From: Zancudomyces culisetae HAW-14-8
Lineage: Eukaryota > Fungi > Kickxellomycota
Length of the DNA stretch: 64,000 nucleotides
Direction: 5' to 3'
Assembly: GCA_052426225.1 (NCBI GenBank)
Contig: JBNJNM010000009.1
Location: forward strand, 186,001 to 250,000
How positions within the stretch are numbered: position 1 is the first letter of the stretch; every line of letters starts with the position of its first letter. Under the pieces are notes generated by a model. The model was not told the origin of the DNA. It ran no database searches and worked only from the letters and a program-made list of their open reading frames with translations. The position numbers and the translations under genes were made by a program. Below are positions 1 through 64,000 of the stretch, piece after piece.

Positions 1-849
1 CCTACATACTTTTTATCAAATTAAGTGACCGAGTTTGTCAGCAATACTCTGGCTACGTCCACTTATACAGTTTAATCTTCATACCGTTAAATAATATTTA
101 TCACCATTTAACACTATCAATACAATGGTACCCTCTATACTACTTTAGTAAACATTTAGCTAAATATTTATTTCCCTTATTTCGTAAACTTCTTGTAGCT
201 CCACTGATAAGTCTATTCTTGAACGTTTTTATTATATTTCTTTATATTATTATCGATGCCCGTGTTCTACTTAGCGGTTAGTTCTACTCTGAATTGTACA
301 TGTCCTACCTTGCTCACCATCACAACTTCAATTCATTGTTATCTTCAACTTTTGACAAACTAGCGTATTAAACCACTGTAGTATAATGATACAGTTTAAT
401 ATAGTGAATCAAGTTGTGGGAATGGTATGATTCTTTGATTTCTCTGAGGTATCTGACTCATCTAGTATATCTTTTTGTTGTAGTTTGTAAAATGAGTAGT
501 GTACAACCATAATGATTGTTCGATGACTGGTAAAATATTATTATCTATTACCACTTAAAAAAAATCCTAAAACCCTAATCTTAGCGCGTAAATCTTTCAT
601 GGTTTAAAGTTATATTTAATTGTTTAAATGTGGCCAATTACTGAATTTTGTGTAAGAGCTGGTGAATTACTAAATTGTCTACCCAAATCTAACGTGTATG
701 AGGCTCTTTTTAAAGTTGGGACAAAAATAAACACAAAAATTAAATAGGATTGTTTTTTTAACTGTTTTAACATTTTTCAATGAAATAAATATTGCAAACC
801 TAAATCATAGCATCATAAAGTAAACCCAATCGAGAAAAAAAGAGTAAAA

Positions 850-2478
850 ATGCCCATAGATAGCCGACCGGATTGTTATTTTTTTATGAATTCTAATTGT
901 ATAAAGGGAAATCTATGTCAATTTCGGCACAACGAAAAGGCCAAAACCAGTAAAGAAGTATGCCAAGAATGGAGAACTACCAGGGTTTGCAATACACCAG
1001 GATGCGAGAGTAGACATTCTGCGTACGGGACCACAAACACGATTGGAACTACAGATAAGAGGAATAAAGGGGATATATTTTGTTATTGGGAAAAGAATGG
1101 AGGATGTCTAAATCCTGGATGCGAGTATAAGCATATATACCCACGAAATCAAAACGGGGCGCCGATCGCCATTGCAGAAAAAACTGCAACTACGGAAACT
1201 GCTCTTGATAAACAATCATTAAGTGGGAGTCTTGGTACAAACAAAATTGCTAGTACAAAACTAGATTTTGCACAAAAAGATAAAGTGATAAACCCGCTAT
1301 CGAATATTAACCCCAAGATGAATGTTACAAACATCAACAATCTAAATATCAAATCCAAATTGGATGTAGAAAACAAATCAGCAGTGCTAGAACCTAATAA
1401 AAACGTTATGGAGATTTTTGAAAGCCGACTGAAAGCGAGACTGATGAGCAACAGACCAAAGGTATCTGGCAGCATCGGACCCATTACGGAGGGTTCTATG
1501 TTTAAACCAAGTGGCAGTATTGCATCTGCTTTTAATAATACTGAAAATTCCACCAGTGCTAAAAAGGTCTTTGATGCCACCAGTCACGGCAATTTACTAG
1601 AATCCACCTCTAGTATCACTAATAACAATAGTAATGACAGAATTAGTGCCAAAATGGCTGACAGAAATATTCCTAACGCTGGAAGCGCTCCAGTATTGCA
1701 CAAGTCAACTGTATTTGGCCAGTACTCGGCTTCAGCAAAACACAGTTTCATTCCAACACCCAAAAATTTTGAAAAAACTAATCCAACGATCACTCTGAGT
1801 GGCACCGACACAAGTACCAGCATTGGTAAAAGTAGTATTGCTGGCAATAATAATATAGCCAACACAGCAATTAACGCGCAAAGCAAGCCAGGGTTTGAGA
1901 AAGCAGACGAGAAAAACAAAAAACAACCAATGATAAAAGTAAAAACACTCGCAGAGATTCTGGAAGAAAAACGCAAAAGGAAATCCGAAAGCGAAAGCTG
2001 TTTAACACCAGAAGAGCCGATTGTAAGCGCATCCGATAAAACCGACAACGATACCTTAGACAAAAACATCAAGGATGATAGCAATTCTAGCCATATTCGC
2101 AGTATGCATACCAGTAGCGAGACTGGTAAGGTCACCAGTACAAACACCACACCGCCTAGAAAACCCACTGTAAACGAGTTCGCTACGCCAGGTCGCAGCC
2201 CGCCAAAGGATTCTAGTAGTTTACCCAACGAAACTTGTGGGAATTTCGACATGTATTTTTTTCCTGAACCGATAAGCACCCCTAAAAACACATTCATTTC
2301 AACCAAGACAAACGGAAACACAACACCAACAACATTTGCTCATGACAGTAGTTATCAACAGCGAGACATTTTTGCTTCGCCAATTTTAGTGTTGAAGGAC
2401 AAAACCCTGATCGCATTAGAGGATGAATGTGATATTAACCGGAAAAAGGTGCGGCTATCATTAGATTATTACATGTGA
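850..2478 (+). CDS. CCCH zinc-finger protein (ZC3H11A-like N-terminus, low-complexity tail)
   Basis: 542-aa ORF with three N-terminal CCCH fingers (CYFFMNSNCIKGNLCQFRH; CQEW..C..PGC..RH; CYWE..GGCLNPGC.YKH) and a 'IKVKTLAEILEEKRKR' motif. Confidence 0.8.
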   Translation: MPIDSRPDCYFFMNSNCIKGNLCQFRHNEKAKTSKEVCQEWRTTRVCNTPGCESRHSAYGTTNTIGTTDKRNKGDIFCYWEKNGGCLNPGCEYKHIYPRNQNGAPIAIAEKTATTETALDKQSLSGSLGTNKIASTKLDFAQKDKVINPLSNINPKMNVTNINNLNIKSKLDVENKSAVLEPNKNVMEIFESRLKARLMSNRPKVSGSIGPITEGSMFKPSGSIASAFNNTENSTSAKKVFDATSHGNLLESTSSITNNNSNDRISAKMADRNIPNAGSAPVLHKSTVFGQYSASAKHSFIPTPKNFEKTNPTITLSGTDTSTSIGKSSIAGNNNIANTAINAQSKPGFEKADEKNKKQPMIKVKTLAEILEEKRKRKSESESCLTPEEPIVSASDKTDNDTLDKNIKDDSNSSHIRSMHTSSETGKVTSTNTTPPRKPTVNEFATPGRSPPKDSSSLPNETCGNFDMYFFPEPISTPKNTFISTKTNGNTTPTTFAHDSSYQQRDIFASPILVLKDKTLIALEDECDINRKKVRLSLDYYM

Positions 2479-2988
2479 TTTTGTAAGCGTGGTCTCTATT
2501 CCCTGCTTTTTATGGCGTAGTAATTGTGGTGCATTGATTGTATTGACGTAGCCGATACCGCATGACAACAGTTTTTCTTTTTCAAGAAAAAGCGAATCTA
2601 AATATCGAGAAAAGGTACAAGGATGATGAGAAAGTTATACCTAGCGACGGGGTATCGTAAAGATAGTATTCTTGTGTAATATTAGTGTATATTACAGATC
2701 GAAGATGGATCGATGTGTTTTATTTTTCCATAGAATCAATTGTAAATATAAAGAATTCAAAAAGTTATCTATGTATTTGACTAGTCGCACTTTTTTTGTC
2801 TAGTATTCTCTATTATTGTTAACCAAAAATTAAACACACATTTTCAGTAAAGAAAGTATTACCAACAAAAAAAACCACACTAACCAACAGGTATTAGATA
2901 ATTTTTGCCAAGAATATTATTCTAAAACAGTGATGATATAAAAGAAAGAAAACGCGAGTGCTCCTCGTAGAACTAGTCAGTGAGTGAT

Positions 2989-3026
2989 TGAGTGAGTGAG
3001 TGAGTGAGTGAGTGAGTGAGTGAGTG
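2989..3026. repeat. (TGAG)n microsatellite
   Basis: About 9 tandem TGAG units read directly. Confidence 0.9.
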
Positions 3027-3511
3027 CAGGATCGAAGATAGGATATATATATTGGAAAATTTTATGCCAATCATATAGTTTTTCTGAGGCTTATGAGCAT
3101 GGCCAAAACAAAATCAGAAGCGAAATCGGTAATGATATCCGTCAGTTAGTAACTTTTTTTCACAAAAGTTGCTGCCTATTCCTCGATTATGCTGTATTTA
3201 TTTCTTGGGAGAGGGGGAGGAGGAAATAGCTGGTTTGAAGAAAAAATTTTTTTTTTCTGAATTCTTATTTGCTCCGTTATAGAAGCACCATAAATATTCG
3301 AAAGATTGATTAGGTTCCCAAATCAAAGAATTAAAAAAAAACGGTACTCCCCTTACTCTTTATTCACTCCACTAAAAAAAGATAATCTTTTACTTGTAAA
3401 TTAACATATTATTTTTTTTTACAGATCAATCAAGTGTGGGCAGTAAAAATAATATATAATAAATATTCCATAGTAAATATAGACAGATAAATATACTATA
3501 AAAAATACAAA

Positions 3512-3931
3512 ATGGTGAAAATCAGAGAACTTGAGGATGATTACGAAACCGATCCAGAATACATCACCGACAATGACGAAACAGAGAGCCAGTACGACAA
3601 TGACGAGTATGATATCGATGATGAATACGATGATATTGACACTGCCAACGAATCCCTAGTTGATCGGATCATTGCGCTCCAAGATGCAATTCCATACTCC
3701 ACACGAACCAAGCTCCAATCCTTTGTCGGAACCACCAGTAGTGTGTTAAGTAACATCATGTACTATTCAGGACAATTGGCTTGGGTTGTTTCGACCGCAG
3801 CGTTGCTAGTAGTTTTCCCTCTGGCGTTGGAGGCCGACAAGGAGCAAGTTATGGTGCAATACGAAAAGGAACAGGAGATGCTTCAACAGCAACAACAGCA
3901 ATTGCAACAACAACAACAAGGACAACAGTAA
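3512..3931 (+). CDS. TOM22: Mitochondrial import receptor Tom22
   Basis: Acidic N-terminus, 'NESLVDRIIALQDAIP', TM segment 'GQLAWVVSTAALLVVFPLAL', polyQ tail. Confidence 0.92.
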   Translation: MVKIRELEDDYETDPEYITDNDETESQYDNDEYDIDDEYDDIDTANESLVDRIIALQDAIPYSTRTKLQSFVGTTSSVLSNIMYYSGQLAWVVSTAALLVVFPLALEADKEQVMVQYEKEQEMLQQQQQQLQQQQQGQQ

Positions 3932-5894
3932 TAGGTAGTAGTAGCAGTAGTAGTAGTAGCTATTGCTACAATTTGAATGAATAATTATGTGTTGGTTTTA
4001 GACCGAAAGTACCAAAATAAAATAAAATAATATAGTTAATACGTAATTGTGGGTTGAAAAGAAATTGGAATGGTAGAGTAAATATTTTTGATCGATTTGT
4101 TGTTTTGTTCTGTTTTGTTTTTTGATGACATATCTTTGTTTTTATGCTTTTTTTTTAATTTGGTTATAATTCGGGTCAGATGGTTTTGTCTAGTAATAAA
4201 TAGACACAGCTTACTTTTTAAAAGAAGTATAAGCAGGAAGATAGGCATCAAGTAATTGCCAAATCAAACCAAATCACGTTTATTACATATTTATTTACTA
4301 TAAATATCAGTGGCGGTGATGGTTAGGGGGGGGGGGGGGGGGTAACAAATAGCCCTTATTTTATGATTCATAACTAAATAAGCAAAGTAGATAGGCACCA
4401 GCTTTGGTATTTGAAATGGTGGTGTTGAAGGAAAAAGCAAGGTAAAGGAGATGGGGAGGGATGGGTACAGCAATATCATGTGTGTGCATGGAGTTAAAAC
4501 GTCAGGAATTCGATTAAAACTATAGTTATACACGAGCAGAGTGAGGCGAACTGTTCAGTCATACATTTTTGTCAGTATTTAAATGTATAAAGAAATTCTT
4601 ATGTATTTATATGTTGATAAAGTCAAACTAAAACAAAGAGAAAAATCAGAAAAATAAAAGGTAGTGTAAATAGTGGACAAGTAGGTTCTAATGTACCGGA
4701 AATTGCAGCACGAAAGTGAATACATGTTTGATGGGTAGTAAAGGGGAGGGAGAGGGAGAGGGAGAGGGAGAGGGAGAGAGGCATTTACATGTATACATAT
4801 ATTCAAGCTCAAAACTAGCTTGATCTATGGCAATAATGTAACTTTGACTGCGGATCAGCGTATATTTACAAACATAATCTACATAATGTTCTCTTTTTTT
4901 TCGAATTAATGATCAGATAGGTTCAGTGAGAACCACAGTGGCTTCATTCCAATAACATAATAAATTGAGGGCAAGTTATATCAAAAACTCTAAAGCGGGG
5001 GAAGATAATGAGCTTAGTGATGCGAATCACCTGATCCTCGGTATTACACACTATTTTGGTTAGCAAGGTCAATATTAGTGCTCATCTAGCTATTTTTTTC
5101 TTTTGTTTATTGTTGAGAACATTTCTACTCTGTATTAATTTGTATTGAATAATAATCAGTAGCAGGACGATTATTTTAACCTTGATACTATCCTATTCTA
5201 GAATTAAAAAAAAATTGATGTTTCATGTGCATAAGACATAAAACACGATTGTTTATATTCTTATTTTTATTTTTTGTGCAAGTGATTACAAGGCAAAGAA
5301 ATCAGCCAACAAAAAACGAGTAAAACCACAATTAAAAATCACGTTGAGAAAACTAATGCAAAAAGCTTGGAGTAAAGGTCCTGTAAAAGTTTCCAGTAAA
5401 AAAAAGGTGAAAATGTGATTATCAAACCAATTAGATAAACAATTAAACAATTTTATATTTGAACTCTGAAAAAAAAAACCAGTTTTTTCAAATGCTTGCT
5501 AGGTCTAACAATAAAACCGCAGGAAAAAAAAAGGGGGGAGGTGAGGTGGGGAAGGGGGGGGAGAGGAAGCAGAGGAAAAGTATGGGTGGTTGGCAGTGAG
5601 TAATTAGAAAAAAAACTCGTAATAAAACCATTGAAATTAAAATGGTCTAACCATTTTTTATAAAGCGCAAAAGATACGATAATAAAATAAAAGGCAATGA
5701 ACCTTCTTTGAGGAACAAAAAGGGAAAATAGATATTTTGTACAAAAAATTGAACGACTTTTCTATCAACAAAAAGCATCAACGGTTGCAGCCTGACACAA
5801 CTTGGTTACTTTGCGTTTTTAATCTTTTTTTTTCCAGATTCTAATCTGTAGCGAACCATCATAGCGACAAGATAAAAAAAGAAAAGATAATGAA

Positions 5895-7067
5895 ATGAGT
5901 CAGACCGTTCGACAAGATATAGTAGATTCAGCAGTACGATTCCTTGTGGATCCCAAAGTACAAACAGCCTCGCTGGCCAAACAGATTTCGTTTTTGGAAA
6001 CTAAAGGGCTAAGCAGTGTAGAAATTGACGAAGCATTGAAACGATCCAAAGTCATCACACCAAGCGCAAATGATAGCAGTGCTATTGGCAGTGATGGGAG
6101 TATTGTAAATGTAAATGCAGGCAATGATGGTACTTTGAGTCAACAGGAGAATGGAGGAGCACTAGTGGGTGTGGGGGGTAGTGGAGGACAACAACAACAA
6201 CAAGCGCATTACCATAACCAGTATGGCAGTACTATGCCAGTTGGGGTCAAACCAATTGCGCCACCACGGCCACAATACTCGTGGAAGGATTATTTCATAG
6301 CAGCGGTAATGGCAGGAGGGTTAGGGTATGGAATATACGAGCTGATAATAAAGCGATTGCTAATACCATATTTATACAGCCGCAGGGTTAAGCAAGAGGA
6401 GCGGGAGGAACTTATTCGAGAAAATAATCGATTGACAGGGCAGTTGATAGAACGAATTGAGAAGCTTGAGCACAAGATAGAAGATGTGCAAAGTAATACA
6501 AAGGGACAAATGGATGAGATAAAGCAGGAACTTATCGGACAGGTTGCCAACAAGGCTACAGAGGGAGAAAAGGATAGGGAAATGTATGAAAAAGAGCGAC
6601 AAGAGTTTGAAAAGATGTTAGAGAAAAGTATTCCCGATTTGATTGAAGGTAAGATGAAGGAGCATAGCGGAAAAACCAACAACAAGATTTCAGATCTGCA
6701 GTCGGAAATCCGTAGCTTGAAGGTACTGATGCTGAGCAAGCGGGTTCCACCATCATCTACGCAACAGTCACCATCGCCATCACCGTCACCGATGGCAATG
6801 CCGATGCCGATACCATCGCAAGTACTGCAGCCAACGATAACACCAGTGGGATCAAGTGGAACAGTAGCAGGGCCAGAGCTGGTACCAAGCAATGGAAAGG
6901 AGAGGGAAAGAGTAGAGGAAGAGAGCAAACAAGAAGAGATCAAGCAAGAAGAGATCAAGCAAGAAGAAATCAAGCAGGAAGAGATCAAACAAGAGGAAAG
7001 TAAGCAAGAAGAAAAGGAAAATGAGGGTACGAGTAGTGGGATTCCAGCATGGCAATTAAATAATTAG
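5895..7067 (+). CDS. PEX14: Peroxisomal membrane anchor Pex14
   Basis: Pex14_N motif (RQDIVDSAVRFL.DPKV...FLETKGL...EIDEAL), 'SWKDYFIAAV' segment, coiled coil, C-terminal 'IPAWQL'. Confidence 0.93.
   Translation: MSQTVRQDIVDSAVRFLVDPKVQTASLAKQISFLETKGLSSVEIDEALKRSKVITPSANDSSAIGSDGSIVNVNAGNDGTLSQQENGGALVGVGGSGGQQQQQAHYHNQYGSTMPVGVKPIAPPRPQYSWKDYFIAAVMAGGLGYGIYELIIKRLLIPYLYSRRVKQEEREELIRENNRLTGQLIERIEKLEHKIEDVQSNTKGQMDEIKQELIGQVANKATEGEKDREMYEKERQEFEKMLEKSIPDLIEGKMKEHSGKTNNKISDLQSEIRSLKVLMLSKRVPPSSTQQSPSPSPSPMAMPMPIPSQVLQPTITPVGSSGTVAGPELVPSNGKERERVEEESKQEEIKQEEIKQEEIKQEEIKQEESKQEEKENEGTSSGIPAWQLNN
6917..7012 (+). repeat. 15-bp coding tandem repeat (KQEEI/S x about 6) in PEX14
   Basis: aagcaagaagagatc-type units; protein EEESKQEEIKQEEIKQEEIKQEEIKQEESKQEE. 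Confidence 0.85.
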
Positions 7068-7133
7068 TTAGTTAAAGAATACAAATTAATAAAGTATACT
7101 AGTAAGAGAAAAGAGGGAGGGAAAGAAAAAAGC

Positions 7134-8498
7134 TTAAAAAGTGTTCTTGATAATATGTTTTTCACGTTCATTTTTAAAGGAAAAGTCTTTAGAATGTTTT
7201 GCAACATTTTCCTGCTTGCGTTTTTGAGATTCAAGAATAGTTTGTTTGAGGGATCTGGCAGAGCGGATATATTTGGGAATGGCAGTTGGGTGTTGTTTAG
7301 CAATACGGCTGATTTCAGGCAGGTGCGAGTATTTGGAGCGCAGTGCCTGGGAGTACTCGAGAGCCGAGCGTTGGCGGTAAGAGACAGCCGAGTCTGCACG
7401 GTCGGAGGCGTGGGAACGCCAAAGCCGTACGTTGCCATCGTCGCTGCCTGAGAGGATGTATCGGGAATCCAGCGAAAACATGGCGGCAAAGACGTGCTGC
7501 ATACGTTTGGAGTGGTACATATCGCGGCTGTGTCCGGTTGATGTCGAAAAGATGCGGACTGTTTTGTCGTAGCTGGCAGTGACTAGCTCGCGGCCAGTTG
7601 GCGCATAGTCGATGTCCAGCACTGACCCTACATGATCCTTCAACACGTTTTTGCTGTGTTTTGTGTTACGCATATCAAAAATATACGCATTGTGATCTTC
7701 GCTGCCCACTGCAAACGTAAATGGCTCCATTGGATTCCAGCTCATTGCATTGGCCTTCAGCGCCATTGTGATCTTGACCACTGCCATGTTTGTTCGGATG
7801 TCGTATAGTGTAATACTGCGGTCCGAGCTTGCACAACTACCTAGCACATTGGCTTCACTCATGTTGAACTTCACCCGTGTAATTGTGCCTTCACCGCTCT
7901 CATTGTGTCGAATACTAGACACCGGCTTCGACCTGTTCACATCGTATATGTATATCTTGCTGTTACAACTGGCAAACTGCTTGCCATTTGCATGTGTGTC
8001 AATACTCATGTGTCCCTCACCATTTTCGCTAGCATAGTATCTCTCTTCCTGCCGTATCACTTTCTCGCCCTCGTTTTTCCACAGCTTGATTTTGCTATCC
8101 ACCCCACTGCAGCTCAACATTTTGCTCTCGTCCACCACAACTATTCCCCCTATCATTCCTGAATGCGCCCGTTCTATCCGGTATTCTTCTGCCTGGTTGC
8201 TTAACGACCAGCTCTTGATACTCCCATCACCACTACCGCTAAGCGCCCGATCTATATTCCGGCCCAACTTGTCCTTGCTCAACACATATACCCCGTCCAG
8301 GTGCCCGTCCCCAAGACTGGCCAAGAATGGTTTAGCAAACATCTTTTCCAACTTCACTGCCCGCATAGTGCGCACGTACTCGCGTGCCTTCTCAAACTTA
8401 TGTAGTTGTGGATCTACATTTCGTCGCACTTTCTGGATATCTCCCACCCGCTCTCTCACTTCGTCGTTGCTGCTTTTGCTTATTACTTTTACTTTCAT
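7134..8498 (-). CDS. SOF1: U3 snoRNP WD40 protein Sof1/DCAF13
   Basis: 'MKVKVIS', 'FEKAREYVR..AVKLEKMFAKPF', WD repeats, 'SRDMYHSKRMQHVF', 'LSGSDDGNVRLW'. Confidence 0.95.
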   Translation of the reverse strand: MKVKVISKSSNDEVRERVGDIQKVRRNVDPQLHKFEKAREYVRTMRAVKLEKMFAKPFLASLGDGHLDGVYVLSKDKLGRNIDRALSGSGDGSIKSWSLSNQAEEYRIERAHSGMIGGIVVVDESKMLSCSGVDSKIKLWKNEGEKVIRQEERYYASENGEGHMSIDTHANGKQFASCNSKIYIYDVNRSKPVSSIRHNESGEGTITRVKFNMSEANVLGSCASSDRSITLYDIRTNMAVVKITMALKANAMSWNPMEPFTFAVGSEDHNAYIFDMRNTKHSKNVLKDHVGSVLDIDYAPTGRELVTASYDKTVRIFSTSTGHSRDMYHSKRMQHVFAAMFSLDSRYILSGSDDGNVRLWRSHASDRADSAVSYRQRSALEYSQALRSKYSHLPEISRIAKQHPTAIPKYIRSARSLKQTILESQKRKQENVAKHSKDFSFKNEREKHIIKNTF

Positions 8499-8920
8499 TT
8501 TATCTATTTACAAGTGTATTTATGTTGTCACCCCTTTCTTTTTTTTTTGTTCCTTTGTATATGATATTTGTACAGCGATTAAATCCTTTCTTTATCCTCC
8601 TTTTCTTTTTTCTTTATCCTCCTTTTCTCTATTCTTTATTCTAAATGTCCAATTCTATTTCTCTAATTCAAACCCTTTTCTATAAACTTTTTCTTTTTCT
8701 TTATACTTGCCAAATTATACCATTGTAATCATCGGGAATTTTTATGGAAAAAAAAAATTTTTTTTTTCCTTCAATATGGTTGTAAATTATAATCGATTTC
8801 TAAATCGACAGATTATTTAGCTCTAACAAATATTGCCTAAACCAGAAAATGAACTTCACAAAAGCAAAAGCAAAGAAAAAGAACAAGAACGAAAACAAAA
8901 AAAAAAGTATAAACAAATCT

Positions 8921-11452
8921 CTACCTTCCTATATACTCCCACGTTCTATGCTTCACCCCCCTAATCATCCGATTGTTGGTTCTTATGTTACTATTTTGCT
9001 CAACTTGCTGACACACTTGCCTCCACAATTGCTCCCTACTAAATCCTCCATAAATTTCGCCAGTTCCACCCTTGCCATTAACATTTCCCAGTGGCATCAG
9101 CTCATCACGTACCTGCAATACACTACAATACGCATCTTCCTCTCCATTTTTTGCCGTTGATTTAAGTTGATCTACTACTTTCTCCACCAGTTCAGCTACT
9201 TTGGCTCTCTCCTTGCTTTGTCGTTCATACTTGTATTTAGCATAGAAACTCAGCAATACCACTAGAGTAGCCGTGATGATCTTGTATAGGTGCATGTTCA
9301 TAATACAATAAAATGTTACTTTGGATTTTCGAGACATAATCCAAATCGACTGCGCTTGTGCAGAACCCTGGCCGCCTCCATCATTCGAAAATTCACGTGA
9401 TAGTATAGCGGTTTGAGGAGGTAAAACTATTCGTGAGATTTCTATTGCATTGTTGATTCTGTTATTATTGATCCGTTCAATAGCCAGCCGAAACACCACA
9501 TCGAATCGATCTCCACTAGCTTTTCCAGAGTTGTAAACATGTCCATACTTCTCGAAGATGAGTGCTTTGAGGTCTTTGTAAAGTAATCCGTATCTATACA
9601 TTTCAACTGCCTTTTTATTGTTGCTTGTTTGCACCAGTTGCATTAGTTTCATTCTTTTCTCCTCCATTTCCTTACTGCTCTGTATACCTGAACCAACATT
9701 CGCACCGTAGCCACATTCTATTTGCCCTCGATACTCTTTCAAATACTCCACTATATTTCCTGCAAGCTCGCTTGCTGCTTTGGACATCCGGGTATCTCGA
9801 ACACACTTGGGTAGTATGGGATAAAATTGAGTCGACAACTCACTATTCTTCACCAAGTAACCATCTCGACACTCAAACACTGCCTGTCCCCCACCTTTTG
9901 AAGATAGAGCCGGAGCAAAGCATTTGGTGTTATCTACAACCATGCATTTATACGGAACCGAATGCTTCAAATCCGCACTGCATTTGTATGCATTTTCGGG
10001 ACACTTTAACATATTTTCTCTGCCCATTACTATCATACTCAATAACATCCGGTTCTTTATATTCCCACTCCTAAACAAACTTGTACCATTAACCGTCCCA
10101 AATTGTCCATCGTCTTTACCCCTTTCTGTTTCTCGGAAGTCTATAGTAAACTTGGCATTTCTTCTAACACTTGCCGCAATTGTTGTTAGTATCACTGTAA
10201 TTACAACCATTCTGACAATCCGCTGTTTGATACTATAACCGTTGCTTACTTGAGCCTTCTCTTTCTCTTTCTCTTTCTCTTTTGCTTCAACCTTTTCACT
10301 TTGAATTCTGTTTGTTTTGCCGAATATCCAGTTTATACTTTTTCTGAATAAATTCTCCTTTACCTTTTTCACACATACCGCTGTAGCCTCACTTTTTTGC
10401 TTTCGGCTATCATCTACCATCACTATAGAGTTTCCACCACCACCCCCACCTCCACCACTACCTCCACCACTACCTCTACCACTACCACTACCACCATTAT
10501 CGCGGGTATCATCCACATCGTTTCCATTTGTCACTACCCTTTCTTTTATGTCTAAAGTCTGACCACTGTCGTTTCCTAAAGTATTCTCGTAATACCGGTG
10601 CCTTGCAACCTCACCGTCATTATTACCTCGATCATGGCGTGCTACTGGCTGTCGTAGAACCTCCGTTTGCTCCAGTTTCTCCTGAAGTCTTCTAATTTTC
10701 TGATCTTTTTCTTTACTTGCATTTTCGTAATACTCTATTAATTCGGTCACACCCCTTTTCCCCCCTCTTGGTGAAATATCATCACTACCCCTCTCTTTTT
10801 GCTCTTTTTCCTCCCTTTGCCTTTCCTTTTCCTTTTCTCTTTTTATCTCCTTGCCTGTGATTTTTACCCGTCTCTTTTCCCGCAAACCCACTACATCCAC
10901 AGGGCGCATACCTTTAGCTTTCTGTTTACCCGCACGAATCTTTTTGATTTCCTCTCCTTTTATTATCAACCCTGACCCTCCACCATCAATACCTCCTCTT
11001 GCCCCTTTACCTTTCTTTGTGATCTTTGACATTTTTGCTTTTACGTCCTTTTTCCGCCGGCTTCTCTTCTCTTTACCTTTTTCCAGCTCGCTCTTTTTGT
11101 CTTCATCTCTTTTCTTTAGATTTTTCTTTTTCCTGGGCGTATTATCCTCGTTCTTTCCAGCCTCATGTTCCACTATACTTTCATATTTTCTCTTTCGATC
11201 GTTAACTCTAACTATAATTCCATTTTCTATCCTGGCCCCACCACTACCACTGCCACTACCACTACCACTGCCACTGCCACTGTCAGCCTTAAGCTCCTCT
11301 GAAAACAAAGGAACTCCTCCAATTTGTGTTGCAAGATCTACCTCTATGCTCTCCTTCACCCGACCCCGCACTCCGCCTCGTTCCTCTGAATCAACTTCCA
11401 TGTCAACCATCTCTTCGCCTTTGCTTTCTTTTTTTTTACCATGCGTCCTCAT
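8921..11452 (-). CDS. Inner nuclear membrane protein with Man1-Src1p C-terminal domain
   Basis: Basic disordered N-terminus, two TM segments flanking a Cys-containing luminal domain (CPENA..C), C-terminal 'W.QV.QQVEQNSNIR......G.....WEYIG'. No N-terminal LEM/HeH domain visible. Confidence 0.8.
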   Translation of the reverse strand: MRTHGKKKESKGEEMVDMEVDSEERGGVRGRVKESIEVDLATQIGGVPLFSEELKADSGSGSGSGSGSGSGGARIENGIIVRVNDRKRKYESIVEHEAGKNEDNTPRKKKNLKKRDEDKKSELEKGKEKRSRRKKDVKAKMSKITKKGKGARGGIDGGGSGLIIKGEEIKKIRAGKQKAKGMRPVDVVGLREKRRVKITGKEIKREKEKERQREEKEQKERGSDDISPRGGKRGVTELIEYYENASKEKDQKIRRLQEKLEQTEVLRQPVARHDRGNNDGEVARHRYYENTLGNDSGQTLDIKERVVTNGNDVDDTRDNGGSGSGRGSGGGSGGGGGGGGNSIVMVDDSRKQKSEATAVCVKKVKENLFRKSINWIFGKTNRIQSEKVEAKEKEKEKEKAQVSNGYSIKQRIVRMVVITVILTTIAASVRRNAKFTIDFRETERGKDDGQFGTVNGTSLFRSGNIKNRMLLSMIVMGRENMLKCPENAYKCSADLKHSVPYKCMVVDNTKCFAPALSSKGGGQAVFECRDGYLVKNSELSTQFYPILPKCVRDTRMSKAASELAGNIVEYLKEYRGQIECGYGANVGSGIQSSKEMEEKRMKLMQLVQTSNNKKAVEMYRYGLLYKDLKALIFEKYGHVYNSGKASGDRFDVVFRLAIERINNNRINNAIEISRIVLPPQTAILSREFSNDGGGQGSAQAQSIWIMSRKSKVTFYCIMNMHLYKIITATLVVLLSFYAKYKYERQSKERAKVAELVEKVVDQLKSTAKNGEEDAYCSVLQVRDELMPLGNVNGKGGTGEIYGGFSREQLWRQVCQQVEQNSNIRTNNRMIRGVKHRTWEYIGR

Positions 11453-11844
11453 TTTTCCAGTTGGTTTGTTAAATGTAGTATTCTTCTATAAATTACACAA
11501 TTTTTTTTGATCTACCAAATATCTACTTGCCAAAAAAATATTGTTCTACAAGTCATAATTTATCGTTTGAGTGCCGCTTTTGATATTTACCCTTTGAATA
11601 TATAATTAATTGCTATGTTGTTTTCATTTTTTATTTCATATTTAGTAATCATATTGAAAACCACCAGTATTTCAACCAGGTTGTTTATTTATTTTTTTCC
11701 ATTTGGACGCTAATTTTTAGATGTTTGTTAGCCACAACCTCAATCGCGTTTTTTCAAATTTACCATTTCAAAATCAGAAAACTACTAATCTCATTTATCG
11801 CAAAAAAAAAAAAGCAAACAAAAAAACAAGCAGTAAACATCTAA

Positions 11845-13537
11845 TTATGAATGTGTGGGCATGTGTACAGAAGCGTTGCTGTGTTCAGCATCTTCCTTGC
11901 GCCAGTGGCTTGTCACAGTCTTGAACTGTGTGTAGAACTGGATTCCACTTCGACCATAAAAGTTCAAGTCACCGTAGAAACTGGCCTTGTTTCCAGTAAA
12001 TGAAAACATTGGCAATGGGACTGGAATAGGCACGTTAATTCCGACATTTCCAGAGTGAATTTCAGACTCAAACTTTCGTGCACTGCTACCTGATTGTGTG
12101 AATAGGGCAGCACCATTACCATATCGGTTTGCGTTGGAAATTTGGATGGCCTCCTCCAAAGTGTCAGCACGCAAAATAACAAGTACAGGTCCAAAGATCT
12201 CGTTTTGGTAACATTGCATGTTTGCCTTTACGTTGTCAAGAATGGTTGGTCCCAGGAAGTTTCCGTTTGGATACTTGGGCACGCTTGGCTTTCGTCCATC
12301 TAGCAACAGTGTGGCACCTTCATCAACGCCACTTTGGATCAGACCCTCAGCTCTGGCTAGCGCATCTTTGGTTATCATTGGGCCAACATCTGTGTCCTTC
12401 TCAAAGCCACCATTCACCTTGAGCTTCTTTGCGCGCTCCACAACCTCTCCAATCCAATCTTGTGCTTTGCCAACAAACACTGCTGTGCTCAACGCCATGC
12501 ATCGCTGTCCTGCTGCCCCAAATGCGGCACCTACCAACGAGTTTAGTGTGTGCTCTTTGTTTGCGTCAGGAAGCACAATTCCGTGATTCTTGGCTCCATT
12601 GTTGCACTGCACACGCTTTCCACGGCTAGTTCCTCCAACATAGATTGCCTTTCCTGCAGCATCTCCCCCAACAAATGACAACGCTCTGATTGATGGATGC
12701 TCAATCATGAAATCGACTGTAGGTCTTGAACCGTGTACAATGTTCAGTGCTCCCTTGGGAATTCCAGATTGCATTGCCAATTCGGCCAACATCACAGCTG
12801 CACCTGGGTCCCTTTCTGATGGCTTCAACAGCACTGTGTTTCCTGTTGCCAGAGCAATTGGGAACATCCACAATGGGATCATCGCTGGAAAGTTGAATGG
12901 GCAGATTCCACCTACCACCCCCAATGGCTCTCTGATAGTGTATGTATCCATATCCTTTGCAACTTCAATTCTGGTTCCAAGCATCAGGTCTGGCAATCCT
13001 CCGAGATTCTGTACAACTTGTAGCCCTCGGGTAACATCTCCCACAGCATCACTAAACACTTTTCCTTGTTCGCTGACTATGTTTTTTGCTATCTCATTCA
13101 TATTCTCCTTGATCCGATGCTGAAACTCCAGCATGATGTTGTGTCTTGCTATCACAGACGTCTTTTTCCATGTCTTGAACGCTAGCTCTGCGCTATGTGT
13201 TGCTTCCTCCAGCTCCTGCTTTGTGGCCTGAGGTACTCTTGATTCTACCTCCTGTGTTGCTGGGTTAAGTACATCGTAGTATGTGTCTGTTTGCGATTCC
13301 ACAAACTCTCCATTGATCAACAATTTGGCCTTTGCGCCCTTTTGTGGTACTGTGACATATCCCCTGCTACCCACGTTTCTGTAGTTTATTTATTTATTTA
13401 TTATATTTGTTTTTTACATCACGTTTTTTCCAGTGAAAAGAATTAATATAACCAGCCAACTTGTGATAAAGATATACCTACCTTGTAGCCGCAAATAGCC
13501 TCTTTGTGCTTTTTCCTCTTAGTGAAAACCCAATCAT
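11845..13537 (-). CDS. Methylmalonate-semialdehyde dehydrogenase (ALDH6), mitochondrial; 2 exons (13537-13482, 13378-11845)
   Basis: ALDH6 motifs '[16 protein letters not shown]', '[11 protein letters not shown]', 'EIFGPVL'. A GT-AG intron at 13481-13379 joins a presequence-like exon ([19 protein letters not shown]) in frame. Confidence 0.93.
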
Positions 13538-14371
13538 TCTTGTTTTACCTCTAAGCGCGGTCTCTTGCTACTTGTTTTTATATCTTATCCTATGGTGCTT
13601 TCGTTTAACTGAAAAAAAAGGATATCGTATAAATATTTCCTATTTTTGGTATATATTCGGTTTACCCAAAGGATTTTCAAGAACAAAAAAAAAAGTGTTT
13701 TATAACTATATTGTCGTTTATTACTCCTTTGGTTTCAGTTATAGACCTAACACCCGGGTCATTGCTTTTGTTTTTTTCTCCCCCCTCGTTTCATTTACCA
13801 TGTATTCTCCATTACGTTATGTCCGTGGGTTGGTTTGTGCAGTTTTTTATTATTTTTTGTGAACATCAAGCCATGAATGAATGGTCTGAAAACAACCTCG
13901 CCAAATACTACTCTGGTGATTTGAACCATTGTTGCCTATTGAAATCCAGCTCTGGCTAATTTTCTACATGTTAAATGAGTACGTTGACCAAACAATTTTA
14001 TTTGTTTTTTTTAATTAGATTAATCACTCTGTTCAAATGTTTCATATCTTTCCGCGCGATTTTTTTTTTCACACGTTAACAAATTGTCTGAACGGATCCC
14101 TCTAATTGCCAAAAAAAAAGAGTCAAACTTTTTGATAAGAACAGGTTCCGAACTCACACAACTGTGGACATTCACCACTCTTGTCTTCAATCATCAGCCA
14201 TCGCTTTCATGGAAATTACTGCATTCATTCCAAGAAATCCAACTGCGCCTTGAAGACATGATTTGATTGCTGTATCACCTAATATGAAAACCAGAACTGT
14301 GCTAAACTGGCTCAGCTTTATTTAAGTCCAAAACAGATCAATGTACACCATCGAAAAAATAAATAAATACT

Positions 14372-15130
14372 TTATTTGAAAGGAGCCTCAAACTCTTCAA
14401 TATAGTCGTCCTCTTCAATTGCGCAAGCAACCCATTCCTTAACAAGTTCATTGTCAGTTATCAGCTTAATGTACTTTAGACTGTATTCATCAGTTACACT
14501 CAATGAATAGTTTTTGATTCTAAAAACTATAGGTGCAAAGAATGCATCTACAATTCCAAACTCTCCAAACAAATAACCGTCATCCCGGACATTTCCCTGT
14601 GCCTGTGGTCCATATCTGGCATTGCCCCTGGTGGCTTCAAACTGAGCACGACACTCACTCCATAGTGCTGTGATACGGGAGACATCAGTATCAACTTGGG
14701 CAACTCTCCATTTTTCTTTGAATTCACGCTGGGTCAATACGTTGAACGGGAACTTGTCTCTCAGTGCCATAAATCCTGAATGCATTTCGGACACTGCTGA
14801 ACGCGCAATAGCTCTATCTAGCCAAAACTCGGGCCATAGTTTATTCGTGGTTAATCCAAATTGTTTCGAAAATTCACAGGCCCACTCAGTGATTGATAGC
14901 GAATCCCAAACAATTACCGGCTCTTCTATTCCCTCTACAGTTAGATGCACTGTTGGTACCTTTTTCGATGGAGAAGCCTTAAGCACCTTTTCGGGAAAAT
15001 CCGGTTTGTTTGACAAGAAATGGTGTAGCTTGAAATCCACACCTGCTAATTTCAATACCAACCATCCCCGCATCGACCAAGACGAATATTTGTAGTCGAT
15101 AATGTAAAGATCAACCTGATTTACTTTCAT
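14372..15130 (-). CDS. Glutathione S-transferase (YSSWS-type, resembling bacterial GSTs)
   Basis: 'YSSWSMRGWLVLK', 'SPSKKVP', 'VWDSLSITEW', 'RAIARSAVSEMHSGF.ALR', 'YLFGEFGIVDAFFAP'. Confidence 0.85.
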   Translation of the reverse strand: MKVNQVDLYIIDYKYSSWSMRGWLVLKLAGVDFKLHHFLSNKPDFPEKVLKASPSKKVPTVHLTVEGIEEPVIVWDSLSITEWACEFSKQFGLTTNKLWPEFWLDRAIARSAVSEMHSGFMALRDKFPFNVLTQREFKEKWRVAQVDTDVSRITALWSECRAQFEATRGNARYGPQAQGNVRDDGYLFGEFGIVDAFFAPIVFRIKNYSLSVTDEYSLKYIKLITDNELVKEWVACAIEEDDYIEEFEAPFK

Positions 15131-16406
15131 TTTTTTTCTTCTTTGGCTTTGTACTTTATCGTTTATCTGCTAGACTTTGATCTTTGCTGTTTTACTCTTA
15201 ACCTACTAATACAAAAACAGAACTTGGGACACGAGTCATATTATATGGCCTGACGGATCAACAGCTCCAGGGATAATATCCATCAAATCGAATTTAACCC
15301 CTGAATCCCTTTTTCACAATTAAACCAGTCAATCGCCCAGGACTTTGAAACCCAAAAAAAAATTTCTTTAGACTTTGACTCGCAAATTGCCTAAAAATAA
15401 AAAGCAAATTTGTACAGTTTACTTTAGCACATTATTCCATCAAGTTCCAATATGCTGAGATTGTTCTAAAAGACTCTAATATACTATACACATCTGTGAG
15501 TTGAGAATAATAAAATCATAATTGTTTGTGTTGTGCTTCAAATAGTTATATTGAAGAGAAAAGTGGATAAAAATTAGCATAAAATTTCTAGAATAAATAT
15601 AATCCGTCCACTAATGCTGTTATAATTCAAAAGTTGGTCCTAAAATACACTTAGAATCCAGAAAACCAATACCAACTTTGTCTAATACCACAAATACAAA
15701 CAGCCTTCAGTGCAAATAGATGCTATTAACACTAAAAATTATGAATATGTGGTTGGTTTATGGTGCAGTATTAAATAACCCTCGCGTCTAATGCTATACC
15801 ACCAACAGGTTTACGCTTATAACACCAGAAACCCGACCATGTAGTGTATTTAGTTACGTAAATCATACATATACACTACTAAATCCCTGTACACCCACTC
15901 TCTTGGCTGGAGATATTTATTTCGTGTATTACATTTTGGCATTTTTGCCTTTGACACTCTAAAACGATCAGCCCCAGTTAAGGTTAAAGTATAAAAAATT
16001 GGTCAAACTGTTAGAAGGAGTCACAGCTTTGTTTGAGTATTTCCTTTAGGGTCGATGTAAACAGTGTCAGCTTTAGGACGCTACATCAGTCAAAAACTGT
16101 AAAATACCACAAAATACCATAACTAACCTTGGTTACTTGTTTTTCATGACATTTTATTCTCTAATTTTTCTTTTAGTAAATATTGTATGATAGCTGGTGG
16201 CTGGTAGCCATTTGAAATTCAAGTTTGACTAGTAAAATTACAACATAGACTCGCTAAGAGCATACCAATCATATAAAATACTTCTTGATGTACCTACTTG
16301 ATAAATAAAAACGCGATATTATACTGACTGAATAGCAGAACATATACAGTGATTCACTGGACATAATCCTAATATTCATACTGACATATATTACACAGTG
16401 ATAGAT

Positions 16407-18806
16407 TTAAGCACAGCTCGTAGAATCCACAGCCGAGTCAAAGCTGGAATATGCGTGATTTTTATTGATAGATTCACATCCACGAGTTGCATCATTTCTC
16501 TGTGCTTGTTTAGTGGGGTTGTACAATAGTTCAGTAAAGTTAAAGCCCGAAAAAGCTTCCCTATAATTGGAAAAGCCTAAACTTTGGTCAAAGATAGGAT
16601 GCTGATTTTTATACATATCCGTGGCATTTGTACTTAAAATAGGGTAAAAGGCACGCTCAACCATTTGTTTGCACTGCTTAAGCAACATGATATTTTGGGG
16701 GTGTGCGCCAGAGTCTACAACCTTTACATAAAAGTCTTTAGGATCATCATCCAGAGTTGGATAGTTGATGTTATGAGCACTGTATTTCTCGGATGGCTGT
16801 GTTGAGATGCTTAGACCTTCCAATGGCAAGTGTAGTTCATCTGATTCCCTTGCTATTGGCTTCAAGTCAACCGCCATTATAAGACGTTTTTTACTAGTTT
16901 TGTTGGCTGAAATAGATGTGGGTTCTTGGTTTGTACCCAAACCTTTTTTTGCAGCAATTCTACTCAACAGGAACGGGTCATGGATCTTTGGGTTTGATGG
17001 AACATGACAACATGCATTTTTGAGATAGCTGCTTCCATTTGGAATCAACCACGGATTGTAGTCATGTGGTGAAAGCATTTTCATTGCAAAGTTTGGTGGT
17101 ATGTTCCTAAATTTGGCGTTGGCCTTGTCATAGCTTTTTTTAAGATCAGAAATGTTTATAATTATATAGGTATATGTCTTTGCTAATAAAGATGTTGATT
17201 TAAGTGTTTCAAAGTATTGAATTACCACATTTTTTCCATTTATAATTGCATTGTGTCTATTCAGATCTTTGATGTATTCCATATTGGTTAGATATTTAAA
17301 GGCATGAAAAGCCAAATTGTTCAGTTCCACATCAAACTTATCAAGTGAAAAGTTCGACATTAGCCAATGGAATACTTCTGCAAAGCGAATAGTGTTATCA
17401 ATTACTATTGTTTTTGCCAGTTTTACCCTCTCTGGTGGGATATCCACATCTTCATAGTAAGCTACCTCGGATGTAGTTATATGTAGATTTGCTACACATG
17501 TGTTAAGAATCAACGTACAGTAGCGTAGTATAAAGTATTCAATATTCATTGTGTTGACTATATCTGGGTTGCGTACTCCAAATACCAATATTTTTTTCAA
17601 CTCATTGTGAAATTTCACCACGACACTCTCCTGAAACTGTACGGAGTTTGTGAATAGTCTCAAATAGCACCGATAGTCTTTATCCATATCCTTTGCTATT
17701 ATACTCTCCCTCCGGTTAATAAAAGTTACATTTGCATGTCTTATTTTGAACAGCATCACATATGAAGCAAATGTATGAAATTTGAATTCTCCTTCACTGC
17801 TTAGAATCATGTCACCTCTTTTTGCTGAGTTGGTTTTTGAAAGGGTGAATTTTGAATCTGTATGCCACAGACGATCATTACTTGGTAAGTTTACAAATAC
17901 GTCCTTCAGTTGTATTGAAGGTTGGATCGATACTGCTTCAGATAATAATATGGAGAAAATGTACAAGCACCACCAAAGGCGTCGCTTAAGTTCCTTCTCT
18001 ACGATCAAATCCTCACTCTGATTAGCGGAGGTGTTGATGCAATATGCATCAACTCTATGCAATTTCATTGAAATAGCCAGCCTGGCAGCTAGATAGAGAT
18101 GTTTTGTGCACTGTGTTAAGATTCCAAGTGTAGTATAGTATCTGGCTAACACTATCATTGTCCATATACTCAAACAATCCGGATTGCTGATTACTGTTAC
18201 CATATGTTCAGTTACATAATTCAACGTCCGTTTACGCCTCTCTTCAGTAAATGCTTCTAGAAACTTATCATCTTTTAATACAGTTGATCCCATCAGCAAA
18301 AGAGTACAAACTACGTATTTCGGTACTTGAAAGCTCTTTATGTTTTGTATAAACTGAGGAATCCTTAGAACATTTGCAAGCAAAGGATAGCGATACATAA
18401 ACGTATCCATTAGCTCATCTATCACGTTTCGCAGGAGTCTTGATAGCTCTATATCCTCGGAATCCCTGCCAATGTTATTCTGGATGTTTATGTTGATGGT
18501 GCAAACGTTTGTCATCAAGTTTTTTATTTGAACTTTTATATCCTGGTTAAGGTCTCTGGTCGAGTCAGATTTCTTTCTTTTGACTTGTTTGTCTAATATT
18601 TTAACTTTTTTTTCGATACCCAAGAGCTTTCCATACAAGACCTCATTTATGGATCTCTTCTTCACTTTCTTTTTTTCGTTAAGTCTGAACCGTATTATGT
18701 GCTTTTTGTAGGAGCTGTCGGTATCTGATTTGAACTTTATCCGTTTGCTGCTGCTACCAGCGGATACCTTACTTCCAGGCTTTGTTTGCGTCATTATAAA
18801 AACCAA
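16407..18806 (-). CDS. Fungal-specific transcription factor domain (Fungal_trans) protein
   Basis: 'LAARLAISMKLHRVD....EKELKRRLWWCLY...LPSNDRLW' signature. No Zn2Cys6 cluster seen; start codon uncertain. Confidence 0.7.
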   Translation of the reverse strand: MVFIMTQTKPGSKVSAGSSSKRIKFKSDTDSSYKKHIIRFRLNEKKKVKKRSINEVLYGKLLGIEKKVKILDKQVKRKKSDSTRDLNQDIKVQIKNLMTNVCTININIQNNIGRDSEDIELSRLLRNVIDELMDTFMYRYPLLANVLRIPQFIQNIKSFQVPKYVVCTLLLMGSTVLKDDKFLEAFTEERRKRTLNYVTEHMVTVISNPDCLSIWTMIVLARYYTTLGILTQCTKHLYLAARLAISMKLHRVDAYCINTSANQSEDLIVEKELKRRLWWCLYIFSILLSEAVSIQPSIQLKDVFVNLPSNDRLWHTDSKFTLSKTNSAKRGDMILSSEGEFKFHTFASYVMLFKIRHANVTFINRRESIIAKDMDKDYRCYLRLFTNSVQFQESVVVKFHNELKKILVFGVRNPDIVNTMNIEYFILRYCTLILNTCVANLHITTSEVAYYEDVDIPPERVKLAKTIVIDNTIRFAEVFHWLMSNFSLDKFDVELNNLAFHAFKYLTNMEYIKDLNRHNAIINGKNVVIQYFETLKSTSLLAKTYTYIIINISDLKKSYDKANAKFRNIPPNFAMKMLSPHDYNPWLIPNGSSYLKNACCHVPSNPKIHDPFLLSRIAAKKGLGTNQEPTSISANKTSKKRLIMAVDLKPIARESDELHLPLEGLSISTQPSEKYSAHNINYPTLDDDPKDFYVKVVDSGAHPQNIMLLKQCKQMVERAFYPILSTNATDMYKNQHPIFDQSLGFSNYREAFSGFNFTELLYNPTKQAQRNDATRGCESINKNHAYSSFDSAVDSTSCA

Positions 18807-21634
18807 AGAAAAGAATAAAAGCTGTAATTAATTAGTTGTTACGGGATAACAACAACCAATGCACATACCCAGCACCGTATTTATATACCACCATTGCCCA
18901 ATTTCTGACTTTTACATAGTATTCGTTTGAGGAGGATTTTTTTTTGAAATCTAAAACGTTTACTTTTTGACCAGTTTCTTTTATTGACTGCAAATCATTG
19001 GCTTTTTGATTTGGGAACAGAAAAGCGAACACACATAGAATAAAAAGCGAATATAAGATGAAGTCCAGCTCGGTGTTACTATTTGCACAAAGCATCTTTT
19101 AAAATTTTCTGAAATTTTATTAAATCTCATTTAATATACCAAACTTTATGTAATACCGGTTCTTAAAACATATGAACAACTCATACATTCATATCTGGTA
19201 CCATACTGGTATACTATCGTTTGCAAGAAATGTAAATTTTGAAATCGCTTGGAGTAAACCCACATTCGCAAACAAATGGTTAAAGTACTTGCATCATGTT
19301 TTGTACTTTGAAGCCCGGAACTAAAAACAGTTACTTTAAACACCATCCTGTGAAATATTAACACTTCGGAAAATAATAAATCAACATCTGGTGTTTCATT
19401 TATTCGGAGATGGTAGAACGTGTCTGAAAATTCTATACACTACTATTTATGCAACCTAAAGTGGACATCAATCCAATAGTCTAATCGAGTTATGTGATTT
19501 AGGTTCTGTTCTCTGGTAGAAATGTGTGCAGAAAAATATGTAGTTGCGAATATGACATACTTTATGTTACCTTTTACTTCTGCACCAGTAATTTTTTAAA
19601 GTTTCATCAGAAGGTATAAATTTTTTATTTTGCTGAACTAGTAATGAAAAGTTCATTGGAAGTTCGACTAGCTAATATTTCCGAAATCGCTTTTTAATCA
19701 TGATTTACATTGCACCTAGTCAAAGATATCAAATAGGAAGCTAGGATGTTAAGGCCAAGCTTACTAATGTGCTGAAAAGTAGATAGCACAATCAAGGGGT
19801 TGTTTGCAATAGAGCAATAAAGTTAACATTACCTCAATAATACTGAGCTTTCTACGTTTCTAATACAATTGTATCATTTTTGTGCAGATGCTAGTCTTTT
19901 TCACTACAAATATAGGCTCATCCATTCATATTCCAGCTAAAAAAACAAGCCATCATTTTACTTTTTAACGAGCCTGCTTTGCATTAATTTGCATTAATCA
20001 AAATCAAGAAAGCTACTTGAGTATATTCAATTGAAGTTATACATATACAATTTCGTCTATACAAATGGCACTTGACTAGACTATTGGTTTTAGTGATTTT
20101 AAATACCTAAATATTTTAGGATTCTTGATATATCTAATAACAATATAATTTCATCTGTCTTCCATCAGTGTTAAGAAAAGTTGGTCAGAGGTAGCATGGC
20201 GATTCTAGGCAAAATTGGCTGGAGAGGAGTCTATAAGTTTGGAGTTTTAATTTCCAGGTTGACTCCATAAGCCTTTTGGTGGCGATGCTACAACAGTACC
20301 CAAAGTTCTTGGGTTTTATTTAGACATTATAAACAAAGTAATACGGCAAACACAGAACTTTAAAAATAAATAATTCTGTTTAATATCGATATGAGACAGA
20401 TACGGACCAAGAGTGGCTAGGAGTGGCTTGGGGAAATAAGTATGTTGGGCTGAACTTGTCAACATAGACACGAGTATAATGAACCAAATACTAATTTACG
20501 TACAAGTCGAGTCTTTTTATACCTAGATTTGGTGGTGGTGGTGGTGATGGTAATAGTGGCGATAAATAAGTATTTCTTTATAAAACTATAGTAAAGAAAT
20601 GTGATAAAAGGAATACTTCACTTCAGAACTTGGTGACTATTACAATTTCATTTTTTATAGCGCACAAGGCAAGAAAAAAAAAGGCCAAAGCAAAGGCTGA
20701 AAGTATCAAGTGACCTATTTTAACGGGTTAATTCGCTATCTTGCTTATTTTTTTGTCAGCCATATATTGCTAAGCTAAGTATTGTGTATAAAGCTCATTC
20801 AGTGCAACTATTGGTCAGCTGAATAAATATAGGATAAAATACGCTTAAAACGAAATTTCGAAATGAGGACTTTTTTTTGTTGATTGTATCACTCCAATAA
20901 ATTAAATAGTTAATAACATAAATATAGTTAGAATTTGTTTTTTTCATTTTGTTGAAGTGTTATTTGAATTTCACAAATTAATTATAAGGAAACAATTGGA
21001 TGTTTCCTTCCCAATAAGCAGTTGTATTAAAGAACCAACATTGGCACTCAAAACATAAAATTATGCCTATTATATAATCCCGCCTGTAAAAATGAAGCAT
21101 ATCAAGTTTATATTTTTGGCTTTGCATTTTGCCATAAATCTCATGTTCACATTACAACTGTAATAGAAGCGTTTTTTTTTTTTGAAGGCTGTTTTATATT
21201 GGAAATACAATATTGAGCTAAAAAAAAATAACTGCAACAAATTGAAACAACACCATTAATGAATAAAATAAGACAAATAATATTATAGTTAACTAAATCA
21301 GCAATTTCGACACTGAGCTTTCCAATTTTGTGGCAATAACAACACGATTGAGACTGCTAACTTTGATTCAGGGAGTTTATTTTTTGAATTTCAAAAATCA
21401 CATTAGATAGCATTGTGTTAATACTCATCCCAAAGGTAGCGAACCAAAAAAAACAAGGAAGGAGCGGACATAAAAATATTCGTGGATGGTTATCTTTGAC
21501 CTTTACAAATACAAGTATTGGACTACATTAGTTTGTTGAATAATCAGGGAGAAGCGATACACTTTTTGGTGTGGAATAGTTTATTTTAGACAACGTATAA
21601 AGAGAAATAGAAAATAAAAAGTAGAAAATAGAAA

Positions 21635-23546
21635 ATGGCGTCAGTATCCAAAAGTATTGTGCGTTCAATGTAAGTTTCGAAATCTGACGTTGAGGGATGG
21701 TGAATAGCATATAAAATTAGGAGCCTGTTATGAGGAAAATATAGTAATTAGATTATTTAAAATTAATGGAAAAAATAGGAAGAATGCAACAATGGGATAC
21801 ACACAGGTTCAAAACAAGGTGCGGGATTGTACATCCTCAAAAGAAGATATGCCGAGTCTGGCAACAGCAGGTGAAATAGCTCAGCTTACTTTTAACAGGT
21901 AGGTATTATTAGAATTGGGGCGTTGTGGGAGTTGGAATAGAGGGAAACGAGAATTGTTACTAGAAAAGCAGTGTGATAATATAATAGGTATAGTCTGGTA
22001 GATATATTGGAAATTCTTGACAAGCGATTGAATGACAAGGGGAGGTTATGGAGACATGTGTACAAGGTACTAAATTTGAATGCATTTTTTTTGATATTCA
22101 GGATAAACAGGGTACTAACGATTTGAAATCTTTGGGGGCAATGTGTGGGTGATAATTTTGTGTATGCAAATAGTCGCTCATGTTGGTTGAGTTTTGCTTG
22201 GTTATGGGTTCAATGGAATTTGTAGACTATTTTAGAGAGAATTTATATATAATCCGAACGCTAGTAGAATTCCAACATATAGATGAGAACGGAAGGGATA
22301 GAGGGAATGTAGGCAAGTAGTGAAATATACACATATAATTTTAACTCAAAGAACATCAAAAATATAACAAGCATAAAAATAAATTACAATAGTTAGAGAA
22401 AAGGCGCGGGAGGTGACAGCGCTGTTGAACGATAAGGATAGGCTGACCTCGCTAAGAGGGAAGAAAAAGCTTCCAGAGCAAAAAAGAGGTAGCGCAGATT
22501 ATGACAGCTACGATACACCAAGATGGATGGAGCATGCAGGATCACGTTACCGCACTTCGACATCGGCAACAGCGTCAATAGCAGCAACAAGAAAGGGAGA
22601 ATCAAAAGAAGACGAAGACATCCGACGAGCGATAGAATTGAGTCTGCAAGAGTCTAATCAAGCAAAAAATAAGCAAGAAACACCAGTCGTAACGGACGAT
22701 GATTTGGCACTGAAAATGGCTCTTCAAGAAAGTGAACGGTATGTACAAAGTCAAGGCACAGTTAATATGCCTTACAACACTGCGTCGACTTCACAATTTA
22801 ACAACTCAAACATGTATGGCTTTGACGGTCTTTCCAATGCCCAGTTTGGGTACGGCTCTGAGTTTGGCTCAACTGTCTATGCAACCAATGATCCGTTGAG
22901 TCTCCAATCACAGACTCCTGCTTTTGACGTGAATTCGGCTCCATTTGATTTTGGAAACACCGCCAATCCCAACTCGCAGTTTATGTTTGGTACTGCTGCT
23001 GACAATGCTGCCATGTCCAAACGTGCGGCAAAGGCTGAACTTGAGGCTCAAAACCCGTTTGCTGCTCAATTGAATGCTGCCTCCACCGACCCTTTTGGGT
23101 CTTCTGATCCGTTTGGCGCAAGTGCTAAGTTTGGAAATGTTTTCGACACCGGAAAAGAGACCAAACCTTTGCCGTTTGGTGTTGATTTATCTGGGCCAAG
23201 CGCTATGTTGGCTGAAGTTGCAAGAAACTCAAATAGAATCGATCCTTTTGCCAACATTGCCACCAAAAATGGTTCATCTACTACGGCAACTGGTATTGCC
23301 CCCTCAAACCCATTTGCCGCTTCACAGCCCGTCTCCCAAAATTTTGATACAGACTTTTTCCCTTCTGGCTACAACAACAGCAATAATAACACTGTCGATT
23401 TCCAGTCTTCTACTCTGGGCTATGGAAAATTCAACGATTTTACCAACCCAGGGTCTAACCTGGACTCCAATCCAGGCTCCAACTACGGGTCCGCAAAAAC
23501 GCCCCACTCCAACACTTTTGGTTCCTCTCAAAATCCATTCATCTAG
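21635..23546 (+). CDS. Epsin (ENTH + 2 UIM + NPF motifs); 5 exons
   Basis: Spliced ENTH domain (KNATMGYT.VQ.KVR; KRLNDKGRLWRHVYK; LYIIRTL.EFQHIDE.G.D.G..VREKA), UIMs 'EDEDIRRAIELSL' and 'DDDLALKMALQES', NPF/DPF motifs. Last intron is GC-AG (22313-22392). Confidence 0.9.
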
Positions 23547-25329
23547 CTTTCTTTTTTTAAACTTACTTGACTATGGCTTTTTCTTTTGGTGTAATTTTTC
23601 CTTGAATCATATTTATATTGCCATAATTTTTTTAATGGCATCGTTTACAGAACCAGGCTTATTTCTTAACTCACACATACTCAGTTTTAAGCACCATTTA
23701 AAAAAACTGAAAAGTTTATCGAGGAGATCAACCAAATTAATTAAACAATGTTTTTAGGGGGTGTTTACCAAAGATTTGCGAAATGCCTGGCATTATCCAT
23801 TCTCGTTTTTCACCCTTAACATGCAAATCTTGTACTATAATCATGAGTGTAAATCGGTGGTCATAATAAAATCATAATGTACAAGTTTTTTTTTTATTTA
23901 TCTATTTTTATTAGTACCTGCTGAATAATAAGGAACACGAAAAACACACTTCGGTTAAAAAACAAAAATATTTGTTGGGTACAGGCTTGATTAACCTCAT
24001 GAAAACCATTTTTTATATACACTAATTTAACAAAACCTAAAATCCAATAACAATTTCTTTATTCTACTCTTTCCTTCATTTGCCCTAACCACTTTTCCTC
24101 TCACTCATATTCTTCAAATATGGAAAAAAAGTGTATTTGAAGTTTGCTTTGGATTTACTTTGGTAAAATCTCACTCAAATTGCTATTCTGGCAAAAAGTA
24201 ATTATTAAAAAACGGAAGGAAAACGTGCTTCTTTTCAGTCCACTCCTCCCTTTCTATATTTGACGATACAGTCGGGTAGTTTAATAAGAATTAAGTAAGC
24301 ATCATACATTAAATTATAAATGATCTTTTTGATAGCTTGACCCTTTACACATATTATTACTTTTAACATGCTTATAGCAATTGATAAAATATATAGAAAA
24401 ATGAGGCTGGTCTAGTCTTTTTTTTTTTTGACTTGGAGTCATTGAGCTAAACTTTAATCCTGTACAAATCCAAGAATCAGGTAGCTGAGTATACTAATAT
24501 TCATCTTGATTTTAAAATTTCGGATACCCCATTCCTCCAATTTAACATTTACAAAGTAAAATGACTTTCTTTATTTGATACAACCAAAAAAAAAAGATAT
24601 TTGGCGTTATGTTTGAATTCAGAGAAACCATATTTAACCAAAAACAATCAATCGCCATTGTCATGAAAATGCATCCATCAATAATACCAACGAATTCTCT
24701 TTTCTTTATTCCGCTTTTTTCTCTTATTTAGCGAAAAATTTCATTTCAAAGCATTGATTATCTGTAGTGATAAATTGTAGATCATTGCATGCTTGCACTA
24801 TTCATACAATTATCATTAGATACTAGCAAATCAATCCATTCGACCTGTTTTTGGCTACTTTCCTTTCATTCCAAGTAAAGTTGTCTAATTCACGTTGTCA
24901 CCTATTTTTATTTGACTAATCGCTGCAAAGTCCCGATATTCTACTACTTGTAACAAAATGTGTAATTTCAAAAGTTTTATTCTTTTGGCAATTCACTTAT
25001 TCATCATTTTCTCTATTTCTACCACGATCACAAAAAGTATTCGTAATATATATATATATATACAGTAAACATTTGTGCTTCTATAAACAGTATAGTAGAT
25101 ATAAAATTAGTATAAGGTCTTTATAATATTATTTTAAAAAACAACTGCATTAGCATAATTAAAGAAAGTAGCAGATTACTAAAAAAACAACCAGACAGCC
25201 TTGCTAAGCCATCAAAGAATTAGAAATTTTTTCTATTTCTGCAAAGCTTTAAAAATAAGTAATATTTAAAAAAGGCGTTTGAGGCAAGAAAAGAGTGGAT
25301 GTCATTAGGAACTTGTCTGGGTTATTAAA

Positions 25330-28128
25330 ATGCTTTCAAAGGTAATAGAGGGTTTAAAACCACTTCAAATATGAACTATAGTCTGAGTATTGATAAGTCT
25401 AGAGCATCTAAAATATAAATACTTTGGTTGTGTCAGGTTGAAATAGAATTCTGGAAAGCCGGTGCTGAAGCGTATGATAATGAAGATTTTGAGGCTGCTT
25501 TGAGGAATTTTCAGGTAAAAGGCTTATTGATTCTTGTATTTAAAAGTACCATAGAAGGAGGGGTTTCAATGTTTATTGCTATATTCTACTGGTATTTGAT
25601 ATTTATATATGCTGAGGATTTTAAATAAATAATGATACGATAAATATGACTGTAGCAAGTGTCCGAGTCTGCAAAAATCCATTTCAATTTGGGCTTGGTT
25701 TACTCTGAGATAAATGAAACATCAAAGGCGGCAAGTAGAATATTAAATATGGATACTATTTCGGTTTAATCTTATAGTATACACCGAATTATAATTAATC
25801 TCAATTAACTTTTAAATTAAAAAAAATAGATAGAAGAGTATACCAATGCGATTGAACTGGATAATTATTTTGCAGTAGCATATTTCCAAAGAGGAAATGC
25901 AAAGATGATACTAGAGGATGATTTTGAAGCACTCAAAGATTACAATCATACAATAAAGGTATTTTATTTTCTGTTTATTACAACAGCAATAGAGATAAGA
26001 TTAACAGTACTAATGCAAAAAAAAAACTAGTTATTCAGAGATAATACGTGCATTGACTACTTTCAGCTTGGATTTAGTTACAAAATATATCTATGCGAAG
26101 TTATGTACAACCGGGCACTATGTCATTTGTGCATTGGAAATACGGATATAGCTAGAATGGACCTAGCTAAGGCACAAAATCTGAAAGCCAAAGAGAGACA
26201 TAACTGGATAGATGTTGCGTTAGATAATGATGGTGTGGTAAGGTTTAGTCTACTATATATATAATTTTTATGTTTTAACAATGGTAAAAAAAGAAAAAAA
26301 AATGATAGTCTGATGGCCAAAGAGAAAGAGAATAAAATAAAAAAGCTATTTTATATATATTTAGGGATGTCCATTGTTTAGAGTTCCCAAAAACATTATA
26401 TACAGACCCCCTGTGTTTAGTATAGAGGTAACCAGAGAATTGCAAAAGTGCAAAGTAATCAATGGGTTCATTATCAAAGACAAAGAAAAAGAAATGGAAG
26501 AGGTAATACACCTATTAAGGTTACTAAAAAAGTGTAAACCCAACTCTAATATAAATGAATCAAAAAAATAGAGAGGCAAAGAGGAGGAGAAGAATACAAT
26601 CTTTACTCGATTGGTCAGGAATATATCAATAAAGAATAATGGCTATGAAGAACATATTGAAAGTGGCCTCAACCATCTTAAATCAACTAAACCAATGACA
26701 AAGCTAAAAAACTCACTTAAGAGAATGATCAACAAAGACGAAAACGACACAGAAAAGATAAACAATATTAAAACCAAAATCGATAAACTTAATGAAGAGG
26801 TCAGCAATAATTTGGCTAAAATGGTTAGTGAAACAACCATTGTAGAGCGGGAAAGAGGAGAAGACTTTATAGTCCTAACCAACAATTACTCCACAGCTGA
26901 ACGTACTTCCAATGAAGATATTGCAAACAAAAGAAATGATTCCAAAGTATCTCTGTTTCCAAATCTAGAAAACAACTTGGAGTCGCTAAAACTGTCAAGT
27001 GAGGATATTTTTCAGCATAGTTTCAGCACGAATGCAACTGACAATTCGAAACTTCATAGTATTCCTATTTTTTTTGAATATGAAAACTCTTTGTTCCCTA
27101 ACCTGGATGTAAAGTCAAGCCCATTGAATAACTCTATTGCTTTAGAATCACTTGTTGACGCAGAACCTGAAAGCCAGCTAGACAAAACAAACAGTGATTA
27201 TCAAAAGAAGATTCTAGTTCTTTCAAATTCTATCTATTCAGAAAAATGTTCTTCAATTTTTTCATCAAACGAAGGTGAGTTCAGCTCCAAAATTCTACAC
27301 CACAACGTAAAGCTTCCAAAACGCGAGCATTCGAGCACCAGTTTGAAAACCAGCTTTTTGTCGAACCAAATTTCGGAGCCACTGCATTCAAGAGCTGAAT
27401 GCTACGAAGATTCACCCGATTCACTCATGCCTGAAGTTTATGGCGGTGACTCTGAAATGGTCATTGATAGTTTTCCAGCATCAGCACAACAACAGCCCGA
27501 TAGTTCTGATCCTAGCAACCTGGATAATGGTGTAAAACCGCTCTATTCAAAACCTATACCAGCTGAGCTTAAGAATATTGACTATAATAATTTCCCTGAT
27601 TTCACAAATACTAACAACCCAAGGTCCATCAAAAAACTAAAAATCAAGTTCCATTACGAATCAGAGACCTACAACATTGTTGCAAATATGGATGTTAATT
27701 TTGAAAAGCTAAACTCACTTATTTACGAAAAGATTTCGAATGTTTATTCAATTAACCCAAAGCTGACACATCCTCCTAGTCTCTCTGATTTGATCTTTTT
27801 TGACTTTTCTGCAAATCAATCTAATGATTCTAATTTCTGTTCTTCCCCGTTTTCGCAACCCAATGGCTCGCAGTTTGAAAGGCACGATGGAAGCCAGTTT
27901 CATCCGAAAAACAAACTGAAAATTAAATTTTTGGACGAAGATGCCTCGCTAGTAATCATGGCTGATGATGATGACCTAAATCTGGCAAAGGCTCTATCGT
28001 GTCTTAACCCAAAGTCGGGTAATCTGCACAACCAAGTTAATGATATTTACAGGCAAAATTCCAGTCTCAGGAGAGGCAAATCGAAGCTATCGTTTGCTGA
28101 TAAACTTGAGCTTTGGTGTATGTTTTAA
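25330..28128 (+). CDS. noxR: NADPH oxidase regulator NoxR (p67phox-like; TPR + C-terminal PB1); about 7 exons
   Basis: Spliced 'EIEFW..G.EAYDNEDFEAAL..F', 'SAKIHFNLG', 'LDNYFAVAYFQRG', 'IDYFQLG..YKIYLCEVMYNRALC', 'LFRVP...IYRPP', PB1 'KLKIKFHY...KIKFLDED...MADDDDL..A...KLELWC'. Confidence 0.88.
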
Positions 28129-28659
28129 GATTAATATATCATTGACATTGTCTGTATTATAAAAAAACTAGTATTTCATTTATTTTTTTACCAAATGTTG
28201 TGTGCTTTGGAGTTATATTCTAGAATTATAAACCAAACATGAAAAAAGTCAAAAATTTCAAATTTAGCTCCAGGTATATATCATTAGGAGAGGGGGTGGG
28301 GGTAAGGGAATTCTTTTAGGAGCAGTATTAGCTAAAACCTGTGTGTTAATGGGTGTTTCTTAATTTTCTAATGCAGTCAAGCAACATTTCAAACCCTCAA
28401 GTCATGAGATTCAGTTTCCGTTTTAATTAAGAAATTCGCGAAAAATTAAAACACAAATTGTTACAAATAAATTTTCAAAGCAGGGCAATTCCATAATTGC
28501 AATAAATCATTTGTAATATTTGTACAATTTTTTAGTCCTTGTTTGGTGATTTTTTATAGCTTTCTAAAACACTGAGCTTGTAATTGCCAACTTAAACCAG
28601 CCAACAATTGCTACCTTAGGCATCGTAGTTAGATGAAGCCGAAAGAGTCACTTTTTTAA

Positions 28660-29871
28660 ATGAATGAAATCGAAAAACATGATGCCCTGATAAAATGTGA
28701 AATAATCTACGTGAAAAACATGGACTCTTACAGAATTCCAAGAACAAAATTCACAGGCCTCCTCGAATTGTGTGGGATCGACACGTCACAAATCCACTAC
28801 TATTCTAGCTTAGGAAGATGGATAACGGAATTCGTACTTAATTCAGCCTATGTACCAACTTTTAAGGGCAAATTGGACCTAATTTCACAGCAAAACAAAT
28901 TATCAGAGTGCTACCGGATGGAAACGATACAAGAATACGATCCGCTGCAACCCTTGTGTGTCGATTTCAAAGCGTGCGCAAAACATCTTCCTGGACATGT
29001 GATTGATGCGCTTTTATGTGATTGCCGAGCAAATTTGCAAATTCGCTGGAGTGACGCCTTGCAGAAAATACACTATCTTCCGGCCAAAGAAGCTATAAGA
29101 GAGAAGATGAGACTGATTGGGTTGTCTGTGCTGCATAAGACTTCGACAGACGTTCATTTTGGGTATGTTGGTGATGATTGTATAAACAGCGCGGAAGTGA
29201 AAGATCCAGTAGTGGAGTTGAAAGATATTGACAGTATACAACAACAGTTGGATCCTAAGAAAAAAAAGGAAATTTATTGGGTTGCACACAAAAACTGGAA
29301 CACACTGACTCCCCAGCGTATGGATCAGATACTTCCCGTGGCCGACGAAACACATTTGGTTGTATATACTGATGGCGCCTACAACAAGCTCACAGACGTG
29401 CTTGGGATTGGTGTGTATTTCGAAAACGACGTTCTACCCGCAATTTCCAAGCGTGTCTCCTACGGCCGCAGTACCAGCGCCCGTGCAGAAATCCTATCTA
29501 TATACCATGCTCTTCTCGCAATTGTAGCTAGCTTGCAATTACCTTCTTATAATGATTTGCGCGAGTATCCAGCTGTTCCGCATGCTGCTGTCCCCAGTCG
29601 GTATGAAGAGATCTGGATTTGTTCAGATAGTCGATATGTCATTGATGGAATCAACGAAAACTTTTCCACTTGGCATAAACACAATGGCAAGACCCGCAAC
29701 AGCAAAAAACGCGTTTTCAATTACGATCTGTTTGTGCTAGTCAACAACCTCAAATCTTTTTTAACATCTCTTAACTTTAGTCTGTTTTTCCACTTTGTAC
29801 CCAGCCATTCTGGCGTCCTGGGGAATGAAGTTGCTAACCTATTGGCTAGGGCTGGAACTTTCTTGAAGTAA
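28660..29871 (+). CDS. Intronless RNase H1-fold protein with an unassigned N-terminal domain
   Basis: 'VVYTDGA', 'ARAEILSI', 'ICSDSRYVIDGI', 'FVPSHSG..GNE.ANLLA'; the fourth acidic residue is Asn. Confidence 0.8.
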   Translation: MNEIEKHDALIKCEIIYVKNMDSYRIPRTKFTGLLELCGIDTSQIHYYSSLGRWITEFVLNSAYVPTFKGKLDLISQQNKLSECYRMETIQEYDPLQPLCVDFKACAKHLPGHVIDALLCDCRANLQIRWSDALQKIHYLPAKEAIREKMRLIGLSVLHKTSTDVHFGYVGDDCINSAEVKDPVVELKDIDSIQQQLDPKKKKEIYWVAHKNWNTLTPQRMDQILPVADETHLVVYTDGAYNKLTDVLGIGVYFENDVLPAISKRVSYGRSTSARAEILSIYHALLAIVASLQLPSYNDLREYPAVPHAAVPSRYEEIWICSDSRYVIDGINENFSTWHKHNGKTRNSKKRVFNYDLFVLVNNLKSFLTSLNFSLFFHFVPSHSGVLGNEVANLLARAGTFLK

Positions 29872-31514
29872 TTTGTATATTAGTCTTAATATTTTTATTT
29901 ATACAGTCATGACTTCCTTTGTCAAATTTATTTAAACATTAATGCTCATGAAGGTTTAAAACTGCGAGTGTGAAGTCGTAGTTTGGGATAAACTCTTGGG
30001 GTTGGCACAAAAGATGTATTAGAATTTATTTTTTATTTTCGAGAAATGAATTAATCTGGTATATTTTGAATGTTCTTTTGGTTTGGAACCAGAATGTATG
30101 CGAATATTAGCTGCTTTCCTAGTCAATCATAGTTGAAAATATCACATGTTGTCAGCCTGGGATTTCATTATTTTAGTACCCTGCTCCTATCATTTACTTG
30201 ACGATTTGAGTTGATATTGTTATTGAAGTAATAGTATCAAGTAAAACATTGAAACAAAAAGATAAACCCTTCGACCTGATCAATATCGCTATAATATAGT
30301 ATTTATATAATCGAGTGTTCAACATCTCTTACTAAATAACAAGGTTTAAATAATAGTGGCTATATGAGGTAAAGACCACCCACATTAACGGCTCTGGCTA
30401 ATCAGAATGATTTCCAAGCCAACGTGACACAATTATGATGGTCATGCTTTTTCTGTTTTTCTACTACTAGCAAGAAACAGGAACATTTCCTAAAACACAA
30501 AAAATTCAACCTAGTGTTTAGATGCATGAATATGTTTTTCTTGGGAGTTGGTTTAGTACACAGTTTGTGTTGCGCTTTAATTTGGTCTCAAAAACCAAAA
30601 CGGGAATAAAAAAGAAGTGAAGATTCCTAGTAGTTCTATATATTTTATTTTATTTATTTTTATTTTTACTAAACTAGATACCACCAATCAGAATGGCTCA
30701 GCAACAAGGATTTTGAATTAGTTTTTGCACTTTTACTTTATTTAAACAGCCAAGTAGTTTTAGAAATCCCATTATCTCTCATTTACCATATGTTCATTCA
30801 ATTTCTCGCTAATTATGGACAATACCCAAAAAAATTATACTTGAACCTAATTAAATGCTCAACAAGAATTAAATGCAACGTAGCTAATTTTCAAAAAATG
30901 TCAACAAAATTATTGGCGTATAATGGGCGAGTCTAGCGGGTGGCACTGGGAATGTAATTGAAATTTAAAAAGGTAAGCAAAAACATACTTCCTAAATTCT
31001 TGGTTAGCACTTTAAATTAAAACACTTTAGTATATGTTTAAAATTCGCAATTGAATTCGAGCAGGATTAGAGTGGACAAAATATCTTTTTCTAAACAAGA
31101 AAAATAATAAATAAGGTAGGTCCGATCAATATAGTATATATAATCATCTACCGACAGGTTTGGTGACATGGTGTTTTTGATTACATTACTCGGGAAAATA
31201 ATTAAAAAAAATGTTATGGGATGCTGAATCATTCGAGTATATGACATTACACATAGTATTTCATAGATGTTTAAACATATAAATCAGAAACAAATATAAG
31301 TTTGTTTGAAATCATTTAAACTACACTTTTATTGTAGTTTCCACAATGTTTATAAAAACACGAGTATTTTGCAAATATACATGAAATTTATACCTAACAT
31401 ACTTTTGTGTAATATAAATATTAGGAATACTGTTAATAATATTCTTCTAAGTGATCATACAACATTTTAATCTGGTTTAGAGAGCTTTTATATAAAATCC
31501 CAATTACTAAAAAA

Positions 31515-32392
31515 ATGAATCCAGAATAGTAAGTGAAAGATAACTATAGTTAATAAAGTATAAATTTGAAATATTTCATATGTATATATATACATAAAAT
31601 AGCGACTATTTATTTAAACTTTTGTTGATCGGAGATTCAGGTGTTGGAAAATCATGCCTTTTACTCCGTTTTGCTGACGACACATACACTGAAAGTTACA
31701 TCTCAACCATTGGTGTTGATTTTGTAAGCTAAATTCGTAACTATTGTAGCCATTTTCATTTACAAGCATGATGAATATTCCCGATCTAAAGGGAGGTAAT
31801 CTCCAAAATTACTAAACAATACCATATTCAACTCGAAATAGAAAATTAGAACTATAGAGCTAGACGGAAAGACCGTAAAACTCCAAATCGTAAGTTATAC
31901 AGATAATTCTACCAAGTTATGAAATACAAAACTGAAATATTTTTTACTTGATAGTGGGATACTGCAGGTCAAGAAAGGTTCCGTACGATCACCTCGTCCT
32001 ATTACCGTGGCGCTCATGGTATTATCGTTGTATATGATGTTACTGATGCCGACTCATTTAAGAACGTTGGATTGTGGCTTAACGAAATTGAACGTTATGC
32101 CTCTGAAGGCGTGAACAAGCTTTTGGTTGGAAACAAATGCGATTTGTCTGACCAACGGGTCGTTGATTTTACCCAGGCAAAAGAGTTTGCAGATGCCAAG
32201 GGAATTCCTGTGTTGGAAACATCTGCCAAAGACTCTACAAACGTCGAACAAGCTTTCTTGGCTATGGCCAAGCAGATTAAGAACAGGGTTAGTGCTACCT
32301 CTGCATCCACTCAGCAAAAATCTGATGACAAAACTCCCCTAAGGGCTGGACTTGGCCAAGATATTGCTCAAGACAACGGCGGATGTTGTTAG
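31515..32392 (+). CDS. YPT1: Rab1/Ypt1 GTPase; exons 31515-31528, 31603-31723, 31842-31889, 31955-32392
   Basis: [45 protein letters not shown]...[22 protein letters not shown]...GNKCD...GGCC; GT-AG introns. Confidence 0.97.
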
Positions 32393-32642
32393 TTTTATCT
32401 TTGTTACCATGTTTTATTTGCTTTATCATATTCTTTATTTTATTTGTTTAATTGCTGATCAATGTATTGCTTGCCAATAAAACGGATCTCTAGGTTGACT
32501 TTAAAGCACACATAGTTAAGAATTCTCTTTATCTCAATAAATTTATTTTTTAATATTTATGACCTTGAAATATTCACTGATAGAAATCAAATTTAAAAAA
32601 AGCTTTTAAATAATAATAATTAAAACAAATATAGACATAAAA

Positions 32643-32978
32643 ATGAATAGGGGAGATTTATTCAAAACAGATTCAAATGGGTATATAATACCTGAAAACA
32701 ACTTGGGATTTTATAGAAATATAGTAAATAATAATATTCCAATACAAAGATCCGATAATACCGGGATAAATGAACAAAATTTAAATATAGATTTGGAAGA
32801 TTTGAATTCAGATGATGGCGAGCAAGAATCAGAAGAAGATCGGAGAAACAACTTTGAACTTGAAATACACGAACAAAAAGTTAATCTTTCACTAGTGACT
32901 ATATGCTTCATCATACCATTTGTATTCAGATTTTTGGGTAGAAGATTCATGATTGAAAATTTGAAAAGGCTACTTTAA
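32643..32978 (+). CDS. Mitochondrial import protein Mim2-like
   Basis: Acidic stretch followed by a TM segment and 'IIPFVFRFLGRRF', resembling the Mim2 motif. Confidence 0.6.
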   Translation: MNRGDLFKTDSNGYIIPENNLGFYRNIVNNNIPIQRSDNTGINEQNLNIDLEDLNSDDGEQESEEDRRNNFELEIHEQKVNLSLVTICFIIPFVFRFLGRRFMIENLKRLL

Positions 32979-33994
32979 AGTAAAAAGGATTGATTCTAGT
33001 CAATTAATAAGATTAACTGTAAGATTAGTATAAGTGTTCTGGCTTTTAATAAACTTCGTTAAGTTAATCAGTACAGGTTAATTCCAAAAATCATGCCAAG
33101 TTCAGTAATAAAAATAAATATAACCACCATAAAGGTGAAAAGAGATGTAGAAAATATCAAACAGAACATAGTAATATGAAGAATGATGATTTTTTGTTAA
33201 TGGTATTGGTATGAAATATATATTTTTATTGTTAGTATAAATAGTATTCTATTTTGTTAAAAACGTAGTACATTTCCGCACAAACATAACTCATGAGACA
33301 AATAAATCAAAATAGCAAAGAGTAACAAGGAAATATACATATGAAAGATAAGCATTATCTGATATACTTTTTAGCAAATATAATACATAAGGTTCCGATA
33401 GCACAGATGCTGTAGTTTACTTCAAGCGGATCGCTTGTAGTAAAAATACAACATAAACTGGTGTGCATCAAAGAAAGGATAATACTACAAGTTTATGCAG
33501 CAAGGCCTGAATTAGTCATATAATAGCTAAGCCCTTTTTGCTAGCATATATATTACGATTCGAAAAAGTATAGAATTGCCAACTATGGAAAGAGAGCGAT
33601 AAATGGAAACAATGTTATGAGTAAAGTTGAATAACTGGCTAATCAGCAAAGTTTAAACGAGACTGGACAATGGATGCGGAAATGGTAGCCTTTCTTGTCT
33701 AAATATTTAAGAATATGGTACATTACTACTACTGACAAATCATATTACAAGGTAATTGATGGTTTTTCTAAAGATTTAAAAATACTATAACAGTATTAAA
33801 AGAAATAGAAACATTAATCTAAAATTACTGAATTGAGACGTGACAAGAACTTATTATAAATAATTGTATCAGCTTTATATCAAAATAGGCATGATAATAT
33901 CTGAAAACTATATCAGGTTAGTTACAATATCTATAAATATTACAATTTGTATTAACATAAGAATTCCATATTACAATTATAGGAATTATGCATT

Positions 33995-34392
33995 GCAGTA
34001 TAACGACTATGTCCTTTTTGCTAGCGAATCAAAATTGATTCCGTAGCAGATGATAACTAGGAATGAGCGCAAAACGAGATGTTATAAAATAATTATGTTA
34101 GTAAAGTTTGAACACAGATCGAATAACGAATATAATGAGAGTGGACAACGAAAGTATACTTTTTTATGTCTTTCTTAACAGCATATACTTTATATATAAT
34201 CTGGTCTATAATTAATTACTTCTAGTACTTAATATTTTATTAATTTAATTTGTGTTTATAATTCTTAAAACGATAATAAAAGCAATTTAATAATAGTATA
34301 GGCAAAGAGTAATAGTATGTGATCAAAGTCAATAGTATAACAGACATAATCAGCCACATACGAAACTCAGTGATCACATTAGCTGAACATAT
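33995..34392 (+). repeat. About 400-bp dispersed repeat X, copy 1 (most diverged)
   Basis: Shares collinear blocks TTTTGCTAGCGAATCAA, CTTTCTTAACAG, AGTATAACAGACATAATCAG, AAACTCAG and ATCACATTAGCTGAA with copies 2 and 3. Confidence 0.8.
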
Positions 34393-34435
34393 TATAAGAT
34401 TAGTAATTGTAATATATAGTAGATGTATTAAGTTA

Positions 34436-34848
34436 TCTGATATATTTTTCAGCTAATGTGATGGCTGAGTTTGGTATAGCACTGATTGTGTCAGTTATAC
34501 TCGGGTCTCGGATCACTAAACTAGTTCTGTTTGCCGTAATATGAATGTTTTTAATAACTTTTATTATTGTTGTAATAATAATAAAACACTAAGTAAACTA
34601 TCTCAATGTAGTGTTAATTTCAATTACTAAGTATGTAAAAAACGTATATGTAAAGTATATTCTGTTAAGAAAGGCTAAAGATGTTTATTTTCGTATTCCG
34701 CTTCGCTTTTATTTTACTGATCGTTCAGATATTCAGCTTTACTATTATAAATATTTAAATATAAAATAACTACAAGTTAATTGGTAGTTATATTATGCTA
34801 AGGTATCGCAGTTGATTCGCTAGCAAAAGTATGTAGCCGTTATACTAC
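34436..34848 (-). repeat. Dispersed repeat X, copy 2, about 100 bp downstream of tRNA-Arg
   Basis: Reverse complement is collinear with 58683-59099; forms a tail-to-tail inverted pair with copy 1. Confidence 0.85.
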
Positions 34849-34947
34849 ATAATAACATCTAGAATTACAATATTTAAATGTGCATTTATCCACACATTTG
34901 AGTTTGGATAAATTTGTAGCCAGTATAGTCAAAAAAAACTAAAAAAG

Positions 34948-35020
34948 TGATCCAGCCAGGACTCGAACCTGGAATCTCTTGATTCGTAGTCAAGCGCCTT
35001 ATCCATTGGGCCACAGGACC
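34948..35020 (-). tRNA. tRNA-Arg(ACG)
   Basis: GGTCCTGTGGCCCAATGGATAAGGCGCTTGACTACGAATCAAGAGATTCCAGGTTCGAGTCCTGGCTGGATCA; cloverleaf with A and B boxes; T-run terminator follows. Confidence 0.97.
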
Positions 35021-35029
35021 TGTTGTCGC

Positions 35030-38000
35030 TGTCGTATAATAAAGAAATTTTATTTATACCTAATGTAAAAACAATATAATTTGTAACTCTAAGTAAGTAT
35101 TATCCTTGATAACTAATACCACTTAAAGATTAACTTGTACTGATATATTGAGTGATTAGAATCTAATATTTATTAATGTGAACCACAAAATCTGATAGAT
35201 AAAACTCTCACAAAAACTCTACCAAACCTTAAATAAAAACTAATTACGATTAAAGGGATTCAATTTTCATTGTTTTTCCTTTACGTAATTTTAGCCAATA
35301 AAACCTATCTAAAATAACTTTATAAAATTGAACTAAAAAATATACTAAAATAAACAAAACTAAACTAAAACATAGTACTATTGTACTATACGACAGCACT
35401 CCCCCTTTAGGCGATAATGCCCTCATTATTTTGAGCCTGTTTAAAGGTAAGTAACTTAGGTCGAAGTCGATTTGAAATTTCGGGAATCATAAATTTAGAT
35501 TCATGGTACTTCTTTAGCAAGTCTCCGTTGACTAAATCTCTATTTCCGAACTGATCTGAGATTAAGTAAGCCCCCTTAGTAAACCTTTTCATAACTGTAT
35601 ATGGGCCTTCCCATAAACTTTCAAGCTTTCCTCTTTCATACTCTACTAACTTTAACACTTTTTCTCCAACTTGAAATTTTGTAAATTTAACGGTTTTATT
35701 ATATCTTACTTTTTCAGATTCTTTTGCTGCTACAGCTTTGCGAACCCCGATTTTTCTTATTTGCGGTAAGTTACTCTTCATTAGCTCCAATCTACTTTTA
35801 ACTTGTTCAACTTCATCTTCAATTACACCATTAGATTTCCAAGTCGAGGGAATGCACATTTCGGTTCCGTACATCATCTCGGCGGGTGTATAACCAGTAC
35901 TCTTGCTCTCCATAGTTCTCATGATGAGTAACACCTTCCACAGGTAACGATCCCAATTATTTTTGTCTTTCCTACATATCTTCTGTAACAAATTTACTAA
36001 CGTCTTGTTCAATCTTTCACACTGTCCGTTGCTCTGCGGACGGTATGAAGTGGTAGGACTGTGGTCCAGCTGTAACCAGTTGAATACCTCGGTAGTAACG
36101 TTGCTGACAAAGCTCGAACCCCTATCTGTTATTATCTTCTGTGGTACACCGTAGTAAGTAACGATATTGTTTATTATAAAGTCTACTATAGTTTCACTTA
36201 ACAAGTTGTCTACGGGAATGGCTATCGGCCATTTCGTGCAATAATCTATAGCTGTTAGAATATAACGATTTCCTGACTCTGAAATAGGATTGATAGGACC
36301 GATAGCGTCCATACCGAATATTTCGAACGGCTTGACTGCATGCACTGGTACCAACGGGTGTTTACGACTTCTTCCATCCTTGAAAACTTGACAAACATGA
36401 CACCGCTTAACATAGTCCACTACCTGCTTGTACAATCCTTTAGCATAATGATTTCTGCTTACTCTTACCCAAGTGTTTTCGATACCCTCGTGTGTATCGT
36501 CGTGAACCTTCTTGATCATATCTATACTCTCTTCAGCCGTCAAAACTTCTTTTAATTGTCCCTTAACCCACCTGTATATTTTGCCATCCACCTGCTTGTA
36601 TGACTTAGATTTTTTCTTTATTTTTTCAGCTAACTCTTCTGAAACGTCTTGTGGCAGTGTTCCATCTAATAAAAATTGCCTAACTAAATTTTCTTCGTTT
36701 ACCCAAATGTTGTAGACTTCAATTGATTCTTCCTCAGTTGTTTCTATCAGACTACTTCGAGATAAATGGTCAGCAGGATTGACCTTCCCTGGTATATGCT
36801 CTATATCGAATTCGTAACTTCTAAGAAACATAGCCCATCTAGCTAGCCTTCCACTTAATTCTTCGCCGTTAAACATATTTAATAATGCTTTATGATCGGT
36901 TTTTATTACAAACTTCCTACCATATAAATAAAACTTAAACTTTTTAACGGCCCAGACAACCGCCAACCCCTCCAAGTGACTGATCGAATAATTTTTCTCT
37001 GCATTACTGGTTGTTCTACTTGCATACTCCACTGGTCTTTCTTTTCCTTCAATAACTTGTGATAGTATTGCTCCAACTCCACTAACTGCAGCGTCCGTCG
37101 TAACCACAAAAGAATAATCCCAATTTGGGTGCGCAAGCACTGGGGCTTCCGTCATCGCTTTTTTCAACTCTAAAAATGCTTCTTCTTGAGATTTTCCCCA
37201 GTTCCACTTTATTCCTTTCTTTAATAACGCAGTTAGTGGGTTAGCTATTATAGCATATTTTTCAATAAACTTACGATAATAACCTGTCATCCCCAAAAAT
37301 GACTGAACTTCTTTTATGCATGTCGGTGACTTTAACTTTGAAATGGCTTCAATTTTTGTTGAACTAGTTGCAATACCTTCACCCGAAATAACATGACCCA
37401 AATAATCAATTTCTGTTAACCCTATATTGCATTTATCTTTATGCAACTGTATCTGGCCTTGTTTTAATAATTCTAAAACTTCCTTAAGATCTTCTACATG
37501 ACTGCTTGCACTTTTTGAAAAGACGATTATGTCGTCAACAAAAACAACTGCCTTCTTCCATAGAACTTTTTTCAACACAGTTTCCATTGTTCTTTGGAAA
37601 GTGGAAGGGCTATTTGTCAAACCGAAAGGCATGACGTTATAGTGGTAACTCCCCCCTCCCGGCAACGCGAATGACGTCTTTTCTCGGTCTTCTTCTGACA
37701 TTTTTATTTGCCAAAAGCCGCTGAGTGCATCTAAAGTAGTAAAGATGCACGCACCAGCCAAGGCCATAAACAAATCCTGAATAATCGGTAGTGGGTATGA
37801 ATCTTTGACTGTAACTGCGTTTAACTTCCTATAATCTGCGCAGATGCGCAGTTTACCGTTTTTCTTCTGGACAACCACCACCGGCGAGCACCACTCGGAG
37901 TTACTAGGTGCAATTACATTTTGCTCTAACATCCTATCTATTTCTTTTCCTACTTCTTCTTGTAGACGAAACGGTATCCTGTACGGTCTTTGCTTAATTG

Positions 38001-40110
38001 GCCTGTTATCCGTGAGTACTATCCTGTGCTCGGCTACATTTGTTTGCTTTAACTTGTCGATATCATCTACAAATAATTCGTTATAGTCCTGGACTAAGGC
38101 CTCTAAACCTGCTACACCATCACCTTGTATTCCTGTTGGTGATTCCGTGAAAAAATATAAATCCCAGGTTTCCTCTACAGTATGTGCTTCTTTGGTAGTA
38201 ACTAGTGGTGTTACCACTTCTGCTCTATCCACAGGTAATCTTAGTTCTGGCACTGCTAGATTTAGACTGGCTTTATGTTTTAAAAGCCAATCCATACCTA
38301 ATATTATTGTTGGTGACATATTTCCCAACACCACCAATGATGCTACGAACTCAATTTTACTAATCATAATTGGTACACCTGACACCACACCTAGAGTTTC
38401 ATGACGTTTCCCGTCCGCTGTTATAATAACGTGCGAACTCTTCATGTTAGGCTCCAAACCAATCTTGTTCAAAGCACCTGTAGTAATCACAGAGCATGCC
38501 GCCCCTGTGTCTACCACCGCTTTCCACTGTAACTGGTAAATCTCAACCGTCATACTACAGTTTGTAGTAGCTTTTTCCTGGATTCTTATCTCGTTTAGGG
38601 CGGTCTGCGGTGAAACTTCAACTATGTTTTTCCAATCCTGTGCAATTTTTTCCGAATTTTGAAGTAATTGAATCATGCTAATTTTTGGATAGACTTTCTC
38701 CAACTCTTCCCTCAAATTGAACTTTTTCACTCTATCAATCGTTCCTGACTCCGGTTGGGTGACTCTCTCCGCCCGAAGCTCCTGTGCGTCCATGTCTCCC
38801 GTATTTCTAATCTTAGCTGGTCTTCCAACTCGACCAGCCGCATCCGTTGCTTTTCTTTTTTCTACCATAAGTACTTCGTCTACTTCAGTAGGTTCAGTAC
38901 CTATGGATAAAAAATTGACTTTCTTTTCCTCGTGCTCCTTTTGAAACCGTGGACATTCAAACTTCCGGTGACCTTTCTCATGACAATAATAACACTCCCA
39001 TGTGCTTGCACGTTCCACCTTTGCTTGACTTCCCCACTTTTTAGTTGAAGCAACCGTTTGATCTAACTTTTCCAAGAGGCTGACACTAAGCTCTTGAAAG
39101 GTTTTGAGAAACTCTCCAAACTGCCCAGCTTCCGTAGTCAATTCTTTTACCGACTTGCCTGACCGGGTAGCAGCGTTCTTAGTAGTTGGCTTACTACTCT
39201 TAATTGCTGCCTGTATATCCCTCCTACAATTTGTACTTTGTTCCAACTTAGCCACTAACTTAAGTACCGCTTCTCTATCTAAACCTTCCTTATCTGAAAG
39301 TCTTTCCCTAATATCATCTGAGAACGTACTAACCAGTGAACCAAGTTTAGTCACCTCTTCCTTGATTCCTACTTGTTTCCATAACTTTTCCAATTCCATT
39401 TCTAGCTCCTCCAGACTTTCAAACTCTGCTCGTTTGATTGTTCCAAGTCTGGTCCATGCTCCACTAGTAGAAAACACTGTACTATATTTCTTTTTGAACT
39501 CCTTAGTATATATTTCCCACGACGTGAAACTATTCTTGTTCCTCTTATACCAGATTGTTTCAGACTTGCCTAGCCACAACTTAACTAACCCGACCCAATC
39601 CTCAGGGTCCCACTTGTTAATCTTCGCAATTAGTTGAAAGTCCTCAAGCCAGTCCTCGGCGTTTATTCCTTTCCCACTTTCGAATATAGTGACTTTGTCC
39701 ATGATTCAATTAGTATCGATGTAGATTCCGACAGAAGGCACCACTGTCGTATAATAAAGAAATTTTATTTATACCTAATGTAAAAACAATATAATTTGTA
39801 ACTCTAAGTAAGTATTATCCTTGATAACTAATACCACTTAAAGATTAACTTGTACTGATATATTGAGTGATTAGAATCTAATATTTATTAATGTGAACCA
39901 CAAAATCTGATAGATAAAACTCTCACAAAAACTCTACCAAACCTTAAATAAAAACTAATTACGATTAAAGGGATTCAATTTTCATTGTTTTTCCTTTACG
40001 TAATTTTAGCCAATAAAACCTATCTAAAATAACTTTATAAAATTGAACTAAAAAATATACTAAAATAAACAAAACTAAACTAAAACATAGTACTATTGTA
40101 CTATACGACA
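35030..40110 (-). mobile_element. Full-length Ty3/gypsy LTR retrotransposon A, apparently intact
   Basis: 366-bp LTRs at 35030-35395 and 39745-40110, identical by eye; TSD TCGC; PBS TGGTGCCTTCTGTCGGAATC; PPT AAAGGGGGAGTGC. Confidence 0.97.
35407..39702 (-). CDS. Single-ORF Gag-Pol polyprotein of element A (Gag, CCHC, PR, RT, RH, IN; no chromodomain)
   Basis: CYYCHEKGHRKFEC, VDTGA, MPFGL, FVDD, TTDAA, HHCC + DDE integrase, WEGPY. Confidence 0.95.
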   Translation of the reverse strand: MDKVTIFESGKGINAEDWLEDFQLIAKINKWDPEDWVGLVKLWLGKSETIWYKRNKNSFTSWEIYTKEFKKKYSTVFSTSGAWTRLGTIKRAEFESLEELEMELEKLWKQVGIKEEVTKLGSLVSTFSDDIRERLSDKEGLDREAVLKLVAKLEQSTNCRRDIQAAIKSSKPTTKNAATRSGKSVKELTTEAGQFGEFLKTFQELSVSLLEKLDQTVASTKKWGSQAKVERASTWECYYCHEKGHRKFECPRFQKEHEEKKVNFLSIGTEPTEVDEVLMVEKRKATDAAGRVGRPAKIRNTGDMDAQELRAERVTQPESGTIDRVKKFNLREELEKVYPKISMIQLLQNSEKIAQDWKNIVEVSPQTALNEIRIQEKATTNCSMTVEIYQLQWKAVVDTGAACSVITTGALNKIGLEPNMKSSHVIITADGKRHETLGVVSGVPIMISKIEFVASLVVLGNMSPTIILGMDWLLKHKASLNLAVPELRLPVDRAEVVTPLVTTKEAHTVEETWDLYFFTESPTGIQGDGVAGLEALVQDYNELFVDDIDKLKQTNVAEHRIVLTDNRPIKQRPYRIPFRLQEEVGKEIDRMLEQNVIAPSNSEWCSPVVVVQKKNGKLRICADYRKLNAVTVKDSYPLPIIQDLFMALAGACIFTTLDALSGFWQIKMSEEDREKTSFALPGGGSYHYNVMPFGLTNSPSTFQRTMETVLKKVLWKKAVVFVDDIIVFSKSASSHVEDLKEVLELLKQGQIQLHKDKCNIGLTEIDYLGHVISGEGIATSSTKIEAISKLKSPTCIKEVQSFLGMTGYYRKFIEKYAIIANPLTALLKKGIKWNWGKSQEEAFLELKKAMTEAPVLAHPNWDYSFVVTTDAAVSGVGAILSQVIEGKERPVEYASRTTSNAEKNYSISHLEGLAVVWAVKKFKFYLYGRKFVIKTDHKALLNMFNGEELSGRLARWAMFLRSYEFDIEHIPGKVNPADHLSRSSLIETTEEESIEVYNIWVNEENLVRQFLLDGTLPQDVSEELAEKIKKKSKSYKQVDGKIYRWVKGQLKEVLTAEESIDMIKKVHDDTHEGIENTWVRVSRNHYAKGLYKQVVDYVKRCHVCQVFKDGRSRKHPLVPVHAVKPFEIFGMDAIGPINPISESGNRYILTAIDYCTKWPIAIPVDNLLSETIVDFIINNIVTYYGVPQKIITDRGSSFVSNVTTEVFNWLQLDHSPTTSYRPQSNGQCERLNKTLVNLLQKICRKDKNNWDRYLWKVLLIMRTMESKSTGYTPAEMMYGTEMCIPSTWKSNGVIEDEVEQVKSRLELMKSNLPQIRKIGVRKAVAAKESEKVRYNKTVKFTKFQVGEKVLKLVEYERGKLESLWEGPYTVMKRFTKGAYLISDQFGNRDLVNGDLLKKYHESKFMIPEISNRLRPKLLTFKQAQNNEGIIA

Positions 40111-40885
40111 TCGCATAATGTGAAGTATCACTACTTCCATTAGCGCTACCATCACGTGTTATACCGGTTCTGGTACGATCACTGATGGTTGATGCACTTC
40201 TATTGCGTAATGCAATGTGCATCGAGGGGTGCTCGGGTGAGCTAATACCCCTGTACAGTGTCGGTGAAATTGTACTCACCGACATTTCTTCCGGGTTCCT
40301 ACGGATCTGGAGTTGACGGACACTTTCTGTCAACTCACCAAGGGTGCGGGGACTTAATACCCCTGCATCCTGATCCATGCTGCTGCCCCTGCTCATGCTG
40401 GTAGAAGTGTGTGACTCCCTCCTGGAGTCACATTCGGTTCCAATCCAACTGTTTAAAAACATTATTGCTAATTTATCTTTTGGTTTATATTTGATTTTAT
40501 TTAATTATTTTATTATAGTATTCCGTATCGAGACATGGATGATGTTTTCATATGTCATCCATACGTCTCCTTAAATATACTATTCGAATGTTAAACCACT
40601 ATATAAAACTAAATACTAAAATATGACTATTGTTATACTATTATTAATAATTTGTTTGTTATTAATGATAAATGTAAAATGCATGGGATCATTTTACATT
40701 TTACATTCATCATTATTGAACTAGCTCAGTATGAAAAATTGATTGCATACTGAGCTCAAAATTATTTGAATTTATTTAAAAAAAGTAAACAAAAATGAAT
40801 TTGCATTTTCGCACTGAGTGTACCATTTTCAGGCACATCCACGTGCTATTGTACAAATTGTTAATAATGCGACACTGTGTATATT

Positions 40886-41730
40886 TTTCGCATGAGTGAG
40901 CAATTGTACACTTAAGTACAATTGTAGTACAAATTGAAGTACACTCATCGCAGAATGAAAATTAAATTTTTGTATCTGCATGAAATTCAATTTGGAAAAT
41001 GAGCGACACAGTATGAAATTAATTCTACATGCTGAGTCGACTCAATAATGATAGAATTTAGTATGAAAAATGTCTTCATACTAAATCCTAAATTAGATAA
41101 TAATTATTAGGTGTTCCCAACACCTAATTCAACATTCACTACATAAGTAAAATATGTAGAGGAAGTCAGTATAAAGTCATATAGTTCTTATAGTACATAA
41201 GTAATAGTAATTTAAACGTTTTGAAGATAGTAGCAGTTTAATAGTAATTTATATTTAAGGAACAAGAAGAGGGAAATGGAAAAACCTCATCCATGTTCTA
41301 CTCTACGGATTAAATAGTATATTTATTTAAACACAATAAAACAAACTTCAGAATATTATTGATAATAACCAATAACCAAAAATGAACTATTTCTTTTATA
41401 GTAAAAGCGAATCCAAGAGGGATTCAGAAACTAGCTCCAGTCTGAGTACGGCTAGTAGCATGGACCAAGAGACCGGGGTTCTAAGCCCTCGGACTCTTGG
41501 GGAGTTGACAGAAAGTGTCCGTCAACTCCAAATCCGTAGGAGCCCAGAACCAATGTCCGTGAGCAGCATCTCACCGACATTGTACAGGGGAAATAGCTCA
41601 CCCGAGCACCCCTATATGCACATCACACTACGGGGTAGTGGTGCATCCTCATCAAGTGGTCATACCCGAACTGGTATGACACGTGATGAACATAATAATC
41701 ATGATCTCCCGAATTATGATTATTACGACA
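40886..41730 (+). mobile_element. Solo LTR C (about 845 bp), diverged relative of family B
   Basis: Collinear with B2 from TTTCGCAT (B: TGTCGCAT) to TACGACA; homologous ORF. The left junction is degenerate. Confidence 0.75.
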
Positions 41731-41825
41731 TGTTGTATAATTACATGTTTAACGTCCTACTGAGTAATATAATTACCCAGTATTATACAGGACGGGACTT
41801 TTATTATTATATAATAGTACTATAA
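41382..41825 (+). CDS. LTR-encoded ORF of LTR C, reading out into LTR D1
   Basis: Core SSMDQETGVLSPRTLGELTESVRQLQIRRSPEPMSVSSISPTLYRG is conserved with family B, mainly through synonymous changes. Confidence 0.6.
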   Translation: MNYFFYSKSESKRDSETSSSLSTASSMDQETGVLSPRTLGELTESVRQLQIRRSPEPMSVSSISPTLYRGNSSPEHPYMHITLRGSGASSSSGHTRTGMTRDEHNNHDLPNYDYYDMLYNYMFNVLLSNIITQYYTGRDFYYYIIVL

Positions 41826-41953
41826 TTATTGTGGGAGAAAAAGACAATTTATTAATTAATTCAAAACTAGACTATTTAATGCATAAAATAATACTAATTA
41901 AATTAACCAATAAAATACAAGGAAATACAGGTATATAATTCCACTATATAACA
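41731..41953 (-). mobile_element. Solo LTR D1 (223 bp)
   Basis: TGTTGTATA...TATATAACA ends; same length as and highly similar to 47740-47962 and the inverted 50489-50711; followed by GTAT. Confidence 0.88.
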
Positions 41954-42374
41954 GTATTTGTAATATTATTTTAAATATGTTTGCCTTTTTAGGGGCTTTG
42001 TACTCAACTCCGAACTCTATCGCACTTGTATAGTTTTTATCCTACACCCTTGCTAATAGTTCGTTTTCTGAAGTTAGTACAGTCGTAATTTTTGTATATC
42101 TTATTTTTGTTTTTCTTCTTCTTTTGTTCTTCAAAACTGTGTATAAATTATATATATCTTTTGTTATCTCTAAAACTAATTATAAAACTTTTCCTGATAA
42201 CGACTAACCTGTTATCAAGGATAGAAATTGGATAAAACCCTCCATAGGGAGAAAAGTCCAATCTCCAATGAAATAAATATGATAAAATAAATATGATAAA
42301 CTAAATATGATAAATAAACTGCCAATCAAAGCTAGAAGGTATGAACTATCATTAATTATATGACAGTTACCCCC

Positions 42375-45300
42375 CTACCAGATTGGACTTATTCCTGAAT
42401 TAGTCTTGAAACGATACAACTTAGTTTTCAGTGGACCTGACACCTCTGGGATCATGTATCGACTGTGCTGATATGCCTTTAGTAAGTCCCCATTGATTAA
42501 GTCCCGATTACCAACATTATCTGAAATAATATAAGCGCCTTTGGATAATACATTCTCAACTTTTAGGGGCCCTCCCAGACTTCTTCTAGCTTACTAACGG
42601 TCTGTTCTACCCGTTTCAATACCAGATCTCCTGTCTTGAACGCTGATACTTTTACCGTCTTATTATAAACCTCCTTATCCTTTTCCTTAGCCGCTATATT
42701 GTTAGTAGCACTCGCTGTTCGCATCTCTGGTAAATCAGTAGTTATGGCTCTAATTCGCTCCTGAATAGCGAGGTCTAAATCGTCTGCGTCAGGTGGGGGT
42801 GCCCACACACTAGGTGTAACGATCTGCATTCCGTAGAGTAATTCTGATGGACTGAATTTGGTCGACTTATTCCTCATAGTTCGGATGGCCAATAGGGCCT
42901 TCCAAATATACTTGTCCCACTGTTCTTTATCGGCCCTGCATTGTCTCACCAAAGCGTTTTTAAGCGTTTGGTTCAGTCTCTCCACTTGCCCATTGGACTG
43001 TGGACGATATGGAGTTGTGGGTGTATGCCTAATCCCTAAGTATTTGTACACCTGCTCTGCTAGATCGCTAACGAATCCAGATCCCCGATCCGTGATAATC
43101 TGGTTTGGAACGCCAAAAACTTGCACTATATGTGTTAATATAAAACTTATTATGGTCTCTGTTTTAATATTTGGTACAGCGGCCGCCACCGGCCACTTGG
43201 TGAAATAGTCTATTCCAGTTAGTATAAATCGGTTGCCTGACTCACTAATCGGATTGATTGGTCCGATAGCATCTAGGCCGAATATTCCAAACGGTTTTTG
43301 AGCAAATATTGGATTCAAGTTGTTTCTCCTAGTCCTTCCTCCCCGGAACCGTTGGCACGTTTCGCATTCATTGACTACTTTCTTCACTGTTTCATATAAT
43401 CCTTCGCCTGTAAATTTCTCCTTAGCCTTTATCCATGTGTTTTCGATTCCTAGATGTGCTTCTTCATGAATCTTTTGTATAGTTTCTTCTATATTCTTTT
43501 CATGAAGTACCTCCTTCACTTGACCTTTGATTATACGACTTAGCTTATCATTCCTGATCACGTACTTCTTTGCCTTGTTTCTTAACTTCATCCTAAAATT
43601 ATCATCGGCACCTCGAGGATACTCATGCGTTTTTAAATAGTTAGTTATAGCAGAATAGTATAAGAAATCCAATGACATTATATCCAATAGTTCAGGCTTA
43701 TCTATTTCGTTTCCTCCAGGTAATCTGGATAGGGCATCGGCCGGGTTCTTCTTGCCAGGGCAGTGCTCGATAGTATACTCATATGTCCTTAGTATCATCG
43801 CCCACCTGGCGACTCGTCCTGTGATATCCTTACCATTAAACAACTGTCGGAGTGATTTATGATCAGTCCTAATTACAAAATGTTTTCCCCATAAATACTG
43901 TCTCAGCTTCTTAACAGCCCACACCACGGTTAGGCCTTCCAAGTGTGCTACTGAGTAATTTCGTTCATGCGGATTTAGTATTCTGCTTAGGTAACAAATG
44001 GGTTTCTCACCATCATCAAAAGTTTGTGAGAGAATGGCGCCTATCCCAACCACCGACGCATCTGTTGTCACCACAAACTCCTTCATCCAGTCCGGATGAG
44101 CTAATACCGGAGCCATACTCAGTTTCAATTTTAGATCTTCAACTGCCTTTTGTTGTTCCTCACCCCAGTTCCAATGGGTGTTTTTCTTCAATAGCTTCAA
44201 TAATGGTGACACAACCCTCGCATAGTTTTCTACAAACTTGCGGTAATAGCCCGTGAGTCCAAGAAAGGACTGTAACTCCTTTACATTATTGGGAATGCTT
44301 GCAGTTTGTATTGCCTTAATTTTATCTGTACTAGTTTCGATTCCTTCTCCAGAGACTGTGTGTCCTAAATAAGTTATGCTGCGCATACCTAGCCTACACT
44401 TATCTGCGTGCAACTGAATCTTGTGTTTTCTTAGCAATTCGAGAACCTCCCTTACATCGACTATATGCTGATCAATAGTTCTTGAATACACCACAATGTC
44501 GTCAATGAAGACAACCGTGGTCTTCCACAGCACTGGGGCTAGAGCCTGCTCCATCATTCGCTGGAAGGAAGCAGGACTGTTGGTGAGCCCGAATGGCATC
44601 ACGTTATAACAGTATGTGCCACTCCCAGGAATAGCAAATGCAGTCTTGCTACGGTCCTCTGATGCCATGGGTATCTGCCAAAACCCACTGAGCGCATCAA
44701 AGGAACTGAATACCGTAGCGCCCGCCAAAGCCATGAATATATCCTCTATGGTAGGTAATGGGTAGGAGTCTTTTCGCGTGATTTGATTAAGCTTCCTGTA
44801 GTCGGCACAGATGCGCAACCGACCATCCTTCTTCCATACGGTCACAACAGGAGAGCACCATTCAGAAGTACATGGTGATATCACTCCGTTGTTTTCCATG
44901 ACACGCAGTGTCAAGATCTGGAGTCTGGAAAGTTATATTTATTATTATTAAAGTTTATTGTATGAATGTATACAAGATACTAGATACTGAATCCAAGACA
45001 GGAAAATTGTACCCTTTTTATACTTTTTTCCAGCCTTGGTTTTTGAACAAAATCACTATGAAAACTGCGGAATAGCTAAATATGCAAGCTAAAGTAAAAC
45101 ATGTTTGATTACTAATCTAATTGGATTAGTAATCAAACAAAATTCAAACTCGAATGCTAATAAAACTAAACATGTGAAAATTATTACGTAAGAAAAATTA
45201 AGAAATATGTGAATTTTCGGTAATGTTCTAGAATGTTGGGGAACATTCTAAACATTACTGCGGAATAAAATCAGATGATTCTAGAACGTTTTCGAACATG

Positions 45301-47220
45301 CTAGAATCAGTTCATGACACGCAGTTCTTCTCTTACTTTCTCATACAGGTGAAACGGAATCCTGTAAGGCCGCTGCTTTATTGGCCTTTCTGACGTTAGT
45401 TCTATTCTATGCTGGGTTACATCAGTTTGTGTCAACTGGCTAATGTCCTTGATGTATAAATCCTCGTTATCAGCAACCAACTCCTGTATCCTTGGATCCT
45501 GACATTGCTCCTCCTCTAGTTTCAATTGGTTTGGTGCCATTACTAAGTAAACCTCTGCTTCCTCCCACTCATCCTCATCTGTAACTGACCTTATATAAAG
45601 CGGTGATATCAGCATGCGGTTGCCTATGGGTAAGCTCAATTGACTCTTCAACAAATCTATAGTTGCTCTATTCCTGTACAACCAATCTGTGCCTAGAATC
45701 AAGATATCCTCTTTTCTGTCCATGATCGTGAGTGTAGCGGCAAATGTATAATTTCCTATCTGTATTGGCACCTCCTTAATCGTGCCCAACGGAGCATGCC
45801 GCTTTCCGTCAGCCGTTACTATGACCTGCCCATCAGTGCTTTCGGCTACTAGTCCCCATCTATAAGCCAACCTGGGGGTGGCCACGGAGCATGCAGCTCC
45901 AGTGTCAACAATTGCCCAGATCTTTTGACTGAAGACTCTCACCTCAACCTTGCAACTTGTGGTTCTTTCTGATTTTACCTGTAATTCATTAAGCTCAGTC
46001 TTGCGTACTTTCTTAACCATCTGTCCCATATCTTGTGATAAGTGTGGTGCGGCTTGTATAAGCTGGGGTAAGCTGATATGCGGGTAGTAGTTCATAAGAT
46101 CCGCAGTTAAATTAAATGGCTCCACACCCTCTGTTATCTTTGGTATGAGTTTGTTCCTTTGCTTTGACCCCTCTGTGCTTATAGCCACCTTTTCAGTACT
46201 AAACTGGTTTCCTGTTGTAACATTCACGCCCGCCGGCTCCACTTTCATATCCTCTACTTCCTGTCCATGCACAACTGGTACAGGTTTAACTTGCATCGGC
46301 TTCCTGCCACTAATGGTACCATTGTACGCATACGGCTTTGAACTATCTCTACCTTTGCTGCCTCGGTTCACTGCAAATAACTCCGTGTCTTCTATCTCTG
46401 GCGTTTTTATCTCCATGTAGTTGACACTACTGTCTTTCCTTTTGTCTCTGTTTGGGCATTCTGGTGACTTATGCCCTTCTTGCCCACACGTGAAACACTT
46501 GATTGGTCCTCTGGTAAAGTTCTGAATTCGTGGACGGCGACTCTCTCGTAATCTGTTCTCTACCATCTCATCCACTTTTGTCAACAGATTAACACTCCAC
46601 TCCTCCATTTTCTTCAGCATCACCTCATATCCTAAGTTCTCCTGCGTCATGTCACTTATTGGTCTGCCTGAATGAGGTAGCTGGATGCGCGGTTTTGTCT
46701 GCTTCTGTATGATATCTTTTTCTACCAAAACCGTTTTTTTCTGTCCAGCATGCTGTTGCTCGTCTTTGCTCAGTAACTCCACAATGTTTGACCAACTTTC
46801 CATACCTGAATCCCTAACTCTTACTCTGTTTTCAGCTGTCAGCGTGCTGAGTAACCAGTTAGTTTTCTGGCTCTCCTCTGTAATTTTTGCTTTTTCCAAC
46901 ACCTCCTCCAACTCGTACTCTAGCTCCTCTATCGACTCAAAATCCTCTTGACGCAATGATTTCAACTTTTCTACGTACTTCAAACTCTGATCTTTTGGCC
47001 CAAACTTTGTAACAAACAGTTTTGTGAATTCTTCCCAGGTGGTGAAGTTTGCCATACATTTCTTGTACCATATTGCCTCACGTTTGCCCAAATATAGCTG
47101 CACAAAATCGATCCAGTCATTAGGATCCCACTTATTTAACTTGGCGATGATACGGTATCTTTCAACCCACTCGCTGGGGTCTGTCCCGCTGGACGTCTCA
47201 AATATTTCTGACTTATTCAT
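42375..47220 (-). pseudogene. Gag-Pol of element E, interrupted by solo LTR K and a 1-bp deletion near 42565
   Basis: ORFs 47220-45307 and 44914-42563 join when K is removed. After 'WEGP' the A-homologous tail (KGAYIISDNVGNRDLINGDLLKAY) continues in another frame. Confidence 0.9.
44909..45319. mobile_element. Solo LTR K (411 bp) inside the RT region of E
   Basis: TGTCAAGA...TCATGACA ends; 5-bp TSD CGCAG at 44904-08 and 45320-24. Confidence 0.88.
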
Positions 47221-47739
47221 TCCTATTCCTAACTTTCACTTCACTGTTGTGGTGCTAACGCTGTTTAGCCTAACTATTTTTCACTAACCTATACTCTTGC
47301 TGGCCTTATGCCTAGCTGGGAGCGCCAATTGTAATATTATTTTAAATATGTTTGCCTTTTTAGGGGCTTTGTACTCAACTCCGAACTCTATCGCACTTGT
47401 ATAGTTTTTATCCTACACCCTTGCTAATAGTTCGTTTTCTGAAGTTAGTACAGTCGTAATTTTTGTATATCTTATTTTTGTTTTTCTTCTTCTTTTGTTC
47501 TTCAAAACTGTGTATAAATTATATATATCTTTTGTTATCTCTAAAACTAATTATAAAACTTTTCCTGATAACGACTAACCTGTTATCAAGGATAGAAATT
47601 GGATAAAACCCTCCATAGGGAGAAAAGTCCAATCTCCAATGAAATAAATATGATAAAATAAATATGATAAACTAAATATGATAAATAAACTGCCAATCAA
47701 AGCTAGAAGGTATGAACTATCATTAATTATATGACATAT

Positions 47740-49081
47740 TGTTGTATAATTACATGTTTAACGTCCTACTGAGTAATATATTTACCCAGTATTATACAGG
47801 ACGGGACTTATATTATTATATATTAGGACTATAATTAATTTGGGAGAAAAAGACCATTTATTAATTAATTCAAAACTAGACTATTTAATGCATAAAATAA
47901 TGCTATTTAAATTAACCAATAAAATACAAGGAAATACAGGTATATATTTCTACTATATAACAGTATCCCCCCTTCAAGCTTGAGTTGCCCGCGACCAAGC
48001 TCACCAAAACTACTTAGTCTCTAAAAAATGATATTTTAAGTAAATAAAATACTTATAAAACTAAAACTAAGTTGTTATCAAGCTTCAAAGTTTATCATGT
48101 GACTTCACACTGAAATTCCGAATTTCGAGCTCATAAATGTCGAAATTGTTGATTTCGAAATCGCTTCCTGGACTTCCTACTATGCTGTATTCAGACTCTA
48201 CATGGCCCATGGACCACTCACACTCACTTCCAACGGTCCCTAGCAAGTTCCAATATGCTTCACACTGCAGATTACCCTGTCTGCATCTCGTCCCTCACAT
48301 AAATCATCTTGCGTCACCTGAAGCCTGTGAGCTCCAACCATCTGCCTAGTCCATTTATACAAGCTCTAGTATCCTATTGTCCACTTCTGAACTACTCGAA
48401 TCGCACGAATTCCGCAATCTGAATTTCGAGATTTCGAAATTTCGAATCTCATCTTGGCCAATCTCAATTCCAATTCGGCCCAATAAGACTCCTCTCAACA
48501 GAGTAGAGTCCTGGCTGGATCACCACTGTTGTCAAAAGCTCAGATTCACAGCTTTTGTTTTTTCAATTAGTTGGAAACTATTATAGTAATTATACTATGT
48601 ACTATTTTAGTATAAGTTTTCACTATAATACTATAAGTTCCTGTGTAGAACCAACTTTATTAAATTAATATTTTTTCTTTCTAGGTCTTTTAAACAACCT
48701 ATTTATACAAAATTCAAATACTAATAGAAATTAATTTATACTAATAAACTACTTTTTTTTTACTTTCTTATCATGTCATAGAAAAACCATAAAGATAAAA
48801 AAACTATACATGATTCCTACAAATAAATAAACATATGCAAACATTCATGATTTGCATAAACAAATACTACTTAAAATATACTAATAAAATATGCACAGAC
48901 TACTTCTGTGTTTACTAATAATAAATAAATATGTGTAAACTACAAACAAATATTAAACAAGTAAGTCAAACAATTAAGTATAATACTATAAATAATAAAT
49001 ATTTACAAGAAAATATCATATAATCATATAAATATTTATATAAATGATAAACATATAGGTATGTTTACTCATTATATAACA
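47740..49081 (-). mobile_element. Non-autonomous TRIM-like element with mismatched LTRs (5' LTR I 48527-49081; 3' LTR D2 47740-47962)
   Basis: PBS at 48506-48525 complementary to tRNA-Arg(ACG)+CCA; PPT GAAGGGGGGATAC next to D2; about 560-bp internal region with no retroelement ORF; GTAT flanks once E is removed. Confidence 0.8.
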
Positions 49082-49085
49082 GTAT

Positions 49086-49338
49086 TGTTGTGTGTTGCCA
49101 TGTTTAACGTCCCATTTAGTGTTTTTTACACCAAATAACACACGGGACGGGTCATTTTACTTACCTTTTACTATATGCTGCGAATTATTATACAGTACTT
49201 TGGATTTTGCAAAAGAGGACATTTATTTAGTTAAACAAAAATTTCAATTTTATACAATAAAATCTACAAAAAATCTAACTAAAATTACAAAACACAATTA
49301 ACCAATGGAAATGTTTCACCTATTGTAGGCATACAACA
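49086..49338 (-). mobile_element. Solo LTR F (253 bp), distant relative of D
   Basis: TGTTGT...ACAACA ends; shares CATGTTTAACGTCC, GGACGGG and AATTAACCAAT with D; flanks GTAT / TAT. Confidence 0.8.
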
Positions 49339-49341
49339 TAT

Positions 49342-49713
49342 TGTCGAATAAACAGCTTTCCCTATTGTTTATTCTTATTATGATTATTAATGTATTTAAA
49401 ACTACTACTATATCGTATATTTATTTATAATGTTGTACTTATAGTATATTGTAGCTAGACACAATATTATTTTGTTGAAAGATAAAATTTATTTAGAATG
49501 AAGTGGGGGATTCCTTTTACCCCCGATTTCTGATATAAAACTATGAAACTATAACTTAAACTAACTAACTAATAATCGTTGGACAAAAACCACAAGGGGA
49601 AAAAGGTCCAATCTAAAAATAAAGATAACCTATAAAAATCAATAACTAGATAGATAAAAATTGAGATGATAAATCTCAATCAATTTTAGTTCCCATCGTA
49701 TTATTATACGACA
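49342..49713 (-). mobile_element. Solo LTR G (372 bp)
   Basis: TGTCGAATA...TATACGACA ends; shares a TTGGA...GGG.AAAA.GTCCAATCT block with LTR E; followed by GTAT. Confidence 0.8.
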
Positions 49714-49717
49714 GTAT

Positions 49718-50479
49718 TGTCGCATTATTAACAATTTGTACAATACCACGTGGATGTGCCTGAAAATGGTACACTCAGTGCGAAAATGCAAATTCATTTT
49801 TGTTTACTTTTTTTAAATAAAATAATTTTGAGCTCAGTATGCAATCAATTTTTCATACTGAGCTAGTTCAATAATGATGAATGTAAAATGTAAAATGATC
49901 CCATGCATTTTACATTTATCATTAATAACAAACAAATTATTAATAATAGTATAACAATAGTCATATTTTAGTATTTAGTTTATATAAAGTGGTTTAAAAT
50001 TTGAATAGTATATTTAAGGAGACGTATGGATGACATATGAAAACATCATCCATGTCTCGATACGGAATACTATAATAAAATAATTAAATAAAATCAAATA
50101 TAAACCAAAAGATAAATTAGCAATAATGTTTTTAAACAGTTGGATTGGAACCGAATGTGACTCCAGGAGGGAGTCACACACTTCTACCAGCATGAGCAGG
50201 GGCAGCAGCATGGATCAGGATGCAGGGGTATTAAGTCCCCGCACCCTTGGTGAGTTGACAGAAAGTGTCCGTCAACTCCAGATCCGTAGGAGCCCGGAAG
50301 AAATGTCGGTGAGTACAATTTCACCGACACTGTACTGGGGTATTAGCTCACCCGAGCACCCCTCGATGCACATTGCATTACGCAATAGAAGTGCATCAAC
50401 CATCAGTGATCGTACCAGAACCGGTATAACACGTGATGGTAGCGCTAATGGAAGTAGTGATACTTCACATTATGCGACA
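49718..50479 (+). mobile_element. Solo LTR B2 (762 bp, inverted relative to B1/B3), non-matching flanks
   Basis: Reverse-complement copy of B1/B3; left flank GTAT, right flank ACAA. Confidence 0.9.
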
Positions 50480-50539
50480 ACAAAAAATTGTTATATAGTA
50501 GAAATATATACCTGTATTTCCTTGTATTTTATTGGTTAA
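50126..50539 (+). CDS. LTR-encoded ORF of family B (118 codons inside the LTR, no stop before the LTR end)
   Basis: Also present at 40462-39965 (B1) and, split by J, in B3; synonymous bias relative to LTR C. Confidence 0.6.
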   Translation: MFLNSWIGTECDSRRESHTSTSMSRGSSMDQDAGVLSPRTLGELTESVRQLQIRRSPEEMSVSTISPTLYWGISSPEHPSMHIALRNRSASTISDRTRTGITRDGSANGSSDTSHYATTKNCYIVEIYTCISLYFIG

Positions 50540-50711
50540 TTTAAATTTTATTATTTTAAGCATTAAATAGTCTAGTTTTGAATTAATTAATAAATTGTCT
50601 TTTTCTCCCAAAATAATTATAGTCCTATTATATAATAATAAAAGTCCCGTCCTGTATAATACTGGGTAAATATATTACTCAGTAGGACGTTAAACGTGTA
50701 ATTATACAACA
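50489..50711 (+). mobile_element. Solo LTR D3 (223 bp, inverted)
   Basis: Reverse-complement copy of D1/D2; TSD AAAT. Confidence 0.88.
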
Positions 50712-50714
50712 AAA

Positions 50715-51716
50715 TGTTGTATGCAAAAGCATCAACTTAAATTTACCGCTTATATTGCTGCAAAATAGCAGAGAAATCAATTTTGAAATAATTGTTTCCT
50801 GCGCAATTCAATTTAGAGTACAAAAATTATGACCATGTCATAAATTTTTGTCAGCTTTACAGCCAATTTAATAGTACAAATCGATTTAAATTTTAGTCGA
50901 ATCGATTTTATACTTTATTAGTGGATTTATTTTTAATCAATTTTATTAGTAAATTATTAGTATAAATTGAAAAATTTGTAAATCCGACCAAAACCACACT
51001 AAAAGTAAAAATAAACATATATAGAGAGGCGTAATACTATTTTTTTAGTGTAAGGAAAGGGCCATTTTGGCTATATTTTCCAGGTTTTGGGAGGAATTCT
51101 TTTAAATAAAATTATTTTTACCAAAAATTGTGGAAATTGTCCAGTTGTGTTCTTTCCGAGGGGGTTTTATAGATAGTGGTTAACTGGCTAGAAATGGTAA
51201 ATCCTATGTCAGTAATAACCACCCTTCTAGGGAACCGTGATTGATATTAGTGGAAGTTTTTTGGGAAAATCCTATTGGACTAGTACTAAAAAATGAAAAC
51301 GAATTCAACAAAAATGTCATATAGCGAAATGTTCGTGTTGGATTTTTTTCCGAAAGGTTTTTTTTATCCAATCGAACACTTATCAATAGTTTATTTTTAT
51401 TCTTAATTATTTAGTATTTAATATCAAAAAATGGCACAAAGGTGCAGAAAAATAACAACAGATATAATTAGTTTTTTGAATCTAACTTTTTTTACATAAT
51501 CAATAACTATTAGTTTTATTCTTATTACCTAATAGCACTATCGTAAATAAACAAATCAAGATTAATAGTATAAGTATCTAAGTATAAATATAATAATTAA
51601 AACATAAACAAGCATACACGGTTAAGATACTAGCTACACAACCGGAACCAGAAGTAGCTGAATTAAACAGCAGGCTACTCAAACGTACTGATCAGATAGT
51701 ACATAAAAATTTAACA
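50715..51716. mobile_element. Probable solo LTR H (about 1002 bp)
   Basis: TGTT...AACA ends, AAAA on both sides (50711-14, 51717-20), hairpin-rich; single copy in the window, so boundaries are inferred. Confidence 0.55.
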
Positions 51717-52355
51717 AAAATATGTGTCGCATAATGTGAAGTATCACTACTTCCATTAGCGCTACCATCACGTGTTATACCGGTTCTGGTACGATCACTG
51801 ATGGTTGATGCACTTCTATTGCGTAATGCAATGTGCATCGAGGGGTGCTCGGGTGAGCTAATACCCCAGTACAGTGTCGGTGAAATTGTACTCACCGACA
51901 TTTCTTCCGGGCTCCTACGGATCTGGAGTTGACGGACACTTTCTGTCAACTCACCAAGGGTGCGGGGACTTAATACCCCTGCATCCTGATCCATGCTGCT
52001 GCCCCTGCTCATGCTGGTAGAAGTGTGTGACTCCCTCCTGGAGTCACATTCGGTTCCAATCCAACTGTCAAGAATATATTAAGGTAACTTTATTATTATA
52101 AGCTTAAATTACTATGGACTATGAAATATGATTTTATCGCTGAGTTGCGATAAAATCTTTTAGCTAGGGTTATATATGAAATTTACTATAACAATTAATG
52201 GTGTAGTATCTTATATAATTTATATGTGGTTATTTATAACCAATACTATGTGTCTGAAATTAACTCCATAATATTGTGAGACAAATATAATCTTATTTAT
52301 GTGGGGAAAGTGTGGAGATATGTCATTCTGACATTACTCTCCTTTAATGACTTTC

Positions 52356-55300
52356 TCAACTTGTTTGTGTGGGTTTTGGTTTGTTAGGGTACTGTTTATG
52401 AAATCTTTTTGTTAGGATAGGTGCATGCACATCTTCCTCATATTCCCATGATCTTTCTTCCGGGGGATACCCTTCCCAATCGATTAGGTATTTAAGTTTA
52501 CCATGTATTCTTTTACTATCTAGTATTCTGTTTACTATGTATTCTGGTATGCCGTTTAAGATTTCAATTTGTGGTGGGTTTAGTTTAGTCTTTCTTATGG
52601 AGTCTTTAATATATGGTTTAAGTAATGAGATATGAAATACAGGGTGTATTTTAAGTGAATAAGGCAATTTTAATTTGGCAGCAACAGGGTTTATCATGGA
52701 TATTATTTCATATGGTCCCATAAATAGATTATCTAATTTCTTAGACGGTCTTGTTGAATGTATGTGTTTTTGAGATAACCACACTTTCATTCCTGGTTTG
52801 TATTCATCATAATCTGTTCTTTTTTTATCCGCTTGGTATTTATAATTATTTTTAGCTTTCTCTAGTTGATTTTTTAATACTTCTTGTGTTTCTTTAATCT
52901 GAATAATTAGGTCTTGCGCACTAGGTAAATTAGAGTTGGATATTGAGTTTGTATTTAAATTTGGATGGAACCCGTAATTAGCATAAAACGGGCTTAATTT
53001 AGTTGAACTATGGTATGAATTATTATATGCAAATTCAGCAAAGGTCAGCAGTTGTGACCAGTTATCCTGTTGATAATTTATAAAACATCTTAGGTATTGT
53101 TCTAATATTAAGTTAATTCTCTCTGTTTGCCCGTCACTTTGAGGATGATATGCTGTTGAAAGGTTTATTTTAACATTCAAGAGTTTAAAGAAGTCTTTCC
53201 AGAATCGTGATACGAACTGAGATCCACGATCAGATACAATTGAATTAGGCATTCCGTGTATCCTAAAGATGTTGTCTATAAATAATTTAGCCGTTTCTAT
53301 AGATGTTGGAAGTTTTTTACATGCTATAAAATGCGCCATTTTAGTTAGGCGATCTACTATAACCAAAATAGTAGTATTTCCTAAAGATTTAGGCAGGTCT
53401 GTTATAAAATCAAGTGAAACTGATTCCCATGGTTTTCCCGGTGTATCTAGTGGTATTAGAAATCCTTTTGGTTTTGATGTTTGGTATTTATTTCTGTTGC
53501 ATGTTTCGCATGTTTTAATATAATTTTCTACTGTTTCTCTCAACTTTGGCCACCAATATTTCCTCGATATGCATTCGTATGTTTTAGTTGTGCCAAAATG
53601 TCCTGCTAGAGGTGTATCATGAAATTCTTCAAGTACTTGTTTTCTCACGTTTTCTGGTACAAATATTTTATTTTCATGATTTAAGATTTGACCGTTTTCT
53701 AGCCTTAGTTTCAGTTCTTTATTTTCAAGTAGTATTTTATTAATGTTTTCAGTTGTGTATCCTAGATTAATTTCCTTATCAATTGTGTTGGTTTGAATAG
53801 CTCCTATTATTGCTTTTGGGGTCATTATAGGGTCAGTATTATATTGTGATATTTTATCTTTGGGTTCTTCTCTTCTGGTCAAGGCGTCTGCTTTTCCATT
53901 CTTAGCTCCTGGTCTATACATAAGATTAATATCAAATCTGGATAGAAATAGAGACCATCTGGCCTGTCTTTGGTTTAAAATTTTAGCATCTTTAAAATAT
54001 TCTAAATTTTTATGGTCTGTCATAATTGTAACAGGATGAGATGCGCCCTCCAGTAAGTGTCTCCATTGTTCTAAAGAATCTTTAACTGCCAACAGTTCTT
54101 TGTCAAATATATGATAATTCTTTTCCGAGTCGTTTAGTGTTCTCGAGTAATAGCAGCATGGGTGTAATATGTTGTCGTGTTTTTGAGATAGTACGGCACC
54201 TATCGCATAATTTGACGCGTCACATTCGAGTATAAAAGGTTTATCCGGTATTGGGTGTTTTAATATAGGTGCGGACGTAAATTTAGCTTTTAATTCGTCA
54301 AAAGCACATTGATGTACTTGTGTCCATATGAATTGTGCGTTCTTTTTCAATAAACTTGTAATTGGACTTATGATCTTGGAAAAATTTTCTATAAATCGTC
54401 GATAGAAATTTGAAAATCCTAGGAATATTTGTATCTGTTTTACTGTGGATGGTGGTTTCCAGTTTTGTATAGTTTCAATTCTTTTATTGTCCATTTGTAG
54501 TCCTTCGTTAGAAACTATATATCCTAAAAATTCTACTTGTTTTTGATTAAATTCACATTTCTCCAATTTTACGTATAGGTTGTTTTGGATAAGTCTATTT
54601 AGGACTAGCCTTACATGGTTAATATGTTCGTTTTTGTTTTTTGAAAATATCAAAATATCGTCCAAATAAACTACCATGAATATATTAATAAAATCCTTAA
54701 AAATATCGTTCACAAAATGTTGGAATGTTGCTGGAGCGTTCGCCAACCCAAATGGCATTACATTATATTGGAAGTGACCGAATTGGGTTCGAAAGGCCGT
54801 TTTCCACTCATCGCCTGTTTTAATTCTTACGAGGTTATAAGCGCCTCGTAAATCTAATTTAGTGAATATTTCAGCGCCTTGTACTCGCTCTAATAATTCA
54901 TTTATTAGTGGTAGTGGATATCGATTTTTTCGAGTAATTAGATTTAATTTTCTGTAATCTACTACTAGTCGAAGGGATCCATCTTTTTTGGATGTAAAAA
55001 ATACGGGTGCACCAGCTTCTGAAGTGGAGTTTTCGATAAAACCTTTAGAAAGATTGTCTTGGATATATTCATTTAGCGTTTTCGATTCTTTTGGAGATAG
55101 TGAGTATATGGGTCTGTAAGGGGGGCTTGAATTAGGTAATAATTCTATTGGGCAATCATATGGCCTATGCGGTGGTAATTTGTTTGCTAGTTGTTTGTCA
55201 AATGCTGTTTTTAAGTCCATATATTCGTTTGGAATTTGAGGTAATATTTCTTTTTCGAATTCTATAGATGGGTTTTGAATAATCCCGATTATGTGGGCTA

Positions 55301-55811
55301 TATTAAATCTGTTTTTCTTTAGTGGTGACAGTAACTCTAATTCATCTGTATAATATTTTCTTTTTTGAGGTACTATTGGTATTGCTGGAGGTGGAGTAGT
55401 TAGTCTAATGGATTGACTACACATTTTATCTTTTTCATAGTTATCTGTATACATTTTTTCTTCCCAAATTGGGTAATATTCGTATATCATTGGTACTTCA
55501 TTCTGGTATTCTTCACTATTTTCTATATCTTCCATGTCCACATCTTCCATATCTACATTTGGATTTTTTGTATTGGTTAATGTGGGTTCCTCACTATTAT
55601 AATCTATAGTTTTGGGATGTATAGTTTCTTTCTCGGTTTCTTCTTGATGACTAATCTCTTGATTATTAGTATTAATTATTATAGTTTCCTTCTCATTTGG
55701 TTTATTGTCTATAATTTCAATGTCTCTAGTAGTGTCATTCGTATCTGCTTTTGCTGTGGTTTTCATTTCTATGATGTCCAGTTCAGGATTTTCATTATTT
55801 TTTGTGTCCAT
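52356..55811 (-). CDS. Element J Pol (RT, RNase H, integrase, chromodomain)
   Basis: LPPHRPYDCPI, YLDD, ECDAS, GPY, chromodomain 'EYIVNRILDSK.....KYLIDWEGYPPEERSWE'. Confidence 0.93.
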   Translation of the reverse strand: MDTKNNENPELDIIEMKTTAKADTNDTTRDIEIIDNKPNEKETIIINTNNQEISHQEETEKETIHPKTIDYNSEEPTLTNTKNPNVDMEDVDMEDIENSEEYQNEVPMIYEYYPIWEEKMYTDNYEKDKMCSQSIRLTTPPPAIPIVPQKRKYYTDELELLSPLKKNRFNIAHIIGIIQNPSIEFEKEILPQIPNEYMDLKTAFDKQLANKLPPHRPYDCPIELLPNSSPPYRPIYSLSPKESKTLNEYIQDNLSKGFIENSTSEAGAPVFFTSKKDGSLRLVVDYRKLNLITRKNRYPLPLINELLERVQGAEIFTKLDLRGAYNLVRIKTGDEWKTAFRTQFGHFQYNVMPFGLANAPATFQHFVNDIFKDFINIFMVVYLDDILIFSKNKNEHINHVRLVLNRLIQNNLYVKLEKCEFNQKQVEFLGYIVSNEGLQMDNKRIETIQNWKPPSTVKQIQIFLGFSNFYRRFIENFSKIISPITSLLKKNAQFIWTQVHQCAFDELKAKFTSAPILKHPIPDKPFILECDASNYAIGAVLSQKHDNILHPCCYYSRTLNDSEKNYHIFDKELLAVKDSLEQWRHLLEGASHPVTIMTDHKNLEYFKDAKILNQRQARWSLFLSRFDINLMYRPGAKNGKADALTRREEPKDKISQYNTDPIMTPKAIIGAIQTNTIDKEINLGYTTENINKILLENKELKLRLENGQILNHENKIFVPENVRKQVLEEFHDTPLAGHFGTTKTYECISRKYWWPKLRETVENYIKTCETCNRNKYQTSKPKGFLIPLDTPGKPWESVSLDFITDLPKSLGNTTILVIVDRLTKMAHFIACKKLPTSIETAKLFIDNIFRIHGMPNSIVSDRGSQFVSRFWKDFFKLLNVKINLSTAYHPQSDGQTERINLILEQYLRCFINYQQDNWSQLLTFAEFAYNNSYHSSTKLSPFYANYGFHPNLNTNSISNSNLPSAQDLIIQIKETQEVLKNQLEKAKNNYKYQADKKRTDYDEYKPGMKVWLSQKHIHSTRPSKKLDNLFMGPYEIISMINPVAAKLKLPYSLKIHPVFHISLLKPYIKDSIRKTKLNPPQIEILNGIPEYIVNRILDSKRIHGKLKYLIDWEGYPPEERSWEYEEDVHAPILTKRFHKQYPNKPKPTQTS

Positions 55812-56959
55812 AGTAGTAAAATTTTGTTCGTAGTTTCATAGTCTGTAGTTTCATAGTCTGTAGTTTTATGGTCTGTAGTTTTATTGTCTGTAGTTTTATA
55901 ATCTGTAGTTTTATAATCTGTGGTGTTATTTTCTGTTGTATAAGTAGCTGTAGTTGTATTTTTATTTAATACGTATTTGGAGGTTGTTTTTTCAGTTGGA
56001 TTATTTATAGTACTTTTCAGGTTGCTTGATGTATGAGGGGAAATGCCATTGTCTTTAACATTTTCAATTTTGTTCTTAAAGTTATTTTTGTTTCTATTTT
56101 CAGTTGAATTGACTTTAGTGTTATCTTTGGGTAAATAGATATTTTGTTTAGTATTTAAATTTTCTAAGTTAGTCTCAGTATCCTTGTTTACTGTTTCATT
56201 ATAAGTTGGTATTGAGATGTTGTTATTATTTATAAATATTTCTTGAGTGTTTGGTGAATAGTATTTTTTTTGTAACTTTTCCTGTTCTTTTATAGTTTTT
56301 TTGTTGTTATATTGTTTTGTTATTTTTATGTTAGAGTTTACGATTTTGTCATTTTTATATAAATTGTTATTTTTTAATAAGCAGTATCTTTTACAATATA
56401 TATCATTGAATAAAATAGTAGAATCTCGCCAGTCAATAAGGGGATTATGTTCGTAGAGCCAAGGTAGTCCCAAGATTATGTTTGCGTGTTTAATAGGCAA
56501 AAGATCAAAAATGATAAATTCATGGTGGTTATTAATAGTTAAAGATAATACTTGAGTTTCAGTAGTTATAGGTCCCGAAGGGTTTTCAGAACCATCGATA
56601 AATTCAACTTTCGTAGGTATTTGTTTAATATAATTTTGGATCCTATTGTTTTTGGCAAACTGACTATCCATGAAGTATCCTGTGGCTCCTGTATCAACAA
56701 TTGCATTTGTTTTTAATTTAAATTTACCTATACTTAAAGTGATATTGATTATTAGTTGTTGAGATGGTTGACTGGTGACTGTGGTATATATAGTGTGAAC
56801 TAGATTTGAATATAATAATTTGTTAGGAGAGAGTTGTTTATGTTGTTTCAGATCTACCACTCCTCCTAGGTCTGAAACTGTTGGTTTGATTGTCTTGCCT
56901 TCTTTATCTTTTCCGGACAATGTTGTGCCAAATGGCCCTGACTTCCACAATAGAAGCAT
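55769..56959 (-). CDS. Element J protease ORF plus N/T/K-rich spacer
   Basis: AIVDTGATGYFMD and IILGLPWL..HNPLIDW; -1 frame relative to gag. Confidence 0.85.
   Translation of the reverse strand: MLLLWKSGPFGTTLSGKDKEGKTIKPTVSDLGGVVDLKQHKQLSPNKLLYSNLVHTIYTTVTSQPSQQLIINITLSIGKFKLKTNAIVDTGATGYFMDSQFAKNNRIQNYIKQIPTKVEFIDGSENPSGPITTETQVLSLTINNHHEFIIFDLLPIKHANIILGLPWLYEHNPLIDWRDSTILFNDIYCKRYCLLKNNNLYKNDKIVNSNIKITKQYNNKKTIKEQEKLQKKYYSPNTQEIFINNNNISIPTYNETVNKDTETNLENLNTKQNIYLPKDNTKVNSTENRNKNNFKNKIENVKDNGISPHTSSNLKSTINNPTEKTTSKYVLNKNTTTATYTTENNTTDYKTTDYKTTDNKTTDHKTTDYETTDYETTNKILLLWTQKIMKILNWTS
55831..55922 (-). repeat. 15-bp tandem repeat (TTDY/N/H-K/E x6) in element J
   Basis: tagttt(c/t)atagtctg-type units. 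Confidence 0.85.
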
Positions 56960-57708
56960 AATCCAAGTTTTAGTCTCCTATCTCTTTCTTCCGGTTGTAC
57001 TACCTTTTTATGTTGAGTTATTGTTGGATAATAGTTGTTTTTATTTCTATTATCTCTTTTCTCTTTTCTCATGATGATATTGATATCTGCTTTAATTGCT
57101 GCTTCAATGAATAATTCTAATGTATTAATATGTCCTAATTGAGTTAAAGCATCTATAACTTCTTCATTAAGGCCTGCTTCGAACTGGAAAATTAATGGGG
57201 GATCATTCCAAGATAGGTCCATAGCTATTCTTCTGAAATTTGAAGCATATGTTGCTACTGAATTGGTACCTTGTTTCAGTTTCCTAATTGCAATATCTGC
57301 TGTCTTATATCTTTGGGGGTCGTCAAACATTTTCGCCATTTCAGTAATAAATAGAGAATAATTCAATAATAATTGGTTATTTTTCTCTACTATTGGTGAT
57401 GCCCAATTCAGTGCATCATTTGTGAGAAGCGAAATAATAAGCCCGACTTTTGATATATCAGTTGAATACTGTTGTGGGTTCATTAAAAATAGTAATTGGC
57501 ACTGATTGATAAATCCGCGGTACTCTGTTCTATTTCCATTAAATTTTTCTGGTAGAGCAATCTTAGTAGGTGTAATAGTTAGGTTTTGTTTCAAACTTGC
57601 ATTTTCTAATCTTAGCTTATTAAGTTCCTCGGTTATCACATTAAAATCTTGGTTGTCAATTATTGGAAGTTGTTCTTCCATTGCATCAGAGATGTCGCTG
57701 TTTGGCAT
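56866..57708 (-). CDS. Element J Gag
   Basis: 'LPEKFNGNR..YRGFINQC', 'LKQGTNSVATYA..F', zinc knuckle CFYCGSQGHLAQHC. Confidence 0.92.
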   Translation of the reverse strand: MPNSDISDAMEEQLPIIDNQDFNVITEELNKLRLENASLKQNLTITPTKIALPEKFNGNRTEYRGFINQCQLLFLMNPQQYSTDISKVGLIISLLTNDALNWASPIVEKNNQLLLNYSLFITEMAKMFDDPQRYKTADIAIRKLKQGTNSVATYASNFRRIAMDLSWNDPPLIFQFEAGLNEEVIDALTQLGHINTLELFIEAAIKADINIIMRKEKRDNRNKNNYYPTITQHKKVVQPEERDRRLKLGLCFYCGSQGHLAQHCPEKIKKARQSNQQFQT

Positions 57709-58463
57709 GGTGATGTAACTGTTCTTGATTTTAATAAAGTTAAGTTAATTACAAGCGATAAAATACTGTCAAGAATATATTAAGGTAACTTTATTATTAT
57801 AAGCTTAAATTACTATGGACTATGAAATATGATTTTATCGCTGAGTTGCGATAAAATCTTTTAGCTAGGGTTATATATGAAATTTACTATAACAATTAAT
57901 GGTGTAGTATCTTATATAATTTATATGTGGTTATTTATAACCAATACTATGTGTCTGAAATTAACTCCATAATATTGTGAGACAAATATAATCTTACTTA
58001 TGTGGGGAAAGTGTGGAGATATGTCATTCTGACACCAACTGTTTAAAAACATTATTGCTAATTTATCTTTTGATTTATATTTGATTTTATTTAATTATTT
58101 TATTATCGTATTCCGTATCGAGACATGGATGATGTTTTCATATGTCATCCATACGTCTCCTTAAATATACTATTCGAATGTTAAACCACTATATAAAAAC
58201 TAAATACTAAAATATGACTATTGTTATAATATTATTAATAATTTGTTTGTTATTAATGATAAATGTAAAATGCATGGGATCATTTTACATTTTACATTCA
58301 TCATTATTGAACTAGCTCAGTATGAAAAATTGATTGCATACTGAGCTCAAAATTATTTTATTTAAAAAAAGTAAACAAAAATGAATTTGCATTTTCGCAC
58401 TGAGTGTACCATTTTCAGGCACATCCACGTGGTATTGTACAAATTGTTAATAATGCGACATAT

Positions 58464-58545
58464 GTCAGTGTGTCCGAGCGGTTAAGGAGATAGACTTGAA
58501 ATCTATTGGGCTATGCCCGCACAGGTTCAAATCCTGTCGCTGACG
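58464..58545 (+). tRNA. tRNA-Ser(TGA)
   Basis: 82 nt; acceptor stem GTCAGTG/CGCTGAC, anticodon arm ATAGA-CTTGAAA-TCTAT, long variable arm GGGCTATGCCC. Confidence 0.96.
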
Positions 58546-58548
58546 GTT

Positions 58549-58619
58549 GCGTAGATGGTTTAGTGGTATAATTGCCGCCTGCCACGCGGCAGACCCGGGT
58601 TCGATTCCCGGTCTACGCA
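58549..58619 (+). tRNA. tRNA-Gly(GCC)
   Basis: 71 nt; GCGTAGA/TCTACGC acceptor stem, CCGC-CTGCCAC-GCGG anticodon arm, GGTTCGATTCC. Confidence 0.95.
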
Positions 58620-58628
58620 TTTTTTTTT
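58620..58628 (+). terminator. Pol III T-run terminator shared by the Ser-Gly pair
   Basis: T9 immediately after tRNA-Gly; no T-run between the two tRNAs. Confidence 0.8.
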
Positions 58629-58682
58629 AATTTTGTCATATTTAATATTTTTTACTTTATATTATAGGCCTAAACCTCCTTA

Positions 58683-59099
58683 GTAGAATAACGTCTACAT
58701 ACCTTTTGCTAGCGAATCAATCACAATTTCTTAGCAAAGATAACCACCAATGAATGCATCGCGAGATCAATAATATTATAACTATATTAATCTAGTTTGA
58801 ATGTCAGAACGATTTGTGAATATAACGAGCGTGGACAACATAAAAGGACATCATTGGCCTTTCTTAACAGATATTACTTTGAATACGCGTTTTATATATA
58901 TATATTAATTACAGCTGGTACATAATACAATACAGTTTACTTAGCGCTTTATTATTATCATAACAATAATAAAAGCTATTAAAAACTTTCGAATTACGGC
59001 AATCAGAACCAGTGAAGTGATCCGCGATCTGAGTATAACAGACATAATCAGTGCTATACCAAACTCAGCCATCACACTAGCTTAAAAATATATTAGATA
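58683..59099 (+). repeat. Dispersed repeat X, copy 3, about 65 bp downstream of tRNA-Gly
   Basis: Collinear with the reverse complement of 34436-34848, including the exact block AATCAGTGCTATACCAAACTCAGCCATCACA. Confidence 0.85.
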
Positions 59100-60073
59100 T
59101 ATAATATCATTTACAATATCTACATTATATATCAACTTAAATGATTCTGAAAACATTCGTCTAATATAAATATGAATTTCGCATATTATAGAATAATATG
59201 GGACTGGACTACTAAAGAATTTTTTTTAAAATTCATTAACTTAATACTTTTCATATGTAATTTATATGTTTAAAGAGCATTGAAGGTACTACTAATTTAT
59301 TTTTGGTACTTATTATTAACAATTTAAAAGCGTTTGACCAAACATTTACGGAAATTGTAATAGTATTGTGATCTGGACCAGATTATATTATCTATACTCA
59401 GTATTAAATCTAACTAAGTATTCAATTTAGCAGATTTATATATAATTGATCAATAAGACAATTGAAGAATATGGTATTATTCTATGTGATTCTAATACCA
59501 CTACAACCAACGATTGTAGAATACCCAAGAGCTTGAAATATTACTTAATTATACAAATTTTATAAACATATATTTTTACAGATTTTTTTCGATATAAATT
59601 AAAAGTCTTCTTTGAGTAGTATTTAGAGTGAGAATATTAATACGATATATTACTATTCACAGTTATTTTACTTATTTGTTACGCTTTTCATATAATCTAC
59701 TAATTATCAACATAAATTAACTTTATATTTTAAAAGTATATAGCGTAATTTTAAGTATTTACATCTTTATTATTGTCAATTTTATAATAAATATTATTTT
59801 TTGATATTGCAAATACTTTCATCAATGTGTCACATATCCGTTACTTTTACCATTATTTATCTGGGTTGAACCTCCTTTCATAAAAATTTGTCGACAGTTA
59901 GTGTTTTATAAAAACACCCAATGTCTTTCAGAAATTAAATTAGAATTATACTACACAAAAGTGATAAACACCCATGGTGTTACATTGAAATCAAATTCTA
60001 AATGTAATGTGATCTTTATTTGTATAATATTAATTAAAGATATTAAAGTTACAAAATTATGGAAAAATCTTTA

Positions 60074-61495
<1,422 letters not shown>

Positions 61496-62816
61496 TTACT
61501 TGTGATCACAGAGGATATTTTTGGCTATTTATCACTTTTGCTCCACAATTTCCTTCTAGCTTTAAATCATAAATATAAACTATTCTCATATTTAGCCATA
61601 CTAATTATTTCATCACATATTGTTGAAACTGCACTCAAAGGTGATAATTGCGAATATTTCGCAATAATTGTGATTTTCGATTCTTTTACTTGTTGCTTTA
61701 AATTACATGTCACATTTTTCGATAATTTATAAAAGACTTTTGATAAGAAATTACTACGAGCTTAATTTATTTTTTAGGCCCCAATCATGTCACTGGTACC
61801 AATTCACAATTCAAAACCTTATTTCTGGAAAATAAATTATTATTTAGCTTCATGCTTTTCAACATGTTACCGATGCACCCTGACTAGCTCTTTAACTTTA
61901 TTTGAACTGTAACCAATTATTTGTTTAAACCAAGTTGTCAGGCAGTCGTTATATGTGATAAGGCAATATAACCTCCACAAAACAACAAACATTCATAACC
62001 TTACTTAGAATTTGGTTTAGACGTGAGTTCCATTTTATTGTTTAAGAATTGGTGAATAATACTCTAGTACACAAAAAAGATCAAACTCATAAACGACAAT
62101 CGCTTCAACCAACTTTGTGTACTCACAACTGTTTTTTTAAATCCATACATTAACAATAAACAAATTTATAGAAATCAGAGTACCATAAATAAATATGATA
62201 AAAGTGTTCGTGTCTAAAGCACACTAGGTCAAGCCTTTTCAAATATATTGTGTATACCTTTTCTCATTCGATTTTTAAACAAATTGTCATCTAGCCTTTT
62301 TTTGAATTCCCAACGTTACTTTCCAACTATTAATACACCCGTAGCGTTTCAGAAATAAACTGCTCAATGCTGTGATCAGTGATTATTAAACTATGAATTA
62401 AGCATACATATAACAAAACAATGTCCACATTCAAAAAGTCCAATTTTTAGTGTTATTTACCAAGTTTTATTTTGTATTGAAATAAAAATATCAGTAAAAA
62501 TCAATGTATTATAGATCCAACAGTATTGGGTATGCTCCCTTTTCCCTTTCTCTTACTCACACCTTTGACGTCATACCATGTTTTAATTGTTTTAATTTTT
62601 TTTTACTCTCTTCAGATCTCACAGCTTTAATTCTTCAACAAACATAAATACTTTGTCATATCCTTTGAAAGAGTTCTTGACCTACCTTAATGCACTAACG
62701 CAAAAAAATATAAATACTTTCCTCAATGCAAACATAAAAAATTCGTCAACGATTATATTACGACTAAACAACCAGTTTATTCAATTTAATACAAATTAAT
62801 AAGCAAAATCCAAAAT

Positions 62817-63407
62817 TCAAGCTGACACAATAGAGGGGTTTTCGCTCATCTTCTTGATCAGTTTATACATATGTGGGGCAGTTGAATCAGAGATAAGATC
62901 ACCCATTCCAATCTGCTCTAGCACAAAGTGCAAGAAGTAAATGGCAAAATCTGGATAACTAAGGTTATTTCCGATGTAGTGGCCACTTGGGTTTGCAGCT
63001 AGGATTGGCTCATGCTTGCTAATCAAGTACTTAACTGCAGTCACCAACTTTTCTTTGCTGGCATCGGATTTTTCTCTGAAGTTATGTACAACGAATGCTT
63101 CAAGTGAGTCGGAGATGTTATCGACATATTGCTCTGCTGTGGCTGCTTGTTTAGCATCTGATGGAAGGAATCCGAATTTGTGTGCAACGTATCTTTCAAT
63201 CACTTTGCTCTCGCACAATGTGAACTTGGACCCGTCTGTGCATGTCTCAATCAGCACTGGGAGGCGGCCATATGGCATATTTTCCTTGGTAGCTGGCCAG
63301 TCTGGAGTGGTTTGTTTCCAGTTTGCACCGCCCACGTTGAGCATAAGTCTGGTAATAGTACCTCTACCGTTGTTGATTGGAAAATACAAAAGCTCGAATG
63401 ATGACAT
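62817..63407 (-). CDS. Glutathione S-transferase (sigma/alpha-like)
   Basis: 'ELLYFP..GRG..TRLML', 'MPYGRLPVL', 'ESKVIERYVA', 'LSYPDFAIY'. Confidence 0.88.
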   Translation of the reverse strand: MSSFELLYFPINNGRGTITRLMLNVGGANWKQTTPDWPATKENMPYGRLPVLIETCTDGSKFTLCESKVIERYVAHKFGFLPSDAKQAATAEQYVDNISDSLEAFVVHNFREKSDASKEKLVTAVKYLISKHEPILAANPSGHYIGNNLSYPDFAIYFLHFVLEQIGMGDLISDSTAPHMYKLIKKMSENPSIVSA

Positions 63408-64000
63408 TTTTTCTTATTTCACTTGGTACTCTTTTGACAATACTGGATTGTGTTAAAGAAGTGATGGATCTACAGAACAAAAAGATGAAGGGCTTATCTG
63501 ACCGTATTTATATCTGTTCGGGATGCTAGAAAATGGGGTTTAGCATTAAAAATAAACAAACCTAGCAGATGCAAGTACAAATGCAAAGTAATGGCATTTT
63601 TTTACATTGCAGAACTCACTAAACAATGTATGGCAAATCCAAATATGCATACAAAGCAATTTAGCGGCATATTACTGCTTTTCATATACCGATTAGTAAG
63701 CAGCTTGTACTTCTGGCAAATGTTTGACTCCCTAAATTAGTTTATTTCCAGCGAATGGAAAATATCAACAGGTTCAATGGAGTTTTTGCCATTAATTATA
63801 CTGCTCCACTGTTAATCTTCAGCATAATGATAAATATTTAGGCATAAAAAAATGATGCCATTGGAGAGTTTACGATTTGCATAAAAGTTCTGATGCTTCA
63901 AAGAAAGCAAAACAATTTCTCGAGCCTTAATACAAAGTCTAGAAATTTCTAGAACTCATGAATTTATTTTAATGTAAATATTTCCGCCAGCCAACTATGA

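Follow-up and report, generated by a model that had tools for sequence, protein, structure and literature searches.

Stacked LTR retrotransposon insertions anchored at tRNA genes in the fungus Zancudomyces culisetae

Two divergent tRNA genes in the genome of Zancudomyces culisetae HAW-14-8, a fungus that lives in mosquito guts, are separated almost entirely by LTR retrotransposon sequences, which raises the question of how such an array is built and whether the position of a unit in the array reflects the time of its insertion. The window examined here comprised 64,000 nucleotides of contig JBNJNM010000009.1 (positions 186,001 to 250,000), and the coordinates below refer to this window. Self-BLAST and direct reading showed that the 23,443 bases separating the genes for tRNA-Arg(ACG) and tRNA-Ser(UGA) are made up of 14 LTR units of the TG...CA type, apart from spacers that sum to 60 bases, so that 99.7% of the interval lies inside such units. 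Four of them are internal-bearing elements and 10 are solo LTRs, joined by 0 to 11 bp, and the LTRs represent 11 different types of 223 to 845 bp. In the list of open reading frames for positions 30000 to 64000, those of at least 150 amino acids between both tRNA genes were solely retrotransposon Gag-Pol frames and short overlapping frames. The tRNA-anchored LTR stacks described in the original prediction are thereby confirmed: both tRNA genes had been placed correctly (Rfam likewise gives 58464 as the +1 position of tRNA-Ser), every unit boundary and spacer that it listed was recovered by self-BLAST and direct reading, and most copies are, as it held, reduced to solo LTRs.

The left stack is anchored at the tRNA-Arg(ACG) gene on the minus strand (34947 to 35020, with +1 at 35020), which was identified by ARAGORN and Rfam (start at 34947 or 34948; RF00005, 61 bits). 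A residual TGT of the native leader (-1 to -3; 35021 to 35023) was recognized by direct reading and forms, together with base 35020, the proximal copy of the CTGT target site duplication (TSD) of the first unit, here called B1. This is a solo LTR of 762 to 766 bp (35024 to 40874) with 99.6% identity to its nearest sibling, and its TSD (35020 to 35023 and 40875 to 40878) spans -3 to +1 and includes the first base of the tRNA. B1 is interrupted (35024 to 35029 and 40111 to 40874) by element A, which is of the Ty3/gypsy type, full-length (5,081 bp) and on the minus strand (35030 to 40110). The TSD of A, TCGC at -6 to -9, falls within the first 6 bases of B1. The two 366-bp LTRs of element A are 100% identical, and its single ORF of 1,431 amino acids encodes Gag-PR-RT-RH-IN without a chromodomain; the polyprotein shares 99% identity with a protein of Z. 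culisetae, and the best PDB match to its RT-RH-IN part was Ty3 (7q5b, E = 5e-82). The following spacer, CTGT GTAT ATT (40875 to 40885), consists of the distal TSD copy of B1, leader positions -4 to -7 and 3 unexplained bases (ATT), which adjoin unit C (40886 to 41730). This solo LTR of 845 bp is related to B (78%) and had been considered degenerate, but it is intact and young: full-length elements of about 6.2 kb carry LTRs of 843 bp to which it is about 100% identical. These copies align with C only from its third base onward, and C starts with TT where the related B starts with TG, suggesting that the terminal TG has been altered; no matching TSD was obtained for C by scripted peeling.

Outside C is D1 (41731 to 41953), a solo 223-bp LTR of the D family of TRIM elements with the TSD GTAT (-4 to -7) and a sibling copy that scores about 100%. 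It is followed by a GTAT+T spacer (41954 to 41958), in which the last T is a duplicate of the first base of D2, produced by the TSD of element E. Element E (41959 to 47736, minus strand), also of the Ty3/gypsy type, is internal-bearing and 5,778 bp long, with the TSD TATT at -5 to -8, a 100% identical pair of LTRs (407 to 408 bp) and ORFs split in two, again without a chromodomain. Its Pol protein is 53% identical to that of element A, a similarity that holds through the C-terminus. The next spacer, TAT (47737 to 47739), is together with the first T of D2 the right TSD copy of E. It precedes a chimeric TRIM on the minus strand (47740 to 49081), inserted as one unit with the TSD GTAT (-4 to -7) and composed of the D2 LTR (47740 to 47962), an internal part (47963 to 48526) and the I LTR (48527 to 49081, the start of which is corrected here). 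Its primer-binding site (48509 to 48526) matches the tRNA-Arg 3' end plus CCA, and the canonical D-int-D form was found at C6:1289909-1290915. The stack continues with a GTAT spacer (49082 to 49085); F, a solo 253-bp TRIM LTR (49086 to 49338; TSD of 3 bp, TAT) that elsewhere occurs as pairs 734 bp apart; a TAT spacer (49339 to 49341); G, a solo 372-bp LTR (49342 to 49713; TSD GTAT at -4 to -7) of a parent element of about 5.3 kb; and another GTAT spacer (49714 to 49717), the 3 spacers being identified by direct reading and peeling.

The two stacks meet at B2 (49718 to 50479), a 762-bp LTR in inverted orientation relative to B1 and B3. Its flanks were mismatched in the peeling, with GTAT from the Arg leader on one side and ACAA from the Ser leader on the other, and B2 probably arose by recombination between two B insertions, with loss of native intergenic DNA in the process. 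The right stack begins with ACAAAAAAT (50480 to 50488), which represents the native leader of tRNA-Ser in its distal part and terminates in AAAT, a TSD copy of the inverted solo D LTR D3 (50489 to 50711; TSD at -6 to -3 of tRNA-Ser). After an AAA spacer (50712 to 50714; direct reading), the original prediction placed a single unit, H (50715 to 51716), which was found to consist of two LTR families separated by a previously missed AAAA junction (51311 to 51314). H1 (50715 to 51310) is a solo LTR of 596 bp from a parent element of about 8.6 kb, and the left copy of its AAAA TSD takes in the last base of D3. H2 (51315 to 51716; TGTCA...TTAACA) is a solo LTR of 402 bp, also with the TSD AAAA. When the whole of H was used as query, more than 40 genomic H1 copies stopped at about position 596 to 616, and H2 has two separate copies elsewhere in the genome. 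Beyond an AAAA TATG spacer (51717 to 51724; direct reading and peeling) lies B3, a solo 762-bp LTR (51725 to 58460) with the TSD TATG at -3 to +1, which includes the first base of tRNA-Ser. B3 is interrupted (51725 to 52065 and 58035 to 58460) by J, a chromovirus of full length (5,969 bp) on the minus strand (52066 to 58034), with a 5-bp TSD (CCAAC), LTRs of 269 to 270 bp that are 99.6% identical and an integrase with a chromodomain. J does not count as a leader-site insertion, since it entered B3 at a point 426 bp away from the tRNA. Elements A, E and J share the Pfam domain order RVP/Asp_protease, RVT_1, RT_RNaseH, Integrase_H2C2 and rve, i.e. PR-RT-RNaseH-IN. A residual TAT of the native leader (58461 to 58463) separates B3 from a close pair of plus-strand genes that anchors the stack (58464 to 58619), tRNA-Ser(UGA) at 58464 to 58545 and tRNA-Gly(GCC) at 58549 to 58619, as identified by ARAGORN and Rfam.

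Scripted peeling of the units in stack order gave matching TSDs of 3 to 5 bp for 12 of the 14 units, the exceptions being C and B2, and reproduced the TSD offsets originally given for A, B1, D1, G, D2-int-I, E, F, B3, H and D3. The TSDs at the tRNA sites are of 4 bp, occasionally 3 bp. The peeling also bore out the suggestion that the GTAT and TAT spacers are re-duplicated leader bases, and a second tRNA-Arg stack uses its own leader rather than GTAT. This stack, D-int-D / E / D / K, is found at a paralogous tRNA-Arg(ACG) gene (C6:1289829), and its spacers, TATC, ATCT and TC, derive from the leader AGTTATC of that gene. A third stack, at C23:300070, has units packed with spacers of 1 to 3 bp. 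The placement of the TSDs follows the tRNA and not a sequence motif, as seen both in the match of spacers to the leader of each tRNA and in the TSDs of family B, which differ among tRNAs (TGTG, ACAG, AACA, TGTC, TATC, CAAC, ACTG and CTGT).

The association extends genome-wide. Of 53 sampled nuclear tRNA loci, at least 27 have a sibling-supported LTR end at -4 to -15 (3 to 14 nt before +1, median 7). There was a clear excess of repeat-end clusters at -15 to -1, which contained 37, compared with 1 to 8 in any other 15-nt bin of the upstream regions. Because of this clustering and the 12 TSD matches of 3 to 5 bp, the pattern is far beyond chance. Among the 31 family B LTRs, 12 abut a tRNA gene at 2 to 11 bp, in both orientations (7 vs 5) and next to at least 10 different anticodon types, most commonly at a distance of 3 nt with a TSD including +1. 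Another 5 sit at the far end of B elements, full-length or tandem, whose opposite end abuts a tRNA. When the flanks of family B copies and the other stack loci were scanned with Rfam, tRNAs were all that was found at the loci covered. No tRNA was detected at a full-length B element on contig C2 (TSD TAGA), and at C21:1446400-1454400 at least 12 LTR units are clustered over 8 kb with no tRNA or other Rfam match in the span analysed.

With regard to time, the window and the other stacks provide 5 directional cases; in all of them the proximal unit is the younger of the pair, and no case shows the reverse. In 4 of these, the TSD includes the terminal base or bases of the distal neighbor (E after D2, H1 after D3, K2 after F, and D' after K); the fifth is the nesting of A within B1. 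The proximal units look young, with LTR pairs of 100% identity in A and E and best siblings of about 100% for C and D1 and 99.6% for B1, whereas the nearest siblings of the distal units are at 97% for D2, about 99% for G and I, and 98.8% for B2. An exception to the outward ageing is F (about 99.6%, with a best sibling about one indel away), which is distal to D2. Nearest-sibling identity is, however, an upper bound on age only, and these ages are blurred by gene conversion, as B2 and B3 show 100% identity along 344 bp in their start halves. The claim that newcomers land beside the tRNA and displace older units outward is thus supported by the overlaps and the young proximal copies, whereas strict chronology is proven for some pairs at most and not for E/D1, C and B2; the TSDs are unable to order E and D1, because either order yields the same final sequence. 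We infer a strict time order for the stack, and consider the original interpretation partly supported.

The anatomy, the TSDs, the leader-specific spacers and the genome-wide tRNA link are direct observations, and we regard it as quite likely that LTR elements targeting Pol III sites have hit tRNA leaders repeatedly in Z. culisetae (Harpellales, Zoopagomycota), forming stacks that age outward. A clade of Ty3/gypsy elements without chromodomains, which would comprise A, E and the owners of the C, G and H1 LTRs, would integrate about 3 to 14 nt upstream of the mature tRNA 5' end, and several non-autonomous LTR elements, namely B, with a length of about 3.7 kb, and the TRIMs D and F, would share this target range. 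By analogy with Ty3, for which it has been shown, and Tj1, for which it has been proposed, a tether may link the integrase to the Pol III initiation complex where transcription starts. With the target set by position and not by sequence, each newcomer would fall between the tRNA and the previous insertion, with re-duplication of 3 to 4 bases of the leader and, in some cases, of one or more end bases of the neighboring LTR. Older copies would be displaced outward, and LTR-LTR recombination would leave mostly solo LTRs. The divergent Arg and Ser-Gly genes would each have been struck repeatedly, and recombination between B LTRs of the two stacks probably deleted the native intergenic DNA, leaving B2 as the hinge.

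A less orderly history has to be weighed against this, in which the stacks are truly tRNA-anchored and only roughly chronological, some units having entered at distal leader copies or at LTR ends, and recombination, gene conversion and deletion having reshuffled layers or erased them. The E/D1 order that the TSDs do not fix, the missing TSD of C, the mismatched flanks of B2, the segment that B2 shares with B3, the younger appearance of F than of the more proximal D2, and the entry of J far from the tRNA all agree with it. We nevertheless find it rather unlikely, given that every directional case points the same way, that all five proximal units on the Arg side look young, and that LTR ends genome-wide concentrate at -4 to -15 and not farther out. 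A preference for a short motif (GTAT/TATT) or for existing LTR termini, with the tRNAs as bystanders, would explain GTAT or TAT at seven junctions in the window, as well as the many LTR-LTR junctions of 0 to 11 bp elsewhere, including those of the 8-kb cluster without a tRNA. This is very unlikely and already contradicted by the differing spacers of other stacks, which match their own tRNA leader (TATC/ATCT, and ACAG), by the dissimilar TSDs of family B and by single LTRs that abut tRNAs of many anticodons at 3 to 14 nt.

That the array was created during assembly by the joining of repeat copies might be suspected in a region so rich in repeats, yet 12 matching TSDs, and two clean tRNA leaders once the units are peeled off, are not what a mis-join would produce; the same architecture is also present at independent loci, and contiguity is high, with 27.1 Mb assembled in 25 contigs, making this extremely improbable. 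It is also highly improbable that the stacks serve as a host defence record, comparable to a CRISPR array or a piRNA cluster and giving small RNAs against the stacked families. The polarised addition beside a fixed anchor and the gathering of fragments of many active families provide a structural analogy only, whereas repeat-spacer units are absent, the ORFs listed between the tRNA genes include no associated genes, and a by-product of site-specific integration accounts fully for the pattern.

Repeated Pol III-site targeting is the reading that we retain, and its scale in this genome is considerable. It involves no fewer than 10 LTR families, with TRIM- and LARD-like riders among them; roughly half of the tRNA genes sampled, or more, are occupied, and the closest insertions are 3 nt from the mature 5' end. 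It is possible, though we put it forward as doubtful, that a Zoopagomycota-specific Ty3/gypsy clade evolved Pol III targeting independently of ascomycetes and dictyostelids and also mobilises several non-autonomous LTR families, with TSDs that can include +1. If so, the terminal ...ACA of an LTR would become the leader or start context of the pre-tRNA, and more than half of the tRNA genes would carry stacks that together make up a readable, genome-wide stratigraphy of transposon activity. The stacks offer a natural system for asking how often Pol III targeting evolves, which region of the integrase tethers, and how tRNA genes tolerate the replacement of their leader by an LTR end. They would also be a cheap relative clock of family activity, provided that comparisons of isolates bear out the order.

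The documented cases of retrotransposons that target tRNA genes have so far come from ascomycete yeasts and from dictyostelids (PMC5911963, Table 1), and our literature search yielded no report of it for Harpellales or other Zoopagomycota. The original prediction matched a multi-family ordered stack of such proximity to the tRNA to no described case. However, Tj1 integrates 5 to 11 bp upstream of the tRNA's mature 5' end (PMC4600332) and NLTR-A 2 to 6 bp upstream (PMC5911963), equally close, and only family B, with its mode of 3 nt and TSDs including +1, is at the extreme. The dictyostelid elements DGLT-A and NLTR-A, in which targeting upstream of tRNA genes evolved independently in compact genomes (PMC5006619), differ in that DGLT-A inserts 13 to 33 bp upstream, NLTR-A is a non-LTR element, and both hosts are amoebozoans. 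The comparison with CRISPR arrays would hold insofar as polarised addition next to a fixed leader, which the directional cases and age proxies favor here, would make position encode relative age in both. It fails in that the identical repeats between unique spacers have no counterpart here, nor do the cas genes among the ORFs listed, the recurring strings of 3 to 4 bp being TSDs and the units whole, self-inserting parasites; the likeness is a structural analogy only.

The Tj elements of Schizosaccharomyces japonicus are, like those described here, Ty3/gypsy LTR elements, and ten Tj families cluster with tRNA genes in multi-family clusters (PMC5911963). These clusters are centromeric or telomeric, unlike the stacks here, and ordered solo-LTR stacks with re-duplicated leaders are not described for Tj in the literature searched. 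Tj1, from an ascomycete and not a zoopagomycete host, inserted in a single orientation in an assay and has a chromodomain-type relationship to Tf1/Tf2, whereas family B is found in both orientations and A and E have no such domain. Ty3 of Saccharomyces cerevisiae likewise integrates position-specifically at the Pol III start of tRNA genes, in both orientations, with an integrase lacking a chromodomain and leaving solo (sigma) LTRs at tRNAs. It is, however, one family with 5-bp TSDs at about 16 to 17 nt from the mature end, as opposed to at least 10 LTR types with TSDs of 4 bp, occasionally 3 bp, at 3 to 14 nt, and TFIIIB binding has been shown for Ty3, while here it is only inferred. The stacks are not a new kind of system; they represent targeting of Pol III sites of the Ty3/Tj1 type, by many families, in a new fungal lineage.

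The anatomy of the interval between the 2 tRNA loci was read from contig C9 (window at C9:186001-250000) of an assembly of 27.1 Mb in 25 contigs, which is supported by its internal consistency. Both ARAGORN and Rfam identified tRNA-Arg(ACG) on the minus strand (34947/8-35020), and tRNA-Ser(UGA) (58464-58545) and tRNA-Gly(GCC) (58549-58619) on the plus strand. Since the Arg and Ser anchors are divergent, the whole interval between them is located upstream of both. Only 60 of its 23,443 bases fall outside TG...CA units, which represent LTR retrotransposons and are here referred to by letters. Outward from tRNA-Arg come TGT, B1 (interrupted by a full-length A element), CTGT GTAT ATT, C, D1, GTAT T, E (which retains its internal region), TAT, D2-int-I, GTAT, F, TAT, G, GTAT, and B2, the hinge between the 2 stacks. 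Toward tRNA-Ser, B2 is followed by ACAAAAAAT, D3, AAA, H, AAAA TATG, B3 (split by a full-length J element), and TAT.

This unit map, put forward in the original prediction, was borne out by self-BLAST searches and direct reading of the sequence. H, described there as a single unit, consists of 2 LTRs, here called H1 (50715-51310) and H2 (51315-51716), separated by AAAA, because more than 40 copies in a genome search with H ended at approximately query position 596 to 616, while 2 separate copies covered positions 593/597 to 1002. The AAAA joint is a leader-derived spacer exactly as the model predicts, at a junction that had been overlooked. Nor is C degenerate, as had been stated; it matched at about 100% identity the 843-bp LTRs of elements with LTR pairs located 5,347 to 5,348 bp apart. 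The first 2 bases of the window copy, TT as opposed to TG in the related B LTR, lay outside the alignment with these copies, and the terminal TG of the window copy appears to have been altered.

It had further been claimed that removal of the units restores the native leaders. We peeled the stacks with a script that removed each unit along with one copy of its target-site duplication (TSD), youngest first, and the flanks matched for 12 of the 14 units (the TSD of D3 was read by hand from the same output). The TSDs were TCGC for A, CTGT for B1, GTAT for D1, TATT for E, GTAT for D2-int-I, TAT (3 bp) for F, and GTAT for G on the Arg side, and CCAAC for J, TATG for B3, AAAA for both H2 and H1, and AAAT for D3 on the Ser side, with those of B1 and B3 taking in the +1 position of the mature tRNA. 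The residue left by peeling was C|TGT GTAT [B2] ACAAAAAAT AT|G. The other 2 units were exceptions: C showed no matching flanks on peeling, and B2 lies between GTAT and ACAA. B2 ends at position -8 of tRNA-Arg and -12 of tRNA-Ser, both of which are within the usual target window, and we infer that it is the product of recombination between 2 B insertions. In the simplest account, one B element would have inserted into each leader, and the native spacer would have been deleted when the two recombined. The stack is neighbored by an O-acetylhomoserine sulfhydrylase gene with orthologs in Smittium simulii and Smittium mucronatum, and since the orthologous 21-kb loci in both species contained no tRNA genes, no ancestral leader could be read from them.

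For some pairs of neighbors, the order of insertion can be determined from TSDs that extend into the neighboring LTR, the end of which must hence already have been present. Such overlaps placed E after D2, H1 after D3, a 712-bp LTR after F in contig C23, and D after its distal neighbor in contig C6, and a fifth directional case was provided by the nesting of A within B1. The tRNA-proximal unit was the younger in all 5 cases, and none showed the opposite direction; E and D1 could not be ordered by their TSDs since either order yields the present sequence. On the Arg side, the 5 proximal units look young, with LTR pairs that were 100% identical in A (367 aligned bp) and E (408 aligned bp) and best siblings at about 100% identity for C and D1 and 99.6% for B1, and the nearest siblings of the distal units showed identities of 97% for D2, about 99% for I and G, about 99.6% for F, and 98.8% for B2, all sibling identities being upper bounds on age that gene conversion has blurred. 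The start halves of B2 (50136-50479) and B3 (51725-52068), which are inverted relative to each other, were 100% identical over 344 bp and the other halves 98.4% identical, a stretch that likely resulted from gene conversion or recent exchange between neighboring LTRs. The age proxies are in rough agreement with a polarity in which proximal units are younger. Thus, of the ordered history suggested originally, the direction is well supported by the 5 cases and the age proxies, whereas the order layer by layer is not proven, given these limits of the proxies.

No consistent family order was observed across the stacks, and B and D were present in young and old layers alike. Direct F-G neighbors with an unchanged relative orientation recurred at 3 loci (49086-49713 in the window, C21:1529680-1530312, and C13:1631077-1631708 in other contigs), with differing spacers of 3, 5, and 4 bp. 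These recurrent pairs look like independent events, perhaps from 2 bursts that were close in time.

The recurring spacer had been explained as a re-duplicated piece of the tRNA leader, and a stack at a paralogous tRNA-Arg(ACG) gene (C6:1289829) confirmed this explanation. The sequence C|AGTTATC [D-int-D] TATCT [E solo] ATCT [D] TC [another LTR] contains spacers that derive from that tRNA's own leader, with the TSDs TATC and ATCT. At C23:300070, the 712-bp LTR is located 9 nt from tRNA-Arg and has the TSD ACAG, the left copy of which uses the final 3 bases of the neighboring F LTR. Furthermore, the TSDs of B at other tRNAs all differed (TGTG, ACAG, AACA, TGTC, TATC, CAAC, ACTG, and CTGT), and 3 of these span +1. 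The target of insertion is a position and not a sequence.

To place these stacks in a genome-wide context, we selected the 63 best RF00005 matches without regard to repeats and merged neighboring genes into 54 loci. One of these was set aside, a cluster of 6 tRNA genes (Glu, Ile, Asp, Cys, Lys, and Phe) within 650 bp on a 61-kb contig (C18:6010-6681) that is probably organellar. The 500 bp upstream of each locus were compared with one another, with the window, and with the B loci. A repeat common to other loci ended at position -4 to -15 in at least 27 of the 53 loci, a lower bound because the repeat database built from these 500-bp pieces is small, and about 9 more loci, which had no sibling in it, showed a ...CGACA or ...AACA end at this position. 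The gap from the terminal CA to +1 in these 27 or more loci was 3 to 14 nt, with a median of 7. The bin from -15 to -1 contained 37 clusters of repeat ends, including 5 that were alignments running through to -1 between duplicated loci, compared with 1 to 8 clusters in each of the remaining 15-nt bins as far out as -450. The CGACA fragments seen beside certain tRNAs were also considered as LTR remnants, but were dropped because they are probably native leader (e.g. ...GACACA at tRNA-Ala).

Among the 31 B LTRs, 12 adjoined a tRNA at a distance of 2 to 11 bp (mode 3), with 7 in one orientation and 5 in the other, and 5 more were the far LTRs of elements that touch a tRNA at the opposite end. Judging from coordinates alone, LTRs of different families met with gaps of 0 to 11 bp at 15 or more additional junctions. 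A full-length B element at C2:5275-8944 has a clean TSD of TAGA, but neither a tRNA nor another Rfam gene was identified within 1.5 kb of it; it is either an off-target insertion or located at an unrecognized Pol III gene. At C21:1446400-1454400, 12 or more different LTR units with joints of 0 to 5 bp occupy 8 kb. The span searched there contained no tRNA or other Rfam match; the anchor of this cluster, which did not enter the polarity comparison, is either further off or lost.

The surroundings of the tRNA genes showed 2 additional features. A repeat of about 420 to 430 bp was identified about 60 to 100 bp downstream of both tRNA loci in the window (33994-34849, as an inverted pair beside tRNA-Arg, and 58683-59119), with copies that were 69% to 75% identical, and may represent a family whose target lies downstream of tRNA genes. 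Head-to-tail tRNA pairs separated by 1 to 6 nt were frequent, such as Ser-Gly (58464-58619) and, at many loci, Ala-Lys and Thr-Thr, and their spacing suggests dicistronic transcription units.

The stacked elements are of several types. Neither A nor E, which both encode PR-RT-RNaseH-IN, has a chromodomain, and their Pol sequences were 53% identical, extending through the C-terminus. J, which was 31% identical to A, is a chromovirus that has an LTR pair of 99.6% identity and carries an SH3_Tf2-1 domain and a chromodomain. The A polyprotein of 1,431 amino acids was 99% identical to a Z. culisetae protein, the next 9 best matches were from the same species, and a different copy of A was located at another locus in a draft assembly (contig LSSK01000280.1). 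The E element in the window (41959-47736) has identical LTRs, yet its coding region is divided into 2 ORFs of 637 and 783 amino acids, and it exceeds most other E copies by about 416 bp in length (LTR pairs 5,371 bp apart vs. about 4,955 bp, and 4,835 bp in one copy). The 762-bp B LTR belongs to an element of about 3.66 kb with LTR pairs 2,900 bp apart, including one tandem of 3 LTRs at this spacing (C6:1371390-1377951), located 3 nt from tRNA-Thr(AGU) with the TSD ACTG. G and H1 are LTRs of elements of about 5.3 and 8.6 kb, respectively, whereas I was identified only as solo copies, except for the chimeric D2-int-I in the window. D and F are LTRs of 2 TRIMs, the former of about 1 kb, with pairs 784 to 785 bp and 734 bp apart, respectively. 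The internal part of the D TRIM (47963-48526) contains a primer-binding site that matches the 3' end of tRNA-Arg, and D-int elements were located at 2 different tRNA-Arg(ACG) genes; this link may be a coincidence since D solo LTRs also adjoin other tRNAs.

The elements resemble Ty3 in where they insert, in inserting in both orientations, and in lacking a chromodomain. Ty3 was also the best solved-structure match to A, although it was the sole gypsy element among the matches listed. Unoccupied leaders in the sample were rich in A and had a CA at approximately -9. If this CA is the Pol III start, the insertions, like those of Ty3, would be located where transcription begins, and their closeness to the mature end would just be a matter of short leaders.

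The original prediction had not matched a multi-family stack this close to the mature end to a described case, but the closeness itself is not unprecedented: Tj1 integrates at a similar distance of 5 to 11 bp from the mature tRNA end (PMC4600332), and NLTR-A at 2 to 6 bp from the mature coding sequence (PMC5911963). The tRNA-targeting LTR elements in Table 1 of a 2018 review are from Saccharomyces, Schizosaccharomyces japonicus, Candida, Yarrowia, and Dictyostelium only (PMC5911963), and our literature search identified neither such targeting in Harpellales, Smittium, Zancudomyces, or Zoopagomycota, nor any description of ordered leader-duplicating stacks. Such stacks are a direct consequence of site-specific integration, and their comparison to CRISPR is a figure of speech only. 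The results extend the known targeting of tRNA genes to a new phylum, with many families.
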